Origin: a virus
IMG/VR virus record: IMGVR_UViG_3300031111_000011
Coordinates: 1 to 64,000 of that record
Reading direction: 5' to 3' (one strand)
Length of the DNA: 64,000 nucleotides
Under the pieces are notes generated by a model that was not told where the DNA came from, did not search any database, and worked only from the letters and a program-made list of their open reading frames with translations. A program made the translations under genes and the position numbers. Positions 1-64,000 of this stretch are shown in pieces; positions within the stretch are counted from its first letter, which is position 1; each line of letters starts with the position of its first letter.

Positions 1-94
1 GCAGGAGGGATCTTTGATCCCGTATGCCAGAATGGTGAACGAAAGTACCCCCAAGGTACTTTCGAATCACCTATGAAACTAATATACTAATAAA

Positions 95-126
95 CCCAGT
101 TCTTCAGGAACTGGGTTATTTTTTTT
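95..126 (+). terminator. rho-independent terminator hairpin (cccagttc/gaactggg) with T-tract
   Basis: 8-bp perfect stem, 5-nt loop, followed by ttatttttttt. Confidence 0.6.
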
Positions 127-281
127 GAAAAAAATAATATTATATTTTCTATTAGAGAACCCCTTTAGGGGTTCTAATAAATAATATTTAGTATTAATAG
201 AGCCGCCGCTCTATAAGCGGCGTCTATAGAGCCAACCTACCCCGACCCCCTATTTCCGAGTGTGTGCAGATCTGAGAACCA

Positions 282-311
282 GTTGCAAAAATTCCGTGTG
301 AGGGTGTATAT
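282..311 (+). promoter_or_regulatory. sigma70-like promoter TTGCAA-N18-TATATA
   Basis: Near-consensus -35/-10; a TGAGAA half-site lies just upstream at 266-276. Confidence 0.4.
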
Positions 312-340
312 ATACGCCTGAGAACTCGCGGGAGAACTTC

Positions 341-364
341 GGGGCACCCCCTCCGGGGTGCCCC
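341..364. repeat. perfect 10-bp inverted repeat GGGGCACCCC-ctcc-GGGGTGCCCC
   Basis: Strong GC hairpin in the non-coding leader; no T-tract, so not a classic terminator. Confidence 0.6.
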
Positions 365-370
365 CCCCAG

Positions 371-400
371 TATCTGACAACATCTGACAGTATCTGACCA
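371..400 (+). repeat. three tandem 10-bp direct repeats (t/c)ATCTGAC(a/c), iteron-like
   Basis: tatctgacaa / catctgacag / tatctgacca are head-to-tail; shares an ATCTGA core with the palindrome family. Confidence 0.55.
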
Positions 401-858
401 TCCTCATCCTCTCCGCACAAGGTGACTGGGCACCACACTGAGCCACCACTCACCCTGGTCATCATCCTGTACCACTACGACCACACCACACACAACACAC
501 TGAATACATGGCACATACTCACCTCTCACCCTGCGGTATTGTGACCACATTGTGACCTATGGTCCATAGACATCTAAAGGATCGGGAGAAGTGGGTTGTC
601 CTGGTCCTGGTATGGTCCAGGCTAATCACTGCTAATCGTGCGCCCTGGTACGTGAAATCGTATTTCATTATGACATGGCATGTGATGACATTTCACAAAA
701 AGTGTCTCACTATGTGTCTCACTGAGACAACACACCACACTAAGCACCTGATATTACAAGACCCACCTAAGTCACCTACTGGTGACTAATTACCTTCCTG
801 CATTTTATTTCATCTTTTTTGAGAAAAAGAGCATTTGTGAGGAAATCGGAGCTTTTTG

Positions 859-874
859 TGCTCATATCTGAGAA
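859..874. promoter_or_regulatory. palindromic element TGCTCA-tatc-TGAGAA (family copy 1)
   Basis: Matches 16-bp consensus TTCTCA-N4-TGAGAA; lies upstream of the ORF-free 880-1510 stretch. Confidence 0.5.
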
Positions 875-1477
875 GACACACCAAAAACCGGTCCTAATCG
901 GGTCTTATCAGACTTGAGAAGTTGAGTGGGGTTGCGTATAACCAAGCCACGTTGTGAGGGAAACCACAACGGACACGGCGCAAGCCACGTCGCTCTTTTA
1001 CATAGAAGGCCACACGGGATGAGAGGCACAGGGGAAACGGTGCCAGCGAGTAAACCCCATCAATAACATCTCACCTCGTGGCGATGACAAAGATCGGCAG
1101 GGATTTCCCCTGGGGAACGGCTACCCGTCAAGGTCTACTTACTCAAGCCTCAACTTGAGACGCCCAAAATAGTGGCTACGTAGATAAACGGTTAGGGCCG
1201 AGAGCCCAAACGATAACAAAACACACTCAACACGACTCACCATAGCTTGCTTACGGAAAAGTAAGGGATGCGGATGGTGGCAAGTTACTTGCCTTAATAT
1301 CCATTGAAAGCGTCATCCATCGGAAAAGTACGGGCTTCCTGGTGAGTTGTCTCTCCTCTGCTCTCTCATTGGAACATAGAACGGCGTCCCTTTTCATCCC
1401 TTGACATGGTTTCGACTAGGTCATGCGGACAGGATATCACGCCTCGTCGGTCCTTTCGAGGGAGTTGAGGGGAAACC

Positions 1478-1510
1478 AAAGCCCACCATTTAGGTGGTGG
1501 GCTCTGTTTT
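1478..1510 (+). terminator. rho-independent terminator (agcccaccat/ggtggtgggct + tctgtttt)
   Basis: 10-bp stem and T-tract just upstream of the first CDS; would end a non-coding transcript from the 880-1510 region. Confidence 0.6.
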
Positions 1511-1541
1511 CCCTTCAACCTAAGCACAAGGAGCACAGACT

Positions 1542-1847
1542 ATGAAAAAAACTGAACTCTACTTTGGCATGGAAGTCCACGGACGGGATGATGTTACCGA
1601 AGATGAATTCAACGAATTCCTGGAGAGGCATGTCTCCCCTGCTTTTCCTGACGGCCTGACCGTTACCGATGCGCAAGGCCAATGGCTTTCACCCGTGGCT
1701 GGTCTGGTCAAGGAAGGCTCGAAGATCCTGATTCTGCTCCACGATGGCGCGGACAACGCCATTGAATCCATCCGCAATATTTACAAAGCTCTCTTTGCTC
1801 AGGACAGCGTCCTTCGCATTGATCATGCCGTCAACGTCTCTTTCTAA
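1542..1847 (+). CDS. hypothetical protein (101 aa)
   Basis: ORF with SD aaggagcacagactATG. Confidence 0.55.
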   Translation: MKKTELYFGMEVHGRDDVTEDEFNEFLERHVSPAFPDGLTVTDAQGQWLSPVAGLVKEGSKILILLHDGADNAIESIRNIYKALFAQDSVLRIDHAVNVSF

Positions 1848-1857
1848 GGAGGAATCA

Positions 1858-2028
1858 TGACCACTTTTCTGCACTTCGCGGTCTGGATGACAATGTTGGA
1901 CGACCATCTCACTTTGGCAAGCACCAGCACCTGGACGGTCTATCGGTCTTTGCTTAGTCGGCAAACCAGCGAGGGAATCGACCCCTTCTGCAAAAGCATT
2001 GAGCGTTTCTACGGCGCGGATCGATAAC
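1858..2028 (+). CDS. hypothetical small protein (56 aa)
   Basis: Strong SD ctaaggaggaatcATG, 10 nt after previous stop. Confidence 0.45.
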
Positions 2029-2086
2029 CAAACACACCAGGGGAGCACCTTTAGGGGTGCTCCTCACTATGGAGGAGATCTACTAA

Positions 2087-2181
2087 TGAGCCCTGAGCAG
2101 GAGTACAAACGACAACGGGCGAAGATCCTGGCCGAAATCGAACGTAGACAACAACAGCAACAGAAGGAGCGAAAACGATGA
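2087..2181 (+). CDS. hypothetical mini-protein (31 aa, basic/Gln-rich)
   Basis: SD ggaggagatctactaATG; ATGA overlap with next gene. Confidence 0.3.
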
Positions 2182-2345
2182 AACACTTTTTGATCCACTA
2201 CAAGCGGCCCGACAGTGGCCGCATCTATCATGTCGAGGTCACGGGTGAAACCATCATGGATGCCTGGAAGTCCGCACCGGAGCGTGTTCAGTTCCTGGAA
2301 CGAGGGAAAGCGCACCGTCGCTACGGCATAACCGAAATCTGCTGA
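2178..2345 (+). CDS. hypothetical small protein (55 aa)
   Basis: ATGA start-stop coupling; SD aggagcgaaaacgATG. Confidence 0.4.
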   Translation: MKHFLIHYKRPDSGRIYHVEVTGETIMDAWKSAPERVQFLERGKAHRRYGITEIC

Positions 2346-2421
2346 CCGCTTTACGTCTCCGCATCGCCTGGGAATCGGTGCGGAGAGGCAAACCGATCAA
2401 CTCACTCAATAGGAGGTCATC

Positions 2422-2571
2422 ATGGATAACACCTGCGATCAATGTCTATGCAAGAATTGTGACCATCCGGACTGCCCGTACCCATGCAAGGCGCAGCACT
2501 GCTGCGAAGCACCAGTCACTCGATGCCAGGATCTGGAAGATTATCGAAATGCGAAGGGATACAACAAGTAA
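2422..2571 (+). CDS. Cys-rich mini-protein (49 aa, 8 Cys; zinc-ribbon-like)
   Basis: SD aataggaggtcatcATG; CxxCxxC...C...C motifs. Replaces the mis-framed long ORF 2378-2722. Confidence 0.45.
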   Translation: MDNTCDQCLCKNCDHPDCPYPCKAQHCCEAPVTRCQDLEDYRNAKGYNK

Positions 2572-2572
2572 T

Positions 2573-2722
2573 ATGACGGTACAAGACGCACTCGCCAAAT
2601 TGGAAGAGATCCACAGGCCGAAAGGCGAACCCAAAGAGGTGAAACCGTCCACCTTCCGCAGAACGTGGAATGTGAACGAATACCGACTCAGGAGGATGTC
2701 ATGGAAGAGAGGAAAATCATGA
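2573..2722 (+). CDS. hypothetical small basic protein (49 aa)
   Basis: In-frame ATG 2 nt after previous stop; C-terminal part of listed ORF 2378-2722. Confidence 0.35.
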   Translation: MTVQDALAKLEEIHRPKGEPKEVKPSTFRRTWNVNEYRLRRMSWKRGKS

Positions 2723-3003
2723 GCAATCCCAGACTGAACACTCACCTCAAAGGTGAGGAAAAAATCGGCAATTGCACAGTGAGAATGATCCGCAAAACTG
2801 CGAACGAGCAGACCTACGAGTATGTCATCGAGATCATCGGACCCATGCACGGGATCGGTGACACGTACCAGATGGTCAAGATCCACTTCAAAGCGGAGTG
2901 GGGAAACGTGGAAAGCGGCCAGGATGCAGCCATGGATGCGGCTCGAATGTTCCGGAATCTGCGGGAAAGCAACCTTTCCACATTCACCTTCAATGAATCG
3001 TAA
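2701..3003 (+). CDS. hypothetical protein (100 aa)
   Basis: SD aggaggatgtcATG; alternative ATG at 2719 with ATGA overlap. Confidence 0.5.
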   Translation: MEERKIMSNPRLNTHLKGEEKIGNCTVRMIRKTANEQTYEYVIEIIGPMHGIGDTYQMVKIHFKAEWGNVESGQDAAMDAARMFRNLRESNLSTFTFNES

Positions 3004-3019
3004 CCAGGAGGAGAGCAAC

Positions 3020-3175
3020 ATGAAGACCTACCGCATCAAACACCGTAAAGGCAAGAACACGAATCACTGGGCCATCTGGGAAGTCAAGAAGGGAAACAAG
3101 ACGGGACCGCCCAGGATCGTGGCAACGGGACCGTACAGCGAGGTCTGGGCCAAGTTCCAGGAGATCATCGGCTGA
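3020..3175 (+). CDS. hypothetical small basic protein (51 aa)
   Basis: SD ccaggaggagagcaacATG. Confidence 0.45.
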   Translation: MKTYRIKHRKGKNTNHWAIWEVKKGNKTGPPRIVATGPYSEVWAKFQEIIG

Positions 3176-3255
3176 TTGCCTTACGTCCCCACATGAGCGC
3201 TCAAGCGCTTGTGTGGGGAGGCAAGCCAATCAACACACTAAAAGGGGAGGATTTC

Positions 3256-3429
3256 ATGACGTACTGGAATTGGATGTTGGACCTGATCTTTGATTTCGCA
3301 CCATTTAACCATGATCTGGCTGCTTTTGTCCGGGATCTGGGAATGTCCGCTCAGGTCATGCCATTGCACCGGGATCACCACGAACTGTTCGGGGAAATCG
3401 TGGACAGTTGGCACGGTGACAACCGATAG
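3256..3429 (+). CDS. hypothetical small protein (57 aa)
   Basis: SD aaaggggaggatttcATG inside listed ORF 3193-3429. Confidence 0.45.
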   Translation: MTYWNWMLDLIFDFAPFNHDLAAFVRDLGMSAQVMPLHRDHHELFGEIVDSWHGDNR

Positions 3430-3438
3430 GAGGAAATC

Positions 3439-3831
3439 ATGGGACGAAGCGTAAGCACACCACCGAATTGCGAGGCCGTGGCCTACCAGCACATGGACTT
3501 TGAGGATGAAATCGACTGGGAAATGTTCGTTGAGGACATCCGCTTCATTGCCACCTCACTCTGGCCGTCTCTGGATGAGACGGACGAATGGGTGGGCCGT
3601 GAGGACCACGCACTCCTTGAGAATCAGCACTGCTACATCGGGGTGAGTGAGTACTGTGGACTCATCGCCATCTGGCTCCAGGTCAAGGAGGACATGAACA
3701 ACGATCATCCGGAGCTTTCCCGGCACTGGTGTGGTCAGATTAGCAAGCGGTTCGTGGAAACCTTCGGGGAACTGCGGAAGGTTGGAACATTCAGCAACGG
3801 GGAAGCCGTTTTCGAAAGGATCGCCGCATAA
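3439..3831 (+). CDS. hypothetical acidic protein (130 aa)
   Basis: SD taggaggaaatcATG. Confidence 0.55.
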   Translation: MGRSVSTPPNCEAVAYQHMDFEDEIDWEMFVEDIRFIATSLWPSLDETDEWVGREDHALLENQHCYIGVSEYCGLIAIWLQVKEDMNNDHPELSRHWCGQISKRFVETFGELRKVGTFSNGEAVFERIAA

Positions 3832-4010
3832 TGACCACCTATCTCATGTACATCGACTGGATGACCATCGGGTCAGGGCTGCTTTCTGCCGATGACCTGG
3901 ACTTTCTCACCCTAATGGTGGACCGATCCAGTCAGGTGAAGGTGCTCCTGGCTCAAAGGGATGCAGGAATTCAGAGAATCAGCAACCGATTCACGGGCAT
4001 TAGCCGATAG
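3831..4010 (+). CDS. hypothetical small protein (59 aa)
   Basis: TAATG start-stop overlap; ends with TAG just before an SD. Confidence 0.4.
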   Translation: MTTYLMYIDWMTIGSGLLSADDLDFLTLMVDRSSQVKVLLAQRDAGIQRISNRFTGISR

Positions 4011-4019
4011 GAGGAGCTA

Positions 4020-4439
4020 ATGGTATCAGCCCAGATAGCGGAGAAGATCCAAAAAGTCCACGCACTTGCCGAACGCGGCATCAACGGGGAAAAGGCAGCA
4101 GCAGAACGGCTGCTTGCCAGCCTACTCACCAAGCACGATGTCACCCTGGAGCAGGTGGGCATCTTCAATGCCAAGCGATCCTGGCACACATTCTCTTTCC
4201 AAGACAAACAACAGAAAGCTTTTCTCTCTCATATCATCGCAGCAGTAGTAAAACGGAAGTATAGTGCGGAGATAAATGGGAAGAAGTTTTTTGCATGGAT
4301 GACTGAAGACGAGGCCACAAACGCACGGCTTGCTTACGTTAAAGCGAAGAGATACTATAACCGGGAAGTAAAGTCTGCAAAAAACAGAACAGCGAATATG
4401 ATCATCAACTCACTCTACACCAAAGGAGAAGCACAATGA
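4020..4439 (+). CDS. hypothetical protein (139 aa)
   Basis: SD taggaggagctaATG. Confidence 0.55.
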   Translation: MVSAQIAEKIQKVHALAERGINGEKAAAERLLASLLTKHDVTLEQVGIFNAKRSWHTFSFQDKQQKAFLSHIIAAVVKRKYSAEINGKKFFAWMTEDEATNARLAYVKAKRYYNREVKSAKNRTANMIINSLYTKGEAQ

Positions 4440-5332
4440 CCCTCATGAAAAAGATCGAAAACGGAACTGATGCCATCCTCGCCATGGAAGAAGCCGGACA
4501 CAATTACACCGTCAGCAAGGTGCCCCTGGTTCTGCCCAACGGCGCGACGGTGCCCGATATGTGCGCCACGGTTACCGACGATGGCCGGTATCTGGGCACT
4601 GTGGGGCGGGACTTCCAACCCGTTCAGCCAGTGGACGTCTACGGGATTGCCCAGAACATGATCGATCTTTCCGGAGGCCAGATCACCAAGGTCGCAACTC
4701 TCCACGATGGTGGGTCGATGGCGATTTCCATCCACCTCCAACGGATGGAGCCGGTCACTGGGGACGTTGTGGATCTGGACTTCCTGCTCATGGCGGGGAA
4801 CAACGGCAAGATGGCGGTCCAGGGCCGATCCTTGTCAACCCGATTCTTTTGCATGAATCAACTTCCTTCGTCCACCTCACTCTTTTCCCTGAAGCACACC
4901 GTGAATGTTCTTTCTCGGATGGAGACGGCCACCAAGATGCTGGCCTACTACAACCGGGAACTCACCAAGTTCCAGGATGCCCTGCGGGTGCTCACTCGCT
5001 TCCGACATCCTGAAAAACAAGCGCTGGAATGGTTCACTGGGCTTCTCCCTGCTCCCCAGAAGGACAGCAAACGCAGTGCGTCCATCCACGAGAATACCGT
5101 GGAAACCTTCATCGAGCTACTCCACGACGGCCAGGGCGCAAATCATCCCGGTGTCCGTGGAACCGGATGGGGATCGCTGAATGCCCTGACGGAGTGGGTG
5201 AATCACCATCGGTCCACTCGTGTCCGGGGTGACCGTGATCCGGAGGAGGTCAAATTCACCTCCGTGACCATGGGGTCCGGTGATCAACTGATGCAGAAGG
5301 GGCTCAAGTCCCTACTCAAGATTGCCGTGTAA
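4436..5332 (+). CDS. hypothetical protein (298 aa), possibly DUF932-like
   Basis: ATGA overlap with upstream gene; size and composition resemble DUF932 proteins (unverified). Confidence 0.5.
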   Translation: MTLMKKIENGTDAILAMEEAGHNYTVSKVPLVLPNGATVPDMCATVTDDGRYLGTVGRDFQPVQPVDVYGIAQNMIDLSGGQITKVATLHDGGSMAISIHLQRMEPVTGDVVDLDFLLMAGNNGKMAVQGRSLSTRFFCMNQLPSSTSLFSLKHTVNVLSRMETATKMLAYYNRELTKFQDALRVLTRFRHPEKQALEWFTGLLPAPQKDSKRSASIHENTVETFIELLHDGQGANHPGVRGTGWGSLNALTEWVNHHRSTRVRGDRDPEEVKFTSVTMGSGDQLMQKGLKSLLKIAV

Positions 5333-5521
5333 ACCCGCAGAGGGTGCAAGGGAACCTCCACGGGGCGGGGTGGTCCTGCCCAGGCAACGTGTGACTCCCT
5401 GAGTGCCAAGAAGTGATGGGGAGGACCGGAGGAGCATCTCAGCAGGGTTCTTGCCAAACCCTGGCTCTTTGGATGGCTCCTCCCCTACTTCGCTCAAAAC
5501 CTACTAAATCGAGGAGGTACT

Positions 5522-5698
5522 GTGGAACCCGCACTGCTTGAAGAGATTCAAAACGGGCCAACTATTGATGGCTACAAAGAACTCGCCCGACAGATTGATT
5601 GGGTCCAGAGGCTTAATGGGATGAAAGATGATTTGACCATTAGTGCCCTGACCCACATTGTGGACAGGATGAAAAAGGGAGGTGTAAAGTGCCGCTGA
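5522..5698 (+). CDS. hypothetical small protein (58 aa, GTG start)
   Basis: SD aatcgaggaggtactGTG; overlaps next gene start. Confidence 0.35.
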   Translation: MEPALLEEIQNGPTIDGYKELARQIDWVQRLNGMKDDLTISALTHIVDRMKKGGVKCR

Positions 5699-5964
5699 CC
5701 AAAAACGATGCACGGGTACTTCGAGTGCTGGCCGATCATCTGAAATTCAACAAAGATTCTCCGAAGGTGGAAGCGGATCTTCGCCGCATTGCCGACGAGA
5801 TTGATCCTGGCCCATCGGTGCCCCTGCTGGAGCACCAGCTTGCCGCCGCCATCTCGAAGGTCCAGGAGGTTCCTGGTGTCTACATGTTGGATGCGTTCGG
5901 GCTCTTGTCCCAGATTCGAACCAAGATCATCCAGGGAAAGCTGCGGATCGATATCATCGAATAA
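5689..5964 (+). CDS. hypothetical protein (91 aa, GTG start)
   Basis: SD aaaaagggaggtgtaaaGTG. Confidence 0.5.
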   Translation: MPLTKNDARVLRVLADHLKFNKDSPKVEADLRRIADEIDPGPSVPLLEHQLAAAISKVQEVPGVYMLDAFGLLSQIRTKIIQGKLRIDIIE

Positions 5965-5974
5965 GGAGGAGTCC

Positions 5975-6331
5975 ATGGCCTGGACAGCACGGAAAAGCTA
6001 CATGATCAACGAGCGCTCAGATACAGATCTCAGTGTTCAGATTATTTTCTCACTGGAGAGCAACCTCCTCAACAACGCCTCACTCCCAAGAGTAATTCAC
6101 GAACTTCAGACGGTCCACACCAAGTGGTGCATCCTGAGTAACGAGCACCAGTGGAAGCTATTCGGTGGCAGTCCACGAGGGAAACTGGAACGTCAATACA
6201 AGGAGGACTGGATAATCTCACGCGATCCGTTCAAGGTGCAGATTACCTGCTGCTCTCGTGACTTCGACTCACTCGATGAACGTGACCGATACATTTCGTA
6301 TCTTCACACTCTGGGGTATATTCCCTGGTAA
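5975..6331 (+). CDS. hypothetical protein (118 aa)
   Basis: SD ataaggaggagtccATG within listed ORF 5789-6331. Confidence 0.55.
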   Translation: MAWTARKSYMINERSDTDLSVQIIFSLESNLLNNASLPRVIHELQTVHTKWCILSNEHQWKLFGGSPRGKLERQYKEDWIISRDPFKVQITCCSRDFDSLDERDRYISYLHTLGYIPW

Positions 6332-6468
6332 GGAGGAGCCACTGGCGAGACGTGCCCAGGTTGACAGTGTTGCCGCACCGGTTTTTCTGGAAGAGGTGCG
6401 GGACGAAGTCAGCGTCTACAATCTGAAACGGGCCAAAACCAGCATGGACGTGTAACCAAGGAGAAGAC

Positions 6469-6684
6469 ATGTTTTACATCAGGTTTCTTGAGCTATGGAA
6501 TCTGTCAACATCGGATTTTAGGATTTACGGGGCGACTTTTGCGACGGATGAAATCTGGTTTTTAATTGTGGAGAAAGGCCGTGGGCTCTCTCACTGGGGC
6601 CGATCTCTACAGGCCAGGATGAATCGTTACAACGGCGTTATCCACTCTGATGATCATCCCCTGAACAAACTCTATGGGAGGTAA
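6469..6684 (+). CDS. hypothetical protein (71 aa)
   Basis: SD aaggagaagacATG. Confidence 0.5.
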   Translation: MFYIRFLELWNLSTSDFRIYGATFATDEIWFLIVEKGRGLSHWGRSLQARMNRYNGVIHSDDHPLNKLYGR

Positions 6685-6686
6685 AC

Positions 6687-6974
6687 ATGAAAGAGCATCG
6701 ATTCACCATCGAAAGTGCGGCCCAGGTCAGAGCCAAGGTCAAGGCGTTTCAGGAACTGACCGATGCCAAGAAGGTTGAGGTTCGGGTTCGAGGCCCGTTC
6801 CAATTCGACAAGTCCAAGGATCAGCCCATCTTCATTTCCGCACCGGATGGGGATCTGGTCACCGTCTCGGATAAGGCGGGGACCGCTATCCACCGAGCCT
6901 CCAAGCAGGACATCAAACTGGGGGCCAATCCCGACCTGGATTTTCCCCAGGTCTGTATTCTGCGGGTCAGATAA
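6687..6974 (+). CDS. hypothetical protein (95 aa)
   Basis: SD atgggaggtaaacATG. Confidence 0.5.
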   Translation: MKEHRFTIESAAQVRAKVKAFQELTDAKKVEVRVRGPFQFDKSKDQPIFISAPDGDLVTVSDKAGTAIHRASKQDIKLGANPDLDFPQVCILRVR

Positions 6975-7041
6975 GCTCATTTCGTGGCGGGTCCGGTCCA
7001 CTGTGACCGGATCTGTCACACACACTCGATAAGGAGGATCG

Positions 7042-7176
7042 ATGCAAATAATCTATGTACACGACCAGAAAATTGTCATCAACGACAAAACGCCCAAACG
7101 ACGTGTCCGAAAACGTGTCAAACGACTGGAACCTTACCGACGAAAGGGCAAATACAAGGATCTTTTTGTTGATTAG
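7042..7176 (+). CDS. hypothetical basic mini-protein (44 aa)
   Basis: SD taaggaggatcgATG. Confidence 0.35.
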   Translation: MQIIYVHDQKIVINDKTPKRRVRKRVKRLEPYRRKGKYKDLFVD

Positions 7177-7179
7177 GGG

Positions 7180-7208
7180 TTGACCTACCGCCTGTAATTT
7201 ATATCATA
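7180..7208 (+). promoter_or_regulatory. sigma70-like promoter TTGACC-N16/17-TATCAT upstream of LuxR-family gene
   Basis: -35/-10 spacing; about 40 nt upstream of the ATG at 7249. Confidence 0.4.
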
Positions 7209-7248
7209 TTTCCAGTGAGTTGAACTCTCAACGGAAAGGGTCCAGGTC

Positions 7249-8028
7249 ATGGAAAAACTCAGAGAGGCAATGTCCAAGGTGCTACGAGACGTAGGCGAAG
7301 GGTACGAACTGTTCTTGCTGGTTACTTACCACAGTCAGACCACTGGGGTCACCATCTTGGACAAGGATCTGACCATCCTCTGGTACAACCCATATGTCCA
7401 AAAATACTTTGGCCTTGAGTTCATTAACACTAATTACCTTGACAGGTTTCCTGGGGAGCAGAGAGAGGCCACGAAGAGTCAACTGCGGCAAGCAGAAAGG
7501 ACCGGGGTCAGTGATCCTGCGCTCCTTCAGCCCCCAGGTGTTGAGATGGTTGTCGAAAGGCGCATCTGGGCAGTCTCAGGCGGGTACATCGCCGCATCCT
7601 ACGACCACACCGTACTCACTCAAGCAGAACAACGCACCAAGGATGTACAGACCACACTGACCCTCTTAGCTGAGGCGCGGGAGGGGCTGATACGGGATGC
7701 CCAACTCAAGACACTGGATATGATGGAAACTCACTGCAAGGCAATCTGCGGCAAATATGGGAACCGAAGCCCGTATGAGTGCAAGTCGAGAAAGAAAGTG
7801 CTGGCTGAGATCCTGGCAGGTAGGCCCAGGCTCCAGACCACACTCACTGACACTGAACTGGAGGTGGCTCGGCTCTACCAAGCGGGTCATCGGAGAAAGG
7901 AGGTTGCCGAGATCCTCGATGTGTCTGAGCATACGGTAAAAAATCATAGTACCTCCATCAGAAAAAAGCTTGGCATGAACAACCCAAGTGTGTCCCTTAT
8001 TGAGTATCTTCAACGGTTTACCTTATAG
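7249..8028 (+). CDS. LuxR/FixJ-family transcriptional regulator with N-terminal PAS-like sensor domain (259 aa)
   Basis: C-terminal HTH TDTELEVARLYQAGHRRKEVAEILDVSEHTVKNHSTSIRKKLGM matches the LuxR-type HTH signature; the N-terminal ~120 aa have PAS-like composition. Confidence 0.7.
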   Translation: MEKLREAMSKVLRDVGEGYELFLLVTYHSQTTGVTILDKDLTILWYNPYVQKYFGLEFINTNYLDRFPGEQREATKSQLRQAERTGVSDPALLQPPGVEMVVERRIWAVSGGYIAASYDHTVLTQAEQRTKDVQTTLTLLAEAREGLIRDAQLKTLDMMETHCKAICGKYGNRSPYECKSRKKVLAEILAGRPRLQTTLTDTELEVARLYQAGHRRKEVAEILDVSEHTVKNHSTSIRKKLGMNNPSVSLIEYLQRFTL

Positions 8029-8177
8029 GACCGGATTAGGACCAGAATGGGACTTAACAAAATATTCTGGCATTGTTAAGTATTTCCTAATCAGGTCGGA
8101 ACCCAGTGATTTAGAACCTTTGGAAGACGGAAGGAGGCAGACGCTCACTTAGGTCGATCTCCCATAAATGGTACACC

Positions 8178-8207
8178 TTGACATACGGAGATGTGAGAAG
8201 GTACAGT
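8178..8207 (+). promoter_or_regulatory. sigma70-like promoter TTGACA-N17-(G)TACAGT
   Basis: Consensus -35; the spacer contains the half-site aTGTGAGAAg of the palindrome family. Confidence 0.4.
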
Positions 8208-8268
8208 ACGTTGCTCTGCAACTAATAGCCAGAGAGCTACTACGCACTCACCAGAAAGGGAGTCAAGA

Positions 8269-8628
8269 ATGGAGATCCAAAAGAAAAAGGCCATCAAGAA
8301 TGTTCTCACTGCTTGCAAGCTCATCCGCAAGGAATTCGGTGACCTCCCCTACCCCCAGTTAATTTGTCTGCTGGAGGTCATGGTCGAGGAAGGGATTACA
8401 AAAAACCAAATCGGGGCAAATAACGATCCGACGATGCCAGTAAGCTCTATCAACAGATATGTTGCGAGGCTCACAGACGAGCACGAGCGCAGAAACGCAG
8501 CAGGAAAGCGGGTTCCCGGTCCCCTGACAGTGGATCGAGATCCTGACCTTCCCCAACGTCACCTCGTGAGTCTGACGTCTTTTGGCAAGTTGTTTCGGGA
8601 AGCCCTGGTCAATGAAATGGAGGCTTAA
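8269..8628 (+). CDS. putative winged-helix DNA-binding protein (119 aa)
   Basis: SD aaagggagtcaagaATG; helix-rich small protein downstream of a promoter and nested inverted repeats. Confidence 0.45.
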   Translation: MEIQKKKAIKNVLTACKLIRKEFGDLPYPQLICLLEVMVEEGITKNQIGANNDPTMPVSSINRYVARLTDEHERRNAAGKRVPGPLTVDRDPDLPQRHLVSLTSFGKLFREALVNEMEA

Positions 8629-8849
8629 TGACCAGCCAGGAAATCACTTTTCAGTTCGATGATAACACCCTTAGTGTTGAGGTGGCAGAGGACGGGATCA
8701 ACACTGAGGGTGCGCTATTCCGCTTGAATAAGATCTCTCTGGATGATCAAGAGGAATTGGGTAAGCTCAGGCGACACATAAATGATGCGCTCACCCGATA
8801 CCAAATGCTGCTCGAAAAATATCCAGAGGCAAAGGATGGAGAGATGTAA
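8628..8849 (+). CDS. hypothetical acidic protein (73 aa)
   Basis: TAATG overlap coupling. Confidence 0.5.
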   Translation: MTSQEITFQFDDNTLSVEVAEDGINTEGALFRLNKISLDDQEELGKLRRHINDALTRYQMLLEKYPEAKDGEM

Positions 8850-8865
8850 CAAAAGTGGTTTCGTG

Positions 8866-8898
8866 TGAGGAGGGGTTGGCACCTCTCCTCTTTTTTTC
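8866..8898 (+). terminator. rho-independent terminator (gaggagg...cctctcctc + T7)
   Basis: Stem followed by ttttttt; immediately precedes palindrome copy 2. Confidence 0.6.
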
Positions 8899-8906
8899 TC
8901 TTTAAC

Positions 8907-8922
8907 TTCTCATATCTAAGAA
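8907..8922. promoter_or_regulatory. palindromic element TTCTCA-tatc-TAAGAA (family copy 2)
   Basis: Between the terminator and the SD/ATG of 8937. Confidence 0.5.
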
Positions 8923-8936
8923 GGAGGAAAGCGACT

Positions 8937-9134
8937 ATGTCTATTTGTGATCGGTGTGCGACCGGGTGTTGGACAGCCCCGAGTGTCCGTTGTCAGGCTT
9001 GCAATGCAGGTAGTCTGTTCATTCCCAATGGGGAACCCCACAAGGTGATGCCCCCGGTGCTTCACAAGGAAACCGAGACGTTTGGGTGGATTCTCCGCAA
9101 ACAGCTTCGGGAGAGATGCTACGATGCAACTTGA
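8937..9134 (+). CDS. Cys-rich small protein (65 aa)
   Basis: SD aaggaggaaagcgactATG; CDRC...C..C...C motif. Confidence 0.5.
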   Translation: MSICDRCATGCWTAPSVRCQACNAGSLFIPNGEPHKVMPPVLHKETETFGWILRKQLRERCYDAT

Positions 9135-9942
9135 CGAGCGGTACTTCGACGTTGATGCACCCCAGGACGTGACGCTTCGGTATCTTCACGAAGGGTGCAG
9201 CGACGGCAAAGATACCTGTCTGGTAGTAACTAAGACCAACAGCGGGTGGGCGTACTATTGCCATCGGTGCAAACTCAAGGGGTTCAAGCCGGTACATGGT
9301 TTGCCGCCATCGAAAGTGGCAGCGCTCTTTCGAGCGCAACAGCGAAAGCAATCCACTCTGGTACGCCAAGTTCAGCTACCCAAAGACTTCACCACGGAGA
9401 TCCCTCCAGAGGGTCTGGTGTGGCTCTACCGTGTAGGGATCACTGATTATGAGATCTCCTTCTTTGGTATTGGGTGGAGCAAGTCCTACGGCAGAGTGAT
9501 CCTGCCGGTGTACCAAGGACGAAAGCTGATTTACTGGCAAGGCAGGTATGTAGGCAAAGACGAGAGCATGGAGAAGTACGTCAACCAGAAACAAGTGGGT
9601 CGTGAGGACACCTACTTTCGGAACGAACCTCGTGTCACCTCTGGTCGAATCGTCATGGTCGAGGACATCCTGTCTGCTATCAAGGTGGGACGGGTGAGCA
9701 ACTGTATCGGACTCCTCTACGCCTACGTCCCCGATGCCCTCGTGGTCAAGCTACGTGAACGATATGATGAAATCGTGATCTGGCTGGACCCTGACAAGAG
9801 CCTCTACACACTGCGCGTCCTGAAGCGTCTCAGAGCGTTTGGGCTACCAGTCCGGAGAGTCTACTCACCGAAAGATCCAAAATATTACAACGAGGAAGAG
9901 ATCGAAAGTTTTCTGGAAGGAGGACTGAATGGGAGGACGTAA
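9124..9942 (+). CDS. DNA primase (T7 gp4-like zinc-binding domain + TOPRIM)
   Basis: CxxC-x15-CxxC zinc ribbon (CSDGKDTC...CHRC) then TOPRIM-like VMVEDILSAIKVG...; SD gggagagatgctacgATG. Confidence 0.7.
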   Translation: MQLDERYFDVDAPQDVTLRYLHEGCSDGKDTCLVVTKTNSGWAYYCHRCKLKGFKPVHGLPPSKVAALFRAQQRKQSTLVRQVQLPKDFTTEIPPEGLVWLYRVGITDYEISFFGIGWSKSYGRVILPVYQGRKLIYWQGRYVGKDESMEKYVNQKQVGREDTYFRNEPRVTSGRIVMVEDILSAIKVGRVSNCIGLLYAYVPDALVVKLRERYDEIVIWLDPDKSLYTLRVLKRLRAFGLPVRRVYSPKDPKYYNEEEIESFLEGGLNGRT

Positions 9943-10222
9943 GAAAGGGAAGTGGGTAAATGAGTATGACGACCCAGATATGTATGACTCTGCTATCCCA
10001 AAACACCGGCACACCTGGGGTGGTGCCTACGACATGGTTCTGGAACTTGACGATGGTGATGACGGAAAGCTCACTCTCATGGAAACGGATGATTCCCCTG
10101 CGATTTACTTGGGGTCACTCGATGATGAAAAATTGCGAGGGTACTTCTGCTTTCACACTTCCAGGCATGTGGACTTGTTCTGCGAAAAGCTCAAGGAATT
10201 GCAACGTAAACTGAGGTCATAA
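9929..10222 (+). CDS. hypothetical acidic protein (97 aa)
   Basis: SD ggaaggaggactgaATG. Confidence 0.5.
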   Translation: MGGRKKGKWVNEYDDPDMYDSAIPKHRHTWGGAYDMVLELDDGDDGKLTLMETDDSPAIYLGSLDDEKLRGYFCFHTSRHVDLFCEKLKELQRKLRS

Positions 10223-10231
10223 GGAGGATAA

Positions 10232-10465
10232 ATGAAATATCCCACACTGGAAGAAGTGAATACGGCGAGTCACAGGGAGCTGGCCCGATGGTATCGGTTT
10301 CTACCCTCCCCCGGACTGAATGCCATCAATGATGGTCTTCCCAGGAAGGACTGGGAGAAAGTCGTGGAGCAGGAATGTGCCATCATGAACACCATCATAG
10401 AGCGATTCTCCGCAATGGGGGGTTTCAACCCCGCCCTGAGCAAGAAGATCGGGTGGAAGGCATGA
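10232..10465 (+). CDS. hypothetical protein (77 aa)
   Basis: SD taaggaggataaATG. Confidence 0.5.
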   Translation: MKYPTLEEVNTASHRELARWYRFLPSPGLNAINDGLPRKDWEKVVEQECAIMNTIIERFSAMGGFNPALSKKIGWKA

Positions 10466-10719
10466 GAATTCAACTCACTCCAGAGGAGATCGACGGACTG
10501 AAGACGTGGTTGGCGTACCCAAAGAAGGTCCGCAGAGGGGAATGTCCGTTTGTCTTTGTGCCGGGGAATACCTGTGCTCGTATCTGCCGCATGGTTTTTC
10601 CGGGTGATGAACTCGGCCTGTGCCCCTGTGACCAAGAGGGCGCAGACCATAAAAAAATCTATGAAGTTGCACGAGAAGGTGCGGAAAGGGGGTACATCAC
10701 AATTGGACTCGGACATTAA
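10462..10719 (+). CDS. hypothetical Cys-containing protein (85 aa)
   Basis: ATGA overlap; internal Met of listed ORF 10375-10719. Confidence 0.45.
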   Translation: MRIQLTPEEIDGLKTWLAYPKKVRRGECPFVFVPGNTCARICRMVFPGDELGLCPCDQEGADHKKIYEVAREGAERGYITIGLGH

Positions 10720-11713
10720 TGGCACGGTGATTTTTCTGACACCGTTTGGATCGCATCTCTACGGTACATCCACTCCGGAGTCGGATCTGGACTACAAGGG
10801 GGTGTATCTGCCGACAAAGGAGCAGATCCTGATCGGGAAGATCCCCAAGACTATCACTCGAAACACCAAGGTCGGAGAGGGGAAGAACAGCAAGGAAGAC
10901 ATTGACTTTCAACTTTATTCTCTCCCCTACTTTGTGGACCTTCTGGTCCAGGGTGAAACGTCGGCTATCGACATGATCCATGTCCGAAAGGATCAAGCTC
11001 TCGTGTGGACGGATGAGTGGGAACGGCTGCACCGCAACCGTCACATGAGCTACAGCAGAAATATGAAGGCGTTCGTCGGGTATGCCCGTAAACAAGCGGC
11101 CAAGTACGGGGTCAAAGGCAGTCGCCTTGCAGCCATGCAAGACGTCCTTGAATACCTGATGGCCTATATCCAGAAGGAGATTCTGTATGATTATGAACGT
11201 GATACCAAACTTCGAGACGTATGGGATGATCTTCCTGATGGTGATCATATTCATCGTCTTGATCCGACTGATCGAACTCCTTATCGCATGTATCAGGTCT
11301 GTGGGAAGAAGTTTATGGAGACAGTCAAGATTCGAGAAGTCTACGCTTCGATCAAGAAGTCCTATGATCAATACGGTCACCGGGCAGAACTGGCGAAGAA
11401 GAATCAGGGCATCGACTGGAAGGCAGTATCCCACGCACTCCGTGCGGCTTACCAACTGGTGGAAATCTTTGGGTCCGGGGATCTGGCCTTTCCACTCGCT
11501 GATGCGGCTTATCTGCGGAAAGTGAAGGAAGGCTCACTGGACTGGACCTCCTGGGTTCAACCCCACCTGGAGGAAATGATGGGCCGGGTGGAGTGTATGG
11601 CCTCTCTCTCCAAATTCCCAGAACAAGTGGACCGGACCTTCTGGAACAATCTGACTATCGACATCATGGAAACGTGGTTACTTACTCAAACTGTAGGAGG
11701 TGAATTATGCTGA
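10661..11713 (+). CDS. nucleotidyltransferase (Pol-beta/minimal NTase fold) of unknown specificity (~350 aa)
   Basis: TPFGSHLYGTSTPESDLDYKG fits hG[GS]-x9-13-D-x-[DE]; a third acidic motif EDIDFQLY lies ~45 aa downstream; start uncertain (ATG 10661 overlaps upstream gene). Confidence 0.55.
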   Translation: MKLHEKVRKGGTSQLDSDINGTVIFLTPFGSHLYGTSTPESDLDYKGVYLPTKEQILIGKIPKTITRNTKVGEGKNSKEDIDFQLYSLPYFVDLLVQGETSAIDMIHVRKDQALVWTDEWERLHRNRHMSYSRNMKAFVGYARKQAAKYGVKGSRLAAMQDVLEYLMAYIQKEILYDYERDTKLRDVWDDLPDGDHIHRLDPTDRTPYRMYQVCGKKFMETVKIREVYASIKKSYDQYGHRAELAKKNQGIDWKAVSHALRAAYQLVEIFGSGDLAFPLADAAYLRKVKEGSLDWTSWVQPHLEEMMGRVECMASLSKFPEQVDRTFWNNLTIDIMETWLLTQTVGGELC

Positions 11714-12774
11714 AGAACGTGACTATTTGTGGCTACAACGTGCGTGAAATCAATCTGGTACTGGCCGAGGACAACACCCCGCTTTACTCTGTGGGAGATC
11801 TCATGATGCCCATGGGGTTCACCCGCTACTCTGCGGCATCCAGGGTCAGGTCCATCCCGGAGCTTACCCACACCAAAATCAAGCTGCCCTCCACGGCCCA
11901 GGCGATTCATGTGGTGACCCCGGAGGGTGTCCTGGCCTTAGCCGAGACGGGGAAGTGTCGTACCAATTTCGTTTCGGAATTTCGATCCTATTGCCAGAAG
12001 GAGGGCATCCCCCTGCCCGATCCGGAAGTCACGCCGGATGGTCCCGCCGTCTTCAACGGCATCGAGATCACCTTCGAGGACGATGTCCTGGTGAGCCTGA
12101 CGGACATGTGGAAAGCGGACGGATCTCGTCAGGCCAAGAAACCCGTCCACTTCCTGAAAACGGATGGGACTGTGGAGTTTATCGAACAAATTCGGGAGGA
12201 AATAAAAGGTAAGGAATCTTACCTTTTACGATCTATCCCTGGTCGAGGTGGTGGAACCTACGCTCACTGGAAGATCGCTGTCCAGTATGCGGCTTTCCTC
12301 AGCCCCAAGTTCGCAAGCTGGATGGCCGATCTGGTCCGGGTCCGGTTCATCGAGATCAACGATCCGGAGCAGGGTGCCAAGCTGTACCGGGAACGTGCGA
12401 TCACCGACCGGATGAACAAGACCGGCTGCTCCCGTGAACAGGCAATCCACTATTTCGAGAAGAGCCTCGTCGCACGAAAAACGGTTTCGTCTCAGATCTG
12501 CCGGTTCGTTCCCAATGCGAGGAAACATATCGCTGAGATCACGGATCATCTCAATATGGGCTTTATCGGAATGAGAGCCCAGGACATCAAGAAAACCCGT
12601 GGGGTTTCCCAGACCCGTGAATCGTTTACCCTTGCGGAGCAGATGGGGGTGGCGTTTCTGGAACAGTGCATGATCGATCATATCGATCAAGTGAGATACG
12701 AAGCTGACCCGTACCACCTGCGGGATATGGCGTACTCCAACGGGCAAAAATGCCGAGCCATGATGGTGCGCTAA
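11707..12774 (+). CDS. Bro-N + KilA-N domain protein (antirepressor-like, 355 aa)
   Basis: N-terminal Bro-N-like LYSVGDLMMPMGF; central KilA-N-like GTYAHWKIAVQYAAFLSPKFASWMADL; SD ggaggtgaattATG. Confidence 0.6.
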   Translation: MLKNVTICGYNVREINLVLAEDNTPLYSVGDLMMPMGFTRYSAASRVRSIPELTHTKIKLPSTAQAIHVVTPEGVLALAETGKCRTNFVSEFRSYCQKEGIPLPDPEVTPDGPAVFNGIEITFEDDVLVSLTDMWKADGSRQAKKPVHFLKTDGTVEFIEQIREEIKGKESYLLRSIPGRGGGTYAHWKIAVQYAAFLSPKFASWMADLVRVRFIEINDPEQGAKLYRERAITDRMNKTGCSREQAIHYFEKSLVARKTVSSQICRFVPNARKHIAEITDHLNMGFIGMRAQDIKKTRGVSQTRESFTLAEQMGVAFLEQCMIDHIDQVRYEADPYHLRDMAYSNGQKCRAMMVR

Positions 12775-12794
12775 AAAAAATCGGGTTTCACCCC

Positions 12795-12824
12795 TTGACA
12801 ACTTACCAGATGTGATTATATTAT
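12795..12824 (+). promoter_or_regulatory. sigma70-like promoter TTGACA-N17/18-TATTAT overlapped by inverted repeat CCAGAT...ATCTGG
   Basis: Consensus -35; AT-rich -10 flanked by a 6-bp inverted repeat (operator-like). Confidence 0.45.
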
Positions 12825-12854
12825 ATCTGGTTTCGGGAAATAGTAATTAACTAA

Positions 12855-12881
12855 CAGACCCTTGAGGGTCTGTGTTTTTTT
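12855..12881 (+). terminator. rho-independent terminator (cagaccc ttga gggtctg + T7)
   Basis: Perfect 7-bp stem plus tgtttttttt; lies ~35 nt downstream of the promoter. Confidence 0.65.
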
Positions 12882-12890
12882 ACCTTCAAC

Positions 12891-12906
12891 TTATCAAATC
12901 TGAGAA
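12891..12906. promoter_or_regulatory. palindromic element TTATCA-aatc-TGAGAA (family copy 3)
   Basis: Between the terminator and SD aaggagg of 12918. Confidence 0.5.
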
Positions 12907-12917
12907 CAAGGAGGATT

Positions 12918-13223
12918 ATGAAAGAGTGTAACCGTTGCGGGAACCGGGAGTGTGACTTCATTCACGCTCCCAAGGAGCCGAAGGGCAAACCCAAAATGAG
13001 CTTTCCGAAGCTCCGGAAAGCCCCTCCAAAGGGGATCGCCCATGTTATGGGGCTTCCGTGCCCCATTTGGCGAAAAATCGACCCGATGCACAACCCTCTG
13101 TGGGAGAACCTGGACTCGGCCACCATCGTCAAGCTCCGGGATCTGCGGAAGGGGCTCGGCACACAGCGAAAAAACAAGGAGTGGAAAGGAGGCAAGAAGC
13201 GTAAACTTTGGAAAAACAGGTAG
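12918..13223 (+). CDS. hypothetical basic protein (101 aa)
   Basis: SD caaggaggattATG; Lys/Arg-rich. Confidence 0.55.
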   Translation: MKECNRCGNRECDFIHAPKEPKGKPKMSFPKLRKAPPKGIAHVMGLPCPIWRKIDPMHNPLWENLDSATIVKLRDLRKGLGTQRKNKEWKGGKKRKLWKNR

Positions 13224-14434
13224 TCTGTCTCCGTGGGCTGCTGGATCACGATGCGTACCTCCGCTACGGTCCAGCCCTCCACGGGCTTAAGGACACTGAG
13301 CGTGAAATCAAACAGATCTTGACAGCTATCCAGCAGTACTACAAGCGGTATCCTGAACAAAAGGCCATCTCAGTGGATGAACTGAGGGTCTTTTTCCACC
13401 AGCAGCATCCAGCACTCAAGGACAAAGATGTCTTTGACGTTCTGTTCGACCAGATCCAACACCTTGACATCTCAAATCCCGACCTATTGGAAGACGCACT
13501 GAGGGACGTAGTTGAGCAATATTACGTCGGAAAGCTTTGTGCTGTCGGACTCCCGTGTCTCAATGGGGAGTCCACAGGGGTCATCGAGAAAATGAAGGAA
13601 ATTCTCGAAGAGGGTCTTGAGAAGATGAGTAAGACCGGTGATCAGGACGATAACCGGTGCAATATGGATCTGGATTACCTACTCGATGAGACGTTCAAGA
13701 ACGGGCTCTACACACCTTTGAGGGATCTGCGGTCCCTCCTTGGGCCTATCTACCCAGGCACACTGGGCCACATCTTTGCACGTCCGGAGACAGGTAAGAC
13801 TTCGTTTGCTTCAGCGATGGCATCTGCCTTTGCTTATCAAGTGCGTGACACCTCCGACATCATCCTCTACCTCAACAATGAAGAGGACAAGCGGCGTATT
13901 GCACTTCGCATCTGGGTTTCCATGATCGGGCAACCGATCCAATTTCTCGACGGAAACCGAGAAGAGGCAAGGAGAATTTGGAGCGAACGAGGTGGTGATC
14001 GGATTGAAGTCATTGGTGGAGTCACACACATCTCGCAGGTCGAACAGTACATCAGTGAGTTCAGACCCCGTGCGGTGTTTGTTGACCAGGGGCCGAATGT
14101 TTCAATCCCTGGTGATATGTCCGGGACGGACAAGCTTACAAAGCTATACAAGACCTACCGGAAACTCGCAGGGAAGTATGAAACAATCTTCATCTCCATC
14201 GGACAGGCAGACAGTCAGGCTGAGAACAAACAATGGCTCACAATGAACAACATCGATTCCAGCAAGGTGGGTATTCCTGGCGCATGTGACTACATCATTG
14301 GCGTAGGGATGAAAGACGATCCGGGTATGGAAGAGATGCGGTACATCAACCTGCCGAAGAACAAACTCACTGGGCAAAAGGGAAGACTCGTCTGTAGGCT
14401 GGATGTTAACACGTCCCGGTACGTTTCTGTTTGA
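13208..14434 (+). CDS. replicative DNA helicase (DnaB/T7 gp4 helicase-like RecA-fold ATPase, 408 aa)
   Basis: Walker A ARPETGKTSF; Walker B-like FVDQG; TTG start overlapping upstream gene. Confidence 0.65.
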   Translation: MEKQVVCLRGLLDHDAYLRYGPALHGLKDTEREIKQILTAIQQYYKRYPEQKAISVDELRVFFHQQHPALKDKDVFDVLFDQIQHLDISNPDLLEDALRDVVEQYYVGKLCAVGLPCLNGESTGVIEKMKEILEEGLEKMSKTGDQDDNRCNMDLDYLLDETFKNGLYTPLRDLRSLLGPIYPGTLGHIFARPETGKTSFASAMASAFAYQVRDTSDIILYLNNEEDKRRIALRIWVSMIGQPIQFLDGNREEARRIWSERGGDRIEVIGGVTHISQVEQYISEFRPRAVFVDQGPNVSIPGDMSGTDKLTKLYKTYRKLAGKYETIFISIGQADSQAENKQWLTMNNIDSSKVGIPGACDYIIGVGMKDDPGMEEMRYINLPKNKLTGQKGRLVCRLDVNTSRYVSV

Positions 14435-14449
14435 TTTTTTACCATTTAC

Positions 14450-14465
14450 TTCTCACATTTGAGCA
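14450..14465. promoter_or_regulatory. palindromic element TTCTCA-catt-TGAGCA (family copy 4)
   Basis: Immediately upstream of SD taaggagag. Confidence 0.45.
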
Positions 14466-14478
14466 TAAGGAGAGTCAG

Positions 14479-14646
14479 TTGGCAGGAAAGCAGAAGAACA
14501 GCAAGAAGCCCAATGATACTCCCGCCCGTCGCCAGTACAAGCTGGAGAAACGAGCGGAGAAGAACAAGGAGCGGAGAGCAAAGCGTCAGGCGAAGCTCGA
14601 AGCAAAACACAAAGCCAAAAAAGAAAGGAGAAATGCTGATGATTGA
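14479..14646 (+). CDS. hypothetical highly basic mini-protein (55 aa, TTG start)
   Basis: SD taaggagag + TTG; KR-rich; overlaps next gene start. Confidence 0.3.
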   Translation: MAGKQKNSKKPNDTPARRQYKLEKRAEKNKERRAKRQAKLEAKHKAKKERRNADD

Positions 14647-15355
14647 GTTCAATAAAGGAGACAGGGTGGCCGTCAAGGATCTTGACATGTCCAATATTCT
14701 GTACTCGGTGTGTCCTGAGATGAAGCGGCTTCCTGGGAAGGAAGGCAAAGTCCTCGACACCTACCCCGTCTACAGCAGGGACGGCGCTCGGGTGGATTTC
14801 GACGGAGCAATCTACACCATCTACCTGGACGACCTACGGAAGGTTGAAACCTCCAAGAATCGCTTCAAAGACGGTGAACACGCTTTCGTGATCGGATTCC
14901 GAAATTCCCAGGCTGCTGGCATCCCCCTCACGGATGCCTTGAAAGCCCTCCGGAACAAGATTGTTCGATGCGCCGTGGGCAACGATGCTGTGGGCACCAG
15001 CAAGGTTTTCATCCAGCTTCCCACCGGGGCAACCCACCTGATCCATGCCGATGACCTGTGTGATCCGGAACAGATCGAGAAGGTCATCTACTACTACAAG
15101 CGGGACAAGAAGGGGAACCCCGTGGAAACCATCTGTCTCCTGATCAAGGACGGGGGGATGCACCGTGGTCGGTCCAAGTGCAATCGGGATGCCGGGGACA
15201 TCTTTCTCAAGAAGGAGGGCCGTCGGAAAGCTCGTGAACGTGCTGAGTTTGCCGCCCAGACCCAGTCGTCGGCCCGGTTCGCTCGTGGCGACCAGTTCAT
15301 GTTCGAGTACAAAACCAAACTCACCCCTCTGGAAAAGGAGATTGTCAAAGGATGA
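14633..15355 (+). CDS. hypothetical protein (240 aa)
   Basis: SD aaagaaaggagaaATG; trimmed from listed ORF 14459-15355. Confidence 0.55.
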   Translation: MLMIEFNKGDRVAVKDLDMSNILYSVCPEMKRLPGKEGKVLDTYPVYSRDGARVDFDGAIYTIYLDDLRKVETSKNRFKDGEHAFVIGFRNSQAAGIPLTDALKALRNKIVRCAVGNDAVGTSKVFIQLPTGATHLIHADDLCDPEQIEKVIYYYKRDKKGNPVETICLLIKDGGMHRGRSKCNRDAGDIFLKKEGRRKARERAEFAAQTQSSARFARGDQFMFEYKTKLTPLEKEIVKG

Positions 15356-15597
15356 AAATCAACACTGATATACCAAAACCTGGGGATCTGGTTCGTATTC
15401 TGAAAGTCTTTCGGACCAGTGCACACTTCGACGCATCTTATGATCTCCGTTTTCGGCAGCTTGTGGTGACGGATGTCCAGCGGTGCCACTGGGAAGGTCG
15501 TCACCTTCTGGCCTTAGTCGGCCACGCCCCTCTGGACCCGCTGAGTTCGTACTGCATTTTTGGGGTGGAGGTGGAGATCCTTCGGAAAGGAGAGTGA
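15352..15597 (+). CDS. hypothetical protein (81 aa)
   Basis: ATGA overlap. Confidence 0.5.
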   Translation: MKINTDIPKPGDLVRILKVFRTSAHFDASYDLRFRQLVVTDVQRCHWEGRHLLALVGHAPLDPLSSYCIFGVEVEILRKGE

Positions 15598-16151
15598 TGA
15601 ACCCTACTATCTTTTTGGATCTGGATGGAGTCGTTGTGGACTTCATCCAGGGGGTTATCGATTGGTACGGGCTGGATACCAGCTACGACCTGATGAACCA
15701 CTACCAGTCAATCCTGGAAGTCACTGGGATGAGCAAGTCAGCGTTCTGGAAGGGACTCACTGAGGAGTTCTGGAAGGATCTCAAGTGGACCTCAGAGGGC
15801 AAAGAGTTCTATTCCTGGCTCAAGACCTTGGGGGTTCCCATCGTGGTCCTCACAAAGCCCACGCTGAACCGTGCCACTGGCAAACAGCAGTGGATCATGC
15901 GGGAGATGCCCACCCTTTTCAAAGAGGGCCGATATCTCATTGGTGGTTCCAAGCACCACGTAGCCGGTCCTGGCAAACTGCTCATCGATGATGACTTCGA
16001 AGGCAACTACATCAAATGGAAGGAGCATGGCGGTACCGCAGTGCTCTATCCGCAACCTTGGAACCCGGAAAGGAAAACTCACTTCAACGGCAACAAGGTG
16101 GACAAGGTCAAAGAGGCGATCCTCACAACCTTGAGAGGTTGGGGGGTCTAA
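15597..16151 (+). CDS. HAD-family 5'(3')-deoxyribonucleotidase (184 aa)
   Basis: HAD motif I FLDLDGVVVDF; size fits phage 5'-deoxynucleotidases; TGATGA overlap. Confidence 0.65.
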   Translation: MNPTIFLDLDGVVVDFIQGVIDWYGLDTSYDLMNHYQSILEVTGMSKSAFWKGLTEEFWKDLKWTSEGKEFYSWLKTLGVPIVVLTKPTLNRATGKQQWIMREMPTLFKEGRYLIGGSKHHVAGPGKLLIDDDFEGNYIKWKEHGGTAVLYPQPWNPERKTHFNGNKVDKVKEAILTTLRGWGV

Positions 16152-16152
16152 T

Positions 16153-18165
16153 GTGCAACGCAATATTGGCCTTGACGTAGAGACGAGTAAGTTGCCTGTA
16201 TTTCGGCCCTGGCAGAAGGGTGCGTTCCTGGTTAGTGTGGGGATCGTAGACGAGTGGGGATTTAAGAAGACGTGGTACTTCAACCACCGGGATCTCCACA
16301 ACATTGATCAGGCCCAGGCCATCGCTGAAATTCAAGCTGAGATTAACTTATCCCACCGTATCGTGGGGCATAACCTTAAATTTGATCTCCAGTGGCTTGC
16401 TTCCATTGGGGTCAGATTTGACCACTGCAAGTTGTTTTGTACTCAGGTAGCTGAGTATCTGCTGAATGGACAGCAGAAGATCCCGTACACTCTCGCTGCT
16501 ACATCAGAGCGATACGAGATCGCCCCAAAGATCGACCGGGTCAAGATGTTCTGGGATAGCGGGTATGAAACCGACGAAATCCCAATCGAGATCCTCGATC
16601 CCTACTTGCTCCAGGACTGTATCAACACACTCGCCATTTTCCAGCGACAGGTCGTTAACATCAACCAGTTGGGGATGTCCAAGATTGTGTCACTCCAAAT
16701 GGAGTTGATGCGCGTCCTGGCCGAGATGGAAATGAACGGGGCTAAGTTTCACCCCCAACGTGCTCAACGATACGTCAAGGAATTGGACGATCAGCTTGAG
16801 GCTATCGAGAACGAGCTATTCACTCACTTCGGTGCAAGATTCAACCTGGGGTCTGGGGATGAGCTCAGTGCGTGGTTATTTGGTGGAGTGCTCAAACAGG
16901 ACGATGTCCAACCCTACGTCACCACCCGCAACGTCAAAATCAAGGAACCTTATGTGTTCCACTATGCAGATCCGAAGAAGCAGCCTGTGATCAAGTACAA
17001 GACCAGGACGTTGAAGGAACTGATTGTGAAAACCCGTAAGGTGAAGGTGGACGTTCCGATAGCTGGTGTGGGGTTTGAGCCTCCAAAAGGATCTGAACTC
17101 AAAAAGGAGGGATTTTACCGCACTGACAAGGACACCCTGTTCCGTCTCAAGTGCAAAAACAAAAAGCTGAAGGCTATCAAGAGACTCCTCGAAGAGAGGA
17201 GTGTCGTCGCAAAGGCAAAGGAGACTTTCATCGGGTCCGGTGAAGGTACAGGGCTCATCAACAAAGTCCAACACGACGGGCTGATCCATCCGAGCTTCAA
17301 TCAAACGATTGCCGCCACGGGGAGGCTGAGTTCGTCAAACCCGAATGGGCAGAATCTGCCTCGCAAAGGCACCTCGCCCATCAAAAAAACCATCATCCCA
17401 AGGTTCGATAAGATCCTGAATGCTGACCTTGCCCAGTTGGAGTGGCGAGTGGCTGCATTCATGTCCCAAGATCCAGTGGCGATGCAGGAGATCATCGACG
17501 GTGTGGACTATCACACTGACAACGCGATCAGATTCTTTGGCGCTGATCCCAATGGTGACCCTGCGGAGTTCAAGAAGCTCCGTACCACGGCTAAGATCTT
17601 CGGATTTCGTTTACTCTACGGTGGGTCTGCTTACGGGATGTACATGGACGCAAAGATGCCTAACTACAGCAAGAAGAAGTGGCAACGCATCGTTGATGAG
17701 TACTACGAGAAGTATGCTGTCTTGAAGGAGTGGCAGGAGAAGAATATTGCGATTACCAACCGAAACAAAGGGAAGCTCGTTAACCCCTCCGGTCGGTTCT
17801 TCCAATTTCCCATTCTTCCACCGAACCGTAGGAGTGAGGTTTATTCGGTAACGGCTATCAAGAATTACCCGGTTCAGTCGTTCGCCACTGCTGACATTAC
17901 TCCGCTTGCCATGGTTGTGATCCACAAGAGGATGAAAGCGAAGGGACTTCGGTCCCTGATGACCCTCCAGGTTCACGATTCGATTGTCATCGATGCTGTG
18001 GAATCTGAGATTCCCACTATCGCTGAGATCTGTGTCAATACCTTCAGAGAGTTGCCTCAGTTGATCGAGCAGTTCTGGGGGTTCGAGTTCAACGTGCCGC
18101 TCGATGGTGACGTTGAAGTCGGAGACGACTACGGGTCGCTGGAGGAGTACAAGATGGCTGCTTAA
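16153..18165 (+). CDS. DNA polymerase I family (family A) with 3'-5' exonuclease domain (670 aa)
   Basis: Exo motifs LDVET and GHNLKFD; pol motifs KLRTTAKIFGFRLLYGGSAYG and QVHDSIVID; GTG start. Confidence 0.9.
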   Translation: MQRNIGLDVETSKLPVFRPWQKGAFLVSVGIVDEWGFKKTWYFNHRDLHNIDQAQAIAEIQAEINLSHRIVGHNLKFDLQWLASIGVRFDHCKLFCTQVAEYLLNGQQKIPYTLAATSERYEIAPKIDRVKMFWDSGYETDEIPIEILDPYLLQDCINTLAIFQRQVVNINQLGMSKIVSLQMELMRVLAEMEMNGAKFHPQRAQRYVKELDDQLEAIENELFTHFGARFNLGSGDELSAWLFGGVLKQDDVQPYVTTRNVKIKEPYVFHYADPKKQPVIKYKTRTLKELIVKTRKVKVDVPIAGVGFEPPKGSELKKEGFYRTDKDTLFRLKCKNKKLKAIKRLLEERSVVAKAKETFIGSGEGTGLINKVQHDGLIHPSFNQTIAATGRLSSSNPNGQNLPRKGTSPIKKTIIPRFDKILNADLAQLEWRVAAFMSQDPVAMQEIIDGVDYHTDNAIRFFGADPNGDPAEFKKLRTTAKIFGFRLLYGGSAYGMYMDAKMPNYSKKKWQRIVDEYYEKYAVLKEWQEKNIAITNRNKGKLVNPSGRFFQFPILPPNRRSEVYSVTAIKNYPVQSFATADITPLAMVVIHKRMKAKGLRSLMTLQVHDSIVIDAVESEIPTIAEICVNTFRELPQLIEQFWGFEFNVPLDGDVEVGDDYGSLEEYKMAA

Positions 18166-18181
18166 TTTTTTTCACTTGTCA

Positions 18182-18197
18182 TTCTCAAATCTGAGAA
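18182..18197. promoter_or_regulatory. perfect palindromic element TTCTCA-aatc-TGAGAA (family copy 5)
   Basis: 13 nt upstream of SD aaaggagg of 18210. Confidence 0.55.
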
Positions 18198-18209
18198 GAA
18201 AGGAGGTGT

Positions 18210-18833
18210 ATGTACGCACACGTCGCAACCGCACAAGGCTTTGAGGAAGCCCTGTTTGGGATGGGTCTGAGCCATGGGGTGACGGATCTGAGCATGGTTT
18301 CTCACGGGGATCTCTCTCATGTCGCAGACAAGCTTCTCAAACGGGCAGATCTGCTGGCCCAGAAGGACGGGGGCCACAACAAGTTCCTCGAATCCATCCA
18401 GGTCTGGATTGTTATCCAGGCACCACGGTACTGGTGGCAGGAGTTTGACACCTACCGGATCGGGACCACCAAGCAGTCCGAATCTACCATGCACACCATC
18501 ATGGAGCGGGATCTGGTTCGGGGGGACTTCGAGGATGAGGAAATCTCAGTCTGCCAGTTGGAATACATCAACGACCTGAGAGCCGTTTATCTACGAGAGA
18601 AGACCCGTGGTGATCGGGAAGCCATGGACTCCATTTTCCTCCGCATGAAACGGAATCTCCCTGAAGGATTCCTCCAGACTCGCATGGTCAACGCCAACTA
18701 CAAGGTGCTTCGGAACATCGTGGCACAGCGAATCAATCACCGATTACCTGAATGGCAGGTATTCATCAACGCACTCCGAGAACTTCCGAAAGCGGAGTGG
18801 ATCAACCCCAAACTACTGGAAGGAGATGTGTAA
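18210..18833 (+). CDS. hypothetical protein (207 aa); weak ThyX-like resemblance
   Basis: APRYWWQEFDTYR...QSES faintly resembles the ThyX SRA..HQLVRHR...S region; not conclusive. Confidence 0.5.
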   Translation: MYAHVATAQGFEEALFGMGLSHGVTDLSMVSHGDLSHVADKLLKRADLLAQKDGGHNKFLESIQVWIVIQAPRYWWQEFDTYRIGTTKQSESTMHTIMERDLVRGDFEDEEISVCQLEYINDLRAVYLREKTRGDREAMDSIFLRMKRNLPEGFLQTRMVNANYKVLRNIVAQRINHRLPEWQVFINALRELPKAEWINPKLLEGDV

Positions 18834-18836
18834 CAA

Positions 18837-19454
18837 GTGAAGCAAGTGCAAGTGCGTATCACGAACGTGGAATTCGGAAAGAATCCCAGAGCGGGTAACC
18901 GTGATGGGGTGTTCGTCCATGCCTGGAATACCCGGCAGGACAAGCAGATCGCTCCAAAGTTCGTGTTCGCCAAACTTCCGAAGGGTGGAGACAATCCTCT
19001 CTACCAGCGGATCAAGAGTGAGTTGAGTGAAGGTGTGGAATGCACCTTTATCCTCGATGACCAGAACTACTGGAACCTGACGGACTTCCAGAATGTCAGT
19101 GGAGGTTCTGGTGGGCAGTCCAGCCCCCCTACTCCTGGTGGAGGAAACAAGACCTCCGGTGGTGGCGGGAAAGGACTGAGTGGGCAGTTCCGTAAGCCTG
19201 AAGAGATCTCTCGTACTGAGTGCCTCGTCATTGCGGAACGGATGGTTGCTAACGCCATGGGGAATGCCGAGCAGTTCGGTAAGGTCTTCAAAAAGACCTT
19301 GACCTTCGATCTGATTCGTTCCGAGGTTCTCTCCACTGCTGGTGAGCTCGTCAAGTTTGTGGAAGGCAAGCTCGACGTCGGTGCCCCCGAAGCATCCACA
19401 GGTGACCTGAATAGCCCTGGAGCCAACGCTCCTGACGACGACATCCCGTACTGA
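18837..19454 (+). CDS. ssb: single-stranded DNA-binding protein (205 aa)
   Basis: OB-fold-like N-terminus, Gly/Ser-rich linker, acidic C-terminal tail DDDIPY (bacterial SSB tails end DDDIPF). Confidence 0.75.
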   Translation: MKQVQVRITNVEFGKNPRAGNRDGVFVHAWNTRQDKQIAPKFVFAKLPKGGDNPLYQRIKSELSEGVECTFILDDQNYWNLTDFQNVSGGSGGQSSPPTPGGGNKTSGGGGKGLSGQFRKPEEISRTECLVIAERMVANAMGNAEQFGKVFKKTLTFDLIRSEVLSTAGELVKFVEGKLDVGAPEASTGDLNSPGANAPDDDIPY

Positions 19455-19642
19455 TGTCATTCACGCAGCTTGCTGCCTGGGTGGGTCTGCTCATTGGAAC
19501 CATCCTTATGTTCGGAGGGGTCATTGCACCCCTCCTGAACGCAACCGTTGATGTTCTTGTGATTGCCGGGATCACTGTCCTGGCTCTCACAGTCTGGGGA
19601 TTCTGCAAACTCGTCGTTCAGATCCTCGACAAACTCTACTAA
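19454..19642 (+). CDS. small membrane protein (62 aa, 2 predicted TM helices)
   Basis: TGATG overlap with ssb; hydrophobic throughout; directly precedes the SPFH gene. Confidence 0.5.
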   Translation: MSFTQLAAWVGLLIGTILMFGGVIAPLLNATVDVLVIAGITVLALTVWGFCKLVVQILDKLY

Positions 19643-19669
19643 TCCAACCAAAAAGGAGGACAACACACT

Positions 19670-20539
19670 ATGAAACGACTTTTTTTGATCGCTCTGACTA
19701 TCCTGATGGCCTTTTCCCTCTCCGCTTGCGGAGTTTCCCACGTCGATCCCAACGAGGAACTCGCCCTGGTGAGCAAACTGGGTGACGGCAAGGGCTCCAT
19801 CCAGGTCTACGGTACCGGGTGGCAGTTTTACAACCCGCTGAAGTGGACCGGCAAGACCTTCTCCCTGGCCCGAACCACCATCAAGTGGGTGACTGAAGAC
19901 CCCAACACCGGTGCTTTCACCTTCAACAGCAGCAAGGGGCTCAAGTTCCAAGTGGATGTCGGGGCTACTGTCCAGATGCGAAAGGGTGCGTCTGCCGAGG
20001 CGTACCGACTCTACAAGAAGGACATCAACGCTGTCCTGAACTCCGACTTCGGGAACAACCTGCGGGAGGCGTTCAACGACGCTGGTTCCCAACGCGCCAC
20101 AGAGGAAATCTACGGCGACAAGAAAGCCTTCGTGGATGCTGTCGAGGAAATCATGCAGAAGCGATTCTCCGTCCTCTTCCAGGACGTGGACATTTTCCTG
20201 CTCAATGACATGATTCTCCCGCCTTCGGTCAAGGCCGGTATCGAGCGTAAGGAAGCCGCCCGTCAGAAAGCCGAGCAGCGAGAGAACGAGATCGCTGAGG
20301 CCACCGCTGACCGGCTGAAGAAACAACAGGCCACCGATGCTGTTGCCTACGAGATCGAGCGCACTGCCCAGGCCAAGGCCAAGGAGATCACCTCCATTGC
20401 CGAAGCTGAGGCGAAAGCCATCATGCTGAAACGGGCTCAGATCACCCCTGAATACGTCGAGTACGTCAAGGTCAACGGATGGGACGGCAAGCTTCCCCAG
20501 GTCACGGGAGGCGCTGGCACCCTGATCGACTTGCGGTAA
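19670..20539 (+). CDS. SPFH/band-7 (HflK/HflC/prohibitin-like) lipoprotein (289 aa)
   Basis: Lipobox LSAC after a signal peptide; coiled-coil region QRENEIAEA...AKAKEITSIAEAEAKAI typical of SPFH proteins. Confidence 0.7.
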   Translation: MKRLFLIALTILMAFSLSACGVSHVDPNEELALVSKLGDGKGSIQVYGTGWQFYNPLKWTGKTFSLARTTIKWVTEDPNTGAFTFNSSKGLKFQVDVGATVQMRKGASAEAYRLYKKDINAVLNSDFGNNLREAFNDAGSQRATEEIYGDKKAFVDAVEEIMQKRFSVLFQDVDIFLLNDMILPPSVKAGIERKEAARQKAEQRENEIAEATADRLKKQQATDAVAYEIERTAQAKAKEITSIAEAEAKAIMLKRAQITPEYVEYVKVNGWDGKLPQVTGGAGTLIDLR

Positions 20540-20548
20540 CCCTCAACC

Positions 20549-20578
20549 GGGGAGGGGGAATCTGCCCCCCTCCCCTTC
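20549..20578 (+). terminator. terminator-like hairpin GGGGAGGGGG-aatct-gCCCCCCTCCCC
   Basis: 10-bp perfect GC stem after the SPFH gene; weak T-tract (ttctg). Confidence 0.5.
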
Positions 20579-20671
20579 TGAAAGGAAATAAAGATCCAAG
20601 ACTGTTTACCCCTCCGACTGGCATTCGAGGCATATAACACACCGTGGACTAAACCACGGAACACATACTAC

Positions 20672-21481
20672 GTGACGGAGCTTATCACTCCACCTCGAAT
20701 TGTTCAGCTTCGGACCCGACACAAGGACCGTATCCCGCTCACTTCCATCGATGATTCGGCCAAGGCACTTGAAGGTAACGGGTTCCATAGCATGATGGAA
20801 AGGTGGCTCTACCGTTCTCCCCGAAAGAGTGAGTTCCTGAACGAATTTCGTGTCTTCGACAAGATCCACGGAAGGAAGGTGGTCGGAAAACTCGATGTTT
20901 TCCATAAACCCTCCGGGACACTCTACGATTACAAATCTACGAGCATCTACAAGGCGATGTTCGGAGATGTCGAGGACTTCGAGAACCAGCTAAACATCTA
21001 CGCATGGTTCATGTCCCAGGAAGGGTACGATGTAAACGCCATCAAGGTCATCTTCTGGCACTTCATGTGGGACAAATTCCAGATGATGCGCGACCCAAAG
21101 TACCCTCGTCACAAGTATCATGAAATCGATATTCCCCTCTGGACTTTAGAAGAGAGAGAGGAGTTTCTTTTCAGCAAGGTGCGGCAGCACGTAGCGGCAG
21201 AGAGTCTTGCTGATGATGACCTCCCCTACTGCACTCCTTCGGAGATGTGGGAGAAGGACACCAAGTACGCCATCATGGAACCAGGAGCAAAACGTGCGGC
21301 GAGAGTTCTTGATACACCGGAAGACCTTGAGAAGTATGCGGAATGGAAGGAAACGTCGGGCAAACCACTCAAGAAAGGGTGGAAGATCGAAGAGCGGCCA
21401 GGGACTCGGATGCGATGTGAGCAGTTCTGCTCATGCAATGTCTTCTGCAACCAATACGCGGAGTGGCAGGGTGCGTGTTAG
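20672..21481 (+). CDS. PD-(D/E)XK nuclease with C-terminal Cas4-like Fe-S cysteine cluster (RecB/Cas4 family exonuclease, 269 aa)
   Basis: DVFHKPSGTLYDYKSTS (D...D-x-K) core; C-terminal CEQFCSCNVFC + upstream Cys; GTG start. Confidence 0.65.
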   Translation: MTELITPPRIVQLRTRHKDRIPLTSIDDSAKALEGNGFHSMMERWLYRSPRKSEFLNEFRVFDKIHGRKVVGKLDVFHKPSGTLYDYKSTSIYKAMFGDVEDFENQLNIYAWFMSQEGYDVNAIKVIFWHFMWDKFQMMRDPKYPRHKYHEIDIPLWTLEEREEFLFSKVRQHVAAESLADDDLPYCTPSEMWEKDTKYAIMEPGAKRAARVLDTPEDLEKYAEWKETSGKPLKKGWKIEERPGTRMRCEQFCSCNVFCNQYAEWQGAC

Positions 21482-21962
21482 AATTCCCTCTTCTTTTCGT
21501 TCACTGGCAAAGGCGATTGAGTTTTGGGAAAACGTCCCAAAGGGGCAAAGAACAAAGGCCAATGCTCGGAGGGTAGCCAATGTTGTAGGCTATCGTTCCA
21601 TGGCTGAAGTCAAGTTTGCTGCTGATCTGAAAGCAAAGAAGATCAAGTTTGACTATGAGCCGGAGAAGTTCCAGTACATCCCACCAGCGAAAAACTACAC
21701 ACCTGATTTCCGAATCAAGAAACGAAAGCGCTCTGGTGGGTATATGTACATCGAGTTCAAAGGGAATTTCAAAGGCTCTGATCGGACCAAAATGCTCTTA
21801 GTGAAGCGGGATCACCCAGAGATGGATCTTCGGCTTGTCTTTATGAAGGCTGACAACAGACTCAATCGGAACTCGAAGACCACTTATGCGAAGTGGTGTG
21901 ACAAAAACGGATTCAAATGGGCTGATGGTGGAGTGCTGCCGGATGCCTGGGCAAAGGAATAG
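21438..21962 (+). CDS. T7-type endonuclease I (Holliday-junction resolvase)
   Basis: FDYEPEKFQYIPPAKNYTPDF...IEFKG...KRDHPEMDLRLVF aligns with T7 gp3 (FEYEEWKVPYV...YTPDF...VETKG...REQHPELDIRIVF); only in-frame ATGs are 21438 (44-nt overlap with upstream gene) and 21600. Confidence 0.7.
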   Translation: MSSATNTRSGRVRVRIPSSFRSLAKAIEFWENVPKGQRTKANARRVANVVGYRSMAEVKFAADLKAKKIKFDYEPEKFQYIPPAKNYTPDFRIKKRKRSGGYMYIEFKGNFKGSDRTKMLLVKRDHPEMDLRLVFMKADNRLNRNSKTTYAKWCDKNGFKWADGGVLPDAWAKE

Positions 21963-21969
21963 GAGGTAC

Positions 21970-22404
21970 ATGCAACCTACCATTTACTTCAAGCAGTTGG
22001 ACAAGAGAGCCATCGTCCCTGTGTATCAGTCCCCTGGTGCCAGTGGGTTTGATTTCCATGCGCTCGACGGGGGCCAGATCCTTCCTGGTGAGATTGTCCT
22101 GTTTGAAACAGGACTCGCTTGTGAGATCCCGATTGGCCTGGAACTCCAAGTCAGACCCCGGTCTGGTCTTGCAGTGAAACACGGCATCACAGTGGTCAAC
22201 GCACCTGGGACGGTGGATTCAGATTACCGGGGTCCGATCATGGTCGGGCTGATCAACCTGGGTCGGACACACCACATGGTCAGGGCTGGAGATAGGATTG
22301 CACAGGGTGTTATCCAGGAAGTGAAAATCCCTCATATCCTTGTCGTAGAACATCTATCGGAGACGGAACGTGGATCGGGCGGTTTTGGATCAACAGGTCG
22401 ATAG
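21970..22404 (+). CDS. dut: dUTP diphosphatase (144 aa)
   Basis: dUTPase motifs PGTVDSDYRGPIMV, RPRSGLAVKHG, C-terminal RGSGGFGSTG; SD aataggaggtacATG. Confidence 0.9.
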   Translation: MQPTIYFKQLDKRAIVPVYQSPGASGFDFHALDGGQILPGEIVLFETGLACEIPIGLELQVRPRSGLAVKHGITVVNAPGTVDSDYRGPIMVGLINLGRTHHMVRAGDRIAQGVIQEVKIPHILVVEHLSETERGSGGFGSTGR

Positions 22405-22432
22405 AATTATCGAAGCTTCTGAGATCCTTCGT

Positions 22433-22528
22433 ATGAAGGGTACCAGCAACCCGACCCTGGATGATCTGACAGATCTTGCCGAAGAGCTTCAAGACGTCGC
22501 TGAAATTATCACGGAGGAATACCTATGA
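22433..22528 (+). CDS. hypothetical acidic mini-protein (31 aa)
   Basis: Fills the dut-next gene gap; stop overlaps next start; no clear SD. Confidence 0.2.
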   Translation: MKGTSNPTLDDLTDLAEELQDVAEIITEEYL

Positions 22529-22701
22529 ACGGAAAGAAAGCCAAAGCCATTCGGAAAGCGGTCTATCGAGATGTACCTGGAGGCTCCACTGGGGAGCAGC
22601 GCCGGTATGTCCAACACACCAAAACCAAGGTTGTCTACGTGACCGGCCATCGACGTGCCTACGTGGATGCCAAGAAACTCATCAAAGAAAGGGGGATCTA
22701 A
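22525..22701 (+). CDS. hypothetical basic protein (58 aa)
   Basis: SD cacggaggaatacctATG. Confidence 0.45.
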   Translation: MNGKKAKAIRKAVYRDVPGGSTGEQRRYVQHTKTKVVYVTGHRRAYVDAKKLIKERGI

Positions 22702-22916
22702 TGAAACACGCAATCAAACGCCGGGTCTTTTTCTGGAGAAACTTCAACTTCGTGATGCGGGGTTTTCGTCGGCTGAGTACCCGGCTGGAGCGGATTCAGA
22801 AGGAGCGAAAAGCGGAACTCATCGCCATGGCAATCAAGATGAATGCCCTGGAGCGGGAACATGAGGACACGTCGGTGACCCTCAAGAACCTCAAGGAGAT
22901 GTTTCCGGCCCTGTAA
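22701..22916 (+). CDS. hypothetical basic protein (71 aa)
   Basis: TAATG overlap; trimmed from listed ORF 22476-22916. Confidence 0.45.
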   Translation: MKHAIKRRVFFWRNFNFVMRGFRRLSTRLERIQKERKAELIAMAIKMNALEREHEDTSVTLKNLKEMFPAL

Positions 22917-24823
22917 TGTTCCCAACGCTGTACCAGGAGTTCATCTACAAGCGAACCTATTCTCGGTGGCTGGATGAACTCCTTCGGAGAGAGGAGTGGG
23001 AGGACACGGTAGCTCGGTACCAAGAGTTCTTCCTGGACGGTAAACTCAAGGATATTCCCGATGCAGCTAAGGTGGAATTCCTTGAGGCTACCGGTGCAAT
23101 CTACAACCTCGAAGTTATGGGGTCCATGCGGACCCTGTGGACTGCTGGTCCTGCCTTGGCCCGTGAAAACATCTGCGGGTACAACTGTGCTTACAAGGCA
23201 GTCAATACTGTGCGAAGCTTCGCTGAGATCCTGTACATCCTGCTCTGTGGTACTGGGGTTGGGTACAGTGTGGAGCGGCAGGAGATCAACCAACTCCCTG
23301 AAGTCCCGCCTTACTTCTCCACTCCAGAACGCACCGTTGTGTTCTCTGATTCGAAGAAGGGATGGGCTGAGGGATTTCTCAAGTGGATGAACGCCCTCTA
23401 TAAGGGTGAGTTGCTTGAGTACGACCTCTCCCGAATCCGTCCTGCTGGATCACGGCTGAAGACCTTCGGGGGCAGAGCCAGTGGACCTGAGCCCCTCCAG
23501 GAACTTCTGGAATTCGCCAAACGCATTTTTCTCAGTGCCAAGGGACGGAAGCTAACGAGCCTGGAATGTTACGACATCTGCTGCAAGATCGCTGAGGTGG
23601 TTGTCGTAGGAGGTGTGAGACGGTCTGCCTGTATTTGCCTCACCAACCTGTCCGATGACCGGATGGCTAAGGCCAAGACGGGTGAGTTCTGGCTTCTCAA
23701 CCCCCAGAGATCCCTGTCCAACAATTCGGTGGCGTACACCGAGAAGCCTCAAGTGCGGAAGTTCATGAGTGAGTGGCTCAAGCTCATGGAGTCCCAGACC
23801 GGAGAGCGGGGGATCTTCAATCGAAGAGCAGCAGAGGTTGCTGTGCAGCGCACCCTACGCCGAAAGGGAGGGTTCGCTTGGGGCTGCAATCCTTGCGGGG
23901 AAGTGATTCTCCGTCCGTCTGGTCAGTTCTGCAACCTGAGCGAGGCGATCATTCGGGCTGAGGACACTCTTGAAACAATTCTCAAGAAGGTCCGATACGC
24001 AACCATCCTGGGTTGTGTCCAGGCCACACTCACTGCGTTCAAATTTCTGGGGAGTTCATGGACAGTGAACACCGAGGAGGAGCGACTCCTTGGGGTGTCT
24101 CTCACAGGTCTTATGGACCATCCAATTCTTAGTGAGGTGTCGGACAAGGCCAAGGCATGGCTTGTCAAGATGAAAGGAGAGGCCATTGAAACAGCGGAAA
24201 GGTGGTCGGAGATTCTTGGAATTCCGATGCCGAAAGCGATTACGACCGTCAAGCCGTCTGGAACAGTCAGTCAACTGGTTGACTCTGCATCCGGACTTCA
24301 CCCTCGCTTTGCTCCTTTCTATGTACGCCGGGTTCGTGTCTCTGCGACAGATCCTGTAGCGAAGATGCTTGTTGACCAGGGAGTTCCCTGTAGCCCTGAA
24401 GTCGGACAGGACACGGTAAGTCCATCCACTTGGGTCTTTGAGTTCCCGGTTAAGTCTCCGGACAACGCGAAGGTAGCCAGCGCAATCACTGCTCTGGAGC
24501 AGTTGGAGTACTGGCTGATGCTCAAACAGCATTGGTGTGAACACAACCCCTCTTGCACGGTCTATGTGGGAGAGGATGAGTGGTTGGAAGTGGGTGCATG
24601 GGTGTGGAAACACTGGGATGAGATTTGCGGTCTTACCTTCATGCCTCGCAGTGACGCAGTTTACAAACTTGCTCCTTATGAGGAGGTAGATGCGAGGACT
24701 TACTACGATCTTGTTGACGCTCTTCCTGACATCAATTTTGGTGAATTGTCTCGATACGAAACCGAAGACCTCACTGAAGGGAGCAGAGAATTCGCCTGTC
24801 AGGGAGGAGCTTGCGAACTATGA
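22916..24823 (+). CDS. nrdJ: ribonucleotide reductase, class II (adenosylcobalamin-dependent NrdJ-like, 635 aa)
   Basis: N-terminal FIYKRTYSRW; active-site GCNPCGEVIL (NPCGE); size typical of NrdJ. Confidence 0.8.
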   Translation: MFPTLYQEFIYKRTYSRWLDELLRREEWEDTVARYQEFFLDGKLKDIPDAAKVEFLEATGAIYNLEVMGSMRTLWTAGPALARENICGYNCAYKAVNTVRSFAEILYILLCGTGVGYSVERQEINQLPEVPPYFSTPERTVVFSDSKKGWAEGFLKWMNALYKGELLEYDLSRIRPAGSRLKTFGGRASGPEPLQELLEFAKRIFLSAKGRKLTSLECYDICCKIAEVVVVGGVRRSACICLTNLSDDRMAKAKTGEFWLLNPQRSLSNNSVAYTEKPQVRKFMSEWLKLMESQTGERGIFNRRAAEVAVQRTLRRKGGFAWGCNPCGEVILRPSGQFCNLSEAIIRAEDTLETILKKVRYATILGCVQATLTAFKFLGSSWTVNTEEERLLGVSLTGLMDHPILSEVSDKAKAWLVKMKGEAIETAERWSEILGIPMPKAITTVKPSGTVSQLVDSASGLHPRFAPFYVRRVRVSATDPVAKMLVDQGVPCSPEVGQDTVSPSTWVFEFPVKSPDNAKVASAITALEQLEYWLMLKQHWCEHNPSCTVYVGEDEWLEVGAWVWKHWDEICGLTFMPRSDAVYKLAPYEEVDARTYYDLVDALPDINFGELSRYETEDLTEGSREFACQGGACEL

Positions 24824-24966
24824 AAATGATTCTGGAGTACGTCGCAGGGATTTTTATCTCACTTGGGGCCATCATCGGAGCGGGTGCGGTGATGGTTATT
24901 GCAACTTTGGCCGCAACGTGGCCCTTTTGGGTTGCTCTTGCCTGTATCGTTTACATCTTCTTTTAG
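24820..24966 (+). CDS. small membrane protein (48 aa, 2 TM)
   Basis: ATGA overlap with RNR stop; wholly hydrophobic. Confidence 0.4.
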   Translation: MKMILEYVAGIFISLGAIIGAGAVMVIATLAATWPFWVALACIVYIFF

Positions 24967-24975
24967 GAGGCCAAC

Positions 24976-25080
24976 ATGACAATCGAACGCTTTATGGAGT
25001 GGGTCATGGTGGGGATCATCGTTGTTGCGGGGATCTTCATCACTCTCGGTATCGACTCACTCTCCAACATCCTGAGTTAG
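24976..25080 (+). CDS. small membrane protein (34 aa, 1 TM)
   Basis: SD ttttaggaggccaacATG. Confidence 0.4.
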   Translation: MTIERFMEWVMVGIIVVAGIFITLGIDSLSNILS

Positions 25081-25089
25081 GAGGTGGCC

Positions 25090-25329
25090 TTGAATCAGAA
25101 GGGATTCACTTTGATCGAACTGATGATTGTGGTTGCGATCATTGGGATCTTGGGCGCTGTGGCCGTCCCCAATCTCGTTTCTTACAAGCAGAAAGCGGAG
25201 TCGGCAGCACTGGAAATCAAGATCAACCGAGAGAACATGAAAAAGGCGGGGGAGGATCTGAGGGACACCTTCAAGTCCCTCCTCCCCCGGAAGACTTACT
25301 CGAACGAAGTTATTGTGACAAGGGAGTAA
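25090..25329 (+). CDS. type IV pilin-like (prepilin-type N-terminal methylation motif) mini-protein (79 aa, TTG start)
   Basis: MNQKG|[22 protein letters not shown] matches the prepilin leader + N-methyl-Phe + hydrophobic helix signature; SD aggagg 5 nt upstream of TTG. Confidence 0.55.
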
Positions 25330-25331
25330 CA

Positions 25332-25862
25332 TTGGCAATTGACAAAGACCAGATGCGAGATCTGGTTCGGGATGTCCTGATGTACCTGGACCCTGAGATC
25401 CCCTTCTCTGCTGATGCAGTGGAGTTGATCATGCTCACTATGGCTCAGGAATCCCACATGGGAACATACATTAAGCAGCTTGGTACAGGACCGGCCAAGG
25501 GTGTGGTTCAGATGGAACCCTCTACTGAGGAAGACATCTGGGACAATTACCTGCGGTACAAGAAGGATCTGGCAACTAAGGTACGTGCGCTCTATGCAGC
25601 CATGCAAATCGGGCGTGACTTTGAGCTTGATCCTCTTCGACACAACCTCGCCTACCAGATCGCCATGGCGAGGGTTCACTATCGGAGAGTGAGTGACCCT
25701 CTTCCCAAGGTCCATTTCCAACTTCAGTTTGAGGCTGATGGGATCATCACAGAGAACAGTGTGAAGCGACTCGCTGAGTATTGGAAGGAGCATTACAACA
25801 CACCACTTGGAAAGGGAAAACCTGAAGAGGCGGTGTACAACTATGTGAGGTTCGCTGTATGA
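25332..25862 (+). CDS. putative lytic transglycosylase/lysozyme-like protein (176 aa, TTG start)
   Basis: MAQESHMG (catalytic E-S), GVVQM and AYQIAMA resemble SLT-domain motifs; SD aagggag + TTG. Confidence 0.45.
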   Translation: MAIDKDQMRDLVRDVLMYLDPEIPFSADAVELIMLTMAQESHMGTYIKQLGTGPAKGVVQMEPSTEEDIWDNYLRYKKDLATKVRALYAAMQIGRDFELDPLRHNLAYQIAMARVHYRRVSDPLPKVHFQLQFEADGIITENSVKRLAEYWKEHYNTPLGKGKPEEAVYNYVRFAV

Positions 25863-26383
25863 GGAACTGCGATAACTGTCGGTACTTAGAGGTTTCTCTA
25901 CGGGATGAGCCGTGCTTCGGGTGTGTAGGGTACAGTAACTGGAAACCCGAACTCCCTCCCAGTGGAGAGGGACAGAAAGGACGAGAAGTAATCGTGAATA
26001 ACTGTGTTCTCCCCGACAGCGGGAAACGAGAAGGGTTCGATAGTGGATCGATTCGAGATAGCCGAGAAGGGAAAGGCCGGTACGATCTGATCAGCCCCTT
26101 CGCTCTGAAGCGGATCGCAGTCCACTACGAAAATGGTGCCAAGAAGTACGCTGACCGGAACTGGGAGAAAGGCCAACCGATCATGCGGTACTTCGACAGT
26201 GCCGTGCGTCACCTCTTCACATGGGTCACAGACAAACTCTGTGGCCGTCCCCATGCGGAGGATCACCTCGCTGCTGCGGCCTGGAACGTCATGGCAATGC
26301 TGGACCACGAGGAACGTATCGCTATTGGCCGACTCCCTACCGGGATCGATGATAGCCCTGGTCCTGCATGGAAGCCCGAATAA
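25859..26383 (+). CDS. hypothetical protein with N-terminal zinc ribbon (174 aa)
   Basis: CDNC...CFGC ribbon; segment RIAVHYENGAKKYADRNWEKG recalls phage dATP/dGTP pyrophosphohydrolase-associated domains (unverified). Confidence 0.5.
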   Translation: MRNCDNCRYLEVSLRDEPCFGCVGYSNWKPELPPSGEGQKGREVIVNNCVLPDSGKREGFDSGSIRDSREGKGRYDLISPFALKRIAVHYENGAKKYADRNWEKGQPIMRYFDSAVRHLFTWVTDKLCGRPHAEDHLAAAAWNVMAMLDHEERIAIGRLPTGIDDSPGPAWKPE

Positions 26384-26393
26384 ACAACCCACT

Positions 26394-26422
26394 GGAAGGG
26401 GCATATATTTTTTGCCCCTTCC
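26394..26422 (+). terminator. terminator-like hairpin GGAAGGGGCA-tatattttt-TGCCCCTTCC
   Basis: Perfect 10-bp stem with T-rich loop, immediately followed by palindrome copy 6. Confidence 0.5.
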
Positions 26423-26438
26423 TTCTCAATATTGAAAA
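26423..26438. promoter_or_regulatory. palindromic element TTCTCA-atat-TGAAAA (family copy 6)
   Basis: Directly upstream of SD aaaaggagg of rtcB. Confidence 0.45.
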
Positions 26439-26446
26439 GGAGGACT

Positions 26447-27661
26447 ATGGAAAAGGTCATGTTTTCATCAGGCAGAATCCCTGCCTACTCATGGTTACCA
26501 GTGGACAAACTGGAGGAAGGCGCTCTGGAACAGATCCAGGCTTGCACTGCCCACCCCAAGGCTTACCACCACATGGCTGTGATGCCCGACTGTCACCAGG
26601 GATATGGGATGCCCATTGGCGGTGTGGTTGCCCTGGACGGCGCAATCAGCCCCAACATGGTGGGGGTGGACATCGGCTGTGGGATGAGTGTGGTCCGCAC
26701 CAACGCCAAATTCGTTCACACTTATCAAATCAAGGAAATCCTGAACCGACTCAAGACCATGGTTCCTGTCGGTGAGGGGAAGTTTCGATCTGACCCCGTC
26801 TCCTGGCCCAAGTGGGTGGAGTATCTGGACAAGGTCAAGGAGCGTCCTGACTGGATGAAGGGCTCTAACTGGCATCGGTTCAAGTGCAGCATGGGAACTC
26901 TGGGAGGTGGGAACCACTTTCTGGAGCTTCAGCGGGATGAAGAGGGTTACCTCTACATGATGCTCCACTCCGGTTCCCGTGGCCTGGGGTACGCCATTGC
27001 CAAGTACTACAACGAACTGGCCCAGACCTACTGCGTCAACCTAGACATCCCCAACAAAGATCTGGCTTACCTGCCGACCGATCACAAGTGGGGGCAAGCC
27101 TACATCCGGGACATGAACTTCGCCCTGGCTTTTGCCAAGGAAAACCGCAGGGTCATGATGGATGCCTTCAAATTCGCTTTCTTCCACGTTCTTGGATCTC
27201 CTGTCCGGGAGGACATTGATGTTGTCGATGAGATCGACATCCACCACAACTACGCGGCATTGGAGCACCACTTCGGCAAGGATCTGTGGGTTCACCGGAA
27301 AGGCGCGACTTCGGCCCAGTCTGGACAACTGGGGATCATTCCCGGTTCCATGGGAACCCACTCCTACGTCGTCGCTGGTAAGGGGAACCCGGACTCCTTC
27401 AAGTCCTGCTCCCACGGTGCTGGTCGAGTGAAGGGTCGGATGGCCGCTACTCGTGAACTCGACCGGATGGAGCAGGAGAGGAAGATGGACGGCATTGTCT
27501 TTGACGGGTTCAAAACCCTGAAGAAGGGTAAGCTGAAAGGTGCGTATGACCTGGGCGAAGCCCCTGATGCCTACAAAAATATTGATACTGTCATGTGGCA
27601 CCAGGGGGATCTGGTGGACGTGGTAGTAAAACTCAAACCGATAGGAGTCTTGAAAGGGTGA
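26447..27661 (+). CDS. rtcB: RNA-splicing ligase RtcB (3'-phosphate/5'-OH RNA ligase, 404 aa)
   Basis: RtcB signatures HMAVMPDCHQGYG, GGNHFLELQ, MLHSGSRGLG, CSHGAGR; ATG 4 nt after SD. Confidence 0.9.
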   Translation: MEKVMFSSGRIPAYSWLPVDKLEEGALEQIQACTAHPKAYHHMAVMPDCHQGYGMPIGGVVALDGAISPNMVGVDIGCGMSVVRTNAKFVHTYQIKEILNRLKTMVPVGEGKFRSDPVSWPKWVEYLDKVKERPDWMKGSNWHRFKCSMGTLGGGNHFLELQRDEEGYLYMMLHSGSRGLGYAIAKYYNELAQTYCVNLDIPNKDLAYLPTDHKWGQAYIRDMNFALAFAKENRRVMMDAFKFAFFHVLGSPVREDIDVVDEIDIHHNYAALEHHFGKDLWVHRKGATSAQSGQLGIIPGSMGTHSYVVAGKGNPDSFKSCSHGAGRVKGRMAATRELDRMEQERKMDGIVFDGFKTLKKGKLKGAYDLGEAPDAYKNIDTVMWHQGDLVDVVVKLKPIGVLKG

Positions 27662-28053
27662 TCCTTGACCACGAAAAGCTCTACGAGCATTCCGTAGAGT
27701 ATTGGGCGAAGCATAGACCTGACCCTCATCCGAGGGTCTTCTATGTGATGCTCGATGTTGCGAATCTTCTTGTAAAAGCAGGAGTAACAAACTGCCTCTA
27801 CGATAGATACAAACATCGAAGATTGGGGATGCACGTACCATACAAGTATGTGCTCACTCTTTCCGAGCCGGAAATTGAATCTGCGTTTAAGAAGAGGTTC
27901 TGTCATCTCAAGAAGGAGGATTCCGGCACGGAAACCTTCTACGCAACCAAGGAGCTACGGGACTGGATCGAGTGGGTTCAAGGTCTTCAAAATGCCAATC
28001 TTCTTCCGTTTGAAATCAGACACCGTATCTGGGAATCCCTCGAAGTGAAATGA
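27658..28053 (+). CDS. hypothetical protein (131 aa, GTG start)
   Basis: GTGA overlap with rtcB stop; SD taggag 10 nt upstream. Confidence 0.45.
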   Translation: MILDHEKLYEHSVEYWAKHRPDPHPRVFYVMLDVANLLVKAGVTNCLYDRYKHRRLGMHVPYKYVLTLSEPEIESAFKKRFCHLKKEDSGTETFYATKELRDWIEWVQGLQNANLLPFEIRHRIWESLEVK

Positions 28054-28328
28054 AACCAATCGAAACCTTCCTGCTACGAGGAGATAAACTCGCTCGTAGA
28101 CGGTACGGTTTTGTGTTCGACCCGGAATCTTGTGAGTTGGTCTTGTCCTACTACTACGAGGAGGACCGGCCAACTCCAAGACATCGGTGGACAATCCACA
28201 AACAATGGTCAACGGAACTCAGCGATATTCTCGTTGGGGGCATCACTCTGGAGAAGATCAAAATACCAGAACCAGTAGTGAATGCTGTTCGTCTGAAATT
28301 CGCTAAACAGATAGGAGTGAGAAAATGA
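28050..28328 (+). CDS. hypothetical protein (92 aa)
   Basis: ATGA overlap. Confidence 0.5.
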   Translation: MKPIETFLLRGDKLARRRYGFVFDPESCELVLSYYYEEDRPTPRHRWTIHKQWSTELSDILVGGITLEKIKIPEPVVNAVRLKFAKQIGVRK

Positions 28329-28483
28329 AAGTCAAAATTTATTACGGGTACTTCAGTAGCGTGGAAATGAAGTTTAATGAAGTTTTTGGGGAGCGAAAGG
28401 ACATACGCATCTCTCATGTCCGGCAGACTCCTATTGGAGACACCCGCTACATTATGCTCAGTGTCTTCTATGAGGAGGTCTAA
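28325..28483 (+). CDS. hypothetical small protein (52 aa)
   Basis: ATGA overlap; ends 2 nt into the next gene. Confidence 0.4.
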   Translation: MKVKIYYGYFSSVEMKFNEVFGERKDIRISHVRQTPIGDTRYIMLSVFYEEV

Positions 28484-28638
28484 TGAACTTCTGCAAGAAG
28501 TGCAAGCATTACCAGAAGCTTCCCAGGCATGTGAGCAAGTGCCCCAGTGAGAAGGTGGGCTGGTGTCAGCTTCTGGTCCGGTATGTCGCAGCAGAGGATC
28601 GGTTCAACAAATGCTTCGAGAAACGTGAGGAAGCATGA
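28483..28638 (+). CDS. Cys-rich mini-protein (51 aa, zinc-ribbon-like)
   Basis: TAATG overlap; CKKC...C...C...C. Confidence 0.4.
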   Translation: MNFCKKCKHYQKLPRHVSKCPSEKVGWCQLLVRYVAAEDRFNKCFEKREEA

Positions 28639-28937
28639 AGCTGATCTGCTGTCCCTCTTGTTGGGACGTGTTCAAACTCGCCAAGGAAGAGCGCACCTGC
28701 TCATGCGGACGGTGCTCAGGCAGGTACCTCAACAACACCTACGCCGAGACAAATGGTGAGGGAATCAACCTCGCCATTGGCAACGGGTCACTCCTGCAAG
28801 CGGCTTACAACCTCGACCACTTTGCGAAGGACGCAGAGCGTCACGAGTTCATCGACCACAACCCCGTGATCTGTTGGGTCCGTCCTCCAGAAGGACCGGG
28901 AAACCCACACACCACTGTACGAAAGGAGGAATCATGA
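28635..28937 (+). CDS. Cys-rich protein (100 aa)
   Basis: ATGA overlap; CCPSC...CSCGRC cluster. Confidence 0.5.
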   Translation: MKLICCPSCWDVFKLAKEERTCSCGRCSGRYLNNTYAETNGEGINLAIGNGSLLQAAYNLDHFAKDAERHEFIDHNPVICWVRPPEGPGNPHTTVRKEES

Positions 28938-30322
28938 ACCCCATTCTGAATACTGACTCTTACAAAGCGAGTCATTACAGGCAGTACCCTGAAGATGTGG
29001 CCTGGGTGAGTTCCTATATCGAAGCACGGGGTGGAAAATACCCTGAGACGGTTTTCTTCGGGCTGCAAGCCTTCCTGAAGGAGTACCTAAGCAAACCCTT
29101 CACCCAGGCTCATATCAATGAGGCAGAGGACTTCTGGGAGGCTCACGGCCTCCCGTTCAATCGGGGAGGGTGGGAATACATCCTCGCCAGATACCGGGGC
29201 TATATGCCTATTTTGATCCAGGCGGTGGATGAGGGCTCGGTGGTTCCCACTGGCAATGTTCTTGTTCAGATTATTAACACTGACCCTGAAGTTCCCTGGA
29301 TCACCAGCTACGTGGAAACCGCTCTGCTCCGGGCAATCTGGTACCCCACCACGGTGGCTACCCTTTCCCACTTCTGCAAGCGAGATCTCTACAACTACTG
29401 GAAGGAGTCGAGTGACGCTCCTATTGAGTCCCTGGACTTCAAACTTCACGACTTCGGTGCTCGTGGGGTGAGTTCCCTGGAATCTGCTGGACTGGGTGGG
29501 ATGGCCCACCTCGTCAACTTCAAAGGCACCGATACGGTGGAAGGGGTTCTCGCTGCAAGACGGTACTACAACGAGCCCATGGCAGGATACTCAATCCCTG
29601 CTGCCGAGCACTCCACCATCTGCTCCTGGGGCGGTCCAGGACGAGAAATGGATGCCTTCCGAAACATGATCAGCCAGTTCGGTGGAGACTATCCACTGAT
29701 CGCTGTGGTCAGCGATTCGTACAATATCTGGGACGCAGTGGATAACAAATGGCCTTACCTGGATACCGAGATCAGTGCCAGTGGGTCCACCATCGTGGTC
29801 CGTCCGGACAGTGGAGATCCCCACATCGTACCTGTCGAGGTGATCAGCCGTCTCATGCAGAAGTTCGGATTCACGGTCAATAGCAAGGGCTACCACGTCC
29901 TTCCGGATCGAATTCGAGTTATCCAAGGCGACGGGATTACCGGCGATAGCCTGAATCGCATCCTGTTCAACCTCCGGATGAAGCGTCTCAGCATCGACAA
30001 TATTGCCTTTGGTATGGGTGGTGGGCTGCTCCAGCAGATCAACCGGGATACCTGCAAGTTCGCCATGAAGTGCAGTGCGGTTGCTGGCAAGAGCAACCAA
30101 TGGCAACCGGTGTTCAAGCAACCTGTGGATCAGCCTGACAAGGTGAGCAAAAAGGGTCGGCTGAACCTGATCCGGAACTCGGATGGTGAGTTCGAGACGG
30201 TCCCGGAGAAGTGGGAAGAGTCGCGGGGGGTTATGCCCATCCGGAGCATTAACGGGCTCCGCTACCACACCACAACTTTCGAGGAAATCCGGGGACGGGT
30301 CCAGGAGCACCTCATTGCTTAG
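28934..30322 (+). CDS. nadV: nicotinamide phosphoribosyltransferase (NAMPT/NadV, 462 aa)
   Basis: MNPILNTDSYKASHYRQYPE N-terminus and overall length typical of NAMPT; SD aaaggaggaatcATG. Confidence 0.85.
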   Translation: MNPILNTDSYKASHYRQYPEDVAWVSSYIEARGGKYPETVFFGLQAFLKEYLSKPFTQAHINEAEDFWEAHGLPFNRGGWEYILARYRGYMPILIQAVDEGSVVPTGNVLVQIINTDPEVPWITSYVETALLRAIWYPTTVATLSHFCKRDLYNYWKESSDAPIESLDFKLHDFGARGVSSLESAGLGGMAHLVNFKGTDTVEGVLAARRYYNEPMAGYSIPAAEHSTICSWGGPGREMDAFRNMISQFGGDYPLIAVVSDSYNIWDAVDNKWPYLDTEISASGSTIVVRPDSGDPHIVPVEVISRLMQKFGFTVNSKGYHVLPDRIRVIQGDGITGDSLNRILFNLRMKRLSIDNIAFGMGGGLLQQINRDTCKFAMKCSAVAGKSNQWQPVFKQPVDQPDKVSKKGRLNLIRNSDGEFETVPEKWEESRGVMPIRSINGLRYHTTTFEEIRGRVQEHLIA

Positions 30323-30821
30323 AGTCGGAGTCTTTGTTGGCAGATGCCAACCTTTCCACAAGGGGCATGAGCAGATCATCCGTCAGATGCTCCATGAACG
30401 TGGAACAGAGCGGTGTGTCATTCTCTTGGGGAGCATCAATGCTCCCCTTTCCGCTAAGAACCCTTTCCCCTACCCCACTCGTTATCAGTGGGTGAAGAAC
30501 ACCTTCCAGTATGTCCATGTCTTGGGCATTCCGGACTTCCCCGACAATGATGACTACTGGCTCTTCCATATCATGCAAGTTCTCAAGCTCCCTTACGTGG
30601 AGAGTGTTGACCCTTATTTCTACGTAGGCAGTGAGAGAGACGGTCGGGTCTACCACGAGCGTGGATTCACAACCATGATCGTTCCGCGCAGTAAGCAGTA
30701 CAGTGGGACTGAGATCCGAAGACGGCTTGCAGCCGGTGAGGACTTCAGTGAATTGGTGAGCGACCCTGAGTACGCTCAGTCAGTGAAGAGTGTGTGGGAC
30801 ACTGTGAAACATGCAATTTGA
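30315..30821 (+). CDS. nicotinamide/nicotinate mononucleotide adenylyltransferase (NMNAT, NadM-like, 168 aa, TTG start)
   Basis: Nucleotidyltransferase (H/T)xGH motif VGVFVGRCQPFHKGH; size fits archaeal/phage-type NMNAT; only in-frame start preserving the motif is TTG 30315 overlapping the nadV stop. Confidence 0.7.
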   Translation: MLRVGVFVGRCQPFHKGHEQIIRQMLHERGTERCVILLGSINAPLSAKNPFPYPTRYQWVKNTFQYVHVLGIPDFPDNDDYWLFHIMQVLKLPYVESVDPYFYVGSERDGRVYHERGFTTMIVPRSKQYSGTEIRRRLAAGEDFSELVSDPEYAQSVKSVWDTVKHAI

Positions 30822-30834
30822 AAGGAGGAAACAA

Positions 30835-31128
30835 ATGGCAAATAAGGTCAAACTCACCCAAGAGGAACTCAACGACATCGTCTTTGAAGACGGCGGTGAA
30901 TTCTTCGAGATCATCGAAAAAAGCGAGTGGGAGGATAACGGTAAATGGCAACACCAGGACATCATCTTCAAGTGGAAAGCTGATGGCAAGATCTACTCCC
31001 TCGCCCATGGACGTTCAGGCTCCTACTACACGGATTGGTACTGGGAGGTCCAGGAGGGTGATCACGACGGAATGGTTACCGAGGTCCGTCAGGTCGAGAA
31101 GGTTGTCAAGACCTGGGAGGCAGTGTGA
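30835..31128 (+). CDS. hypothetical acidic protein (97 aa)
   Basis: SD gaaaggaggaaacaaATG. Confidence 0.5.
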   Translation: MANKVKLTQEELNDIVFEDGGEFFEIIEKSEWEDNGKWQHQDIIFKWKADGKIYSLAHGRSGSYYTDWYWEVQEGDHDGMVTEVRQVEKVVKTWEAV

Positions 31129-31343
31129 CGCACTTCTTCACCAAGGAGTCGATCCCAAGAGGACCGTGGGTGACGTACCGCAAGAAACACCTCACTCAGG
31201 CAATGAGGATCGACGGGCCTTTCGGAGTGGAAACCAGGGAGGGCCGAGTGCATTGCCCTGATGGTTATCTGGCAGTGGATGCCCACGGTTATCCTTATCC
31301 AATCGCAACGGATGAGTTCGAAATGATTTACGAGGAGGTGTGA
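31125..31343 (+). CDS. hypothetical protein (72 aa, GTG start)
   Basis: GTGA overlap. Confidence 0.45.
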   Translation: MTHFFTKESIPRGPWVTYRKKHLTQAMRIDGPFGVETREGRVHCPDGYLAVDAHGYPYPIATDEFEMIYEEV

Positions 31344-31720
31344 TGAAAACAATCCTATACGTGATTCAGCACAAGACCACCAAAGAGTTCCTGTCGGGGA
31401 GTGGAATGTACTCCGAGTTGACTTCAAATTTGGGGGAAGCCCGATACCACCACGCGCCAGGGTATGCCAAACTCCACCTGGGGCATTATCTCCGGGGTTA
31501 CCGCAACAGAAGCCACACCAAGGCTTCCTTCGAGATCGTCCCTGTGACGGTCAGCCTGGGGGAAGAACCCCCTGTCCCTGACGACTACGAGTACCTCCAT
31601 TGGTTTAGGGTTGAGGCTGATTTCGGTCCTGCTGACGGTGATGTGAAAGCCATCATGGACGAGCAGTACGAAGCGGAGACAGGGAATCCGGTTCCTGAAA
31701 ACTGGAGACGGGAGGAATAA
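31343..31720 (+). CDS. hypothetical protein (125 aa)
   Basis: SD gaggaggtgtgATG. Confidence 0.55.
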   Translation: MKTILYVIQHKTTKEFLSGSGMYSELTSNLGEARYHHAPGYAKLHLGHYLRGYRNRSHTKASFEIVPVTVSLGEEPPVPDDYEYLHWFRVEADFGPADGDVKAIMDEQYEAETGNPVPENWRREE

Positions 31721-31941
31721 TGTCAAAGATCAATTTACTGACCATGGTCTATGGCAATAAGAGGCTTGAGGTCAAAGCCTCGGACTGTTGGACCAAGAAT
31801 GACAGGCCCATCCTTTTCTGGTGCAAGCGGGTTCGTCAGGAGGGCTATGAGGACATCTGTTTGATTTCCTTTGTGTTCCTCATCTTTGCCATTTGGTTTG
31901 GGTGGAAAACCCCAGATGGCTCACCAGTGAGGATTCCGTGA
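31720..31941 (+). CDS. small membrane protein (73 aa, C-terminal TM)
   Basis: TAATG overlap; hydrophobic ICLISFVFLIFAIWFGW. Confidence 0.5.
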   Translation: MSKINLLTMVYGNKRLEVKASDCWTKNDRPILFWCKRVRQEGYEDICLISFVFLIFAIWFGWKTPDGSPVRIP

Positions 31942-32087
31942 TGCCCAAATACGTCTACGAACCACACACTCCCGTGAAGTTCAAGTGGTGCAAGTGGATG
32001 GTCTGTAAGCATTGTGGCCTTGTCTACTTGCGAAATAAATCGACCAAGAAAGCCGTCCAACTGGGATGCAACTGGAGGGACCGATGA
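31941..32087 (+). CDS. Cys-rich mini-protein (48 aa)
   Basis: TGATG overlap; CKWMVCKHCG. Confidence 0.4.
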   Translation: MPKYVYEPHTPVKFKWCKWMVCKHCGLVYLRNKSTKKAVQLGCNWRDR

Positions 32088-32251
32088 GCGAGAGTGAGTT
32101 GGACATTCTGATGAAAAGGTTAGAGCCCTTTGCAAAAGGACTCTTTTCGGGACAGGTCTGTGAGTGGCCCCAACTTAAGCCTCTTTTGGCAGATCTGTAC
32201 GGATATCTGGAAAGAGAAAAACGCAGGAAGGAGTTTGATGGAACGACGTGA
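32084..32251 (+). CDS. hypothetical protein (55 aa)
   Basis: ATGA overlap. Confidence 0.4.
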   Translation: MSESELDILMKRLEPFAKGLFSGQVCEWPQLKPLLADLYGYLEREKRRKEFDGTT

Positions 32252-33398
32252 AACTTTCCCCACCATATACACCTTATCCAGGGTGGGGAAGCCACAGAGG
32301 TGGCGTGTAGAAGTCAACGAGACTCCCGTCAACGAGTATGCCTTACTGGTAGTTCAGTACGGGCAAGTTGACGGCAAACTCACCCAGAGCGTCAAGAAGA
32401 TCAAAGGCAAGAACATTGGCAAAGCCAATGAGACAACCCCTTACGAACAAGCCCTGAAGGAAGCCAAGGCGAAGCACCTCAAGCAACTCACTCAGGGTGG
32501 ATACTTCGATCACATTCCCACCAAGCAGGAGATGGATGACCTCCTCCTGCCGATGCTGGCTCAACCCTTCGAGAAGCGTAAGAAACATATTGAGTACCCT
32601 GCCATCGTTCAGCCCAAGCTGAACGGAGTGAGGTGTATGGTTCGACGGGTCAGTGAGTCGAGGGTGATCTTCAGATCCCGCCTGGGGAAAAGCTATGACA
32701 AGGTAACGAAACATCTGGTCCCTCACCTTCTCCAGTTGCTTTCTGTTGGGGAAACCTGGGACGGGGAACTCTACGTCCACGGGTGGACCTTCCAGCGCAT
32801 CGTCCGTGCTGTCAAGAAGTTCAGAGAGGACGACACTCCAAAGCTTGAGTTCTGGGTCTACGACAAGGTTAGTGACGAAGATTACGCCGACAGATACAAC
32901 TACCTTTGGAAAAAGATCCTTGAGCACGGAGTACCCGATCTCAGTCCTGTCAAGTGGACTAACAGCCAGATTGTGATCAGGGAAGCTGAGATAAGACAGT
33001 ACCACGACTTCTACGTGCAGCACGGCTTTGAGGGGATCATCATCCGGAACCGGAAGGGTGGTTATCAGACCGTTTACCGGTCCAACAACCTCCAGAAGTA
33101 CAAGGAGTTCATCGACCATGAGTTCATCATTATCGATGGGCGGTCCTCCGAGGGGAACCAGGAAGGGTGTGTGGTATTCACTGTAGAGGGTGTTGCCATT
33201 GACGCCAAAAAGAAAGAGCACCCGGCTGGTGTGGTTCGGTTTGAGGTTGTGCCTCGTGGCACCTTCGAGCAGAGACGCAAATACCTCACCGATATCGATG
33301 ACCTGATTGGCGAGGAGATTACAGTACGTTACCAGGAACTCTCTGAAGATGGTGTGCCTATCTTTCCGGTGGGTGTAGCCATCAGGGACTATGAGTGA
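32238..33398 (+). CDS. ATP-dependent DNA ligase (T7 gp1.3-like, 386 aa)
   Basis: Motif I KLNGVRC (KxDG variant), nucleotidyltransferase motifs FEGIIIRN and EGCVVF; SD aggaaggagtttgATG. Confidence 0.8.
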   Translation: MERRETFPTIYTLSRVGKPQRWRVEVNETPVNEYALLVVQYGQVDGKLTQSVKKIKGKNIGKANETTPYEQALKEAKAKHLKQLTQGGYFDHIPTKQEMDDLLLPMLAQPFEKRKKHIEYPAIVQPKLNGVRCMVRRVSESRVIFRSRLGKSYDKVTKHLVPHLLQLLSVGETWDGELYVHGWTFQRIVRAVKKFREDDTPKLEFWVYDKVSDEDYADRYNYLWKKILEHGVPDLSPVKWTNSQIVIREAEIRQYHDFYVQHGFEGIIIRNRKGGYQTVYRSNNLQKYKEFIDHEFIIIDGRSSEGNQEGCVVFTVEGVAIDAKKKEHPAGVVRFEVVPRGTFEQRRKYLTDIDDLIGEEITVRYQELSEDGVPIFPVGVAIRDYE

Positions 33399-33604
33399 TG
33401 CAATGGATTCATAGGAGTTCTGTGCTGCGGAAGGCAGAATGGCACCGTTGGTTTGCTTGGCACCCCGTGGCTGTGAAAACATATCCGGATGGTTCCGAGA
33501 AGATGATCTGGTGGGAACCTGTTCTCCGTCGAGGAGAGCTTCAACTTGTATTGGATGGTGTCGAGTGGGTCTACGAATATAAGGAGATCGAAGGGGATGA
33601 CTGA
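33395..33604 (+). CDS. hypothetical Trp-rich protein (69 aa)
   Basis: ATGA overlap. Confidence 0.45.
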   Translation: MMQWIHRSSVLRKAEWHRWFAWHPVAVKTYPDGSEKMIWWEPVLRRGELQLVLDGVEWVYEYKEIEGDD

Positions 33605-33764
33605 AGAAAAGAAAAGTATCACCTGCAAGTGCGGTCACTTCAGTGAGTTTCCTGCCTACGTTTACGCTCACTGGTACCACCAGCTTGTTTGGAGATGCCC
33701 GGAATGTGGAACAAGATACGACCTGTTGGCGGGTGTCTACAAGGAGGATGAATATGAAGACTAA
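33597..33764 (+). CDS. Cys-rich mini-protein (55 aa, C4 zinc ribbon)
   Basis: CKCGHF...CPECGTRY. Confidence 0.4.
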   Translation: MTEEKKSITCKCGHFSEFPAYVYAHWYHQLVWRCPECGTRYDLLAGVYKEDEYED

Positions 33765-34032
33765 TCACATGAATGCCTGTTACAAGTGCAAGTGGAGCAG
33801 ACGGGTTCCAGGCAGCAGCCATCACCAGTGCTGCATCCTGGGGCTACATTATGTTGAACGCACTGAGGGTAGGGGATTCGTTGCTCCCACCAGTATGCAC
33901 CCTGTGGAGAAGGGTTGGTTCCTCTGGCCTTTCAACTTTGATCCGGTGTGGCTTGAGTTCTGTGTAGAGTGGGAACGCCAGCGTGAAATCCTGTTCCGGA
34001 AGTTTGACAATATTCTGAGAAAGGAGGCTTAA
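33751..34032 (+). CDS. Cys/His-rich protein (93 aa)
   Basis: CYKCKW...HHQCC. Confidence 0.45.
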   Translation, partial: NMKTNHMNACYKCKWSRRVPGSSHHQCCILGLHYVERTEGRGFVAPTSMHPVEKGWFLWPFNFDPVWLEFCVEWERQREILFRKFDNILRKEA

Positions 34033-34235
34033 TGCCTGTTCGACATCTCACTGCAACAAAGGATGGTCCAAAGGAAGTGGACCTGACTCCTGTCAAAGCC
34101 ATTCGCCTTCACTGCCTTGAGTGTATGGGGTGGGAGGTGACTGAAGTTCGTAAGTGTACTCGCCCAACTTGCCCTCTATTTCCGTTTAGACTTGGAAAGA
34201 ATCCTGGGCGTAAGGGTGTCGGCCCTCAGTCGTAA
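34032..34235 (+). CDS. Cys-rich protein (67 aa)
   Basis: TAATG overlap; CLECMGWE...C..C. Confidence 0.45.
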   Translation: MPVRHLTATKDGPKEVDLTPVKAIRLHCLECMGWEVTEVRKCTRPTCPLFPFRLGKNPGRKGVGPQS

Positions 34236-34250
34236 GTAGGACACTCTACT

Positions 34251-34367
34251 ATGAAGACCCACCGCTATAAGTGTCATAGATGCGGCTACGTGACCTACGT
34301 CACTTACCTGGACGGTGAGGATGGAGTTTGTCCTCATTGCCTCACTCCGATCATTCTACCTATCTAA
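34251..34367 (+). CDS. zinc-ribbon mini-protein (38 aa)
   Basis: CHRCGY...CPHC; last gene before the terminator. Confidence 0.35.
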   Translation: MKTHRYKCHRCGYVTYVTYLDGEDGVCPHCLTPIILPI

Positions 34368-34372
34368 TAGAA

Positions 34373-34409
34373 AAGCCCCCTTCCCTTAACCGGGTTGGGG
34401 GCTTTTTTG
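34373..34409. terminator. bidirectional intrinsic terminator (aagccccc...gggggctttttt)
   Basis: A-tract, 7-bp GC stem, T-tract; separates the + block from the - strand int module. Confidence 0.6.
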
Positions 34410-34420
34410 CGTTCCAGGGC

Positions 34421-34648
34421 TTAGTGGATGGGGTCACCAAGGAACACGTAGAAGGGCAAACCACAATGCTTACACCACGCATCCATGCCCCACGAACCAT
34501 CACCAAGTTCCCGGTACTCACCGACTTCAGTGATCATCTCAGAGCACTGGATGCACTCGATCTCGATGGATGCAACGGACATGTCGTCGGACATGTCCAC
34601 AGTCCCAATTTCCTGGCCGACCACATTAAGAGCTTTGTATTTTGTCAT
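34421..34648 (-). CDS. small Cys-containing protein coupled to integrase (75 aa)
   Basis: ATG overlaps the integrase stop (ATGA); CIQC...CKHC. Confidence 0.45.
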   Translation of the reverse strand: MTKYKALNVVGQEIGTVDMSDDMSVASIEIECIQCSEMITEVGEYRELGDGSWGMDAWCKHCGLPFYVFLGDPIH

Positions 34649-35940
34649 TAGCCCACCTTTCCGAAGAGGGGAATCACCTGGGCTGTCTTGGGTGCGTGGA
34701 CCCCGTCATCCTCCCAAGGATGGAACTGAGCAGCCCACTCATCGATGAGCCTCTTCCCCTCCTCCTTGAGGGTCTTCTCAAAGTGGATGTAGTCCTGGGT
34801 GATCAGTGCTCCCATCTGGATTGGGTCACCCTTCTTCTGGATCGTATGAGAGAGCATCACACTCACCAGACGTTCGTTCCCAGACACCTCATAGAGTTTG
34901 GTAGCCAGAGTGTGTCGGAACTTGTGGAAGGATTCACTCTCCTTCCTACTCTTGCCCTTCTGGACCCCAAACAACAGTTCCCTGGCCTGATTGATTGGTC
35001 GTCGAGAGTGCCATTTGAACCGGAACACCTTACCAGTGTATTTGGCCGATCCGTGTTTTTTGGACTGTACCAATTTAATAGCGTCCTTGACGATCTCAGG
35101 CATGTAGAACCATGCCCACTTCCCGTCATTCGGACCCTTTCGCAGGAACTTGAGGGTTCCTTCCTTCCAGTCGATCCGGTCCCACCACACTCCCACATCC
35201 TTCTTATGGTTCCCGTTCCCAGTGAGTTCATGGACTCGGAACCCCATGAAGAAGCCCAGGCAGACCTGGGCGTAAGCTTCGGCCCATCGGAGTCCATCCA
35301 CCCCCTCAGTTTGTCTGTACAGGAACCGTAGCAGCTTGGCTACTTCCTCATCCGTGAACGTCCGGACATCCTCCATCAATTCCTCCTCAGTAGGTTCGGT
35401 GCTGACAGGTTTGACCAGATCAGCCGGGTTAGCCCCGGCGTACAGACCCTCCCCAAGGGCAAACTTGTACAGGTTCCGGATCGTGCTGATGAAGGCGTTG
35501 ATCGTGGTCGGTGCGTAGTGCCCCTCCTTGACCAAAGCCCTCTGAAACACCCGGAGCTTGCCTGGGGTGATTGCCGCCAGGGGCTCATGTGCGAACCATT
35601 TCTTAAACCGCTGGTTGTACTTGGATTGGTAGTTCGGCACAGCCGATGCTCCCACCTTTTCCATGTGCTCCAGCCACAACTTGTACGCCCGACTGAAAGT
35701 GATCGCTTCGAGCTTGTCCGGGATGGCCTGTCCCAGTTTGAGCTTCTGAAGCATCTTATTCCGCTCCTCCTCAGCGATCTGAAGGGAGAATCCGTTGTCC
35801 TCCCTGCCCACCTGGAACCGCTTGTTCTTACCATCCACCTTCACCATGAAGCTGAAGGTCTTGCCATCCCTGCCGTGGTAGGTGTAACAGCCCCGGTGCC
35901 GCTTGCTTGCTACGTGTGTCCCGATTTTCCCCTTTGCCAT
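34648..35940 (-). CDS. int: tyrosine-type site-specific integrase (431 aa from SD-supported start)
   Basis: C-terminal catalytic motifs R...HKFRHTLAT...LSHT...Y; start set at MAKGK with SD aaaggaggtagaATG (listed ORF extends 23 codons further upstream without an SD). Confidence 0.85.
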   Translation of the reverse strand: MAKGKIGTHVASKRHRGCYTYHGRDGKTFSFMVKVDGKNKRFQVGREDNGFSLQIAEEERNKMLQKLKLGQAIPDKLEAITFSRAYKLWLEHMEKVGASAVPNYQSKYNQRFKKWFAHEPLAAITPGKLRVFQRALVKEGHYAPTTINAFISTIRNLYKFALGEGLYAGANPADLVKPVSTEPTEEELMEDVRTFTDEEVAKLLRFLYRQTEGVDGLRWAEAYAQVCLGFFMGFRVHELTGNGNHKKDVGVWWDRIDWKEGTLKFLRKGPNDGKWAWFYMPEIVKDAIKLVQSKKHGSAKYTGKVFRFKWHSRRPINQARELLFGVQKGKSRKESESFHKFRHTLATKLYEVSGNERLVSVMLSHTIQKKGDPIQMGALITQDYIHFEKTLKEEGKRLIDEWAAQFHPWEDDGVHAPKTAQVIPLFGKVG

Positions 35941-36107
35941 TCTACCTCCTTTCGTGGGGTAACAAACCCCGGTTTGATTGTGACTTTCTTGTGACTTTTG
36001 GCCCGTCATGACTTACTGCAATAATTCAATTTTTCAAGTCTGGGCAAATATAACAACTCCGCAAACCTTTGTCAATAGCGAACTTCTCGTGTGTTATCAG
36101 TACCTTC

Positions 36108-36123
36108 TGCTCACATCTGAGAA
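36108..36123. promoter_or_regulatory. palindromic element TGCTCA-catc-TGAGAA (family copy 7)
   Basis: In the int-structural intergenic region. Confidence 0.45.
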
Positions 36124-36173
36124 GCTCGATTCGTTACCCCTGCGTCCAGAACCACTCACTCTAATTTACTCAA

Positions 36174-36212
36174 TAAAAAAAGGGACATAGCCTATAATTT
36201 GGCTATGTCCCT
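36174..36212 (-). terminator. intrinsic terminator at the end of the minus-strand structural operon (agggacatagcc...ggctatgtccct + T7 on - strand)
   Basis: 12-bp stem; the aaaaaaa on + is the U-tract on -. Confidence 0.65.
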
Positions 36213-36244
36213 CGTGTGTGTTTGTGACCTATAGGTGACTTTAG

Positions 36245-36260
36245 TTCTCAATATTGAGAA
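36245..36260. promoter_or_regulatory. perfect palindromic element TTCTCA-atat-TGAGAA (family copy 8)
   Basis: Abuts the stop codon of the last minus-strand gene. Confidence 0.5.
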
Positions 36261-36587
36261 TTAGGAACCACCCTCTGGTTGGGCAGGTTGGATAATGGCT
36301 GGTGGAGTGGATGGTAGGACAACTGGGGGCAGTTCCTTGACCATCGTGAATCCCATACCCACAAGTCCAGCAATGAAAGCGGCCAGTCCACCGAACAGTA
36401 CCTTCCGCTGATTACCCCGGAGTGTGTCTACCTCACCCCTGAGATCCTCAATGTGAGCCCGGTTGGTCGCGCACCGACTCCATCCACCGTTATTGGCTTT
36501 GGCATGAATCTCATCCACCTTGCTCTGGACAGACATAAGCCTTTCGTCAATGCGAACCAGGAGTTCGCCCATCTCAGCAGGATTCAT
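36261..36587 (-). CDS. membrane-anchored protein with coiled-coil N-terminus and C-terminal TM (108 aa); lysis/spanin-like candidate
   Basis: TM LFGGLAAFIAGLVGMGFTMV then Pro-rich tail; ATGA overlap with upstream gene. Confidence 0.5.
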   Translation of the reverse strand: MNPAEMGELLVRIDERLMSVQSKVDEIHAKANNGGWSRCATNRAHIEDLRGEVDTLRGNQRKVLFGGLAAFIAGLVGMGFTMVKELPPVVLPSTPPAIIQPAQPEGGS

Positions 36588-36997
36588 TACACCCCCTTCT
36601 TGAGCGCCATGAAGTCAGCGATCTTGCGGTAACCGAAAGCAGATCCTACGGCGATGCCGAGCATCCATTGGTACCACTGTGGGCAGGTAGCCAGGGCAGC
36701 AAACCCGACTGTGACCCACCCTGCTCCGGTTGGAAAGAAACAGAGGATGGCAGGAATCGAAAGGACAATGGTAAACCATTCATCCTTCCACCCGCTCTGG
36801 TTGATGGAGGTGTTCTCCCAGGCGATGTCCCCCTGCTGTTGGGTGAGCATCTTATTAATGGTAGCTTCGGTTTTCGCCTCAGTCACCTTGACCTTGGATT
36901 CAACCTCCACCTCTTTGATACGTTGCCGATGTCGGAACCAATCTGTGACGGGGGCCATCAGACCCCCGACCAGATCACCAAGGATCTTACCGACCAC
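36587..36997 (-). CDS. putative holin/membrane protein (136 aa, C-terminal TM helices)
   Basis: Hydrophobic segments FTIVLSIPAILCFF, WVTVGFAALATC, MLGIAVGSAFGY; last of the structural cluster. Confidence 0.5.
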   Translation of the reverse strand: MVGKILGDLVGGLMAPVTDWFRHRQRIKEVEVESKVKVTEAKTEATINKMLTQQQGDIAWENTSINQSGWKDEWFTIVLSIPAILCFFPTGAGWVTVGFAALATCPQWYQWMLGIAVGSAFGYRKIADFMALKKGV

Positions 36998-39900
36998 TTC
37001 GTGACTCCTTCATAGTTTCCTTGATGATGTCGTGACGCTCCAGGATTAACAGGTCGATCTCTTCCCGCTTCTCCTGGGCAGTCATATCCTCATCAAGTTG
37101 GATAGCATCGATTTCCTTATTGATGGCTCTCACCTGTTTCATTGAGGCATTCATCAGTGGTCGGAGTTCGATCTTATCCTGGTTGTTGTCATAGTAGTTG
37201 TCAGCTTCAAGATCATCCTTTGCACTCCAAGATCTGAACGCTGTGTCTACCTCGGCAGCGAGGTCGTAGAACCGTTCGTAGTGCTTGGTGTACCCAGGAG
37301 TGTCGTGTCGCATCATTCCACCATTGAGCAGGTAGTAGTCCTCTTTTACGAGGGCTGGATCGGTTGGGAAGGACATCAGGTGCGGCATCACAATGTGGTC
37401 CGTCAGGGTGAGAGCGAGACGACCCACTGTTGCGAATTGGCTGTTGATGAAGTGGTCAAGGCGCTGTGGTGAAATAAACCCAGTGAGTTTACCAATGCCA
37501 CGAGCGGTCTTGCTGGTGCGGTGAGTCCACTGCATGTCAGGGTCAAGACTCTGTTTGCTCCGACTTACAATAGGAGCCCCCGTGTACCCGTCCTCACCCC
37601 CTTCACCGTCAGTCTGGGCCAGGACTTCCTCCATGAGAGGAGGAAAGCCAACTGCGAAGGTTTCCCGGAGGGTCTTCCAGGCAAACTTACCGACACTACC
37701 GTACTCACCTTCCTGCCAAGCTTCTGCCATGGCAGTTGGGAGTCCACTGAAGATCGCGCCTACCTCGAAAGGCATCGGGATCTGGAAGCGTTCTCCAAAG
37801 GCGTAGACATGGTAGTATCCCCACTTCTGGTGATACGGCAGATCACGATACTTGACCTTACGGTCTTCATCGTCATCGTGTGCCGTGTTCCATGCGTGGA
37901 GTGCCAGGGTCAGAGCCGAGAGCATTGCCCCTTTGTAGAGGATCTGCTTGCGGATCATCCCCAGAGCCCGTTTATCTTTACGGGCTTCACGAGCAAGTTT
38001 GTACAGACCCTGGATTCGAGCGTTGAGGAATGGGACCGTTCTTGTGAATACAGCAACGAATCCACTCTCTCCGCTCAGTCCGAAGTCCAGGATGTCCTTC
38101 GCTTCGAAAGCAGCCTCGAAGGAACTCTTGCCTTGAGCTTTTGTATTCTGGTAGAGGGCAACTCGCGTTGCCGACTCACTGAGCTCCATGAGCTTGCCCA
38201 GTTTACCTTCGCCCTTCATTGCCTTCTTGATTGCCTTCTGAGCACCCAGTGGATTGTCCGCACGGTAGTACCCACCAGAGAACCCACCACCCTGACTCAT
38301 CATCTCGACAACGTCTGGATGATTCCGCAGAGTAGCCCACATCCCCTTAGCCGTATCCACAACAGGAATGAACCCGTCCTTCATCACACCGGTAGCCATG
38401 GTGTCCCTGGTCATGTTTCGAACATGGAACCACGGGTTAGCGGTCACACCAAAGGTGAGCCCTCGCTTGAGTCCACCCATGATCTGGAAGACGGTGTTGT
38501 TCAGCCCCTTATGGTTAAGCTCCGTGAGAGCCTGGAACACATCGTTATCCTCGACCTTATAATACCGGGCCTTACCATCCACCCGAATCGAAATCAGATC
38601 GTTGCGTTTGGCAAGATCCTTCGGGTTACCCAGTACCCTGGTCATGAATGCCGATGTCCCCTTCTTCTCGCTCACCATGCCATTGGCTTTCAGTGAGTTG
38701 TAGAGCTTCTTGCGGGAGATGTTCTTGAGACTCTGGTCGATCAGGTACGTGTAGTTCATGACGAGATTCTCGATAGGATCACCGATCATCCCTTCCTTTT
38801 CACCTTCCTTGAGAGCCTTCACCGTACCCACGAACTTGTCGAGGGCTGTCGGTGCTTGGCTACCAAAGACCCCCTCTTCCTCCAGGTCGAAGACCCGGTT
38901 CAGAGGAATGTACACGTCCTTACGCCATGCCTTTTCCCATTCAGGATTCCAGATACCCGCCTTCCGGCAGAACTCTTTTACCGATTCATTATACTCCTTC
39001 AGGTGAGCCTTGACTTTGTCGTACTCACCGGCCTTGAGTTGATTATCAGCAGCCGCTCTGAGCTTTGCGATCTCAGCGTCAGTGTCGATGCCTTTACCAA
39101 AGATCCCGTCAGCAAACTCGCTACCTTTGACCCGTTTCAGTTCATCCACGGTGTCGGCAACAAGCCGAGCTTTGACGGCTTTCATGGTCTGGGCATCCAT
39201 ACCTTCAAACACACTGAGGAGCCCCTTCGAAGCATCCGGACGAGTAATGACCCAGTGGGTTGCCTTGTTGTACATTGGCTTGCCATGATGCAGGATCGTA
39301 CCCATGATTGCTGGCATCGATTGATGGAGACGACGGGACATGTACGCCGACATCTCAGCACCAACCCCAAGCTTCTCTTCGAGGGTCTTGAGCTTCCGGA
39401 ACCGGTCAACGCCCGTCAGGATTGTCCACTCCTTGAAGGCAGTGGCTGTGTCCACGGGATGACTCACTCCATCCAGGATCTTGGCAGCAGCACCCTTGAT
39501 GGTGTCCATCTTGGTTTTCCCCTCGCTCAGAGCGAGGTTCTTGGTAGCCTCATCCAGATCACGGGCCTTAGAATACTTACCCTTGATCCCTCGATCTTCA
39601 AGATGCTTGCGGTAAAGCTTATCCAACTCACTCTGGTCGCTGTAGAGCTTCTCAGGCAGGTTGAACTTCTTATGGAGTTGACCAATAGGGTCACCACCCG
39701 CCTCTCGTTTGAGGTATTCAAGCGGAGTCAGACCATCATGTTTCCATGGATTTCCTTTCACCTTAGTAGATCGGTGTTCAGTAAGGCCGTACTCGAAGTC
39801 GTATTTAAAGTCCTCCAGCGTTTTTCCTTGGGCTTCGGCAACGACCTTCATCCAGATAGCAGCCTGAACCTCTCTCGGGGACCACTCGTGATCAGTCTCC

Positions 39901-42900
39901 TCGCTGAGTTCATGAGCAAGTTGAAACAGCTTACGACGAGAAGCAGTATGCTCATCAGCCAGGAAGTTGGAGTCCAGAGTGGCAATCTCGAAGTTATGAG
40001 GAGCCTCTTCACCGTCCTTGAGAAGCCCTGCGTCCTTCCGCTCTCTGTACTCAGTCACCTCATTCCTGCTCTTGATGGCTGCGCGTACATTGGAAGCTGA
40101 GAGCAGAACGTGGCCGAAAAAGGCCCGATGCATCCACATATCATTCGTGGTTGCCTCAGTGTCACCTGTGAGAGCCCGGATAAACTCATCGACCTTATAA
40201 TTCTTGCTGAACGTCAGGTCGCCTGACAGAATCCGATCAAGGGCTTTCTTAACATTGGATGGGTATTTGCCTCCTGGTTTGTCACGCTTACCCATAAGGT
40301 AGAGGTACGTGTCCACCGCAAACTGGGTGTTGGTAGTAGCCTTCGCGTTAGGCGAAGTGAGCCCAAGGAGAATGTTGAAGAGAGGGGCATCCTTACCGAA
40401 GACCCTCTTAACTGTCTCCTGGTGGTTACTATACCATGTGACGGCTCGTGGGTTCTCCACGAGAACCTGCTTACACCAGTCCTTGTACTCTTTGTCAGTG
40501 TGTTTAAACTCACTCCACTCTCGCATATCCTTATGGATCAGCCGGTTCTTAGCAACCTCAAGGAGGTTGTCGATGTCCTTCATAGTAAGGGACACTTTGT
40601 CATCCGAGAACCCCATCACCTTTTTCAGCCATGCGTTCATGAACTCAAGGAACTTCTGGAAAACTTGCTTGCGCTTCATCGGGTTAAGTTTTTCGGCCCG
40701 ACGAGCGATCACCTCTTCGACAATGAGTCGGCGTTTCTCGATCTCCTTCTGTTCAGGAGTGAGGTCTTTCCGACCAGCGATATTCTTAAGGTCATCAGCA
40801 TAGAGATCCTTGACCTCCGCGTAAGCCTTCTTGGATTTCCTGATAGCAACATAAGCGCTGTCAAGGAACTCCTTGAAGAGTTTACCCGCCTCGTCCTTGG
40901 TGCTGCGAGTGTCAAACAGCTTGAGAAGCCCCCGGTGACCCACTTGCTCGTGGAGCCACACTTGGGTTGCACGTTTGGTGTCAGACAGACTGTCGGCCAC
41001 AAAGTAGATCTTGTCGGCCTCTTCATCCCACACTGCTTCCACACGGACCCCATTATTGGTGTCCTCTTTGGAGAGACGGTGCTTCTCAGGAAGCTGGTCA
41101 TGAGACTCAACCAATTCAATCTTGGCACCGCGACTACCCACCAGCTTCTGGAGTGTGTGGAGCTTGTCAAAGATCTGCTTTGAGGACTCTTTCTTGAGTT
41201 TACTCCGAGCCATCTTAGCAGCCTTGCTGTAACGAGGATTCCCTTCCTCGTCGTACTTCAGAGGGGTCTTCCTGTCGTTTGTCCCTTCAGGAGCAACATT
41301 CCCCGAACTATCCTCTTCGTAGGTCACACCTTCCTTGAGATCGTGTTTGACTTTAACCTTGCCCGATCCCTCGTACTTCTTCCTACCCCACTCCCTAAGA
41401 GGTTTCTCCTCAACCTCCCAGGTTCCATCAGCCTGTTCCACTGGCTGGTGCGTAAGTGGGTCTTCAAATTTCCGGATAGCTCGTTTGGCTGCTTCCTTGT
41501 TCTTATAGACCTTGCCTACGGTCTTGCTGACCGTAGGGGCTGGTTCGGATGTGACATTCGACGGAACATTTTCAACCTGCTTAGACTTCGGAGTGAGGAT
41601 TTCCTTGGTCTTGTCACCCAGGCCGAGCTCCATGTTGGCTTTCTCAGCCAGAGCCTCAGCGTCAGCTTTACGTTGAGCATCGACCTTCCTGCTTTCCTCA
41701 GCGGCTTTCCGTTTTTCAACAGCAGCTACCTGGGAAGGATGGAGGGCTGGTTTCGCCTCAAGCTTTGCGCCTTCTTTTTGGAAGAAGGCAGCATCGCTCT
41801 TGGCCTTCTGATCCACGACCTTGGCTTGTTGACTTTGTTGTTCTGCCTCGATGCCAGAGCGCACCTCTCCCGCCATCTGGGATTTCTGGACAGATCGTTT
41901 TTGCTCACTTGCCCGTTTAGTAGTCGCTGCTTTCTCAGCGATCTCAGCACGGGCTTTCTCGTTGGCACGAGCTTCACGTTCAGCCTTCCCTCGTGTCGTA
42001 GAAGGGTTCCCAGGTTGTTTACTTGCTTCCTTACGCGCCTGTTCCTGACGAGCTTGAACCTCAAGACGATCCACTTGCTCTTCGAGACGTTGGGCAAGAC
42101 CATCTGTGAGGACACCCATCCGAGGATCTCCAGTGGATGCTTTGAGAGCACTCAGGTCGTACATGACTCCCTTGAGTTTTGGGATACTCTCCTCACCAAC
42201 CACGAGAGCCCGGTGAGCAGCACGGAGAGACTTGGCAGCAGCCTTGTGCTCCTTAACCTCACTACCTTCCAGAGCGGGGAGCATGTTGTGGACAGCACCC
42301 ATCAGCCCTTTCGGAGTAGACACAAAGTCAACGAACTGCTGGAACTTATCTCGTTCCGCAGCAGCAGCGTCCATCTGAGCTTCACGGTTCGCACGTTGAA
42401 GTTGCTCCTCCTGCATACGAGCCTCAGCAGCCATGGTCGCTTCGATCTGGCGCTGACGATCACGAGCAGTCTGTTGACGGGCTACCTCAGCCTCTGCTTG
42501 GAGTTGTTCCTTGGTTTTCGCCTCGACCTTTTCTTCAGTAGATCCTCCAACACTGAAGGCTCCAGCGTCCTCCTCGACCTTGATTCCACCTTGGTCATCA
42601 TCCTTAGCAAAAGCCGTATCCAAATCTTCAGGAACTGAAGGCGCAGTTGTCTTGTTGGTTTCCGCATCAGCATTGGTTTCACCCTCCGCATCTGCTTCGG
42701 TTTGTTTCTTTGCCTTGACATGGGCGATGACATCGAATGGAGCTTTCACAGCAACACCGGCACCTGGGAGAAGCATACCGCCCACTGCACCGATCTTCAT
42801 GCTCTCGTTCCGGGAAGCTTTGAACTCCTCAGAACCTACCACCTCTTTGAAATCGTCAATGAGTTCCCCAACAGGAGCATCAGGGTTGGCCGCATACACA

Positions 42901-43694
42901 TCAGCAGCAGCCTCAGTGTACGCCTGGATTCCTTCTTCAAGACCCTCTCCAGCAGCACCTTGCATAAGCTTGCCGATGTAGAGCTTGAGCTTGTCACCCA
43001 TTTTCAGGGATTTTCCGAAGGCTCCTGCGACACGCTTCAGTGAGTTGATTTGGAGAAGGTTCCCGGCCATTTCAGCAGGGGTTCCAAGGGCAGCGTGAAT
43101 CAGAGCAGCATTGAACCGCACGTCCTCATCCTCGATCCCCTTGTCAATGAGATCCTTGTCCTTTTCCCCCATCATCTGCATGAAGGTAGTGGCTGTTCCG
43201 ACTGGAGCACTGAGTGCAGACGCAACCATAGAGGCACCATAGCGGCTCAGGCCAACACCAGCTTCTTCGATGGTTCCGAGAATGGTCCCTTTTTTGGAAG
43301 GGTCCATTTCATCCACTTTGTCTGGAAGGGCTTCTTCTACAGAGCCAATGTCCTCAACAGCTTGTTTACGCTTTGCTGTGTGTGGGTCATCCTGCGCAGC
43401 TTCAGCGGATCGCTTACGCATCTGAGCAAGATATCCACCGGAATTTAGTTCGACAGGCTTACCATCAAGGGTCCGATCCTGGAGCACCTTTGTGCCGTGG
43501 ATTGCATCTGAAAGGCCAACCCCAAGGGATTGGCCCATTCGTTTCAGGGCACCTGAGTGTTCTTCTTCGGGTTCGGATGTATTGAGTTGCTCGATCTCAG
43601 ACTCATCCACGTCCTCGATCACAAAGGTTTGTGTTTTTGGTTTTTCAGCTTCAAACTCGTCTTGATCGATATCCTCAATAATGAACTTTGCCAC
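36987..43694 (-). CDS. giant internal virion/ejection protein (2235 aa), T7 gp16-like position
   Basis: Acidic N-terminus, glycine-zipper-like hydrophobic patch, long coiled coils; follows two gp14/gp15-like proteins. Confidence 0.7.
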   Translation of the reverse strand: MAKFIIEDIDQDEFEAEKPKTQTFVIEDVDESEIEQLNTSEPEEEHSGALKRMGQSLGVGLSDAIHGTKVLQDRTLDGKPVELNSGGYLAQMRKRSAEAAQDDPHTAKRKQAVEDIGSVEEALPDKVDEMDPSKKGTILGTIEEAGVGLSRYGASMVASALSAPVGTATTFMQMMGEKDKDLIDKGIEDEDVRFNAALIHAALGTPAEMAGNLLQINSLKRVAGAFGKSLKMGDKLKLYIGKLMQGAAGEGLEEGIQAYTEAAADVYAANPDAPVGELIDDFKEVVGSEEFKASRNESMKIGAVGGMLLPGAGVAVKAPFDVIAHVKAKKQTEADAEGETNADAETNKTTAPSVPEDLDTAFAKDDDQGGIKVEEDAGAFSVGGSTEEKVEAKTKEQLQAEAEVARQQTARDRQRQIEATMAAEARMQEEQLQRANREAQMDAAAAERDKFQQFVDFVSTPKGLMGAVHNMLPALEGSEVKEHKAAAKSLRAAHRALVVGEESIPKLKGVMYDLSALKASTGDPRMGVLTDGLAQRLEEQVDRLEVQARQEQARKEASKQPGNPSTTRGKAEREARANEKARAEIAEKAATTKRASEQKRSVQKSQMAGEVRSGIEAEQQSQQAKVVDQKAKSDAAFFQKEGAKLEAKPALHPSQVAAVEKRKAAEESRKVDAQRKADAEALAEKANMELGLGDKTKEILTPKSKQVENVPSNVTSEPAPTVSKTVGKVYKNKEAAKRAIRKFEDPLTHQPVEQADGTWEVEEKPLREWGRKKYEGSGKVKVKHDLKEGVTYEEDSSGNVAPEGTNDRKTPLKYDEEGNPRYSKAAKMARSKLKKESSKQIFDKLHTLQKLVGSRGAKIELVESHDQLPEKHRLSKEDTNNGVRVEAVWDEEADKIYFVADSLSDTKRATQVWLHEQVGHRGLLKLFDTRSTKDEAGKLFKEFLDSAYVAIRKSKKAYAEVKDLYADDLKNIAGRKDLTPEQKEIEKRRLIVEEVIARRAEKLNPMKRKQVFQKFLEFMNAWLKKVMGFSDDKVSLTMKDIDNLLEVAKNRLIHKDMREWSEFKHTDKEYKDWCKQVLVENPRAVTWYSNHQETVKRVFGKDAPLFNILLGLTSPNAKATTNTQFAVDTYLYLMGKRDKPGGKYPSNVKKALDRILSGDLTFSKNYKVDEFIRALTGDTEATTNDMWMHRAFFGHVLLSASNVRAAIKSRNEVTEYRERKDAGLLKDGEEAPHNFEIATLDSNFLADEHTASRRKLFQLAHELSEETDHEWSPREVQAAIWMKVVAEAQGKTLEDFKYDFEYGLTEHRSTKVKGNPWKHDGLTPLEYLKREAGGDPIGQLHKKFNLPEKLYSDQSELDKLYRKHLEDRGIKGKYSKARDLDEATKNLALSEGKTKMDTIKGAAAKILDGVSHPVDTATAFKEWTILTGVDRFRKLKTLEEKLGVGAEMSAYMSRRLHQSMPAIMGTILHHGKPMYNKATHWVITRPDASKGLLSVFEGMDAQTMKAVKARLVADTVDELKRVKGSEFADGIFGKGIDTDAEIAKLRAAADNQLKAGEYDKVKAHLKEYNESVKEFCRKAGIWNPEWEKAWRKDVYIPLNRVFDLEEEGVFGSQAPTALDKFVGTVKALKEGEKEGMIGDPIENLVMNYTYLIDQSLKNISRKKLYNSLKANGMVSEKKGTSAFMTRVLGNPKDLAKRNDLISIRVDGKARYYKVEDNDVFQALTELNHKGLNNTVFQIMGGLKRGLTFGVTANPWFHVRNMTRDTMATGVMKDGFIPVVDTAKGMWATLRNHPDVVEMMSQGGGFSGGYYRADNPLGAQKAIKKAMKGEGKLGKLMELSESATRVALYQNTKAQGKSSFEAAFEAKDILDFGLSGESGFVAVFTRTVPFLNARIQGLYKLAREARKDKRALGMIRKQILYKGAMLSALTLALHAWNTAHDDDEDRKVKYRDLPYHQKWGYYHVYAFGERFQIPMPFEVGAIFSGLPTAMAEAWQEGEYGSVGKFAWKTLRETFAVGFPPLMEEVLAQTDGEGGEDGYTGAPIVSRSKQSLDPDMQWTHRTSKTARGIGKLTGFISPQRLDHFINSQFATVGRLALTLTDHIVMPHLMSFPTDPALVKEDYYLLNGGMMRHDTPGYTKHYERFYDLAAEVDTAFRSWSAKDDLEADNYYDNNQDKIELRPLMNASMKQVRAINKEIDAIQLDEDMTAQEKREEIDLLILERHDIIKETMKESRSGR

Positions 43695-43705
43695 TGTAGT
43701 CCTCG

Positions 43706-44800
43706 TTACTGTTCATTTGCGGTTTTATATACCTGCCACTGGCCGCGCACCTTCTTGTAAAATTGATCACCAATTTTCTTCATCGCCCCGTCCGGAGAAT
43801 CCGGAAAAGCTTTGGCGAGTGCACCTTCAGGGGTGTCTGCGTCAACCTCAGCAGGTTTCGGTTTCCCTTTACCACCCACTCCGTAGCCGCCACCTCCCTT
43901 GAGATCCTCCCTGGTGAAGCCAGTGAGTTCCAGGGCATCATCGATGATTTGCTCTCTACGGTTTCCGCGAACATCTTTAGCTCCGGAAACGAGACTCTTC
44001 AGGATTGCCATCCGATCACTCCTGTCTTTCTTAGAGAGTGTCCGGATGATGGCTTCCTTACGTTTGCTTCCGTCAGGAAGATTGAGAGCCTCTTCGAGGA
44101 GAGCGGCGTCTTTCGCAGCAGCACCCTTGTTCGGGTCAGTCTTACGAGCCTTAGCGTTGATACCTGCAACACCAAGAGAGGTTTTCGAACTGAGCTTCGC
44201 ACGGTCCATCGCGGCAGTGTTGTTCGCATCAGCAATATTTTCACGGGAGGTACGATCTGCGGCTCTCTCTGTGGAATCATGTTTCAGCTTGTCGTCCTGG
44301 AGTTTCTTGGCGTTCTTGTGCTTCATGTTCAGCACTTCCTGCTGGAAAAACAGCTTGCCGTCAGACACATAGTTATCCATCTGTTTCTGCATCTGTTCCA
44401 CTGTTTGGAACTGCATCACTGGTTTTGCCTCTGGATCGTAGACTGCATTTCCGTTCTCGTCGTATTTCCCTTTATAGAAGCTTATGATCCCATTTTCACC
44501 GACTTCACCAGGGACAACGGTCTGACCATCTTCGAGGTGAGTGTTGTAAACCTTTGCAGCAGCGTTGGCACTGCGATCACCAAGCATCCAATCCTTACGA
44601 GCAGCGAGACTTTTCTGAGCAGCACGTTGAGCAGCGATTTTCATCTCATGCTCATCCTTCTTCATCTGATGCGTTTCCTCTTGCATCTCCAGAAGTTTGT
44701 CGTCTTTCTTCTTCTTCTGTGCGTCTTTGTAGCCTTGGATTCCGATCTTAAGACCGCTATCAAAACCTTCAGCCATTGAATCCCAAATTCCTGGCATCAT
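43706..44800 (-). CDS. internal virion protein (364 aa, charged/coiled-coil; gp15-like position)
   Basis: KE-rich coiled coils, Gly-rich C-terminus. Confidence 0.6.
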   Translation of the reverse strand: MMPGIWDSMAEGFDSGLKIGIQGYKDAQKKKKDDKLLEMQEETHQMKKDEHEMKIAAQRAAQKSLAARKDWMLGDRSANAAAKVYNTHLEDGQTVVPGEVGENGIISFYKGKYDENGNAVYDPEAKPVMQFQTVEQMQKQMDNYVSDGKLFFQQEVLNMKHKNAKKLQDDKLKHDSTERAADRTSRENIADANNTAAMDRAKLSSKTSLGVAGINAKARKTDPNKGAAAKDAALLEEALNLPDGSKRKEAIIRTLSKKDRSDRMAILKSLVSGAKDVRGNRREQIIDDALELTGFTREDLKGGGGYGVGGKGKPKPAEVDADTPEGALAKAFPDSPDGAMKKIGDQFYKKVRGQWQVYKTANEQ

Positions 44801-44807
44801 TTACTCC

Positions 44808-45668
44808 TTATCCCCCAAAGAGGCTTGCGCCATAAGCTGAACCAGCGCCACCGGCCAGGGCACCGAGCCCTGTTCCTGCGACCTTTCCAAGGAGACTTCC
44901 AATGCCTCCTCCACCAGATGTGCTCTGTGTGGAACTCATGACACGAGATGCCAGAGTGCCGTAAGACCCGGCTGCTCCCTGCATACCGGCCATGGCACGA
45001 TTGGCTGGATCTGCGGTGGCGAGTTGCTGAGTTCCGTTACCTTGGGTGGATTGGATTCCAGGCAGTCCTTGGGCTGACCGGTTGGCGTTCATAGCAAGTC
45101 CCAGACGGCTGAAGCTTTCAGTTTCAGCGGCCTTACCTGCTGCATACCGAGCACCACCGATGGCTTTGGCTCTTTCCAGACCAGAGGTCTTGAGCATAGA
45201 TGCCATCTTGCTACCATCGACGTTGATGCCCATTCTGGCCGCATCCCGACGTGCTTGCGCTTCAGAGGCACCCAGTGCCTGGGCTACATCCGCTTGAGCC
45301 TCGTTCTGCCAATCAGCTTTATTCACACCCCTGAGTGCCTCATCATAGAACTTAGACGAGATCTCCTTCCCACGGGAAAGTTCTGCCGCTTGGTTTTCAC
45401 GCATCAGGTCTTTGATTGGCTGATTCAGTTCCAGGTCACGGACCTGTTCCTGCATCGTCAGTTTCGACGCTTCAGTAATGTACGGTAGGAGTTCTTTGTT
45501 TGCTTCAGCAGCCTGGATTTCGTAATCCTGGAAATACTGCTTATACATTTCCCATTGATCTTCGGCCATGTCTTGCTGACGTTCAGCGACAGCGGCCATC
45601 TTCCGGGAAGAAACAGCATCGTAGGTATTCGTTGTGGTTTGGCTACTACCTTTTCCACCACCACCCAT
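44808..45668 (-). CDS. internal virion protein (286 aa; gp14-like position)
   Basis: Gly-rich termini (MGGGGKGSS..., ...GAGSAYGASLFGG). Confidence 0.6.
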   Translation of the reverse strand: MGGGGKGSSQTTTNTYDAVSSRKMAAVAERQQDMAEDQWEMYKQYFQDYEIQAAEANKELLPYITEASKLTMQEQVRDLELNQPIKDLMRENQAAELSRGKEISSKFYDEALRGVNKADWQNEAQADVAQALGASEAQARRDAARMGINVDGSKMASMLKTSGLERAKAIGGARYAAGKAAETESFSRLGLAMNANRSAQGLPGIQSTQGNGTQQLATADPANRAMAGMQGAAGSYGTLASRVMSSTQSTSGGGGIGSLLGKVAGTGLGALAGGAGSAYGASLFGG

Positions 45669-45672
45669 TGAT

Positions 45673-46203
45673 CTACTCCTTATAGAAATCCCTGGTGACG
45701 TAACTTACGACCCCAGGAACAGATGTTGTTTGGTCATCGATCCAACAGGCATTCGGAACCTCTCCAACCTTCTTCATCCCAGTCAGGAAGATCCACTTGG
45801 CTGCTTTGATCGTGGTAGGTGTAAGGCCGGTGATCACATCGAACAGGAAGTATCCATCCCTATCCTTTAGGTGGATCAGTTCCTTGACAACCCACTTACC
45901 TACTTCCACACTCTTCTCTCCCCACACCTCTTTGAATAGACAGAAGTGAATCTGTGCGCTTCGTTCTCGCATATTGTTCAGCCAAACAATTCCTACTGGA
46001 ATACCGGCATCGGTAATGACCCAGAGTGCGTTGTCCGGATTCTTGAACATGGCGAGGAAGGTTGGGAAGGTAATCTTGCTCTCATAGAAAACGGTGTCCA
46101 GTGTTCCGTCTTCTTCCATCTTCTGAAAGATGCGGAGAAGCTGACTGTCTTTCAGTGTGGGGATTCCATCGTTTACGATGTACGGATAAAGAGAGAGTTC
46201 CAA
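45673..46203 (-). CDS. hypothetical structural-module protein (176 aa)
   Basis: ORF with tight upstream/downstream coupling. Confidence 0.55.
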   Translation of the reverse strand: MELSLYPYIVNDGIPTLKDSQLLRIFQKMEEDGTLDTVFYESKITFPTFLAMFKNPDNALWVITDAGIPVGIVWLNNMRERSAQIHFCLFKEVWGEKSVEVGKWVVKELIHLKDRDGYFLFDVITGLTPTTIKAAKWIFLTGMKKVGEVPNACWIDDQTTSVPGVVSYVTRDFYKE

Positions 46204-46204
46204 T

Positions 46205-46447
46205 TTACTCCTTCGGAAAGCGTTCCTTCACAGCTTGACACTGCGAGATATATGTTTCAATCTGAATGGCATCGTTCTTTACGATGCCGTCCAGGTAGTC
46301 AGCCATTGGTGGGTAAGCGAGTTGTCGGAGAAGAACATAATTTTCGACTTTCCACGCTGCCACATTGTTGACGTAGTTTGAAAGATAACTGTCAAGGAGA
46401 GTTGTAGTACTCTCCTTTGCATATTTAGCAATCAGTTGTCCGTCCAT
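46205..46447 (-). CDS. hypothetical protein (80 aa)
   Basis: 1-nt intergenic spacing to neighbours. Confidence 0.5.
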   Translation of the reverse strand: MDGQLIAKYAKESTTTLLDSYLSNYVNNVAAWKVENYVLLRQLAYPPMADYLDGIVKNDAIQIETYISQCQAVKERFPKE

Positions 46448-46448
46448 A

Positions 46449-48368
46449 TTATTTCCCCATTATAATCCAGGCCACTTGCCCGTCTGTAGAAAGAGACGGG
46501 GAAGTACCAAGTACAACAGTTCCAGAAACACTCGGCAAAATAACTCGGTAATAATATGTCGGGGATGCAGGAGGAGATAGAAAGGAAGTTGTCGTTCCGT
46601 TACTCCAAGTAGAGCACCACGAACTGATTGTGATGTAAACCCTCATATGGGTAATAGCCGACGCTTGAGTTCCTGTATCAAAAGAAACCAAAAGCTGGTC
46701 CGGACCAAAAACCCCCGGCCCGTTAGTACCAGTGTTTGTGCCACTACCACAAGTGGTCCACGATGACCCATTGTTCAGAGAGTACTGAACATATGCCGAG
46801 TACGTGCAGTTGCGGGTTCTGTAGTAAAGCCATGTCGGGTGTGACCCATCAGGAGCCTCATATCGCCCGTAGACCATAAATACGAGATTCGTACCATAAA
46901 ATCTTCGGACATCAGAAATATGCACTGGATCATCGGCAGCAGCGCCGGAACTACTTGGCCCGTAGTACGTGCCAGATTGGGCAGAAGACCCCTCAACGAA
47001 TCTGTCTGTATCAGCGCTGTTCGGATAAACAGTTGATCCAAGTTCGAGAGTTGCTACTACGTCGAACTCCCACTTAGCGGGTGAACCGGCGCTGTAGCCA
47101 CTTTGTCTCTGAACATTCATCGGCTGGAGATTGAAAGTCTGGTCGTACCCGCTATACGTTTGATCGTAGACTGGCACGATCTTCGGCATGAGCATAATCT
47201 TCGGTTGCTCAATGAACAGGGTATCAGGTTGAACCGTATCCCCGTTGTCTGCTTCCCCATATTCAATACCAGTGACCATACCTTGCGTAGCATGGAGCCC
47301 AGTAGTGGTATCATAGTACTTCTGAGAAATTTGGCCCTCATCGATCAGGACATAGTTCTGACCCGAAATTCCTCCATTTGGGGCAACAATAATCCGTCCC
47401 TCAGTATCCCCATTATCGCTCGTTTCGATAATGACATTGCTGTCACCGAAGGTGGCTTTCCCTCCTTCAGAGAGGTTGATCTCGGCAGAGGCATTGAACT
47501 CATCACCAGTGAATGTTCCAGCCTTGACGTGTCGAGCCAGGATCGTGTCATCGACAATGAGATTCCCGTCAATGGCTACTGTAGGAGTCCCGTCAACATC
47601 ACCGGTCATGAGGATTCCAGCACGTTCCCAATACGCTGTGTCTGTGCCGGGAAGTTTAGGGTCAGCAGATCCATTGGCCTGGATACACCGGTACCGGCGA
47701 ACAGAGGTTCCGGTGGTCACCTTCACCAGATCCGACACGGAGTACTCATTCCCGCTGTTGTACTCACTTGGATCTGTCCCCTTCAGGATGTCCACAACAC
47801 CATCGATGGTTTCACCAATGGATTCGTCCCCCGGAATCACATACCCACCTTGAGAGGGTCTTGGGGTCCAGGGGCTGTACACACCGGAGTAAGCAATGGC
47901 CCGAATCCAGTAGTAGTGGTCGTTCGTGTAGTCACCAAAGGAGTGTTCGTAGGTGTTGGCTGGACCTGTGACAATCGCCACACGGGTGGCTGAAGTCACA
48001 CTGTCGGTAGTGTTCACCCATACTTCGATATGGCTAAAGTGGACGTCTGTTGGGTTAGTCCACGAGAGGTGGTTCTTCCACACACCCTTAGTTATGGAGA
48101 GATTGGTAGGAGAATTGATCGGAGAGGAGTCAGCAATGAGTGTGTCGTCCTGATCCTTAGTGAGTCCGAGTGAGGTGTAAGCTGAGGCTGCTTCGAGGTT
48201 ATCGTAGGTGACGAAGCGGTCCCCGCTTTCCCCACGGGTGCCTTCACGAGTCTCCACCACCTCCTTGAGTGCAAGGAGAAAGTTCTGGAGTTCGGGTGAG
48301 GCATCCGCAGGGACATCAGGAATTGGAGGGAGGTTAGACATGTGATAGCTCCACTGGAGACGCCGCAA
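46449..48368 (-). CDS. tail fibre/receptor-binding protein with fibronectin-III-like domain (639 aa)
   Basis: FN3-like VWKNHLSWTNPTDVHFSHIEVWVN; Gly/Ser/Thr-rich beta-rich C-terminus. Confidence 0.65.
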   Translation of the reverse strand: MRRLQWSYHMSNLPPIPDVPADASPELQNFLLALKEVVETREGTRGESGDRFVTYDNLEAASAYTSLGLTKDQDDTLIADSSPINSPTNLSITKGVWKNHLSWTNPTDVHFSHIEVWVNTTDSVTSATRVAIVTGPANTYEHSFGDYTNDHYYWIRAIAYSGVYSPWTPRPSQGGYVIPGDESIGETIDGVVDILKGTDPSEYNSGNEYSVSDLVKVTTGTSVRRYRCIQANGSADPKLPGTDTAYWERAGILMTGDVDGTPTVAIDGNLIVDDTILARHVKAGTFTGDEFNASAEINLSEGGKATFGDSNVIIETSDNGDTEGRIIVAPNGGISGQNYVLIDEGQISQKYYDTTTGLHATQGMVTGIEYGEADNGDTVQPDTLFIEQPKIMLMPKIVPVYDQTYSGYDQTFNLQPMNVQRQSGYSAGSPAKWEFDVVATLELGSTVYPNSADTDRFVEGSSAQSGTYYGPSSSGAAADDPVHISDVRRFYGTNLVFMVYGRYEAPDGSHPTWLYYRTRNCTYSAYVQYSLNNGSSWTTCGSGTNTGTNGPGVFGPDQLLVSFDTGTQASAITHMRVYITISSWCSTWSNGTTTSFLSPPASPTYYYRVILPSVSGTVVLGTSPSLSTDGQVAWIIMGK

Positions 48369-50025
48369 TGAGAAGACGATCTACCTGGGGCTTTCCTTCG
48401 AGTTGGAATTCCCAGTCATTGGGTCGGGAACCAGCGGGTAGCCGAAACATTTTCTCATCGCTAATTGTAGCTGTGTGAACAAGAGATCCGTTCAGGTAGA
48501 CCTTCAGGGTCAGATTCCCGTTTGTGAAATCCCCGTGGACACGACCACAACTGTAAAGGTTGCGGTCTTCAAAGACCTTTGATTTCCAAGTGAAGTCCTT
48601 GTACCCAGTGCCACCTTCCCACTTACGGATCGAGTAGGTGGTCCCACTCTTATCCACCACATAGAGGTCGTTCTGGTCTGGGTGGATGAATCCGCAGTAG
48701 ATAGGATCACCTCCTGTGACGTCGATCAGGGAGGGTGTGTCTGCCATGTCAATGACGATCCCGGTGTTGGTCCCTTGGAAAAACCCGTAGTAGGAGTCGT
48801 CGTAGAAGAACCCAATCAGTGTCTCAGGACTGAGGGCTCTCCACTGTTTTGCAGTGAAAATCGCTTCAGTAGCGTTAACAGCTTGACCAGCGCTTGTGAC
48901 TTGGTACAGACCTTCAGGGGATGGATAGAAGACTCCATACGGTGATGAAACGAGCCCTCGTTTGCTGAGGCACTTCTGTTTCACCTCGATCCGCTTCTTC
49001 GTCATGGTGCTTGGGTCAGAACCCTGGATGATATACGGGTAAGCATCCGTAGCGACCACCAGAGTTGAGCCATGTACGCCCAGAGCGACGATCTCGTAGT
49101 CAACCGTATGTCGGTATGCTTCAGGCCATGCGTATGGAATATGGGGCTCTGAGACGCAGACTTCTTGCCCAGAAAATCCCGCCAGGATTCCGTTCTGAAA
49201 CTGGATCAAACCGGCCATGTCGCTCGGTGGCACAACCCAAGACTCTGTTGGACACACTTCTCCGAGATCCGAGGTCAGGGCTGTGGGAGAGGAATCATCG
49301 TCGGCATCATAGACGTAGATTTCGTCAGATGTGACAAGAGTAGCCGGGATATCCCAAACGGGAGTTCCGGAGAGGTTTACAGGACGTGCCTTTACCAGTT
49401 GGTAGGCAGCAGTCCCAGAAGTGCCAGTAAGAAGGCGATACAGGCGAAAATGAGTGATATCGTTTCCATTGGACACCAGAGTTGGTTTCACAAAACCCTT
49501 GAGCCGGATGTGTTGATCTTCCTCCAGAGTACTCACACCAGTTACGGGACTTGGGGCAGACTCCTCACCCCAGGCTGTCACATAAGTATAGATGTAGGAG
49601 TAGGTCACACCCAGTTCCCCGCTACCGGTGCCTTGAGGCTCTACGGTGAGAGCAGCGTCCGGAGGGACAACTCCGAGTCGGCGGGTTTCAGTTGGGTAGG
49701 TGGAAGCTGCCCCGGACGTTGCCAGGGTCAGGTTGGTCTGTTTCGGGTACCCGTCCCCTGTGAAATACGACCGATAATCAGAGTCTTGGACCTGGGCTTT
49801 TACCACATCCACATCTGAGTCCCAGGCAAGCCATGCGGTGTTCAGTTTGTGAACGGTTCGGATGTCTCCCGCCTGGGCAACCGTTTGGATCAGACTCAGA
49901 TCTTTGATTGGCTTGAGATTCCCCGACTGGAGGTCACAGTTAGTGGCGACCTGGGCGAGGTTGCTTTCGAGCAGTTTGGCTGAGATCCGTGGGATTCGTT
50001 TCCCAAAGACGGTAACATCGATCAT
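48334..50025 (-). CDS. tail protein (563 aa; tail tubular protein B-like position)
   Basis: Large beta-rich protein between gp11-like and fibre genes. Confidence 0.55.
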   Translation of the reverse strand: MIDVTVFGKRIPRISAKLLESNLAQVATNCDLQSGNLKPIKDLSLIQTVAQAGDIRTVHKLNTAWLAWDSDVDVVKAQVQDSDYRSYFTGDGYPKQTNLTLATSGAASTYPTETRRLGVVPPDAALTVEPQGTGSGELGVTYSYIYTYVTAWGEESAPSPVTGVSTLEEDQHIRLKGFVKPTLVSNGNDITHFRLYRLLTGTSGTAAYQLVKARPVNLSGTPVWDIPATLVTSDEIYVYDADDDSSPTALTSDLGEVCPTESWVVPPSDMAGLIQFQNGILAGFSGQEVCVSEPHIPYAWPEAYRHTVDYEIVALGVHGSTLVVATDAYPYIIQGSDPSTMTKKRIEVKQKCLSKRGLVSSPYGVFYPSPEGLYQVTSAGQAVNATEAIFTAKQWRALSPETLIGFFYDDSYYGFFQGTNTGIVIDMADTPSLIDVTGGDPIYCGFIHPDQNDLYVVDKSGTTYSIRKWEGGTGYKDFTWKSKVFEDRNLYSCGRVHGDFTNGNLTLKVYLNGSLVHTATISDEKMFRLPAGSRPNDWEFQLEGKPQVDRLLIAASPVELSHV

Positions 50026-50673
50026 TTATCCGAAGCTCCGAGGGTAGACCATCGAAGACTGGTTGGTGGCGTTTTTGCCCACCTTGTTTCGGGCAGACAC
50101 CACACCCCTACGAAACTCTCGCTGATTCTCAGGAACCAGTTCGAAATTCGTCCAGGTCTTTCCTGGCATCTTGAACAGCCTCTCTCTGGCTCCAGCCAGG
50201 ATTGGGTCGAGCCAATCATCAAAAAGGATGTCCTCGAATGTGGTTGCCGAGCCAAGAGGGGCTACCGCGACGTCAAGATAGATGTCACAAGCAGCAGTGA
50301 TGGGGTACACCAGGGCAGTCTGATAGTCTGGAAAGTAATAGAATTTCTTGGTGGATTCACTGGCAACGTGATCAGCGTGATTAACAACCTCTCGCTTTTC
50401 AAGTTCCCAGGCGACACTGTTGACGAGGAACCCGCTGATCCCAACCGGCTTCCGGGTGGATGCAACGAGTTCCCCAAGGTCAATTTCGATGCTGTTGTTC
50501 AGAGAGGTGTCGATGTCCGATTGGACAACAGATTGGACCATCCCTTTGCTGAGAATCCAAGTCTTGGTACAGAACTTCGTAATGGAATCCCTGATCGCAT
50601 TCTCCACCATGGGAGTTGGGCAACCGAGAACATCGGGAAGAACCCGTTTTACAAATTCACTGATGGAAATCAC
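50026..50673 (-). CDS. tail protein (215 aa; tail tubular protein A-like position)
   Basis: Size and order as T7 gp11 relative to MCP and gp12. Confidence 0.5.
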   Translation of the reverse strand: MISISEFVKRVLPDVLGCPTPMVENAIRDSITKFCTKTWILSKGMVQSVVQSDIDTSLNNSIEIDLGELVASTRKPVGISGFLVNSVAWELEKREVVNHADHVASESTKKFYYFPDYQTALVYPITAACDIYLDVAVAPLGSATTFEDILFDDWLDPILAGARERLFKMPGKTWTNFELVPENQREFRRGVVSARNKVGKNATNQSSMVYPRSFG

Positions 50674-50681
50674 GATGACCT

Positions 50682-51401
50682 CTACTTAAGGGATGGGGAA
50701 GGGTTGACTCTGAGATTGGGATCTACTTCTTGTTCTTTAAGATCCTGTCTCCCAAGTGTGTCGAGGAAGGTGTTGTAGTAAGCTGCTGCACGACCAGCAC
50801 TGTCCGCAGCATCTCCGTCTTTCGAGTAGGCTCGATAGAGGATGTAATCGATCAGAGCAGATTCATAATGATCAGGCAGATCAATATAAGTGCTTGCTCC
50901 ATAAGATGCACAGGCAGTTGGCAGAGCAGAGTATACAATCTCGACATAACCTTGTCCGGAAGTGGGTTGTGGTGGGTAAACAGAAAAGATCTGCGGAAGT
51001 TTCTCATTATACATGTAATGAGAGACAACCGCTGATGCGTCAGCCGATGCCCAATCCGGGTCCATGGCATCCAGTAGATCTTGATCGATGATACGGATTG
51101 ACTTACCAGGAGTGGTGCCACCGACACCCAGATTCCTTGTCAGGGCAAGCAGATAAAGACCCGCACGAAGGGTAGCACCACTATGATCCTGGTAAGTAGA
51201 GGAGCCATCAGGAAGGGACTGACTTGTTCCAGCCGCAAGCTGGACATCAGTCTTAACAACGTTGGCATCGGGCTTGAGGATGACAATCACCCCCTGGCCG
51301 ATGTTCAGCCATCCGAGAAGCTCATCCGTAGACCATCGAACATTGCTCGTGTCCTGGAGAAGGATCGACACCTTGTCAATGATGGTCTTGGTGGAAATCA
51401 A
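50682..51401 (-). CDS. virion structural protein (239 aa)
   Basis: In head-tail module downstream of MCP. Confidence 0.5.
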   Translation of the reverse strand: MISTKTIIDKVSILLQDTSNVRWSTDELLGWLNIGQGVIVILKPDANVVKTDVQLAAGTSQSLPDGSSTYQDHSGATLRAGLYLLALTRNLGVGGTTPGKSIRIIDQDLLDAMDPDWASADASAVVSHYMYNEKLPQIFSVYPPQPTSGQGYVEIVYSALPTACASYGASTYIDLPDHYESALIDYILYRAYSKDGDAADSAGRAAAYYNTFLDTLGRQDLKEQEVDPNLRVNPSPSLK

Positions 51402-51848
51402 TTACAGGGTTCCTTTATCAATCACCTGATAGGAGAGTTGCGGGACTCTGATACTCTGCCACTTGATCTTGCCGTCAGAAGTTGTGGTCATAACACTCTT
51501 GTAAGAAACAGCATCTTTGACCACACTCATGAACTCAGCCGGGATACGGCAGACAACCTCACGAGGCAGATAGAGACTCCGACCATTTAGGCCGAGGAAA
51601 ACATACTTGGGCTGTCCCTCTTGGTTGTTGAAGATGATATCCACGTACTCCCGCACAGGTTTTGGTTTCTCATCGAGTTCAACAGCTTCACCAAGGTTAC
51701 CCGCTTTCGCATCCGCTTCGATCAGCATGGGGATAACAGTTTTTCGGTCCAGGTTGTCCGGATCGACCGGCACATCCCGCTCTGCACAAGCAGCGAGAAG
51801 GTCTTCCTTCTTCATTCTCCAATAATCGGATTTGGTTGGTTCGGTCAT
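51402..51848 (-). CDS. structural-module protein with Rho-N/SAP-like N-terminal motif (148 aa)
   Basis: KKEDLLAACAERDVPVD resembles a Rho N-terminal/SAP helix-hairpin. Confidence 0.5.
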   Translation of the reverse strand: MTEPTKSDYWRMKKEDLLAACAERDVPVDPDNLDRKTVIPMLIEADAKAGNLGEAVELDEKPKPVREYVDIIFNNQEGQPKYVFLGLNGRSLYLPREVVCRIPAEFMSVVKDAVSYKSVMTTTSDGKIKWQSIRVPQLSYQVIDKGTL

Positions 51849-51870
51849 TTGCTCCTCTTGTCAGTTAAAT

Positions 51871-51900
51871 ATTACAAAAGGGGAGGCCGAAGCCTCCCCC
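51871..51900 (-). terminator. strong intrinsic terminator after the major capsid gene (ggggaggcttcggcctcccc + U-tract on - strand)
   Basis: 8-bp GC stem + tetraloop, then ttttgtaat on the minus strand; analogous to T7 T-phi after gene 10. Confidence 0.7.
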
Positions 51901-51909
51901 CAGGTTGTG

Positions 51910-52971
51910 TTACGCGAGGTCGGAAACAGCCACCTCAGCCCGTGCCATAAAGTGCTGGTTCAGGATGACGGTTGCGCTGTAAGCCTTCCATCCGGCGTGG
52001 CCTCTCTGACCCAGAGGGTCGCTGTCGGAAGGAGTGTTAGGGTTGATCACCATAGGAGTGATCGCACTCTTTCCTTTGAGAGGAACGATGCCGAAAGCGT
52101 CACGAGCGAAGAAAAAGATAGGATAGACGTAAGCCTTGTCCCCTGTTCCTTCGAGCACGTCTGTTCCTCCGGTTGCACCGACTGCGCCGAAGCTCTTCAC
52201 CACGGTGCTAACGATGTACCGCACACTTTCGACCTTGCCGATTTCGCCTTCCCAAGCTGTCATGGTTCCGTACTTTTCAGCCGGAACGAACCCTGCGAGG
52301 CCACGGATGTCCGCTTCACAGTCAGGGTGGCAAACAGCGACGAATGCCGGACTGATAGCTTCAGTTCCGTAGTTCGCAGTGGAACGAACAACATTGGTGA
52401 TAGGTTTGGCGAGGTTCCGCTTGAGTTGACGAGTGATCTGACGCTGGAGGTTCAGGGTCAGGCCGCTGTTCACCTCATCCCGTGCATCCCCGTTGGCGTA
52501 GAACACGTTGGTTCCACCCACCAGGGCGTTGTACCGGGTCATCTCGATCAGATAAGCGGCTTGTTCTCCGAGGATCTCAACAGCTTCCTGGAGAACAGGA
52601 TCTTCGTGTGTATCCTCGACCACGTCAGAGATCTCGGTACGGTCACCGTACTGAGTGAGAGTAGCGGTGATGTCTTCACTTTCAAGATCCGTTGCATCAG
52701 GCGTGATACCTTCGCTCAGGGTCTTGGCAGTGAGGTTGAAGATCTCGTCAGTCCCGTCTTGACCGTAGTATTCATACGGATTGAAGCTCGAACCCGTGAA
52801 TGGGTTGGAGTTCAGGAAGTACCGTCTGAACTTGATGGTCTTGGAACTGCGTTTCGGCAGAGGCCGAGCTTGTCCGAATTTCTCGAAAACGAGGTAAGGG
52901 GTACCTCGTTTCAGCAGGTCACGAACAACGTAAGCAGCGGTACGGGGAGAAAGAGAACCATAGGTATTCAT
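51910..52971 (-). CDS. major capsid protein (HK97-fold, 353 aa)
   Basis: Size and position (after scaffold, before terminator); Gly-rich beta-strand composition. Confidence 0.75.
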   Translation of the reverse strand: MNTYGSLSPRTAAYVVRDLLKRGTPYLVFEKFGQARPLPKRSSKTIKFRRYFLNSNPFTGSSFNPYEYYGQDGTDEIFNLTAKTLSEGITPDATDLESEDITATLTQYGDRTEISDVVEDTHEDPVLQEAVEILGEQAAYLIEMTRYNALVGGTNVFYANGDARDEVNSGLTLNLQRQITRQLKRNLAKPITNVVRSTANYGTEAISPAFVAVCHPDCEADIRGLAGFVPAEKYGTMTAWEGEIGKVESVRYIVSTVVKSFGAVGATGGTDVLEGTGDKAYVYPIFFFARDAFGIVPLKGKSAITPMVINPNTPSDSDPLGQRGHAGWKAYSATVILNQHFMARAEVAVSDLA

Positions 52972-52996
52972 TTGTTACTTGTGCCTTTCTATCAGC

Positions 52997-53932
52997 CTAC
53001 TTGACAGCTTCTTCCCAAGCAGCGTCAAAGTCTTCTTTGGCTGGACCGTCCTTTGGGGGTCCACCAGATGACCCTGGCACTGCCAACAGGTCTTGGGCTC
53101 TCCTGCTGGCCGATGGAGTTGGTTTTGGTTTTGGTTTGGATTGAGGAGACGGGGTGTTGACTCTCTTGTAAGAGTCGAACATCTCGATAACCTCTGAAGC
53201 GGACCCTGATTGGGCAACTCTCTGGAGCCCTTCCCGGAGGAAGGCAGGTTGGGCGTTGATCCAAGCTTCGAGTTTTCCTGACTCTACAATTTCGGAGAAG
53301 TCAGGGTGTTTCTCGGCAATGGCATCAAAGTGTGCCTTTGTGTCGTCTGCCTGTGATCTCTGCTCAATAGACTCGATCTTCGGGGTGATCTTCTGGAGAC
53401 GTTCATCGACCAGTGCTTCCGCTTCCTTACGTGCCAGAGCACGGAACGGACTTTCCAGGTCAGGATATTCCTTGAAGAATGCTTCAAGGTCTTCCTCACT
53501 GGCTCCATCAGGGAGGGTTGGTGTTTCACCCTTAGCCTTCAGTGCTTCAGCGAGTTTCGCTTCCGCTTCTTCAGCCCGTTTGTTGGCTGCGCGGATGCGT
53601 CCTTCCCAAGAACTGGTGCGTTGTTTCTCCTTCTCATACAGATCCTTGTAGTCTGTCTCATCAGATGACTCTGGGTTCTCCTCCTCCCCGTCACTTGCCT
53701 GACCGTCGTCAGGGGTGCGGTTGAAAAGTTCAGTGTCTTCCTCTTGAGGGACTTCAGTGTCCGTACTTTCCTGCTCAGACGTTTCCTTCTCAGAGGGATT
53801 GGCCGGTTCCTCTTCAAATTCTACGTCATCAGCAGGAGTCTCCTCCTTGATCGCTTCATCGAAAAAATCTTCAAATGTGGGGTCTTTCTTTTTTTCGTCC
53901 TTCTCCAAAGTGTGCTCCTCTACGGGGTCCAA
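52997..53932 (-). CDS. scaffolding protein (311 aa)
   Basis: Highly acidic, alpha-helical/coiled-coil; lies between portal and MCP. Confidence 0.7.
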   Translation of the reverse strand: MDPVEEHTLEKDEKKKDPTFEDFFDEAIKEETPADDVEFEEEPANPSEKETSEQESTDTEVPQEEDTELFNRTPDDGQASDGEEENPESSDETDYKDLYEKEKQRTSSWEGRIRAANKRAEEAEAKLAEALKAKGETPTLPDGASEEDLEAFFKEYPDLESPFRALARKEAEALVDERLQKITPKIESIEQRSQADDTKAHFDAIAEKHPDFSEIVESGKLEAWINAQPAFLREGLQRVAQSGSASEVIEMFDSYKRVNTPSPQSKPKPKPTPSASRRAQDLLAVPGSSGGPPKDGPAKEDFDAAWEEAVK

Positions 53933-53992
53933 TACGGATATCCCTGGTTATTGGGTGATAGGTGTCCAGGCAGGAAACCTGGGCCGGGGTGG

Positions 53993-54241
53993 TTACAGAC
54001 CGAGTGGGTTGTCGATAGTCGGGGCAGATTTGTAGGCGGGATTCGAAGACCTTCGGATACTCTGAATGAGTTGCTTATGTTCTCTGATTGCGCCTTGATT
54101 TTTCATAACGTCTTCAGTAGACGCCGAATCGTTTGCCCTGCGAAGTTTTTCAATGCGGAAGTCAAGAAGCTTCATGAAGACCTGAAAACTTTCGGTCCCA
54201 CTATGCCTACTGACTTCCCGCATCAGTTGTCTCTCATCCAA
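53993..54241 (-). CDS. hypothetical small protein (82 aa)
   Basis: Fills the portal-scaffold gap; start overlaps portal stop by 8 nt. Confidence 0.35.
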   Translation of the reverse strand: MDERQLMREVSRHSGTESFQVFMKLLDFRIEKLRRANDSASTEDVMKNQGAIREHKQLIQSIRRSSNPAYKSAPTIDNPLGL

Positions 54242-56291
54242 CAGTCACCTCTGGGATTGCGCCCTGTTCAAGTTGCTCAGGTGGTAGCTGCTCCATGTGG
54301 GGAAGCCCAGGCCGCTCTGTTGACCCTTCGTCGTTAACATGGCCGCTTGATTTAGCCTTCATGAGTTCCAGTTCGCGCATGAACTGTTTTTCCTCCTCAG
54401 CAGCGGCAGCAGCCCTTTGCTGCTCATCAGCAACCTGATCCGGATTCTTGATGAGGTTCATCTCATCCAAGTCAAGTGCCTTGGCGATTTCTCGGAGGAT
54501 CGCATCACGATTCACGAACTGCATATCGATCTCGTTGTTCGTGAGGGCAAGGAACTGGTTAAGCTGTTCGGCTCGAACTTCTTTAGCAATCAGAGAGGCA
54601 GATCCCTCGGCATTAACGCTGAAGTCGCCCTTGATTTCCGGTTTCGGATTGAACTCCATGTTCCAGAAATACATGCTCTTGATGAAGGGCTTTGTGATCC
54701 CATCATCGAAGTTCTTGACCTGATCCTTAATGGTGATGTTGGCTGATCCCATCAGGAGGCTTAGGCCAGTAGCTGTCTTGCCAGCACCTCCGAGGTGCGC
54801 CTGATCTCCGTACATATAACGGGGAACAGTGGTAACCTCGTCAGCAGTCTTCAGGAAGAATTCCACCATGGTGAGAAATTCAGAGGTATGTGACGGAATC
54901 TGGTTGACATTGATTGCCTTGGCTGAGGCTTCCATGCCCTGGCCGTTACGTCTGAAAACTCTGAATGGGTAGATGTCTTGCGGATCTTCAGCCGAGTCCA
55001 GAAGGTCGATGTTGGCCTCGATAATAGGACCGGCAGAGATGGCAGCATTATCGAGCAGAGCACGAACACTGGCGTTGAACAGGCTCTGCGGATCACGCAT
55101 GATCCGGGGGATGCCTTCACCGAAAATGCTCGTCTCGTCCTTCTCGTAGTAGTAGGTGAAATATGGGAAAGTGACCCCTTCCAGGGGACTGATCACCGCC
55201 TTGATCACTACGTCACCGAGAAGCCACACGTTGGCAGCAACCTCCATACCGAGCCTTTCCTCATCAATCTCAACGCCGTAATCCTTGAGATCCTGAGTAC
55301 TTACGAACCCCCAAAACTCAAGGAGTTCATATCGGCCTTTGGCCCCCATCTGAGTAGCCGCCTTGCTCTCACCATCCTGGCTGAGGGTCCGGAGGTCACT
55401 CTCATGGTTCTTGTACTCGACATCGCCGTCGTGGTGTGCTCGAAGGTATGCTCGAATAGCGTCCCCTTTGAAGTCCTTCCGGCCAGCAAGCTGGTAAACC
55501 TGATGCCGGTTCTTGACGTGTCGCTGGAACACAAATCGGGCATCGTCAACCCGGTTCACAGACATGTCAGGGTAAAAGTCCCAAATAGGGACAAACTCAC
55601 AGTAAGGTGAGTAGGACGTCATGGACATTGTGGCCCAGGTACCACTCTCATGTGGAACCCATCGTTTCGCCACGTTCTGTTTAATCAGTGGGCCTTTGAG
55701 AATACCCGTTCCGTAAACATTCCCGGAATGGATGACATTCCGAATGATCTCTCGATACTTGATCTCAGCGAGTTGATCTTCGATCTCCTTTTGCATCGAA
55801 TCAGATCTACGTTTCGCTTCATCAAAAAGAACTTGCTTGATCTGGTGAGGAGATGGCTCCTGGCCGTTGATTTCGGTGAGTTGGGCGTAAATCTGTTCGA
55901 CCAAATCTGGGCTCAACTCCGGAAGCGGAGTCGGGGTAATCCCCCAGTTACGGTCCCCGTTCGCTGGAAAGAGTATGTCACACACCCTGGCACTGACTGT
56001 TTTGACCTTTGTGCGTGTGATGGAAAGATTCGCCTTCGACCGTTTTGGGTGCATTTTTGAGAGAATACCAGGGTCATACTGCCCCTTGTATTGGCGAAGA
56101 TCCTTGATCCACTCCTGTTCGATTTGACGACGATCTGATTCCACTTGATCGAAGAGCCCACGGATATACAGGCCGAGAGGGGACATATAGTCCGCATACA
56201 TCGCTTTCTTTTCAGTGAGTTCTGGACTTGCCTCTTCCTCTTTCACAGCAGCGACGTAGGTCTTGTCAAACATCTGCTTTTCATGTTCCAT
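54234..56291 (-). CDS. portal (head-tail connector) protein (685 aa)
   Basis: Size and position immediately upstream of scaffold-MCP; acidic helical protein. Confidence 0.6.
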   Translation of the reverse strand: MEHEKQMFDKTYVAAVKEEEASPELTEKKAMYADYMSPLGLYIRGLFDQVESDRRQIEQEWIKDLRQYKGQYDPGILSKMHPKRSKANLSITRTKVKTVSARVCDILFPANGDRNWGITPTPLPELSPDLVEQIYAQLTEINGQEPSPHQIKQVLFDEAKRRSDSMQKEIEDQLAEIKYREIIRNVIHSGNVYGTGILKGPLIKQNVAKRWVPHESGTWATMSMTSYSPYCEFVPIWDFYPDMSVNRVDDARFVFQRHVKNRHQVYQLAGRKDFKGDAIRAYLRAHHDGDVEYKNHESDLRTLSQDGESKAATQMGAKGRYELLEFWGFVSTQDLKDYGVEIDEERLGMEVAANVWLLGDVVIKAVISPLEGVTFPYFTYYYEKDETSIFGEGIPRIMRDPQSLFNASVRALLDNAAISAGPIIEANIDLLDSAEDPQDIYPFRVFRRNGQGMEASAKAINVNQIPSHTSEFLTMVEFFLKTADEVTTVPRYMYGDQAHLGGAGKTATGLSLLMGSANITIKDQVKNFDDGITKPFIKSMYFWNMEFNPKPEIKGDFSVNAEGSASLIAKEVRAEQLNQFLALTNNEIDMQFVNRDAILREIAKALDLDEMNLIKNPDQVADEQQRAAAAAEEEKQFMRELELMKAKSSGHVNDEGSTERPGLPHMEQLPPEQLEQGAIPEVTVG

Positions 56292-56626
56292 TAGACAACT
56301 TTGACCTTGTAGAAGTAGAAGACGTGCTTGGCCCCTGAGTCCAGAGTTACTTCAAAGAGAAGTGTGTTGCTGGTTCCCTTGTAAGTGTCTCCTGGATACT
56401 GAAATGTGACCGAAACTGCGTCAGTGTGGACAGTAACCGTGTCAATAATGTCTTCCGTAATCTCTGTAGTGAGATCATCCCCTGGTTTGACTTTCCCCGT
56501 GTAGCACTTCACGTCACAACTACTGAGAGCCGTTCCGTCTGGAAGAGAGTCACTGAAGTCAAACCGGAATGGACCCCACTCATCCGAAAAGTATCGGATC
56601 TCAATGGTGTCGTTAGGGAAATCCAT
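56291..56626 (-). CDS. hypothetical protein (111 aa)
   Basis: ATGA-type coupling. Confidence 0.5.
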   Translation of the reverse strand: MDFPNDTIEIRYFSDEWGPFRFDFSDSLPDGTALSSCDVKCYTGKVKPGDDLTTEITEDIIDTVTVHTDAVSVTFQYPGDTYKGTSNTLLFEVTLDSGAKHVFYFYKVKVV

Positions 56627-57096
56627 TATGCGTACTCTACGGTGATGCCAAAGGTGTCGTTGGCGAGGTTCGGAGCACCCGCAGTGACAGTCCGACGAAT
56701 CCAGACACGTTGAGCACCTGATGCCGCAATATCGCTGATAGAGAGCTTCGAACCACTAAGAGGATGGGAGAACGAAACTCCGGAAGGTGCTGATCCTTCA
56801 GCCCCAATAGTCTGGGTTGTGCTGTCCAGGCCGATATCAAACTGGGTGTAGGAACTGGTTGACTCTGTGTCGATCCAGATCTTAACCACCACAGCGGTGG
56901 CATCCCCGGCGTTGTAAAGGTCGATAGCCCGATACTCAACATCGCCAGCAATAGCCTCAGCGGGCTCCACGTTGTCGAACAGGTTGTTGAGAGCGGTTCC
57001 ACTTACCTGATTTGAACTCCCGACACCTCCGAGAGAGGCATCGGGGTCAGAGTTAGATGCACCACCAGTGAGCCGAAACTGGAGAGAAGCAGCCAT
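56626..57096 (-). CDS. virion structural protein (156 aa)
   Basis: MAASLQFRLTGGASNSDP...; Gly/Ser/Thr-rich beta protein coupled to the 978-aa gene. Confidence 0.5.
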   Translation of the reverse strand: MAASLQFRLTGGASNSDPDASLGGVGSSNQVSGTALNNLFDNVEPAEAIAGDVEYRAIDLYNAGDATAVVVKIWIDTESTSSYTQFDIGLDSTTQTIGAEGSAPSGVSFSHPLSGSKLSISDIAASGAQRVWIRRTVTAGAPNLANDTFGITVEYA

Positions 57097-57108
57097 TGTT
57101 TCTCCTTA

Positions 57109-60045
57109 TTAATTTGGAAATGGTGTCACGCACCCGAAGGTGAACGGGATACTCTTCCCTGGCCCGATGGCCGTGGGAAGAATCAGTCCGGTGTTCTGGA
57201 AGGTGACAGGTTGTGATTCGAAACCGGCAGCAAGAGCCTCAGCTACCCGTTCGAGTTGAAGGACATTTGGTGGATTCACCAGGAACTGCTTCGAGATCGT
57301 GGAAACAATCCCTACCGCATTCGGATAAATGTTCGAAAAGATTTTGCTATTCGAGATCAACTGGAGCCAGAGCGGGATGTGGTAAGCAAAGTCCCTCGTG
57401 ATCTGGTTCAGTAGATGAAGAGCGAAATCAGAATCCACCTCTGTGAGGATGTGAGAGGCGATCTGGTTTGCGTCTACCCGGAGGATATGGGACGCACCAG
57501 GGATGCTTTGTGACTCCAGAATATGAGCCCCTGAGAGCCCTGTGGTAGCCCTCAGCAGATGAGCCGCCGAATCCATTGCTCCACTGATGAGAATATGGCT
57601 ATCAAACGACTTGGACCCGTCCACCAGGAGGTGTACCGATCCGCTCATCTGAGCAGCAGCCAAAATATGGGCAGCAGCCGAAAGGAGTGAGTTGTACCGG
57701 TCAAAAACCTGTGCGGCAAAGTCTTGTGAAACTTGATTCAGGATATGCGAAGCACCATCAATTGATCCACCCACCAGAAGGTGGTTGGCAATGTCCCTGG
57801 ACACCCCATTCAGAACGTGAGCAGCACCGTCAAAACTCTCACCAGCCATAATATGTGCTGCAAGGTCCAGATAGCGGTATTGGGTAGAAAGCTCAAAATT
57901 GGCAGTGTAGCTTCGATTCTGGTAAACACTCGTTGCAGTGAGTGGGTTGCTCGTTGTAGTAGCGTACCCTGTCCAGTTGACAAAGGCATAGCCACTGTTC
58001 GGGACAGCCGTGACAGCAGTGGAGTTGCCACCGTAAGAAACGGTTTGACTGGTGGTCCCGCTTAGTGTCCCACCTGTTCCAGCAGAAAAGGTCACATTAT
58101 AACTGGGAAACGTAGCAGTGACACTAAGGTACAGTTGGTTCGCAGTGCCATCTGGACCGTAGAAAATCGAGACAGGTTTAGGGGTTGAGGTCGGGGGCGA
58201 ATTAACCGCATCGTGGTAATCCCTGAGACAAAGCTTGGTGTCCCCGGTCTTGTTAATGTGGGATCGTCCAGCAGCGTTAAAAGTGATCGTTTTCCAAACA
58301 TTCGCCGTGGTACCGGATGCTACTGTCCCAAAAATAGTTGACCCGAAACTATTGTAGTCACTGGTTGTAAGTGACGAACTCTGTGTACCTGCGTAGCAAT
58401 ATACAGTAGAGCCTGTGGTTACTGCCGAGTCTCCTTGATTCGTGTGTGTCTTTGCCTTGAAAGAAACCGCAGTAATCGTAGCAGCACTTAAGGCCGATGT
58501 ATCGTGACGTGTGAAAGCTCGGACAATTTGGTACTTAGTACCAGCGTACGTTGACTTACAAGAGATATTGGTTGCGCTATCGACAACATACCCACCAGTA
58601 CTCCTGGCGACTCCCCAACTTGAATCCCCCAACATAGTATTACTAATTGTGCCAGCACCAGTGAGTTCCCCGTAGTAGGTGTAAGCATCAATGTATGAAG
58701 TGTTACGCAGAACTCCTGAAGTAATAGTCTCAGAAGTTGGGTATTTCACATACTCAAGAGTCCCATCGGGATTGTCACAAAGAGTATGTAGAACTGTTGC
58801 TGTAAGGGGAGTAAACTCCGCGTCAATAAGAATTGGTTGGCGAATGGTAAACTTAACGCTTCCATCCATGTCAGTGATAATGTACCTGCCGAATTCATCC
58901 GGTTGGTAATACTCCCCTGTAACTGACAGGGAATTGGCCTTCTTAACCCGCGTAATAATATGATCCTGAACAACTTGAACAAATTGCTCATAGGTTGTAT
59001 CCAGGTAACCAACCTTGCTAATATCCCACCATCGGTTTGGGTCTTTGTATACCTTCGGGATTTCACCAGTGAGGTCTTTGGTGTCAATCGCAGCACCGAT
59101 CCAACCGGGGCCACCTACGTACCCACCGATCAACTTACCGTCGCAAATGTAACCATACCCCTCAGTGGTAACGGGCTTACCGGCCAGAATCGATAGCGCC
59201 TCACAAAAAATTCGATTGATACCTCGCTTCATTGGAGCGTCTTTGATAAGAATATGGATCTTACCATCATTCATGTAGGAGGTACACGCACCAACTTGAG
59301 TCTGGTCTACAAAGTAGCCCTCTGGAAGTGTTTCGCAGATATCATCTTCAGTCCCTTTTGTTACGGACTTCCCAACCTGTTGACCAAAGCTAATTGAAAA
59401 GCGAGACTCTGCCATACGAGCAAAGACAACATTGTACCACTCAGCCGTGGTAACAATCCCGTGGGCAGACACGTCTGGATCGATAAAAGCCTCCCGAAGC
59501 ACCTGTGTGCCGGATACTTTTGGATTCTGGACTTTCAAACCCTTAAGGTGAATCTTGTATGACACCTTAAAGTCTTCAATAGGCCGGTCAACCTTAACCA
59601 TTTGGCGGGTGGAGACACGGCTGTTTTGTACAACACAATTACCGAGGTCAATAGTACATGGGTTTACTTGTGTGTTCTTTGTGAGATCTACCGGAACGTC
59701 TTGACCGTCAAACTCAATGCCCTCAATCGAAAACTCAAGTTGTTCGGTCCCAAGCTTCTGGTTTTCATCAGGTCGAAGTCCAAGGTACTTCGTTGGAGTG
59801 CCATCCGTTCGAATACCAGCACTAACAATGTTCTTATCACGTAGAAGAATCCTACCGACAGTGCTCTCAGTTTGGGCAACTTCCTCTAAAATGATTGGTC
59901 TGAGAGTCCCGTTTTCATCCTGGTAGTACTCTGGAGAACTCACGTCAAAGCACCGGTACTCCGCAAAGCCATCGTCATACGGAAGTACATCAGTAAATCT
60001 ATTTACAGGAGCATGTGAAGGAAGAAGAGGGGTTCTCTCGGTCAT
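57109..60045 (-). CDS. large repeat-containing virion protein (978 aa): beta-rich N-terminal region + InlB-B-repeat-like domain + 13 tandem 12-aa A-H-[IL]-L repeats
   Basis: Listeria/Bacteroides-repeat-like NVTFSAGTGGTLSG...SGYAFVNWTGY; then (x7-[AS]-H-[ILV]-L)x13; sits between TerL and portal. Confidence 0.7.
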   Translation of the reverse strand: MTERTPLLPSHAPVNRFTDVLPYDDGFAEYRCFDVSSPEYYQDENGTLRPIILEEVAQTESTVGRILLRDKNIVSAGIRTDGTPTKYLGLRPDENQKLGTEQLEFSIEGIEFDGQDVPVDLTKNTQVNPCTIDLGNCVVQNSRVSTRQMVKVDRPIEDFKVSYKIHLKGLKVQNPKVSGTQVLREAFIDPDVSAHGIVTTAEWYNVVFARMAESRFSISFGQQVGKSVTKGTEDDICETLPEGYFVDQTQVGACTSYMNDGKIHILIKDAPMKRGINRIFCEALSILAGKPVTTEGYGYICDGKLIGGYVGGPGWIGAAIDTKDLTGEIPKVYKDPNRWWDISKVGYLDTTYEQFVQVVQDHIITRVKKANSLSVTGEYYQPDEFGRYIITDMDGSVKFTIRQPILIDAEFTPLTATVLHTLCDNPDGTLEYVKYPTSETITSGVLRNTSYIDAYTYYGELTGAGTISNTMLGDSSWGVARSTGGYVVDSATNISCKSTYAGTKYQIVRAFTRHDTSALSAATITAVSFKAKTHTNQGDSAVTTGSTVYCYAGTQSSSLTTSDYNSFGSTIFGTVASGTTANVWKTITFNAAGRSHINKTGDTKLCLRDYHDAVNSPPTSTPKPVSIFYGPDGTANQLYLSVTATFPSYNVTFSAGTGGTLSGTTSQTVSYGGNSTAVTAVPNSGYAFVNWTGYATTTSNPLTATSVYQNRSYTANFELSTQYRYLDLAAHIMAGESFDGAAHVLNGVSRDIANHLLVGGSIDGASHILNQVSQDFAAQVFDRYNSLLSAAAHILAAAQMSGSVHLLVDGSKSFDSHILISGAMDSAAHLLRATTGLSGAHILESQSIPGASHILRVDANQIASHILTEVDSDFALHLLNQITRDFAYHIPLWLQLISNSKIFSNIYPNAVGIVSTISKQFLVNPPNVLQLERVAEALAAGFESQPVTFQNTGLILPTAIGPGKSIPFTFGCVTPFPN
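57379..57849 (-). repeat. in-frame tandem repeat (about 13 x 36 bp) encoding the A-H-I/L-L dodecapeptide array
   Basis: Periodic motifs atatgggc/atgtgagc in the DNA; protein period 12 aa. Confidence 0.55.
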
Positions 60046-60047
60046 GG

Positions 60048-61646
60048 TTAGTATCCTGCTCCGCTATCAGCGGGGGTGTTGTATCTGCTGTGACTGGACG
60101 GTCGGGCTTTGCGCTTCATTGTCCGTCCCTCACTCAATTCGAGACAAGCATACTGAAGGGCATCGTGAACGTGGGAATAGATGTTCTTCTCTGGCTTTTC
60201 CTTGTACTTCTCACCGAGACGTACACTCTGGACCACCTTTGCAAATTTGTACTCGCTGATGAATCCCTTACGAAGTGTGTTGGCAGTGAGTTGAGAAAGC
60301 TGGAATCCACTCTGCTTACGAAGAAAGAAGTTCACCGCTTCACGACGAGCCAGTTCGTTGTTTGTCTTGGCGAGTCGAGTGGGTAGTCCCGCCTGGACCA
60401 GAATGTCCATGGCAGACCGCTTGTCATTCTGCGACCTGTTCCGGGCAGCAGGGTCAATGACAAGCTCAAAGTTGAACCGCATGTACTTGTTCTTGATCAG
60501 GGGCCAAAGGTGATCTTCTGCAAACTCCTGAATAGAGGTGTTCTCTGTGACAATCTCGTCAAGGATTATCAGAGATCCTGTCGGAGTGAGTTGGCAGAAA
60601 GCCGCAGCAGGAGTGAGCCCAACGTCCACACCGATGGTGATTGGCAGACCTTCAAGGGGTTTGATTGGGCGGTCGGTCGCGTGGTACTTGTCTTGGTAAG
60701 CCTTGTAGACAGGTCTTCCCTGTCGCAGAGCGCCATAGTTATTCAGGATGAAAATATTCACCCAGTCGGGGTCAGCACCCGCTACCTGATCCACGTAATA
60801 GTCTGGATCAAGATGTTTGAACCAGACGTCAATCAAATCCCCAGTGAGTGTTCCGGATGGGTTCCTTCGGAGTGGAGTCCCGTCCTGGGTGTAGGCTGCT
60901 GCCTGGGCTGGAGGACAAAGCTCAAACAAACCACGGTCTACCGCTTCCCAGTGTCCGAGGTTGTCAGCTTCAGGATTGATCCGATAAAAGTTGTTCTCGG
61001 CATCAGCTACGATCCCATCAGCCTCACTGCACATGAGCAGTGCGGGTGGTTGGTGATAGAAGCTGTGGCGATTGGGCTGCACCTCTTCGGCAAGTCTGTA
61101 CAGCCAGTGATCCACGTCTACAGAGTTGTAGTCGCAGATAATGAAGGGATCGATGGCACCCCCGTCCATAGATGCAGGAAACCGATTGACACGGGATTTG
61201 AGCATCTGGTGGACTCCAGGAGGGATTTCAGCCGCCTCGTTGATGTGGCTTGCGGTCAACTCCAGGGACTGTAGCTTATTGACATCTTCCTCCCGGTCGA
61301 GAGCGATGAAGTTCAACTCCATGTTGACCCTGGTTCCGTCCGGAAGAGGCAACGCAACAGTCCCACGGATGGGCGCACCCATCACGATTTTGATCATGTC
61401 CTTGAACCACTGTTTCCAGGACTTCACGACTGTCGTTGCAAGAGCCGGGTAAGACGCACGAATGATCGCATATCGACTATTCCGAACCCCATCCGAGTCG
61501 GGTACCTGCTTAAGAGCATTCATGAACAGATGAAGGATACATCCACTGGACTTCCCAGATCCCACCGGGCCTCTAACGAAGAGGAACCTGTTGGGATCAC
61601 GATGGACTTTCATGAACGTATTGTTTGCGACATAGTTGATTTGCAT
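60048..61646 (-). CDS. terL: terminase large subunit (532 aa)
   Basis: Walker A VRGPVGSGKSSG near N-terminus; nuclease-domain acidic residues C-terminal. Confidence 0.85.
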   Translation of the reverse strand: MQINYVANNTFMKVHRDPNRFLFVRGPVGSGKSSGCILHLFMNALKQVPDSDGVRNSRYAIIRASYPALATTVVKSWKQWFKDMIKIVMGAPIRGTVALPLPDGTRVNMELNFIALDREEDVNKLQSLELTASHINEAAEIPPGVHQMLKSRVNRFPASMDGGAIDPFIICDYNSVDVDHWLYRLAEEVQPNRHSFYHQPPALLMCSEADGIVADAENNFYRINPEADNLGHWEAVDRGLFELCPPAQAAAYTQDGTPLRRNPSGTLTGDLIDVWFKHLDPDYYVDQVAGADPDWVNIFILNNYGALRQGRPVYKAYQDKYHATDRPIKPLEGLPITIGVDVGLTPAAAFCQLTPTGSLIILDEIVTENTSIQEFAEDHLWPLIKNKYMRFNFELVIDPAARNRSQNDKRSAMDILVQAGLPTRLAKTNNELARREAVNFFLRKQSGFQLSQLTANTLRKGFISEYKFAKVVQSVRLGEKYKEKPEKNIYSHVHDALQYACLELSEGRTMKRKARPSSHSRYNTPADSGAGY

Positions 61647-61648
61647 AG

Positions 61649-62065
61649 TTACTTAGTTCCGGAGAGTGGAATAACCTTCCCTGCGATAGGAGGAGCAGCC
61701 TTTGGTTGCTCTTGGGTAGGATTGCCAAGCATGAGATTGAGAACAGTTGTGTCCCCAGAACCCAGATTGACTTCGGTGGATTTGAGACGAGGAAAGCAGT
61801 ACCCCATCAGATCTTTCTCGATTGAGCGTCTCCACTTGATCTGATCTTCCAAACCTTCGAGTTCACCTGCCATCATGTAAGTGAAAAGAACCTGATCAAT
61901 CAGATCGAACTGATGGTCTTCCTTCAGTTGCTTCAGGAGAACTTTGGCCCGTTTCTGCTTATTATAGATCTGAGGCTTACGAGGTTTGCGTTTCGCTGCT
62001 TTCTTCTTCGGGGCTTTTTTCTTCGGAGGGGATTGACCTTCAACGGTCCACTCTTGGTCAGACAT
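61649..62065 (-). CDS. terS: putative terminase small subunit (139 aa from Met16)
   Basis: Basic KKKAPKKKAAKRKPRKP DNA-binding-like region; precedes terL with 2-nt spacing; start trimmed to avoid tRNA-Gln. Confidence 0.5.
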   Translation of the reverse strand: MSDQEWTVEGQSPPKKKAPKKKAAKRKPRKPQIYNKQKRAKVLLKQLKEDHQFDLIDQVLFTYMMAGELEGLEDQIKWRRSIEKDLMGYCFPRLKSTEVNLGSGDTTVLNLMLGNPTQEQPKAAPPIAGKVIPLSGTK

Positions 62066-62076
62066 GAAGTTCCTTT

Positions 62077-62151
62077 TGGAAGGGGCAGAAGGAATCGAAC
62101 CTTCCTGCACAGGTTCAAAGCCTGTTGGTTAAGCCGCTCACCCATACCCCT
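62077..62151 (-). tRNA. tRNA-Gln(TTG)
   Basis: 7-bp acceptor AGGGGTA/TGCCCCT, T-arm GGTTCGATTCC, anticodon loop CTTTGAA, CCA encoded. Confidence 0.7.
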
Positions 62152-62157
62152 ATAAGC

Positions 62158-62232
62158 TGGTCAGGGATGCTGGAATCGAACCAGCCGCCCCAAGCTTCCA
62201 AAGCCCAGGAGACTCCTTGCCGTTATCCCTGA
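62158..62232 (-). tRNA. tRNA-like gene, anticodon uncertain (possibly Pro-TGG); irregular stems
   Basis: Good acceptor TCAGGGA/TCCCTGA and T-arm GCTGG-TTCGATT-CCAGC, but D and anticodon arms pair only with several G-U wobbles; possible pseudo-tRNA. Confidence 0.4.
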
Positions 62233-62243
62233 TGATTTGCAGA

Positions 62244-62318
62244 TGGCTCCAGAACCTGGACTCGAACCAGGATTTCAACGGTTAACAGCCGCGCGTGTTA
62301 CCTTGACACTATTCTGGA
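62244..62318 (-). tRNA. tRNA-Asn(GTT)
   Basis: Acceptor TCCAGAA/TTCTGGA, D-arm GTGT-CAAGGTA-ACAC, anticodon loop CTGTTAA, T-arm CCTGG-TTCGAGT-CCAGG, CCA. Confidence 0.7.
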
Positions 62319-62329
62319 GTGAGGAGAGA

Positions 62330-62406
62330 TGGTTGGAGCGAGAGGATTCGAACCCCCACTTAACGGGTTAAAAGCCCGTTGTGCTAACCGTTGACACTAC
62401 GCTCCA
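62330..62406 (-). tRNA. tRNA-Lys(TTT)
   Basis: Acceptor TGGAGCG/CGCTCCA, anticodon arm ACGGG-CTTTTAA-CCCGT, T-arm GGGGG-TTCGAAT-CCTCT. Confidence 0.75.
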
Positions 62407-62416
62407 ACAAAAAAGA

Positions 62417-62492
62417 TGGTCGCACCACCAGGACTCAAACCTGGGTCTGTCGCTTATCAGGCAACTGTTCTAATCTGTTGAACTATGGTGCA
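62417..62492 (-). tRNA. tRNA-Ile(GAT)
   Basis: D-arm GTTC...GAAC, anticodon arm GTTGC-CTGATAA-GCGAC, T-arm CCAGG-TTTGAGT-CCTGG. Confidence 0.75.
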
Positions 62493-62495
62493 ATG

Positions 62496-62569
62496 TGGCA
62501 CCCCGCTAAGGAATCGAACCCTACCAATGCACCGGGTTGGAACCGGGCCGCACCCATGTGCTGCGAGGT
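62496..62569 (-). tRNA. atypical tRNA (possible Trp-CCA) with truncated D-arm
   Basis: Acceptor ACCTCGC/GCGGGGT (1 G-U), T-arm TAGGG-TTCGATT-CCTTA, candidate anticodon loop TTCCAAC; D-region only CAC-ATGG-GTG. Confidence 0.4.
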
Positions 62570-62583
62570 GTGAGATGTAGAAA

Positions 62584-62659
62584 TGGGGTGAGCGGAGGGA
62601 ATCGAACCCTCTACAACAGGGCCACGACCTGTCGGCTCAACCTTTTGCTCTTCGCCCAC
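62584..62659 (-). tRNA. atypical tRNA (possible His-GTG) with short D-arm
   Basis: Acceptor GTGGGCG/CGCTCAC, T-arm GAGGG-TTCGATT-CCCTC, candidate anticodon arm ACAGG-TCGTGGC-CCTGT (C33); a 6-bp hairpin sits in the downstream spacer. Confidence 0.4.
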
Positions 62660-62696
62660 AGTTGGACCACTCACTAAGAGTGGCTCACCCCACGAA

Positions 62697-62796
62697 ATGG
62701 ACGATGACCGTGGGACTCGAACCCACGCTCCCAAGAGGTGTCTCCCGGCGATCAACCCGTAACTGCCCCCCAGTGTGTTATCCAGCTACACCAGAC
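62697..62796 (-). tRNA. ~100-nt tRNA-like gene with ~25-nt internal insertion (isotype undetermined)
   Basis: Acceptor CGATGTC/GTCATCG (6/7), family D-arm GTGT-AGCTGGATA-ACAC, T-arm GTGGG-TTCGAGT-CCCAC and encoded CCA, but the anticodon/variable region is ~25 nt too long. Confidence 0.4.
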
Positions 62797-62808
62797 ATCG
62801 ATATTTGT

Positions 62809-62883
62809 TGGTACTCCCTGATGGAATCGAACCACCCTCTACTGCTTGTAAGGCAGTCGTTATAGCCACTCTACTAAGGGAGT
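62809..62883 (-). tRNA. tRNA-Val(TAC)
   Basis: Acceptor ACTCCCT/AGGGAGT, anticodon arm ACTGC-CTTACAA-GCAGT, T-arm GGTGG-TTCGATT-CCATC, CCA. Confidence 0.75.
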
Positions 62884-62954
62884 ATGTGCCGGTGGCAGTG
62901 ATTAACGACCTTTGCTCTTATCATCGGGACGGTCATGCGAGGACCGGCAGAAAA

Positions 62955-63028
62955 TGGACTCCCTGAGAGGATTCGAACCTCCATCCAACGGTTCGTAGCC
63001 GAATGCTCATCCGTTGAGCTACAGGGAG
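62955..63028 (-). tRNA. tRNA-Arg(ACG)
   Basis: Acceptor CTCCCTG/CAGGGAG, D-arm GCTC-AACGGAT-GAGC, anticodon loop CTACGAA (3-bp stem + 2 mismatches), T-arm GGAGG-TTCGAAT-CCTCT. Confidence 0.6.
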
Positions 63029-63075
63029 TGAGTTGGTTTTGCCCTAAAAATAGGGGCGTTTTTGTGGCAAAACTA

Positions 63076-63151
63076 TGGTCTGCCTGGGAGGAGTCGAACC
63101 CCCTACTCTGGGGGTAGAAACCCCAAGCTCTGTCCGATGAGCTACAGGCAG
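63076..63151 (-). tRNA. tRNA-Arg(TCT)
   Basis: Acceptor CTGCCTG/CAGGCAG, D-arm GCTC-ATCGGACA-GAGC, anticodon arm TGGGG-TTTCTAC-CCCCA. Confidence 0.75.
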
Positions 63152-63156
63152 TGAAG

Positions 63157-63231
63157 TGGAGCCTCGTGGAGGACTTGAACCCCCGTCCCAAGCTTACAAG
63201 GCACGTATTCTACCAGTTGAACTAACGAGGC
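63157..63231 (-). tRNA. tRNA-Thr(TGT)
   Basis: Acceptor GCCTCGT/ACGAGGC, anticodon loop CTTGTAA, T-arm GGGGG-TTCAAGT-CCTCC, CCA. Confidence 0.7.
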
Positions 63232-63238
63232 AAAGAAG

Positions 63239-63312
63239 TGGAGCGGTCACCAGGAATCGAACCTGGATCTGCCATCGGGGAGACAGCTATGCTACCATTA
63301 CACCATGACTGC
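63239..63312 (-). tRNA. tRNA-Gly(CCC) (tentative)
   Basis: Acceptor GCAGTCA/TGACCGC (1 mismatch), D-arm TG-GTGT-AATGGTA-GCAT, anticodon arm GCTGT-CTCCCCG-ATGGC, T-arm CCAGG-TTCGATT-CCTGG. Confidence 0.55.
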
Positions 63313-63323
63313 TCAAAAATTGA

Positions 63324-63400
63324 TGGAGCGGATACAGGGACTCGAACCCTGACCATCTGGTTGGAAGCCAGATATGCTTGCCGTTGAACACCATACCCGC
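63324..63400 (-). tRNA. tRNA-Gly(TCC)
   Basis: Acceptor GCGGGTA/TATCCGC, anticodon arm TCTGG-CTTCCAA-CCAGA (perfect), T-arm CAGGG-TTCGAGT-CCCTG. Confidence 0.75.
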
Positions 63401-63404
63401 TCAG

Positions 63405-63488
63405 TGAGCCAAGGGGAGACTCGAACTCCCAAACCTTCCAGATCAGGGCCATGGTGACCTGGATATGCACCCTATACACCAGCTTGGC
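63405..63488 (-). tRNA. atypical tRNA-like gene with 17-nt anticodon-region loop (10-nt insertion)
   Basis: Acceptor GCCAAGC/CTTGGC, family D-arm TG-GTGT-ATAGGGT-GCAT, T-arm GGGAG-TTCGAGT-CTCCC; anticodon stem TCCAG/CTGGA closes a 17-nt loop containing CCATGGTGACC. Confidence 0.4.
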
Positions 63489-63496
63489 GTGTTCGA

Positions 63497-63572
63497 TGGT
63501 GGACCAAGAGGGACTCGAACCCTCAGCGTCCTCCTTGCAAGGGAGGAGTGTTCCCGATTACACCACCGGCCC
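63497..63572 (-). tRNA. tRNA-Ala(TGC)
   Basis: Acceptor GGGCCGG/TTGGTCC with G3:U70 Ala identity pair; anticodon arm CCTCC-CTTGCAA-GGAGG; T-arm GAGGG-TTCGAGT-CCCTC; CCA. Confidence 0.75.
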
Positions 63573-63661
63573 ACAGGACAGATTTCCTTTTTGACGTCTT
63601 GGGCCAGGAATACTGTCTAAGAACCCAATGGAACCACAGGGGTATCTCCCCATGGCGGTTT

Positions 63662-63735
63662 TGGCGGTCCATACGGGACTCGAACCCGTCTTGCATGATC
63701 GACAGTCACGCACCTTCCCTGATGGCTAATGGACC
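63662..63735 (-). tRNA. tRNA-Asp(GTC)
   Basis: Acceptor GGTCCAT/ATGGACC, anticodon arm CGTGA-CTGTCGA-TCATG, T-arm ACGGG-TTCGAGT-CCCGT, CCA. Confidence 0.65.
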
Positions 63736-64000
63736 GAAAATGTTACCCTGTGTAAAACTCCTCCGCGTTTCCATGGTCACCAGAGGAGAAAACCCGGTCG
63801 CACAGGGGTATCGAAGACTCCGGGTTTTGGCTTATGGCTCGACTCAGGGGAGTTTCACCCCCACACTCTATGGTCACTTTGTCTGACCAGGACCAGGGAC
63901 TTCCATTGGAGTGTTTAAGCAGTGAGCGGTCTTACGGTCATCCGCACTGCGAGTCGCATATGCTTGCTCTCCACTCATAGCGAGAATACTTACAACCATT

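Follow-up and report, generated by a model that had tools for sequence, protein, structure and literature searches.

Does the plus-strand block at positions 1542–34367 of the window, with its many stop–start overlaps and its TTG and GTG starts, depart from the usual organization of a phage replication module? The window, a stretch of 64,000 nucleotides, is a rotated version of a circular phage genome (~66.9 kb) from a metagenome, and the block carries ~66–70 early, replication, and nucleotide-metabolism genes, as given by the record's gene calls and by Pfam and PHROGs hits. The products identified are DUF932, a LuxR-type regulator, primase, RlaP, KilA-N, a DnaB-like helicase, Pol A, an SSB-like protein, Band_7, a Cas4-like nuclease, endonuclease I, dUTPase, class II RNR, a pilin-like protein, RtcB, NAMPT, NMNAT, and ligase. 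Many small genes of the block have no homologue, their starts being placed by SD motifs and coding statistics alone. No nucleotide similarity to the block was found among deposited phages, and promoter and terminator signals, searched with simple scans, were not above shuffled controls. We are confident that the block represents the ordinary compact architecture of a tailed-phage early/replication module. Its overlap architecture and its share of non-ATG starts are what phages usually show; all that stands out is the rare codon ATC at which the Cas4-like nuclease gene seems to start. All features described below lie on the plus strand.

Stop–start overlaps in the block

The gene calls used are the automatic calls of the public metagenome record itself, which may carry a bias favoring overlapped starts; a second gene set was produced by running an independent caller, with no bonus for overlaps, on the window. 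In the record's calls, 21 of the 65 co-directional junctions (32%) are exact stop–start overlaps: nine ATGA and two GTGA (11 at −4), seven TAATG and three TGATG (10 at −1). Longer overlaps (−7 to −35) occur at another 11 junctions, bringing the junctions with any overlap to 49%. The independent caller gives −4/−1 junctions in 20 of 69 cases. The original prediction had put the overlapping junctions at more than 25. The overlaps themselves are real and the count of 21 out of 65 is firm, whereas a figure above 25 is an upper bound: the count rises to ~26 with additional small ORFs, and requires five uncalled ones (2086–2181, 10462–10719, 14431–14646, and 31941–32087 together with 32084–32251), for none of which did a search find a homologue.

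The gaps are not evenly spread. Among the 46 junctions with an absolute gap of at most 20, 21 fall on two of the 41 possible values, and the gap has the phase 2 mod 3 at 31 of the 65 junctions, the expectation being one third (p = 0.011). TG directly follows 13 of 66 stops, against a background of 8.7% (p = 0.004), while no enrichment of ATGA at TGA stops was found (10 of 26 versus 27%, p = 0.14).

Homologue N-termini fit six of the overlapped ATG starts. The ATGA at 4436–4439 joins the stop of the gene at 4020–4439 to the start of the DUF932 gene, whose N-terminus matches that of locus L005 only roughly. The Met1 residues encoded at ATGA 22525–22528 (L006, L022, and L008), at ATGA 28050–28053 (L010 and L007), at TAATG 34030–34034 (start 34032; L010), and at TGATG 15595–15599 (start 15597, NT5C-like gene; several relatives) are all aligned with those of the homologues, and the phage homologues of class II RNR align from residue 1–2 of its start at 22916 (TAATG 22914–22918). 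GTG 27658 fits L008, and the 14 remaining overlapped starts are without a homologue among the loci fetched. Elsewhere, ATGA overlaps connect the RNR stop with the start of a 48-aa gene (24820–24823), and the stop of the gene at 25332–25862 with the start of a dGTP/dATP diphosphohydrolase-like gene (25859–25862), for which GTG 25994 may be an alternative start; another marks the start of NAMPT (28934–28937). The GTGA at 27658–27661 combines the RtcB stop with the GTG start of a 131-aa gene, and the TGATG at 19452–19456 (start 19454) the SSB stop with the start of a 62-aa hydrophobic protein. A TAATG lies at 3829–3833 (start 3831), and the other overlaps in the record's calls are ATGA at 15352–15355, 28325–28328, and 28635–28638; GTGA at 31125–31128; TAATG at 8626–8630 (start 8628), 22699–22703 (start 22701), 28481–28485 (start 28483), and 31718–31722 (start 31720); and TGATG at 31341–31345 (start 31343).

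Non-ATG starts and conserved N-termini

The block uses 51 ATG, 11 GTG, and 4 TTG starts (77%, 17%, and 6%), to be compared with 81.8%, 13.8%, and 4.35% in well-annotated bacteria (10.1101/063800). TTG and GTG starts, which had been described as frequent, are indeed present, but at 23% versus ~18% non-ATG they stand at about the bacterial norm. Eight of them had been singled out as having good SD spacing. Motifs and homologue N-termini bear out seven (helicase, Pol A, SSB, pilin-like, 25332, 27658, and NMNAT) but not the GTG proposed for the Cas4-like gene. The spacing holds for some of the genes, with 5 nt for the pilin-like gene and for 25332, 7 nt for NMNAT, ~6 nt for Pol A (G-rich motif), 10 nt for 27658, and 11 nt for SSB; at the helicase it is too long (15 nt), and the Cas4-like GTG has no SD motif. 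Homologues do not start consistently at downstream ATGs; their starts align with the called positions. The concern that ATG-only callers would mis-annotate many starts is moot, because standard gene callers accept ATG, GTG, and TTG by default (PMC6853651); of the eight named starts, only the Cas4-like one is absent from the record's automatic calls. What standard callers miss here is the probable ATC start.

The helicase, Pol A, and SSB genes have no in-frame ATG upstream of the called start and none for 128–135 codons downstream; in these three, as in the pilin-like and 27658 genes, no in-frame ATG occurs between the opening of the ORF and the conserved N-terminal motif. Homologue N-termini coincide with the proposed codon for the helicase, Pol A, endonuclease I, pilin-like, 25332, and 22370 genes. 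The TTG of the DnaB-like helicase (13208–13210) is the first start in its ORF, the next ATG being 128 codons downstream; it lies in a 16-nt overlap with the upstream gene, with the SD motif AAGGAGG 15 nt upstream, and relatives carry TTG (L005, L006) or GTG (L008, L009) at the aligned start. The GTG of DNA polymerase A (16153–16155) is located 1 nt past the upstream stop. The N-terminus that it opens, (M)QRNIGLDVETSK, aligns with MQRTIALDVETTK of P0007 and carries the Exo I motif at residues 8–11, with the next ATG 131 codons downstream. The SSB-like protein, recognizable by its C-terminal DDDIPY tail, has an N-terminus too divergent for homologue comparison; 135 of its 205 codons pass without an in-frame ATG, and among four close candidates the codon at 18837–18839 is the only GTG with an SD motif. 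Endonuclease I starts at GTG 21471–21473, in an 11-nt overlap and aligned with Met1 of L006, and a 52-aa gene at GTG 22370–22372, in a 35-nt overlap with dUTPase that is also found at its counterpart in L007; alignment with its homologues begins at residue 1.

The prepilin-like protein, (M)NQKGFTLIE, is read from TTG 25090–25092, 5 nt downstream of the SD motif AGGAGGTG. It matches the N_methyl profile from residue 1, its N-terminus aligns with that of L007, and the next ATG falls within the hydrophobic helix. The TTG at 25332–25334 opens a 176-aa protein and is aligned with ATG or GTG starts of L007, L005, L006, and L009. This is presumably the gene labeled a lytic transglycosylase in the original prediction, a label that was not confirmed: the match is to phrog_3108, whose profile position 2 corresponds to residue 4. 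At 27658, homology with L008 begins directly after the GTG codon, the own start of L008 being 8 residues further upstream. NMNAT, for which the loci fetched contain no homologue, is placed by its GxFxGRxQPxHxGH motif, which runs from residue 5 after the TTG at 30315–30317. This codon lies in an 8-nt overlap with NAMPT and 7 nt downstream of AGGAG; the next ATG follows the motif, and the sole upstream ATG would create a 140-nt overlap with NAMPT.

Coupling and comparison with other phages

SD duplex energies of −8 kcal/mol or lower are found at 62% of overlapped starts, 79% of non-overlapped starts, and 9% of random positions, and the mean energies of overlapped (−8.3 kcal/mol) and non-overlapped starts (−9.8 kcal/mol) are not significantly different (p = 0.11). 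At four overlapped starts the SD motif is weak or absent: 22916 (RNR, no motif, −2.7 kcal/mol), 19454 (no motif, +0.4 kcal/mol), 28050 (weak motif, −4.2 kcal/mol), and 3831 (weak motif), the first three falling below the mean SD energy of random positions. Lacking an SD motif, the RNR start is the foremost candidate for obligate reinitiation. Judged from the geometry, translational coupling at the overlaps is plausible, and since 62% of the overlapped starts keep their own strong SD motif, independent initiation is equally possible.

We infer that the ~66–70 co-directional genes would be transcribed as long polycistronic messages. At about one third of neighboring pairs, which share ATGA, GTGA, or T[AG]ATG, the terminating ribosome could immediately begin translating the next gene (termination–reinitiation), aided at most junctions by an SD motif lying within the upstream gene. 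The ~1 in 5 genes with GUG or UUG, as in bacteria, would have somewhat lower initiation rates.

The overlaps could also be a neutral by-product of compaction and of start- and stop-codon turnover, having no expression role and leaving each gene to initiate from its own SD motif. The predominance of strong SD motifs at overlapped starts, their statistically indistinguishable mean energy, and the background level of ATGA at TGA stops fit such a scenario, as do simulations in which codon turnover explains the overlap-length distribution (PMC3887535). It accounts poorly for the four overlapped starts with little or no SD motif, two of which (RNR and 28050) are confirmed by homologues, and for the coupling of ATGA and TGATG pairs demonstrated experimentally in E. 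coli and Haloferax (PMC6728339), and we find it rather unlikely. Far less credible is that gene calling itself produced most of the pattern, with true starts at downstream ATGs and many small ORFs that are not genes. Calling errors do exist: identical DNA in a different assembly was called with another endonuclease I start, the Cas4-like start is wrong, and no homologue backs the RlaP start of the record, GTG 10574, Met1 of L005 being aligned with ATG 10661 and a strong SD motif being present only at TTG 10703. They stand against a nearly identical gene set from the caller without an overlap bonus, the lack of any usable ATG in the helicase, Pol A, and SSB genes, and the agreement of homologue N-termini, together with the motifs described above, for seven of the eight named non-ATG starts and for all six overlapped ATG starts having homologues, one of them roughly.

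The ordinary nature of the overlap architecture follows from its presence in five relatives, in T7, and in the literature. In the relatives (Pol A 54–60% identical), −4/−1 overlaps occur at 37 of 169 junctions (22%), with 13 of 36 in L008 alone, and any overlap at 80 of 169; curated T7 has about 9 of 50 (~18%), and the window's own minus-strand structural block 4 of 22. The block's 32% exceeds both the relatives' mean and T7, which places it at the dense end of the range. On average ~15% of co-directional pairs overlap in most prokaryotic groups, up to ~30% in Aquificae (PMC6728339), overlaps of 1 and 4 nt in the +2 phase dominate in dsDNA viruses (PMC8903798), and phage annotation guides take overlaps of 1, 4, and 8 bp to indicate operons (PMC6678273). 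With the stop–start pairs known from surveys of 720 prokaryotic genomes (Huber et al. 2019, PMC6728339) and of 12,609 virus genomes (PMC8903798), the block shares the motifs, the +2 phase, the SD motif within the upstream gene at most junctions, and the runs of small, functionally linked genes. It differs in density (32% at −4/−1 and 49% with any overlap, against the prokaryotic mean of ~15%, yet within the relatives' range) and in that coupling is presumed here. Like the class II (replication) region of T7, it has co-directional genes for helicase/primase, Pol A, ssDNA-binding protein, endonuclease I, exonuclease, and ligase and many 1-nt overlaps; unlike T7, whose listed overlaps are mostly −1, it uses −4 and −1 equally and contains many more small ORFs as well as NAD-salvage, RtcB/RlaP, and class II RNR genes.

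The start of the Cas4-like nuclease gene

The GTG at 20672 was rejected as the start of the Cas4-like gene, as conserved coding sequence extends 26 codons further upstream, according to a comparison with 138 distinct relatives. These 26 codons are open and conserved, include the invariant residues P6 and Y25, and contain no ATG, GTG, or TTG; the GTG itself falls within the conserved YYVT motif and lacks an SD motif (−3.5 kcal/mol). For the PD-(D/E)XK nuclease, initiation at a near-cognate AUC is most likely, the ATC at 20594–20596 being the probable start: it is aligned with Met1 of the homologues and preceded, 7 nt upstream, by the SD motif AAGGA (20582–20586). Apart from L006, all other full-length distinct homologues (136 of 138, with two loci truncated at a contig end) show a canonical start 12–45 codons before the YxVT motif. 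The L006 gene, 38% identical, likewise has, in an open and conserved frame, no ATG, GTG, or TTG before the motif but an ATC with GGAGG 6 nt upstream, and its first canonical start would remove 47 conserved residues; in L027, an ATT follows GGAGGAG at 6 nt.

Alternatively, the nuclease may be N-terminally truncated or decaying, an ATG having mutated to ATC, so that it now starts at GTG 20672 or nowhere and the upstream conservation is a relic. ATC is indeed one substitution away from ATG, AUC gives only ~1–2% of AUG initiation in E. coli (10.1101/063800), and expression of the nuclease is a prediction from its sequence. We nevertheless regard decay as doubtful, given the poor context of GTG 20672, the conserved upstream codons, and the well-placed SD motifs in the window, L006, and L027, which are the three exceptions and all AUY, with no start-killing change at the first or second position.

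We favor AUC initiation, which resembles the AUU starts of E. coli infC and pcnB in that AUY stands where homologues have AUG, with an SD motif at normal spacing; here the codon is AUC, the gene is that of a phage nuclease, the N-terminus is a predicted one, and any IF3-linked regulation would be hypothetical. The putative AUC or AUU start has been retained in no fewer than two relatives that share just 38% identity. Tentatively, the nuclease of this lineage might be deliberately translated from AUC/AUU and form, with the helicase start, a conserved start-codon dosage control in the replication module. If so, the near-cognate start would hold the nuclease very low or make its level sensitive to IF3 or the host translation state, and start-codon choice, including the helicase's conserved UUG/GUG start with its long SD spacing, would set dosage within the module. 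Between the Band_7 and nuclease genes, a G/C-rich hairpin can be read at 20550–20576 (GGGGAGGGGG-AATCTG-CCCCCCTCCCC); although not listed by the simple terminator scan, it looks like a terminator.

Stop-start overlaps in the plus-strand block

The plus-strand block (1542-34367) carries 66 genes and 65 junctions in the automatic gene calls of the public record. Stop-start overlaps of 4 nt are found at 11 of these junctions (nine ATGA, two GTGA) and those of 1 nt at ten (seven TAATG, three TGATG), while 11 others show longer overlaps. An independent caller, which combines a 3-periodic Markov coding score with the duplex energy of the Shine-Dalgarno (SD) motif and gives overlaps no bonus, placed 20 of 69 junctions in the 4-nt and 1-nt classes. 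The original prediction had put the number above 25: the overlaps are confirmed, 21 of them firmly, and the higher figure depends on five extra small ORFs, for which zero homologues were found, with a ceiling of about 26. Two small Cys-rich ORFs with a zinc-ribbon look (31941-32087, one of these five, and 2422-2571) are missing from the record's calls; the former, if real, brings one TGATG and one ATGA overlap.

Among the short-range junctions, 21 of 46 sit on only two of 41 possible gap values, and the phase in which the gap equals 2 modulo 3 is occupied at 31 of the 65 junctions (p = 0.011). The dinucleotide TG directly follows the stop codon in 13 of 66 cases versus 8.7% expected (p = 0.004), and TGA stops embedded in ATGA are not enriched (10/26 versus 27%, p = 0.14). 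It is therefore the placement of these strings at real ORF starts, rather than their mere occurrence, that carries the signal. A longer overlap of 35 nt, between the dUTPase gene and a downstream 52-aa gene (22370-22404), is kept at 6409-6443 of the related locus L007, and this conservation suggests that it is genuine.

In most prokaryote groups about 15% of co-directional gene pairs overlap, and coupling has been demonstrated experimentally for ATGA and TGATG pairs (PMC6728339). The 1-nt and 4-nt +2 overlaps predominate in dsDNA viruses (PMC8903798), and overlaps of 1, 4, and 8 bp are read as operon marks in phage annotation guides (PMC6678273). In five relatives of the phage, with Pol A 54-60% identical and contigs of 21-65 kb, 37 of 169 junctions are of the 4-nt or 1-nt kind and 80 overlap in any way; the corresponding counts are about 9/50 in the curated T7 genome and 4/22 in the minus-strand block of the window. 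The overlap density of the plus-strand block is thus not unusual, its 32% marking the dense end of the normal range. Dense 1-nt and 4-nt overlaps, together with about 20% GTG or TTG starts, belong to the textbook picture of a phage genome, so that the observation is real but ordinary, adds nothing new to biology, and bears out the proposed interpretation in part.

Besides the overlap geometry and the starts confirmed by homologues, SD motifs are observed at most starts, strong ones preceding 62% of the overlapped and 79% of the non-overlapped starts versus 9% of random positions. Translation would proceed along long polycistronic transcripts, with termination-reinitiation at the overlap junctions. 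The junctions at 22916 (RNR), 19454, 28050, and 3831, with a weak SD motif or none, are those with the highest likelihood of depending on coupling. Promoter and terminator scans for operon boundaries gave counts not above those of shuffled controls.

GTG and TTG starts

According to the record's calls, the plus-strand genes start with ATG in 51 cases, GTG in 11, and TTG in four. The corresponding proportions in well-annotated bacteria are 81.8%, 13.8%, and 4.35% (10.1101/063800). Non-ATG starts amount to 15% in the relatives and, by our own calls, to 30% in the minus-strand block of the window. The starts of the primase, NMNAT, and Cas4-like nuclease genes proposed by a first crude caller were overruled by domain positions and homologues.

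Seven of the GTG or TTG starts singled out previously are upheld by homologues or motifs, and in none of them do homologues consistently begin at downstream ATGs. The helicase gene opens with TTG 13208, the first start in its ORF, the next ATG lying 128 codons downstream. The start-aligned codon is TTG in L005 (7346) and L006 (7091) and GTG in L008 (8339) and L009 (5473), so that a non-ATG start, found in all five phages, is conserved despite an SD distance of 15 nt in the window; in three of the five, this distance is 12-15 nt. The automatic call for L005 picked a downstream ATG, losing 22 conserved residues. GTG 16153 of Pol A is aligned with Met1 of the homologue P0007 and places the Exo I motif DVET at residues 8-11, and GTG 18837 of the SSB-like protein is the sole nearby GTG with an SD motif in a gene lacking ATG for 135 of its 205 codons. 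The pilin-like TTG 25090, aligned with the L007 start, translates to a sequence (10 protein letters not shown) that matches the N_methyl profile from residue 1. TTG 25332 coincides in alignments with the start codons of four relatives and with phrog_3108 position 2, homology to L008 starts immediately after GTG 27658, and TTG 30315 of NMNAT is followed by the nucleotidyltransferase motif from residue 5, the next ATG lying past the HxGH motif. The label of lytic transglycosylase for the gene at 25332-25862 is not confirmed, as no Pfam or PDB sequence match was found and phrog_3108 is a PHROG of unknown function; an AQES-like motif is the only hint of such an activity.

The concern that ATG-only callers would mis-annotate many of these genes is moot, since standard tools use ATG, GTG, and TTG (PMC6853651), as do the public calls of this phage, which are largely sound. 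Some individual calls are fragile. The RlaP start is doubtful (10502-10760): no homologue backs GTG 10574, the choice of the record, ATG 10661 is aligned with Met1 of L005 but is without an SD motif, TTG 10703 is the sole candidate with a strong one, and an 85-aa ORF with an ATGA overlap (10462-10719) competes for the same DNA. For endonuclease I, the identical DNA of the loci L090 and L091 received a GTG call of 163 aa in one assembly and a downstream ATG call of 120 aa in the other, which shows that automatic start calls are unstable.

The start of the Cas4-like nuclease

The GTG at 20672, chosen by the record and by the original prediction for the Cas4-like gene, is preceded by a poor SD motif (-3.5 kcal/mol) and is contradicted by conserved homology reaching further upstream: tblastn and alignments place its beginning at codon 5 of the ORF opening at 20582. 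Upstream of 20672, ATG, GTG, and TTG are absent in any useful frame. We give moderate preference to initiation at ATC 20594, which is aligned with Met1 of L005 and L007 and is preceded, 7 nt upstream, by AAGGA, right after a G/C-rich hairpin 3' of the Band_7 gene. The gene would thus span 20594-21481 on the plus strand and gain 26 residues; its homologues carry PDDEXK_1, and it has a four-Cys cluster. Another segment (14639-15355) was rejected as the Cas4-like gene, lacking a nuclease signature.

The main rival explanation is that the nuclease start has recently been disabled. Across 138 distinct homologues from IMG/VR and metagenomes (139 sequences with the window), all full-length homologues except L006 possess a canonical start 12-45 codons before the YxVT motif. 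The window (20582-20672), L006, and L027 show no canonical start before the conserved N-terminus. L006 (13218-13398) has ATC with GGAGG 6 nt upstream, and L027 (8880-8920) has ATT with GGAGGAG at the same distance. The nuclease would likely start at ATC in the window and L006 and at ATT in L027, each of these codons following its SD motif at a distance of 6-7 nt. Two Logan contigs (run SRR8554445) and the ENA contig k141_1898663 are 100% identical to the window; being identical, they offer no testing of starts by substitution pattern, but their agreement speaks against the ATC as an artefact: it does not stem from one assembler. AUC initiation in Escherichia coli reaches about 1-2% of that of AUG (10.1101/063800). 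Such a near-cognate start is a minor curiosity that deserves an annotation note, and the value of the result lies mainly in annotation: near-cognate starts are the true blind spot of standard tools, and where AUC or AUU recurs in one nuclease family, callers restricted to ATG, GTG, and TTG shorten the genes unnoticed.

Genome context and tRNA cluster

Exact-protein look-ups placed the window on the ENA metagenome contig (67,073 nt). The gene order of this contig wraps around relative to the window, which we therefore infer from locus coordinates to be a rotated version of a circular phage genome from a metagenome, about 66.9 kb in size, of which about 2.9 kb falls outside the window. Megablast with a 20-kb query gave no nucleotide-level match to deposited phages, leaving the phage without an annotated close relative; an IMG/VR scan with the single protein Pol A returned zero matches, and relatives were obtained via protein database and contig look-ups.

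The plus-strand block encodes DUF932, a LuxR-type regulator, primase, RlaP, a KilA-N protein, a DnaB-like helicase, Pol A, an SSB-like protein with an acidic DDDIPY tail, a Band_7 protein, the Cas4-like PD-(D/E)XK nuclease, endonuclease I, dUTPase, RNR, a prepilin-like protein, RtcB, NAMPT, NMNAT, and ligase. For the class II RNR, the identity to its counterparts in Roseobacter and Rhizobium phages is about 52%. RtcB (26447-27661) and RlaP (10574-11713), related to RNA repair, occur alongside NAMPT and NMNAT (28934-30821), related to NAD+ salvage; together they might act against host defences that cleave tRNA or deplete NAD.

A terminator-like hairpin (34383-34401) divides the two convergent blocks. 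Where they meet, the minus strand encodes a 430-aa protein (34648-35940) with only faint precomputed Pfam matches to phage integrase domains. The minus-strand block contains large, presumably structural genes, a single 2,235-aa ORF (36987-43694) with a GTG start and a very high coding score, and a cluster of 12 tRNA genes (62077-63735) for Gln, Asn, Lys, Ile, Val, Arg (two), Thr, Gly (two), Ala, and Asp. An AUC-reading phage initiator tRNA was considered and rejected, since the tRNA-Ile(GAU) at 62417-62492 is an ordinary elongator: its acceptor end forms a U1-G72 pair, and its anticodon stem lacks three consecutive G-C pairs. A 13th candidate (62587-62659), with a weaker Rfam match and no ARAGORN call, has, in our reading of its fold, an odd anticodon loop, UCGUGGC, and is possibly His-like.

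Follow-up and report, generated by a model that had tools for sequence, protein, structure and literature searches.

Analysis of the window (64,000 nucleotides, or about 64 kb out of a 67-kb circular temperate phage from a metagenome assembly) indicated that its small cysteine-rich ORFs are probably a collection of at least 11 or 12 real and unrelated accessory genes for zinc-folded mini-proteins, which occur at a normal frequency and form no special system. Mini-proteins of 38-101 aa would be too small for a hydrophobic core, and each would most likely fold around one or two structural zinc ions through paired Cys/His knuckles, zinc binding being predicted here from motifs only. Zinc-stabilised modules of this type would act by binding. 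The basic ORFs (31941, 34032, 28483 and 12918, each named by its lower coordinate) would most plausibly be nucleic-acid binders or regulators of phage DNA/RNA transactions, and the acidic ones (34421 on the minus strand, 33597 and 2422) would more plausibly bind protein, a split that is a composition argument only. The genes would have been acquired independently.

The 67-kb temperate phage is novel, and its kinship to HMO-2011/ICP2-type podoviruses is distant. The cysteine-rich ORFs were placed within a replication, nucleotide-metabolism and repair operon that also encodes RtcB, NAMPT with an NMNAT-like gene, and an RlaP-type nucleotidyltransferase. An intrinsic-terminator-like hairpin with a T-run (34383..34410, +) separates two convergent operons. 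The large proteins of the phage had a normal cysteine content (0.84%), so the cysteine richness of the small ORFs is not a global composition effect.

Knuckles were defined as CxxC, CxxxxC or CxC Cys/His pairs about 6-45 residues apart. The strict two-knuckle pattern was present in 6 of the 51 called small genes and in 3 of the 428 spurious ORFs of the window (p=7e-5), and the pattern in the small genes exceeds chance. The unusual abundance proposed in the initial annotation was not borne out, as 12 of the 51 small genes (24%) carried at least 4 Cys against 76 of 433 (17.6%) in the early and middle regions of 25 ligase-anchored environmental phage loci, an unbiased baseline (Fisher p=0.34) obtained with a simple in-house gene caller that was applied identically to all loci and may over-call small ORFs. 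A proportion of these loci (36%) equalled or exceeded the window in Cys-rich small genes, and where members of the 28635 and 34032 families occur in other phages, the surrounding genes were equally Cys-rich. The window was richer than five cultured or reference podoviruses, which carry 0 to 5 such genes per genome. Genes for Cys-rich mini-proteins are an ordinary phage feature, with a frequency normal for uncultured phages. The baseline measured here, with at least 4 Cys in about 18% of small genes and two strict knuckles in about 9%, is available for judging later abundance claims. In the early regions of uncultured phages, roughly every sixth small gene encodes a Cys-rich zinc mini-protein, so that a scan treating such genes as unusual would be flooded with ordinary matches.

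The strict pattern was found in ORFs 2422, 8937, 28635, 34032, 34251 and 34421 (-), and the loose pattern additionally in 28483, 33597, 33754 and 12918; 10462 and 31941 have an irregular Cys spacing. Ribbon-like Cys pairs are present and the cysteines are invariant in three families, but no ORF reached the gathering threshold of curated zinc-ribbon profiles in Pfam, NCBIfam or PHROGs. No paralogy was detected among the eleven, which are mutually unrelated. A twelfth Cys-cluster gene, absent from the original list (12918..13223, +; 101 aa, C4-x2-C7-x4-C12-x3-H16), overlaps the start of a DnaB-like helicase; its C-terminal part is a very basic tail with 27 K/R, and it had no match in Pfam or PHROG profiles.

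Three of the 11 ORFs (28635, 34032 and 31941) fall in conserved phage families with exactly four invariant Cys each across unrelated phages, and constraint on the cysteines is demonstrable only in these three, which have homologues. The 67-aa ORF 34032 (34032..34235, +), with the signature AIRxxCxxC-x10-C-x4-CPL[FY]PFRxGK, gave tblastn matches in Rhodobacter, Agrobacterium and Pseudomonas phages; it carries the AIRxxCxxC…C-x4-CPL[FYW]x[FY]R core of its family, a pattern matched by 34 viral contigs, and its invariant cysteines are C28, C31, C42 and C47. The 48-aa basic ORF 31941 (31941..32087, +; C17-x4-C22-x2-C25…C43) is a member of phrog_7020 (E=6.5e-8) and shares 50% identity with Erwinia phage Hena1_00320, with C17, C22, C25 and C43 all kept. 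The 100-aa ORF 28635 (28635..28937, +) belongs to a large phage family of 646 representative homologues (clusters at 50% identity) and combines an N-terminal C6-x2-C9…C22-x-C24 zinc ribbon with a WVRPNxGxGNPHT motif; both full-length similarity and this C-terminal motif placed it in the family. Its invariant residues are C6, C9, C22 and C24 together with K2, Y31 and R83, and N50 and N90 are near-invariant. The 28635 family came from uncultured sequences only and was absent among the 50,697 GenBank phage records searched. Two widespread unannotated phage families are thereby defined by signatures and invariant ligands and are suited to structural and functional work, namely the ‘WVRPNxGxGNPHT’ family (about 100 aa, with a confident neighbourless fold) and the ‘CPLYPFRxGK’ family (55-90 aa).

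A host-takeover or anti-defence role for the mini-proteins, by binding and inhibiting RNA polymerase, nucleases or defence proteins of the host, is possible and, on the evidence, rather unlikely. The ORFs are small, fast-evolving and mostly devoid of detectable homologues, and the cluster beside the integrase resembles an accessory-gene hot spot. Phage-host interactions are commonly mediated by phage small proteins (PMC11323111), and the C4 zinc-finger phage/plasmid proteins TraR and lambda Orf73, which reprogram RNA polymerase, offer a precedent (PMC9239242). For the ORFs themselves, context is the only support, in the form of the counter-defence or repair-type genes of the operon (RtcB, NAMPT with the NMNAT-like gene, and the RlaP-type nucleotidyltransferase). 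However, known modulator families were matched by no candidate, and across Pfam, NCBIfam and PHROGs only 31941 scored above the threshold of a curated family (phrog_7020); the closest look-alike, 34421 (-), departs from TraR in lacking DxxDxA and in having a spacing of 23, not 17. The three conserved families span phages of very different hosts and lie in structural or replication modules, which points to conserved or phage-internal partners, and the location of the 34032 family within terminase-portal modules of other phages argues against a pure takeover role. No target could be named.

A more specific role may be considered for ORF 28635. Its predicted fold is confident (pLDDT 96), and the model as a whole, including the conserved C-terminal domain, had no structural neighbour; the N-terminal beta-ribbon of the model aligned weakly to the eS27 zinc ribbon, the only structural match, and to DUF7695. 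The gene is ATGA-coupled to the NAMPT gene of a NAMPT/NMNAT NAD-salvage pair, and family members in other phages adjoin SLOG, MazG and RecT genes. Given the large family, the confident neighbourless fold, the invariant polar residues and these neighbours, 28635 might represent a new functional family and not a generic binding module, as a small zinc-dependent enzyme or regulator for nucleotide/NAD metabolism or counter-defence, and more loosely the five-gene cluster at the integrase might be an anti-defence islet; we consider both proposals improbable.

At the operon end, five consecutive Cys-rich ORFs had been reported between 33597 and 34421. This adjacency is real and non-random (P=0.001-0.003). 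Four of the five lie on the plus strand: the 55-aa acidic ORF 33597 (33597..33764, +) with a CxC-x21-CxxC ribbon pattern, for which no homologue was detected and zinc-ribbon profile matches were sub-threshold only; the 92-aa ORFan 33754 (33754..34032, +) with CxxC…HH-x-CC and a Trp-rich C-terminal half; ORF 34032; and the 38-aa minimal C4 ribbon 34251 (34251..34367, +; CxxC-x15-CxxC), the last gene of the plus-strand operon, whose best profile match was DUF7573 (23.5 bits, under the 30.2 cutoff). ORF 33754 has an AGGAGG RBS, ranked first of six frames and is publicly called; it matched itself alone among 5.8 billion proteins, and its single-sequence AF2 model was unreliable (pLDDT 48). The fifth gene, encoding a 75-aa acidic C4 protein (34421..34648, -; CxxC-x23-CxxC), stands last in the convergent integrase operon, on the far side of the terminator at 34383-34410; it shares 1 nt with the integrase stop, is publicly called, had the best coding score of the set (0.28 bits per codon) and had no relative among viral contigs. 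The non-random adjacency and the translational coupling of the four plus-strand genes could be taken to mean that the terminal block 33597-34648 functions as a single multi-subunit module or arose by lineage-specific expansion of paralogues. This is already weakened and very improbable, as the five genes share no detectable similarity beyond single knuckles, 34032, the sole member with homologues, is found elsewhere without the other four, and the fifth gene is part of a separate operon. As independent accessory genes, the five would have gathered at the tolerant ends of two convergent operons, beside the integrase.

All 11 ORFs described by the initial annotation, with their Cys clusters, were present in the sequence, and the listed starts stand except that at 33751, where there is no start codon and the ATG lies at 33754. 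Some or all of them could be spurious, that is, non-coding open frames that are Cys-rich by chance. Cys codons are common in off-frames, and the spurious ORFs of the window contained 2.75% Cys against 0.84% in large genes; a large proportion of the ORFs (8 of 11) had no detectable homologue, 33754 being the only one of these given a valid deep database search. However, all 11 behaved as coding. Ten were accepted by self-trained tiling of the window, and ten ranked first among six frames, a rank reached by only 7 of the 428 spurious ORFs. When Cys codons were left out of the score, all 11 gave 0.15-0.40 bits per codon, equal to real genes (the averages being 0.30 for real small genes and -0.20 for spurious ORFs). 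Strong SD sites or ATGA coupling were found in most, and the ORFs fill the operon without gaps. These results, together with the 50% identical homologue of 31941 and the conservation of three ORFs in unrelated phages with four Cys invariant, make spuriousness highly unlikely; the ORFs are genuine genes, and the refuting condition named in the initial annotation (spurious ORFs) is not borne out.

Public gene calling recovered 8 of the 11 ORFs; it missed 2422 and 31941, and found 10462 in one assembly only (Logan). ORF 2422 (2422..2571, +; 49 aa) contains 9 Cys and 2 His (C5, C8, C10, C13, H15, C18, C22, H26, C27, C28, C35), so that it could hold an Fe-S cluster or disulfides instead of zinc. 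It ranked second of six frames by raw score and had no relative in a metagenome scan, but it has a perfect AGGAGG RBS 5 nt before the ATG, occupies a 355-nt gap otherwise uncalled and scored 0.37 bits per codon without Cys codons, and the competing ORF (2378-2722) scored -6.3 and has no RBS; 2422 is probably a real gene, with the weakest support of the eleven. ORF 10462 (10462..10719, +; 85 aa) has five Cys (C28, C38, C42, C54, C56) that do not form a classical ribbon, and no relative was found among viral contigs. The long start assigned to the RlaP-type gene puts that gene in competition with the 3' portion of 10462. The RlaP domain begins only at about 10718, past the 10462 stop; 10462 ranked first of six frames and is ATGA-coupled to 10232-10465 upstream, and it is probably a real gene. 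The 51-aa basic ORF 28483 (28483..28638, +; CxxCxH…C…C) has an AGGAGG RBS, is ATGA-coupled on both sides, ranked first of six frames and is publicly called, with no homologue detected. Standard gene finders under-call Cys-rich mini-genes, as seen for 2422 and 31941, because Cys codons score as non-coding, and this calls for caution in gene finding.

ORF 8937 (8937..9134, +; 65 aa, CxxC-x3-C-x7-CxxC), which has an AGGAGG RBS, ranked first of six frames, is publicly called and had no detected homologue, overlaps by 11 nt the start of the 3' primase gene (9124-9942; phrog_47, E=9.5e-34). This overlap, the match of the primase to phrog_47 only from profile position 58 and the ICP2 double-ribbon mini-ORF (gp45) at the equivalent position might suggest a detached zinc-binding domain of this DnaG/T7-gp4-type primase, but 8937 is dissimilar to primase profiles and to gp45, and an N-terminal H22/C25…C46/C49 motif is present in the primase itself, which essentially refutes the idea and leaves it hardly any credence. 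The primase motif aligns by eye with CxxC…CxxC of the HMO-2011, CRP-1 and ICP2 primases.

Compared with known systems, the ORFs resemble Lar (Rac prophage restriction alleviation) and Mu Com (a translational activator), both small C4 phage proteins, in being putative phage zinc-finger-type proteins under 100 aa; the Lar_restr_allev and Com profiles had zero matches among the window ORFs. In the comparison panel, ICP2 gp68 gave a weak Lar match (E=0.028), the only one. P2 Ogr and P4 Delta are late-gene activators that contact RNA polymerase alpha through a C-x2-C-x22-C-x4-C zinc finger. ORF 34032 is, like them, a basic protein of comparable size with knuckles of the C-x2-C … C-x4-C types, but has a spacing of 10 instead of 22, its own CPLYPFRxGK signature and no Ogr_Delta Pfam match. 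TraR has its cysteines at positions 37, 40, 58 and 61. The TraR/DksA proteins carry a C4 zinc finger, are about 73 aa long and are phage- or plasmid-borne; the acidic 34421 (-) is similar, at 75 aa and with cysteines at 32, 35, 59 and 62. The TraR/DksA family, including lambda Orf73, comprises RNA polymerase secondary-channel binders for which an N-terminal DxxDxA is a criterion (PMC9239242). ORF 34421 (-) has DMSDDMSVA without D-x-x-D-x-A and lacks the C-terminal helix; the CxxC-17-CxxC spacing of the family compares with 23 in 34421 (-) and 15 in 34251, and neither had a Pfam match to zf-dskA_traR at E<=1. With phrog_7020 of the rV5-like Vequintavirinae, 31941 has in common the profile match and the four invariant Cys, but it is 48 aa long with the C-terminal 20 aa missing and lies near a ligase, whereas the phrog_7020 gene elsewhere follows a tRNA nucleotidyltransferase. 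Among generic zinc-ribbon and treble-clef mini-domains (the Pfam zinc beta-ribbon clan, DUF7573, DUF7695 and Phage_zn_bind_8), 28635 differs by an additional conserved C-terminal domain without structural neighbour. The ORFs share with these mini-domains the size of 38-100 aa and two CxxC-type knuckles 10-25 residues apart, and 33597 and 34251 gave sub-threshold matches to generic zinc-ribbon profiles.

All 11 small Cys-rich ORFs listed by the initial annotation (starting at 2422, 8937, 10462, 28483, 28635, 31941, 33597, 33754, 34032 and 34251 on the plus strand, together with the minus-strand ORF at 34421) were present and translated as described there. The sole coordinate error was a start placed at 33751, the actual ATG being at 33754. 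The window was tiled by weighted-interval selection using a codon model trained on 26 long genes, and 10 of the 11 candidates were picked as the best way to fill their interval. The majority carried an AGGAGG-type Shine-Dalgarno sequence at 4-10 nt or an ATGA/TAATG overlap with a neighbour. The candidate frame ranked first of the six frames over its own interval in 10 of 11 cases, compared with 7 of 428 same-size spurious ORFs. The training genes contain little Cys, so that each Cys codon scored -1.7 to -1.8 bits in the codon model; once Cys codons were left out of the score, all candidates reached 0.15-0.40 bits per codon, against a mean of 0.30 for other small genes and -0.20 for spurious ORFs. 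Eight of the 11 candidates were also present in an independent public gene call on the metagenomic contig that encodes these proteins.

The ORF at 2422 was found in a 355-nt stretch that is empty in the public call, with a perfect AGGAGG spaced 5 nt from its ATG, and its sole competitor (ORF 2378-2722) scored -6.3 bits and had no RBS. The ORF at 10462-10719 was ATGA-coupled to the upstream gene and was called by one assembly's caller, and the nucleotidyltransferase domain of the gene that follows begins only past its stop. These two ORFs are quite likely to be real genes, and the nine remaining candidates are real genes. A possible further ORF of 49 aa (2573-2722, plus strand) starts 1 nt past the stop of the 2422 ORF, shares 22 nt with the following gene and has a weak coding score of -1.2 bits.

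A strict pattern, requiring a pair of CxxC or CxxxxC knuckles separated by 6-45 residues, was found in 6 of the 51 called small genes of the window and in 3 of the 428 spurious ORFs (Fisher p=7e-5). Cys accounted for 2.3% of residues in small proteins and 0.84% in large ones, therefore there was no genome-wide composition effect. Comparison genomes were run with an identical caller and criteria, and small genes with at least four Cys numbered 12/51 in this window, 5/33 in Vibrio phage ICP2, 2/23 in MW202697, 1/37 in HMO-2011, 1/26 in CRP-1 and 0/24 in T7. A larger panel consisted of 25 environmental phage loci and was unbiased for Cys because a ligase homologue was the sole selection criterion. 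Pooled, these loci had at least four Cys in 76 of 433 small genes (17.6%) and the strict pattern in 9.2%; the window values of 23.5% and 11.8%, respectively, did not differ significantly (p=0.34 and 0.61), and 36% of the panel loci were as rich as the window or richer. Loci retrieved through the families of the ORFs at 28635 and 34032 were similarly Cys-rich. The abundance was thus correctly seen by the initial annotation and exceeds chance, but it was over-read as unusual, and Cys-rich mini-genes are an ordinary feature of phage early/middle regions.

The occurrence of five Cys-rich genes in a row (33597, 33754, 34032 and 34251 on the plus strand, 34421 on the minus strand) was non-random, with a permutation P of 0.001-0.003. 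This spatial arrangement is the sole non-random aspect. A terminator-like hairpin with a T-run (34383-34410) separates the final mini-gene of the plus strand from the minus-strand one that converges on it. Such clustering at the convergent operon ends beside the integrase may reflect accessory genes that accumulated where insertions would be tolerated.

The long plus-strand block extends from about 1.5 to 34.4 kb and contains genes for a primase, a DnaB-like helicase, a family-A DNA polymerase, a class II ribonucleotide reductase, an ATP-dependent DNA ligase, RtcB RNA ligase (26447-27661), NAMPT (28934-30322), an NMNAT-like protein (CTP_transf_like, 30315-30821), an RlaP-type nucleotidyltransferase (10574/10727-11713) and a KilA-N protein (11707-12774). 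The last five belong to one operon, and RtcB, the NAD-salvage pair of NAMPT and the NMNAT-like protein, the RlaP-type protein and KilA-N together give it an RNA-repair or counter-defence flavour. A 79-aa protein (25090-25329, plus strand) with a precomputed Pfam N_methyl match (prepilin-type N-terminal methylation motif) is odd within this nucleotide-metabolism block. The minus-strand block follows, with a tyrosine integrase first and then structural genes; two small genes downstream of the integrase is a single 2235-aa ORF (36987-43694, minus strand) with a very strong coding signal. A minus-strand array of 12 tRNAs (62077-63735; Gln, Asn, Lys, Ile, Val, Arg x2, Thr, Gly x2, Ala, Asp), which contains no tRNA-Cys, sits in this 67-kb temperate phage alongside RtcB and the RlaP-type nucleotidyltransferase. 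Rfam produced no RNA family in 1-36500.

Identical proteins are encoded by a metagenomic contig of 67.07-67.10 kb (ENA ERZ27252236; also in JGI and Logan), which is a circular permutation of the window. There was no DNA-level similarity to any GenBank phage. The DNA polymerase shared only 29-35% identity with its counterparts in HMO-2011, CRP, ICP2 and MEP-type podoviruses, and in the search for syntenic relatives it retrieved nothing from IMG/VR. The best ligase homologue was 48% identical, and its contigs were unrelated phages. The window represents a new temperate phage, for which the searched collections contained no close relative.

An all-versus-all comparison of the mini-proteins produced matches of knuckle length only, and they are not paralogues. 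Searches of Pfam, NCBIfam and PHROGs gave nothing above threshold for the candidates except the ORF at 31941. Three ORFs (28635, 34032 and 31941) belong to conserved phage families, while the other eight had no detectable relative in a deep search for 33754 and in smaller collections for the rest. These eight had no counterpart in GenBank phages, nor in roughly 1 Mb of retrieved phage loci, and 80 ligase-anchored metagenome loci contained no counterpart of any ORF without homologues. Direct scans were empty for 2422 in metagenomes and for the ORFs at 34421 and 10462 in viral contigs. The 33754 protein matched only itself among 5.8 billion proteins, and its single-sequence AF2 model (pLDDT 48) was unusable. 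A first literature search turned up no relevant survey of such mini-proteins in phages.

When 1.84 billion representatives were searched exhaustively with HMMER, the ORF at 28635-28937 (100 aa), ATGA-coupled to NAMPT in the window, had 646 homologues at E<=1e-3, 85 of them at E<=1e-10, the best being 50-56% identical over the full length. In the alignment, K2, C6, C9, L15, C22, C24, G29, Y31 and R83 were invariant and a WVRPNxGxGNPHT motif was near-invariant. AlphaFold2 on this alignment predicted a compact, confident fold that opens with a beta-ribbon (pLDDT 95.7, pTM 0.80). No member contained a Pfam domain, the family had no name in any source checked, and no GenBank phage carried it. Elsewhere, its homologues adjoin genes for RecT, MazG, an SF2 helicase and an SLOG protein. 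This family, which is large and unannotated and whose confidently predicted fold has no structural neighbour, is the most interesting residue of the analysis.

The ORF at 34032-34235 (67 aa) contained the motif AIRxxC-x2-C-x10-C-x4-CPLFPFRLGK, with 53-55% identity over the motif to proteins of Rhodobacter phage RcTiptonus (two paralogues), Agrobacterium phage JP1 and Pseudomonas Samunavirus phages. In these phages, a longer form is located between terminase and portal. The back-translated pattern matched 34 viral contigs, most of which encode a stand-alone protein (53-90 aa) that has a basic helical tail, and some of which encode tandem repeats. A role as a packaging-module protein is limited to the long form found in large siphophages; the neighbours of the short forms are recombinases, D5-type primases or replication initiators. 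The 33754 and 34032 pair does not correspond to RcTiptonus gp26/27, as that match was due to a 34032-like C-terminal domain only. RcTiptonus carries two adjacent family paralogues, gp27 and gp28 (4097-5037 of locus L002), and 142-aa members in which CPL[YW]P[FY]R is repeated three times in tandem were found on IMG/VR contigs L021, L028, L031, L042, L046 and L051. The third conserved ORF, 31941-32087 (48 aa), matched phrog_7020 (E=6.5e-8) and was 50% identical to Hena1_00320 of an Erwinia phage with all four Cys invariant; the Hena1_00320 gene lies after a tRNA nucleotidyltransferase.

The short T7-gp4/DnaG-like primase (9124-9942, plus strand, 272 aa) is separate from the helicase (13208-14434), whose gene lies 3.3 kb further downstream, beyond those for the RlaP-type and KilA-N proteins. 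The ORF at 8937 was considered as a detached primase zinc domain because of its position and because of ICP2 gp45, a 96-aa double zinc-ribbon protein (phrog_19971; 36841-37131 of ICP2) that overlaps the ICP2 primase start. The 8937 ORF likewise overlaps the primase start, with no sequence similarity to gp45, and the detached-domain reading was rejected since the primase keeps its own zinc motif (H-x2-C…C-x2-C). Ribbon mini-genes may recur at this position beside podovirus primases. The initial annotation did not list a twelfth gene with a Cys cluster, at 12918-13223 (plus strand), which overlaps the DnaB-like helicase start. Its product combines an N-terminal CCCH knuckle with a strongly basic tail (27 K/R in 101 aa) and could bind nucleic acid in association with the helicase.

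Exactly four Cys were invariant in each of the three families with homologues, and each mini-protein would fold around a structural zinc and act as a binding module. Composition separated a basic group (31941, 34032, 28483 and 12918) from an acidic group (34421, 33597 and 2422); the former may bind nucleic acids and the latter proteins. Ogr/Delta, Lar and Com are precedents for the host-takeover role proposed for such proteins. So are the C4 zinc-finger proteins TraR and lambda Orf73, which reprogram RNA polymerase (PMC9239242). The defining features of TraR, Ogr/Delta, Lar and Com were found in none of the candidates. The 34032 protein has neither the Ogr spacing nor an Ogr profile match, although it has Ogr knuckle types. 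The minus-strand 34421 protein lacks DxxDxA, has a spacing of 23 compared with 17 in TraR and gave no profile match, but as an acidic C4 protein of 75 aa it was the closest look-alike of TraR/DksA.

Follow-up and report, generated by a model that had tools for sequence, protein, structure and literature searches.

Only a few of the phage sensors that feed the lysis-lysogeny decision are understood: VqmA of vibriophage VP882, phage LuxR receptors, arbitrium, and the TF-smORF modules. VqmA of VP882 (VqmAPhage, gp56) is a receptor of the quorum-sensing molecule DPO and activates the adjacent gene qtip (PMC8284805). In linear plasmid-like prophages, the phage transcription factor of a TF-smORF induction module activates a neighboring gene, the product of which acts on the lysogeny circuit (Silpe et al. 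2023, PMC10432266). The LOV-LuxR protein EL222 activates in a sigma70-dependent manner from a site overlapping the -35 element and represses from a site inside the core promoter (PMC5001607), and the Streptomyces PAS-LuxR regulators of the PimM type are pathway-specific activators (PMC6448028). Little is known about the control of the MarR-integrase module in temperate T7-like phages and related podoviruses.

The locus analyzed here lies in a 64,000-nucleotide stretch of an IMG/VR virus record (below, the window). The ATG-started gene at 7249..8028 on the plus strand encodes a PAS-LuxR regulator of 259 aa, identified from the ORF list, a GerE match, and the PAS evidence given below; the identical protein was found on two metagenomic contigs. 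The C-terminal LuxR/GerE helix-turn-helix (HTH; residues 198-246, positions 7840..7986, plus strand) is matched by Pfam GerE (PF00196) with E 3.1e-12 and 46.4 bits against a cut-off of 23.5, which places the protein in the LuxR/GerE (NarL/FixJ-type) HTH superfamily. The same region is modeled with pLDDT 93-97, and the HTH matches of the family profile are StyR, VpsT, GerE, EL222, and NarL. The autoinducer-binding domain of the AHL-type LuxR receptors (PF03472) had no match in the regulator even at E up to 10, and no receiver domain of two-component response regulators (REC, PF00072) was found in it by Pfam.

The N-terminal PAS domain (residues 28-120, positions 7330..7608, plus strand) scores just under threshold when the window protein is searched alone (PF00989, 21.2 versus 22.6 bits), with weak Pfam matches to PAS_4, PAS_9, PAS_8, and PAS_GdpP over residues 27-119. 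Among eight homologues, PAS_4 is found in seven, PAS_9 in five, and PAS in four, with a best E of 6.5e-7. Searched against the PDB, the family profile retrieves the PAS domain of MmoS (3ewk, E 1.7e-5 over positions 28-145), as well as LOV2 and EcDOS. The single-sequence AlphaFold model was poor (pLDDT 47), and an alignment-based model was used instead, with a mean pLDDT of 82 and values above 90 over residues 30-120. In this model the N-terminus adopts the five-stranded antiparallel PAS fold: residues 30-120 have the topology beta-beta-alpha-alpha-alpha-beta-beta-beta (strands 32-38, 42-46, 91-93, 102-109, and 112-119; helices 48-54, 63-66, and 69-85), followed by the long helix 121-167. Foldseek matches the model to PAS/LOV proteins of the PDB with probability 1.00 and E down to 3e-6, the top matches being those with long C-terminal helices, and isolated PAS domains, including 3fg8, superpose on it at an rmsd of 2.3-2.8 Å over about 95 residues. 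The PAS assignment of the window protein is solid because of the family evidence. Both parts of the original prediction, a PAS-like N-terminus and a canonical LuxR HTH at the C-terminus, are supported, the latter above the cut-off in the single protein, the former sub-threshold singly but clear from the family and the AlphaFold model.

Direct reading of the sequence finds no cysteine and no conserved histidine in the PAS part. The LOV adduct cysteine (NCRFL-type motif) is absent, as residues 1-162 of the translation do not contain any cysteine, which argues against LOV photochemistry; likewise, the helix 69-85 (EQREATKSQLRQAERTG) has no histidine that could serve as the axial ligand, conserved in the F-alpha helix, of a haem-PAS domain of the FixL or EcDOS type. 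The residues H28 and H120 vary across the family alignments.

The PAS domain is followed by the long helix (residues 121-167, positions 7609..7749, plus strand), which in the AlphaFold model resembles a Jalpha helix or a coiled-coil linker. The family alignments further reveal a cysteine motif, H162-C163-x3-C167-x10-C178 (7732..7782, plus strand), in which C167 and C178 are invariant in all nine members of the ~260-aa family and C163 is present in six of the eight sequences of alignment A1. This motif was not found in the ordinary PAS-LuxR proteins compared in the alignment. The proposed family traits, read from alignments A1 and A2, are a length of about 260 aa, the PAS domain, the long helix, the C-x10/11-C motif, the GerE HTH, and a YLQxF tail, and the window regulator shows all of them.

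Relatives of this length form just about nine clusters among 1.84 billion representative proteins. Searches of the INPHARED phage collection gave no match to the locus at the DNA level or to the regulator protein, and scans of IMG/VR yielded either no relative of the regulator or just generic LuxR HTH matches. The family alignment, run against GTDB genomes and JGI metagenomes, gave generic LuxR HTH genes only among the matches listed; these served as negative controls in the analysis of the stop-codon array described below. All four informative contexts (the window, L003, L004, and L007/L008) are phages or prophages with an integrase, and the regulator is the sole protein that these elements have in common. 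We propose, from these sequence comparisons, that the regulator belongs to a small phage family not described before, PAS-Cys-LuxR with a stop-codon heptamer promoter. The regulator had been called unusual at the outset; the family is indeed rare, but a phage PAS + LuxR-type regulator has already been characterized, namely VqmA of VP882 (PMC8284805).

The regulator gene is preceded by a candidate sigma70-like promoter of its own, TTGACC-16-TATCAT (7180..7207, plus strand; 10 of 12 matches in the consensus scan), in agreement with the original prediction. It lies 42 nt before the ATG, inside the 72-bp gap 3' of the preceding small ORF. Enrichment of promoter-like matches in the surrounding 3.5-kb stretch is not significant on its own (five versus 2.3 ± 1.7 expected); the prediction is made credible by the position of the site and by matches of at least 9 of 12 positions within 200 nt upstream of the regulator homologue in four of seven family loci. 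Comparable promoters were found 5' of the homologues in L003, L006, and L012.

The candidate operator starts at the other end of the gene. Three heptamers phased by 11 bp, TAGGACC (8026-8032), TAGGACC (8037-8043), and TGGGACT (8048-8054), form an array (8026..8054, plus strand) with a lag-11 score of 12 out of 14, a value reached nowhere else in the 64 kb; exact TAGGACC occurs just four times in the window, counting both strands. The stop codon of the regulator gene is base 1 of the array in seven of eight family loci, and the scores at the stop codons of seven loci are 12, 11, 11, 10, 10, 8, and 8 of 14. For comparison, the stop-anchored background of 3519 ORFs has a mean of 3.7, with a score of at least 10 in eight ORFs, five of which are family members, and the ordinary REC-LuxR genes used as negative controls, which lack the array, score 1-8. 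In L011 the array is loose and offset within the 42 nt of available downstream sequence. On the whole, every family locus with sufficient downstream sequence has an array of three or four heptamers linked to the gene. Inverted repeats are the usual sites of LuxR-type dimers, and three direct repeats would need head-to-tail or higher-order binding.

Across the family, the heptamer co-varies with the recognition helix of the regulator, as read from the paired sequences. The window protein and P0002, at an overall identity of 37-40%, have in common both the recognition helix TVKNHSTSIRKKL and TAGGACC, and the genes downstream of the two differ. The recognition helix KTHTTS of P0004 is paired with TAACCCT, and P0003, P0009, P0011, and P0014 with TAGTAC-type heptamers; by locus, TAACCCT is the heptamer of L007 and TAGTACC that of L013. 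In L007 and L008, the regulator, the array, and the -10 element are identical, followed by divergence, with divergent MarR-like genes.

A second candidate site, TAAGACC-cgat-TAGGACC, is located at 890..907 on the minus strand. This heptamer pair at 11-bp phasing has one mismatch in 14, where chance would give about 0.02 such sites in the window at lag 11, and it falls between two TTCTCA-N4-TGAGAA palindromes (859-874 and 905-920) in a gene-free region of 1.6 kb. An inverted copy (TCCTAATCAGGTC) of positions 8029-8041 lies at 8085..8097 on the minus strand, a 13-nt inverted repeat with 92% complementarity just beyond the predicted start site of the downstream promoter, and could represent two weaker heptamers on the opposite strand.

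Two further readings of the array were considered and rejected. An RNA element is not favored, as the region has no folding advantage over shuffled sequence (z -0.9), variants of the palindrome do not show compensatory changes, and the TAG triplets in phase do not consistently act as stop codons. Arm-type sites of the integrase are not favored either: the end of the prophage in L007/L008 is 2 kb away from the array, 27 kb separate the array from int in the window, and integrase matches between the window and the other loci were not found at E 1e-4 or better.

The heptamers abut a predicted promoter, P_down (8054..8082, plus strand, fixed geometry), with the -35 element TTAACA at 8054-8059, a 17-nt spacer, the -10 element TAAGTA, a poor hexamer, at 8077-8082, and a predicted start at about 8089. 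The offset between array and promoter is constant, the geometry being identical in all seven array loci, with the -35 element at stop+28, the 17-nt spacer, and the -10 element at stop+51. For this fixed geometry the loci score 7, 10, 9, 4, 7, 10, and 8; the background mean is 2.9, and 1% of background positions reach 7 or more. Another sigma70-like promoter, a good one (TTGACA, 18 nt, TACAGT; 8178..8207, plus strand; 10 of 12 in the consensus scan), is situated between P_down and the next gene; the leader of the P_down transcript would be about 180 nt long.

The predicted target of P_down (8269..8628, plus strand) encodes a MarR-like winged-helix regulator of 119 aa, assigned to phrog_9665 (PHROGs E 3.2e-7, full length). 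It is placed by PHROGs alone, with nothing found in Pfam, the PDB, or a large protein database. The genes 3' of the regulator homologue in L007 and L008 match the same family (E 3.5e-17 and 2.5e-13), the phrog_9665 genes of the three loci encoding 113-119 aa; in L007/L008 the MarR-like gene, which the array promoter faces, is followed by the integrase. Relatives of phrog_9665 also adjoin the integrase in CRP-361 and RHEph01, temperate T7-like phages of the Autographiviridae, the first genes of which are not hidden relatives of the PAS-LuxR regulator. The downstream genes in L003, L004, and L012 do not belong to phrog_9665, and in L004 and L012 the array promoter is followed by a small ORF of 55-64 aa. 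In the window, the small operon ends with a 73-aa ORF (8628..8849, plus strand, from the ORF list) and a terminator-like hairpin with a T-run found by the pattern scan (8867-8890).

The window also encodes a tyrosine integrase (34648..36009, minus strand; phrog_1, E 6e-31), located 27 kb from the regulator gene, with Phage_int_SAM_1 above the cut-off and Phage_integrase at 24.6 versus 27.1. Its presence, noted already in the original prediction, indicates that the phage is temperate. The classification as a T7-like podovirus is not supported: a primase/helicase/PolA block in the T7 style and internal virion proteins of the podovirus kind are present, but the window ORFs of at least 600 aa (PolA, RNR, tail fibre, portal, a 978-aa protein with Flg_new_2, and a 2235-aa protein with LPD38) include no single-subunit RNA polymerase, the phage-encoded enzyme expected of the Autographiviridae. 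The contig extends about 3 kb beyond the window, 2752 bases of them upstream (L001) with tRNAs and small ORFs, and the Rfam matches of the window are tRNAs only. The suggested coupling of the regulator to the lysis-lysogeny decision is plausible, since the homologues in three other phage lineages are one to three genes from int/xis, and in the window and L007/L008 the regulator gene is directly 5' of a MarR-like regulator of the integrase-associated type.

We consider it rather probable, from the arrangement of the sequence elements, that the regulator binds the stop-codon array and activates the adjoining promoter in a temperate phage. Host RNA polymerase would transcribe the regulator gene from the gene's own sigma70-type promoter, giving a one-component regulator composed of a PAS domain, a long helix probably mediating dimerization, a short cysteine linker, and a LuxR/GerE HTH. 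It would bind the three 11-bp-phased heptamers starting from its own stop codon, which span roughly -63 to -35 relative to a weak sigma70 promoter, and from this position could act as a class II-type activator of P_down. P_down would read into the MarR-like gene, and since temperate T7-like phages pair this type of gene with their integrase, a part of the lysogeny circuitry would be gated by the regulator. The activity of the regulator would be set by a signal perceived through the PAS domain and/or the conserved cysteines. Several observations count against this reading: the direct orientation of the repeats, the poor -10 hexamer and the separate promoter ahead of the 119-aa gene, the inverted partial copy at 8085-8097, the loose array of L011, the lack of recognizable cofactor residues in the PAS domain, the distance of 27 kb to the integrase, and the downstream genes outside phrog_9665 in L003, L004, and L012. 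More tentatively, as a possibility to which we give somewhat less than even weight, the regulator could be the founding member of a family of one-component phage sensors (PAS, coiled coil, two invariant cysteines, LuxR HTH) that use a host metabolic, redox, or metal cue to switch on the MarR-like (+ integrase) module of temperate podoviruses by means of a portable cassette.

Alternatively, the regulator might bind the array without sensing anything, its PAS domain acting in dimerization only, and serve as a constitutive timing factor or a P_down repressor of the early program. The PAS core has neither a LOV cysteine nor a haem-ligand histidine nor another cofactor signature, and the lack of recognizable cofactor residues would be consistent with a role in dimerization only, for which the PAS domain of VqmA is needed (PMC8284805). 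In addition, the inverted partial copy at 8085-8097 past the start site could point to looping or repression instead of activation. We regard this reading as unlikely: within the family, no N-terminal part is better conserved than the PAS core, in which D38 and W45 are invariant, the two invariant family-specific cysteines suggest a regulated state, and the weak -35 and -10 elements with a perfect 17-nt spacer look activator-dependent.

In the original prediction, the PAS-LuxR regulator was a candidate binder of the palindrome TTCTCA-N4-TGAGAA; on this model its dimer would control the genes beside the palindrome. The palindrome family is real, with nine sites at no more than one mismatch in the window versus 0.34 expected, all of them in the early/middle half and around the integrase; its 6-4-6 inverted repeat suits a symmetric HTH dimer, and two of the sites flank the second heptamer pair at 859-920. 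However, the palindrome is absent from every locus with a regulator homologue, even though the recognition helix is strongly conserved, and therefore probably is not the main site of the regulator; nothing convincing in the way of parallel recurrent palindromes was found in L003, L007, and L008. Five of the sites are located 0-4 nt before a Shine-Dalgarno sequence and right after a T-run, a position unfit for a class I/II activator because a promoter would not fit in downstream. Other possible owners of these sites are the KilA-N protein encoded at 11707-12774 and the phrog_9665 regulator. Since a different element, the stop-codon heptamer array, is linked to the gene and co-varies with the recognition helix, we do not favor the palindrome as the principal target and consider this model improbable.

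Slightly more doubtful still is the assignment of the array to another protein, either an autoregulating MarR-like protein or a host regulator of the PhoB/OmpR type, with the PAS-LuxR protein acting elsewhere. Pho boxes resemble the 7+4 direct-repeat layout abutting the -35 element, MarR-type proteins often autoregulate, and the array is 5' of a phrog_9665 gene in three loci. Yet it is also found where the downstream gene is not phrog_9665 (L003, L004, L012, and L013), and the window and L004 have the heptamer and the recognition helix in common, but not the downstream gene. In L007/L008 the array and the regulator stay the same while the MarR-like proteins diverge, and only the regulator is common to all loci. 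It is very unlikely that the gene is moron-type cargo that reprograms the host by mimicking a host LuxR-family regulator instead of controlling phage genes, for although activation by VqmA of VP882 extends to the host vqmR promoter (PMC8284805), and the gene has its own promoter and adjoins the integrase at the prophage end in L007/L008, a conserved cis-element travels with it within the phage and the second heptamer pair is in the phage's own control region.

Activation of P_down from the stop-codon array thus is the reading we prefer. On the more tentative sensor reading, the portable cassette would consist of the gene and a class II promoter with three heptamers, starting from the stop codon of that gene. 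A regulator gene ending inside its own predicted target promoter could serve as a portable regulatory part. The locus is a compact test system with a sensor fold, conserved cysteines, a candidate operator, a promoter of fixed geometry, and a predicted target gene. As the system recurs in unrelated phages, with a defined candidate operator that co-varies with the protein and a defined promoter, it is directly usable in EMSA, reporter assays, and a signal search.

Compared with the known systems, the PimM-type regulators have the same two-domain label as the window protein, but they are chromosomal and reside in antibiotic gene clusters; the comparison is by description only, and none of them is among the listed matches of the regulator searches. 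They seem to lack the family-defining cysteine linker, as judged from generic PAS-LuxR proteins only. Lambda CII binds direct repeats at the -35 element of weak promoters for integrase or repressor genes. The array promoter of L007/L008, facing the MarR-like gene and then the integrase, is similar in this respect, but CII has a fold unrelated to the window protein and no sensor domain.

The TF-smORF modules and the proposed cassette are alike in logic, not in sequence. Small ORFs of 55-64 aa are found 3' of the array promoter in L004 and L012, whereas the neighbor in the window, L007, and L008 is a MarR-like DNA-binding protein of 113-119 aa and not a small antirepressor. EL222 and the bacterial LOV/PAS-LuxR proteins have, in the same order as the window protein, a PAS-type sensor, a linker helix, and a LuxR-type HTH; EL222 is matched by the family profile through the HTH (8a5r, 3p7n) and over the whole chain by Foldseek. 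In contrast to the EL222 type, the window protein is phage-borne, its PAS core is devoid of cysteine, its linker is much longer, and its PAS region has no sequence homology past the generic PAS signal.

The closest characterized analogue is VqmA of VP882, which has the same architecture but belongs to a different family. Both proteins are phage-encoded (235 aa in VqmA, 259 aa in the window), with an N-terminal PAS domain and a C-terminal LuxR-type HTH, and the whole-chain fold of VqmA matches the window model (Foldseek, 7dwm, E 2.8e-5; V. cholerae VqmA 6ide, 6ugl, and 6kju). At the sequence level, BLASTP gave no significant match between VqmA and the window protein, and hhalign aligned the HTH alone (50 columns, probability 90%), so that neither method extends VqmA-family homology into the ligand-binding PAS domain. 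About 75 additional linker residues, comprising the long helix and the conserved cysteines, set the window protein apart. VqmA acts on a promoter beside its own gene and steers lysis-lysogeny (PMC8284805), as the window regulator is predicted to do; VqmAPhage and qtip are divergent, whereas the candidate target promoter of the window is downstream, at the stop codon. The candidate site of the window consists of three direct heptamers, while VqmA binding involves both strands of the promoter DNA (PMC8284805). If the more tentative sensor reading is true, the window regulator would represent a second independent phage route, next to VqmA, LuxR, and arbitrium, by which a sensed cue is tied to lysis-lysogeny.

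The 259-aa regulator is encoded by an intact ORF (7249-8028, + strand), for which the original prediction proposed a PAS-like N-terminus and a LuxR-type helix-turn-helix (HTH) at the C-terminus; domain searches and modeling support both. The GerE domain (PF00196) covers residues 198-246 with an E-value of 3.1e-12, far over the curated Pfam cut-off. The PAS match of the protein on its own reaches 21.2 bits against the Pfam threshold of 22.6, and the assignment is settled by its homologs, seven of eight of which match PAS_4 and five PAS_9 in Pfam, by a family profile whose positions 28-145 match solved PAS domains (MmoS, 3ewk, E 1.7e-5; also LOV2 and EcDOS), and by structure. The AlphaFold model, whose pLDDT is 47 for the single sequence and 82 for an alignment of 18 sequences (over 90 at residues 30-120), has the canonical PAS order of sheet and helices, a 47-residue helix (121-167), a lower-confidence linker, and a confident HTH. 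Its Foldseek matches in PDB are PAS and LOV proteins with long C-terminal helices (E down to 3e-6), and the whole-chain matches include VqmA of V. cholerae and of phage VP882, and EL222. The architecture as a whole, an N-terminal PAS domain with a C-terminal LuxR-type HTH, is almost certain. The PAS core lacks a cysteine and is therefore not a LOV domain, and the F-alpha helix has no conserved histidine, which rules out a heme sensor of the FixL/EcDOS type. The chances that the regulator responds to a putative signal are about even.

Among 1.84 billion representatives searched exhaustively with HMMER, there were, besides many LuxR HTH matches, only seven full-length relatives (P0002, P0003, P0004, P0007, P0009, P0011, and P0014; 28-41% identity), and a word-indexed search added P0151; the predicted viral protein structures of BFVD contain no full-length match to the regulator. 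Family members are 255-265 aa long and share the PAS core (D38 and W45 are invariant), the long helix, the HTH, and a C-terminal YLQxF tail. Their linker contains the invariant C167 and C178, and C163 in six of eight proteins, cysteines that ordinary PAS-LuxR proteins lack. Among contigs long enough to tell, the context is in every case a phage or prophage with an integrase. The homolog in locus L003 is divergent from an exonuclease-xis-int block and adjoins endolysin and SNF2 helicase genes, that in L004 lies between an XRE regulator and xis-int, and those in L007 and L008 belong to a prophage that has a T7-type terminase and lies inside bacterial contigs of 235-529 kb, at a distance of one gene from the integrase. 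In an all-against-all BLAST, the regulator was the sole protein shared by the window phage and the other family elements, and thus it moves as a module.

Comparison of the flanks of all family genes revealed an array of three or four heptamers with an 11-bp period, the first of which begins with the stop codon. The array is TAGGACC-ggat-TAGGACC-agaa-TGGGACT in the window (8026-8054), TAGGACC/TAGGATA/TAGACCT in L004, TAGTACC/TGGTACA/TGGTACT/AAGTACC in L006, TAGTACA/TAGTATA/TAGTCAT in L003, TAGTACC/CGGTACC/TGTGTCC in L012, TAGTACC/TAGTACC/TGAGTCC in L013, and TAACCCC/TCACCCT/TAACCCT in L007 and L008. Scored by identity between successive heptamers at lag 11 (maximum 14), the seven loci reach 12, 8, 11, 11, 10, 8, and 10, each in the top 0-2% of positions of its own locus and with 11 as the best lag. 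Across all retrieved DNA, the stop codons of 3519 long ORFs average 3.7; only eight of these score at least 10, five of them in family members, and ten control genes of the ordinary REC-LuxR type score 1-8. In L011, whose sequence extends only 42 nt past the stop codon, just an (A/G)GTC motif recurs, loosely and at an offset.

The window has just four exact copies of TAGGACC, two of them in the array. One further copy (890-896, - strand) lies 11 bp from TAAGACC, giving a second candidate site (890-907, - strand); by our calculation, about 0.02 such pairs are expected by chance. This site is inside a gene-free, repeat-rich region of 1.6 kb at the left end (window 1-1541; 2650-4293 in L001, the contig piece extending left of the window), which contains the heptamer pair and two palindromes and has no credible ORF and no Rfam match. 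Short direct repeats crowd it (ATCTGAC three times, ATTGTGACC, GCTAATC, and TGTCTCAC twice each, and GGTCC runs), and it may serve as an origin or in packaging or control.

In an ungapped alignment of the family loci anchored on the stop codon, the array is followed by a promoter, P_down. Columns 28-33 hold a -35-like hexamer (TTAACA, TATACA, TATTCA, TACCAT, TTGCAA, CTGACA, CTGACA) and columns 51-56 a -10-like hexamer (TAAGTA, TATAAT, TATAAT, TAGGTT, TATCTA, TATCAT, TACTTT), with a spacer of 17 nt in all seven loci. Promoter matches at these fixed offsets number 7, 10, 9, 4, 7, 10, and 8 out of 12, against a background mean of 2.9, with 7 or more at 1% of positions. In the window, the -35 lies at 8054-8059 and the -10 at 8077-8082, with a predicted start near 8089. 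Relative to the start, the heptamers occupy roughly -63/-57, -52/-46, and -41/-35, right next to the -35, where class II activators sit. Array and promoter together are very likely a real, conserved element.

The PAS-LuxR protein is the best candidate for binding the array, since its gene is the only one common to all loci and since differences in the heptamer track differences in its recognition helix. Helix TVKNHSTSIRKKL and heptamer TAGGACC are common to the window protein and P0002 (37-40% identity, unrelated genomes); the P0004 helix, TVKTHTTSIRRK, pairs with TAACCCT, and other members pair with TAGTAC-type heptamers. Two locus comparisons point the same way: L004 and the window share the heptamer and have different downstream genes, and L007 and L008 keep an identical regulator, array, and -10, diverging right after into different downstream regulators. 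LuxR-type dimers do not usually bind sites made of direct repeats. Judging from these comparisons, the regulator probably binds the array and, given binding, is somewhat more likely to activate than to repress. We suggest that it would occupy the candidate heptamers at the class II position and activate P_down; each step of this mechanism is open to simple assays. At positions 10781-10840 of L007 and L008, which encode identical PAS-LuxR proteins, the DNA is identical through the array and the -10 hexamer, past which each locus runs into a different member of the MarR-like family phrog_9665; the recombination boundary is therefore the end of the regulatory cassette.

The original prediction had named the TTCTCA-N4-TGAGAA family as a candidate site of the regulator. 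The palindromes are real, with nine window sites at no more than one mismatch (859-874, 905-920, 8907-8922, 12891-12906, 14450-14465, 18182-18197, 26423-26438, 36108-36123, and 36245-36260) versus 0.34 expected, and two more in L001 (2247-2262 and 2336-2351). Each follows a T-run at a distance of about 9 nt, and they are confined to the left half of the genome, with none in the structural block. Five are directly behind the T-run, 0-4 nt 5' of the Shine-Dalgarno sequences of middle genes starting at 8937, 12918, 14479, 18210, and 26447; two are upstream of the integrase, and two are on either side of the second heptamer site. The motif was not found in any homolog locus, and its position leaves no space for an activator-type promoter; thus we consider it the site of another factor. 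Its variants are not compensatory, which favors a DNA-binding protein over an RNA hairpin. The binder may be another regulator of the phage, or the motif may be a promoter element of an unusual kind; an obvious candidate binder is the phrog_9665 regulator, which, if true, would make a two-step cascade. Just left of the window (L001 2313-2410), strong back-to-back sigma70 promoters (rightward TTGACA-16-TAGAAT, leftward TTGACA-16-TATATT) flank the TTGTCAAGTGTGAGAA palindrome in what looks like the main divergent early control region of the phage.

The window gene that comes after the array (8269-8628, + strand) encodes a 119-aa protein that matches phrog_9665 ("transcriptional regulator") from end to end (E 3.2e-7) and has no match in Pfam, PDB, or the large protein database. 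The genes behind the array in L007 and L008 also belong to phrog_9665 (E 3.5e-17 and 2.5e-13), with the integrase coming next. Relatives in annotated phages are "MarR family regulators" immediately upstream of the integrase, as in the temperate Autographiviridae Roseobacter phage CRP-361 and Rhizobium phage RHEph01, in both of which the PAS-LuxR gene is absent. The downstream gene in L003 encodes a 153-aa protein with weak HTH signals, and those in L004 and L012 are small ORFs of 55-64 aa. The predicted targets of the cassette are thus regulators or small proteins encoded where temperate phages have their lysogeny genes, which follows the same logic as VqmA-qtip (PMC8284805) and the modules of the TF-smORF type (PMC10432266). 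Whether the regulator influences lysis-lysogeny is evenly balanced. The output of lambda CII favors lysogeny; here, judged from sequence, the direction may equally be lysogeny, as for CII, or induction, as for VqmA.

The original prediction also gave the regulator gene a sigma70-like promoter of its own. The predicted element (TTGACC-16-TATCAT, 7180-7207) is well placed, and a comparable one lies within 200 nt upstream of the gene in four of seven family loci; taken alone, the number of promoter-like matches in this stretch does not significantly exceed expectation. Immediately 5' of it, a very basic 44-aa ORF (KRRVRKRVKRLEPYRRKGKYK; 7042-7176, + strand) is preceded by an inverted repeat (6984-7019) containing GACCGGA, a heptanucleotide that the array's first repeat unit also has.

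The window covers 64 of the roughly 67 kb of a metagenomic contig that was found in two samples and has no relative in the INPHARED collection. Genes for primase, DnaB-like helicase, DNA polymerase A, ribonucleotide reductase (22916-24823), RtcB RNA ligase (26432-27661), nicotinamide phosphoribosyltransferase (NAMPT, 28874-30322), and DNA ligase form a + strand block; capsid, portal, internal-virion, tail-fiber, and terminase genes are on the - strand. The anticipated integrase is a tyrosine integrase (34648-36009, - strand). The label "T7-like podovirus" fits only loosely, since no single-subunit RNA polymerase was found among window ORFs of 600 aa or more. The phage presumably depends on the host RNA polymerase throughout, which would give regulators of sigma70 promoters that it encodes itself a central place in its program. 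The structural block opens with a 2235-aa ORF (36987-43694, - strand) of the large polyvalent-protein type, with LPD38 and DUF7178 domains and no RNA polymerase family match at E up to 0.001. Auxiliary genes include, besides those for ribonucleotide reductase, RtcB, and NAMPT, genes for an RlaP-type nucleotidyltransferase (10550-11713) and a KilA-N DNA-binding protein (11707-12774). A tRNA array (62077-63735 and L001 60-2240, both - strand) comprises 12 (ARAGORN) or 13 (Rfam) genes in the window and another eight just past its left end, at least 20 in total, many for a 67-kb phage; together with RtcB, this points to repair of tRNAs or to a defense against their cleavage by the host.

One-component regulators combining PAS and LuxR-type HTH domains are already known, namely VqmA (PMC8284805), EL222 (PMC5001607), and the Streptomyces PimM group (PMC6448028), and VqmA of VP882 is itself phage-borne and controls lysis (PMC8284805). 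The window protein has architecture and fold in common with them, whereas its sequence homology to the phage VqmA is limited to the generic HTH. The novelty lies in the family and its cysteine-bearing linker, in the family's confinement to temperate phages, and in the conserved promoter cassette that starts at the stop codon of the gene.
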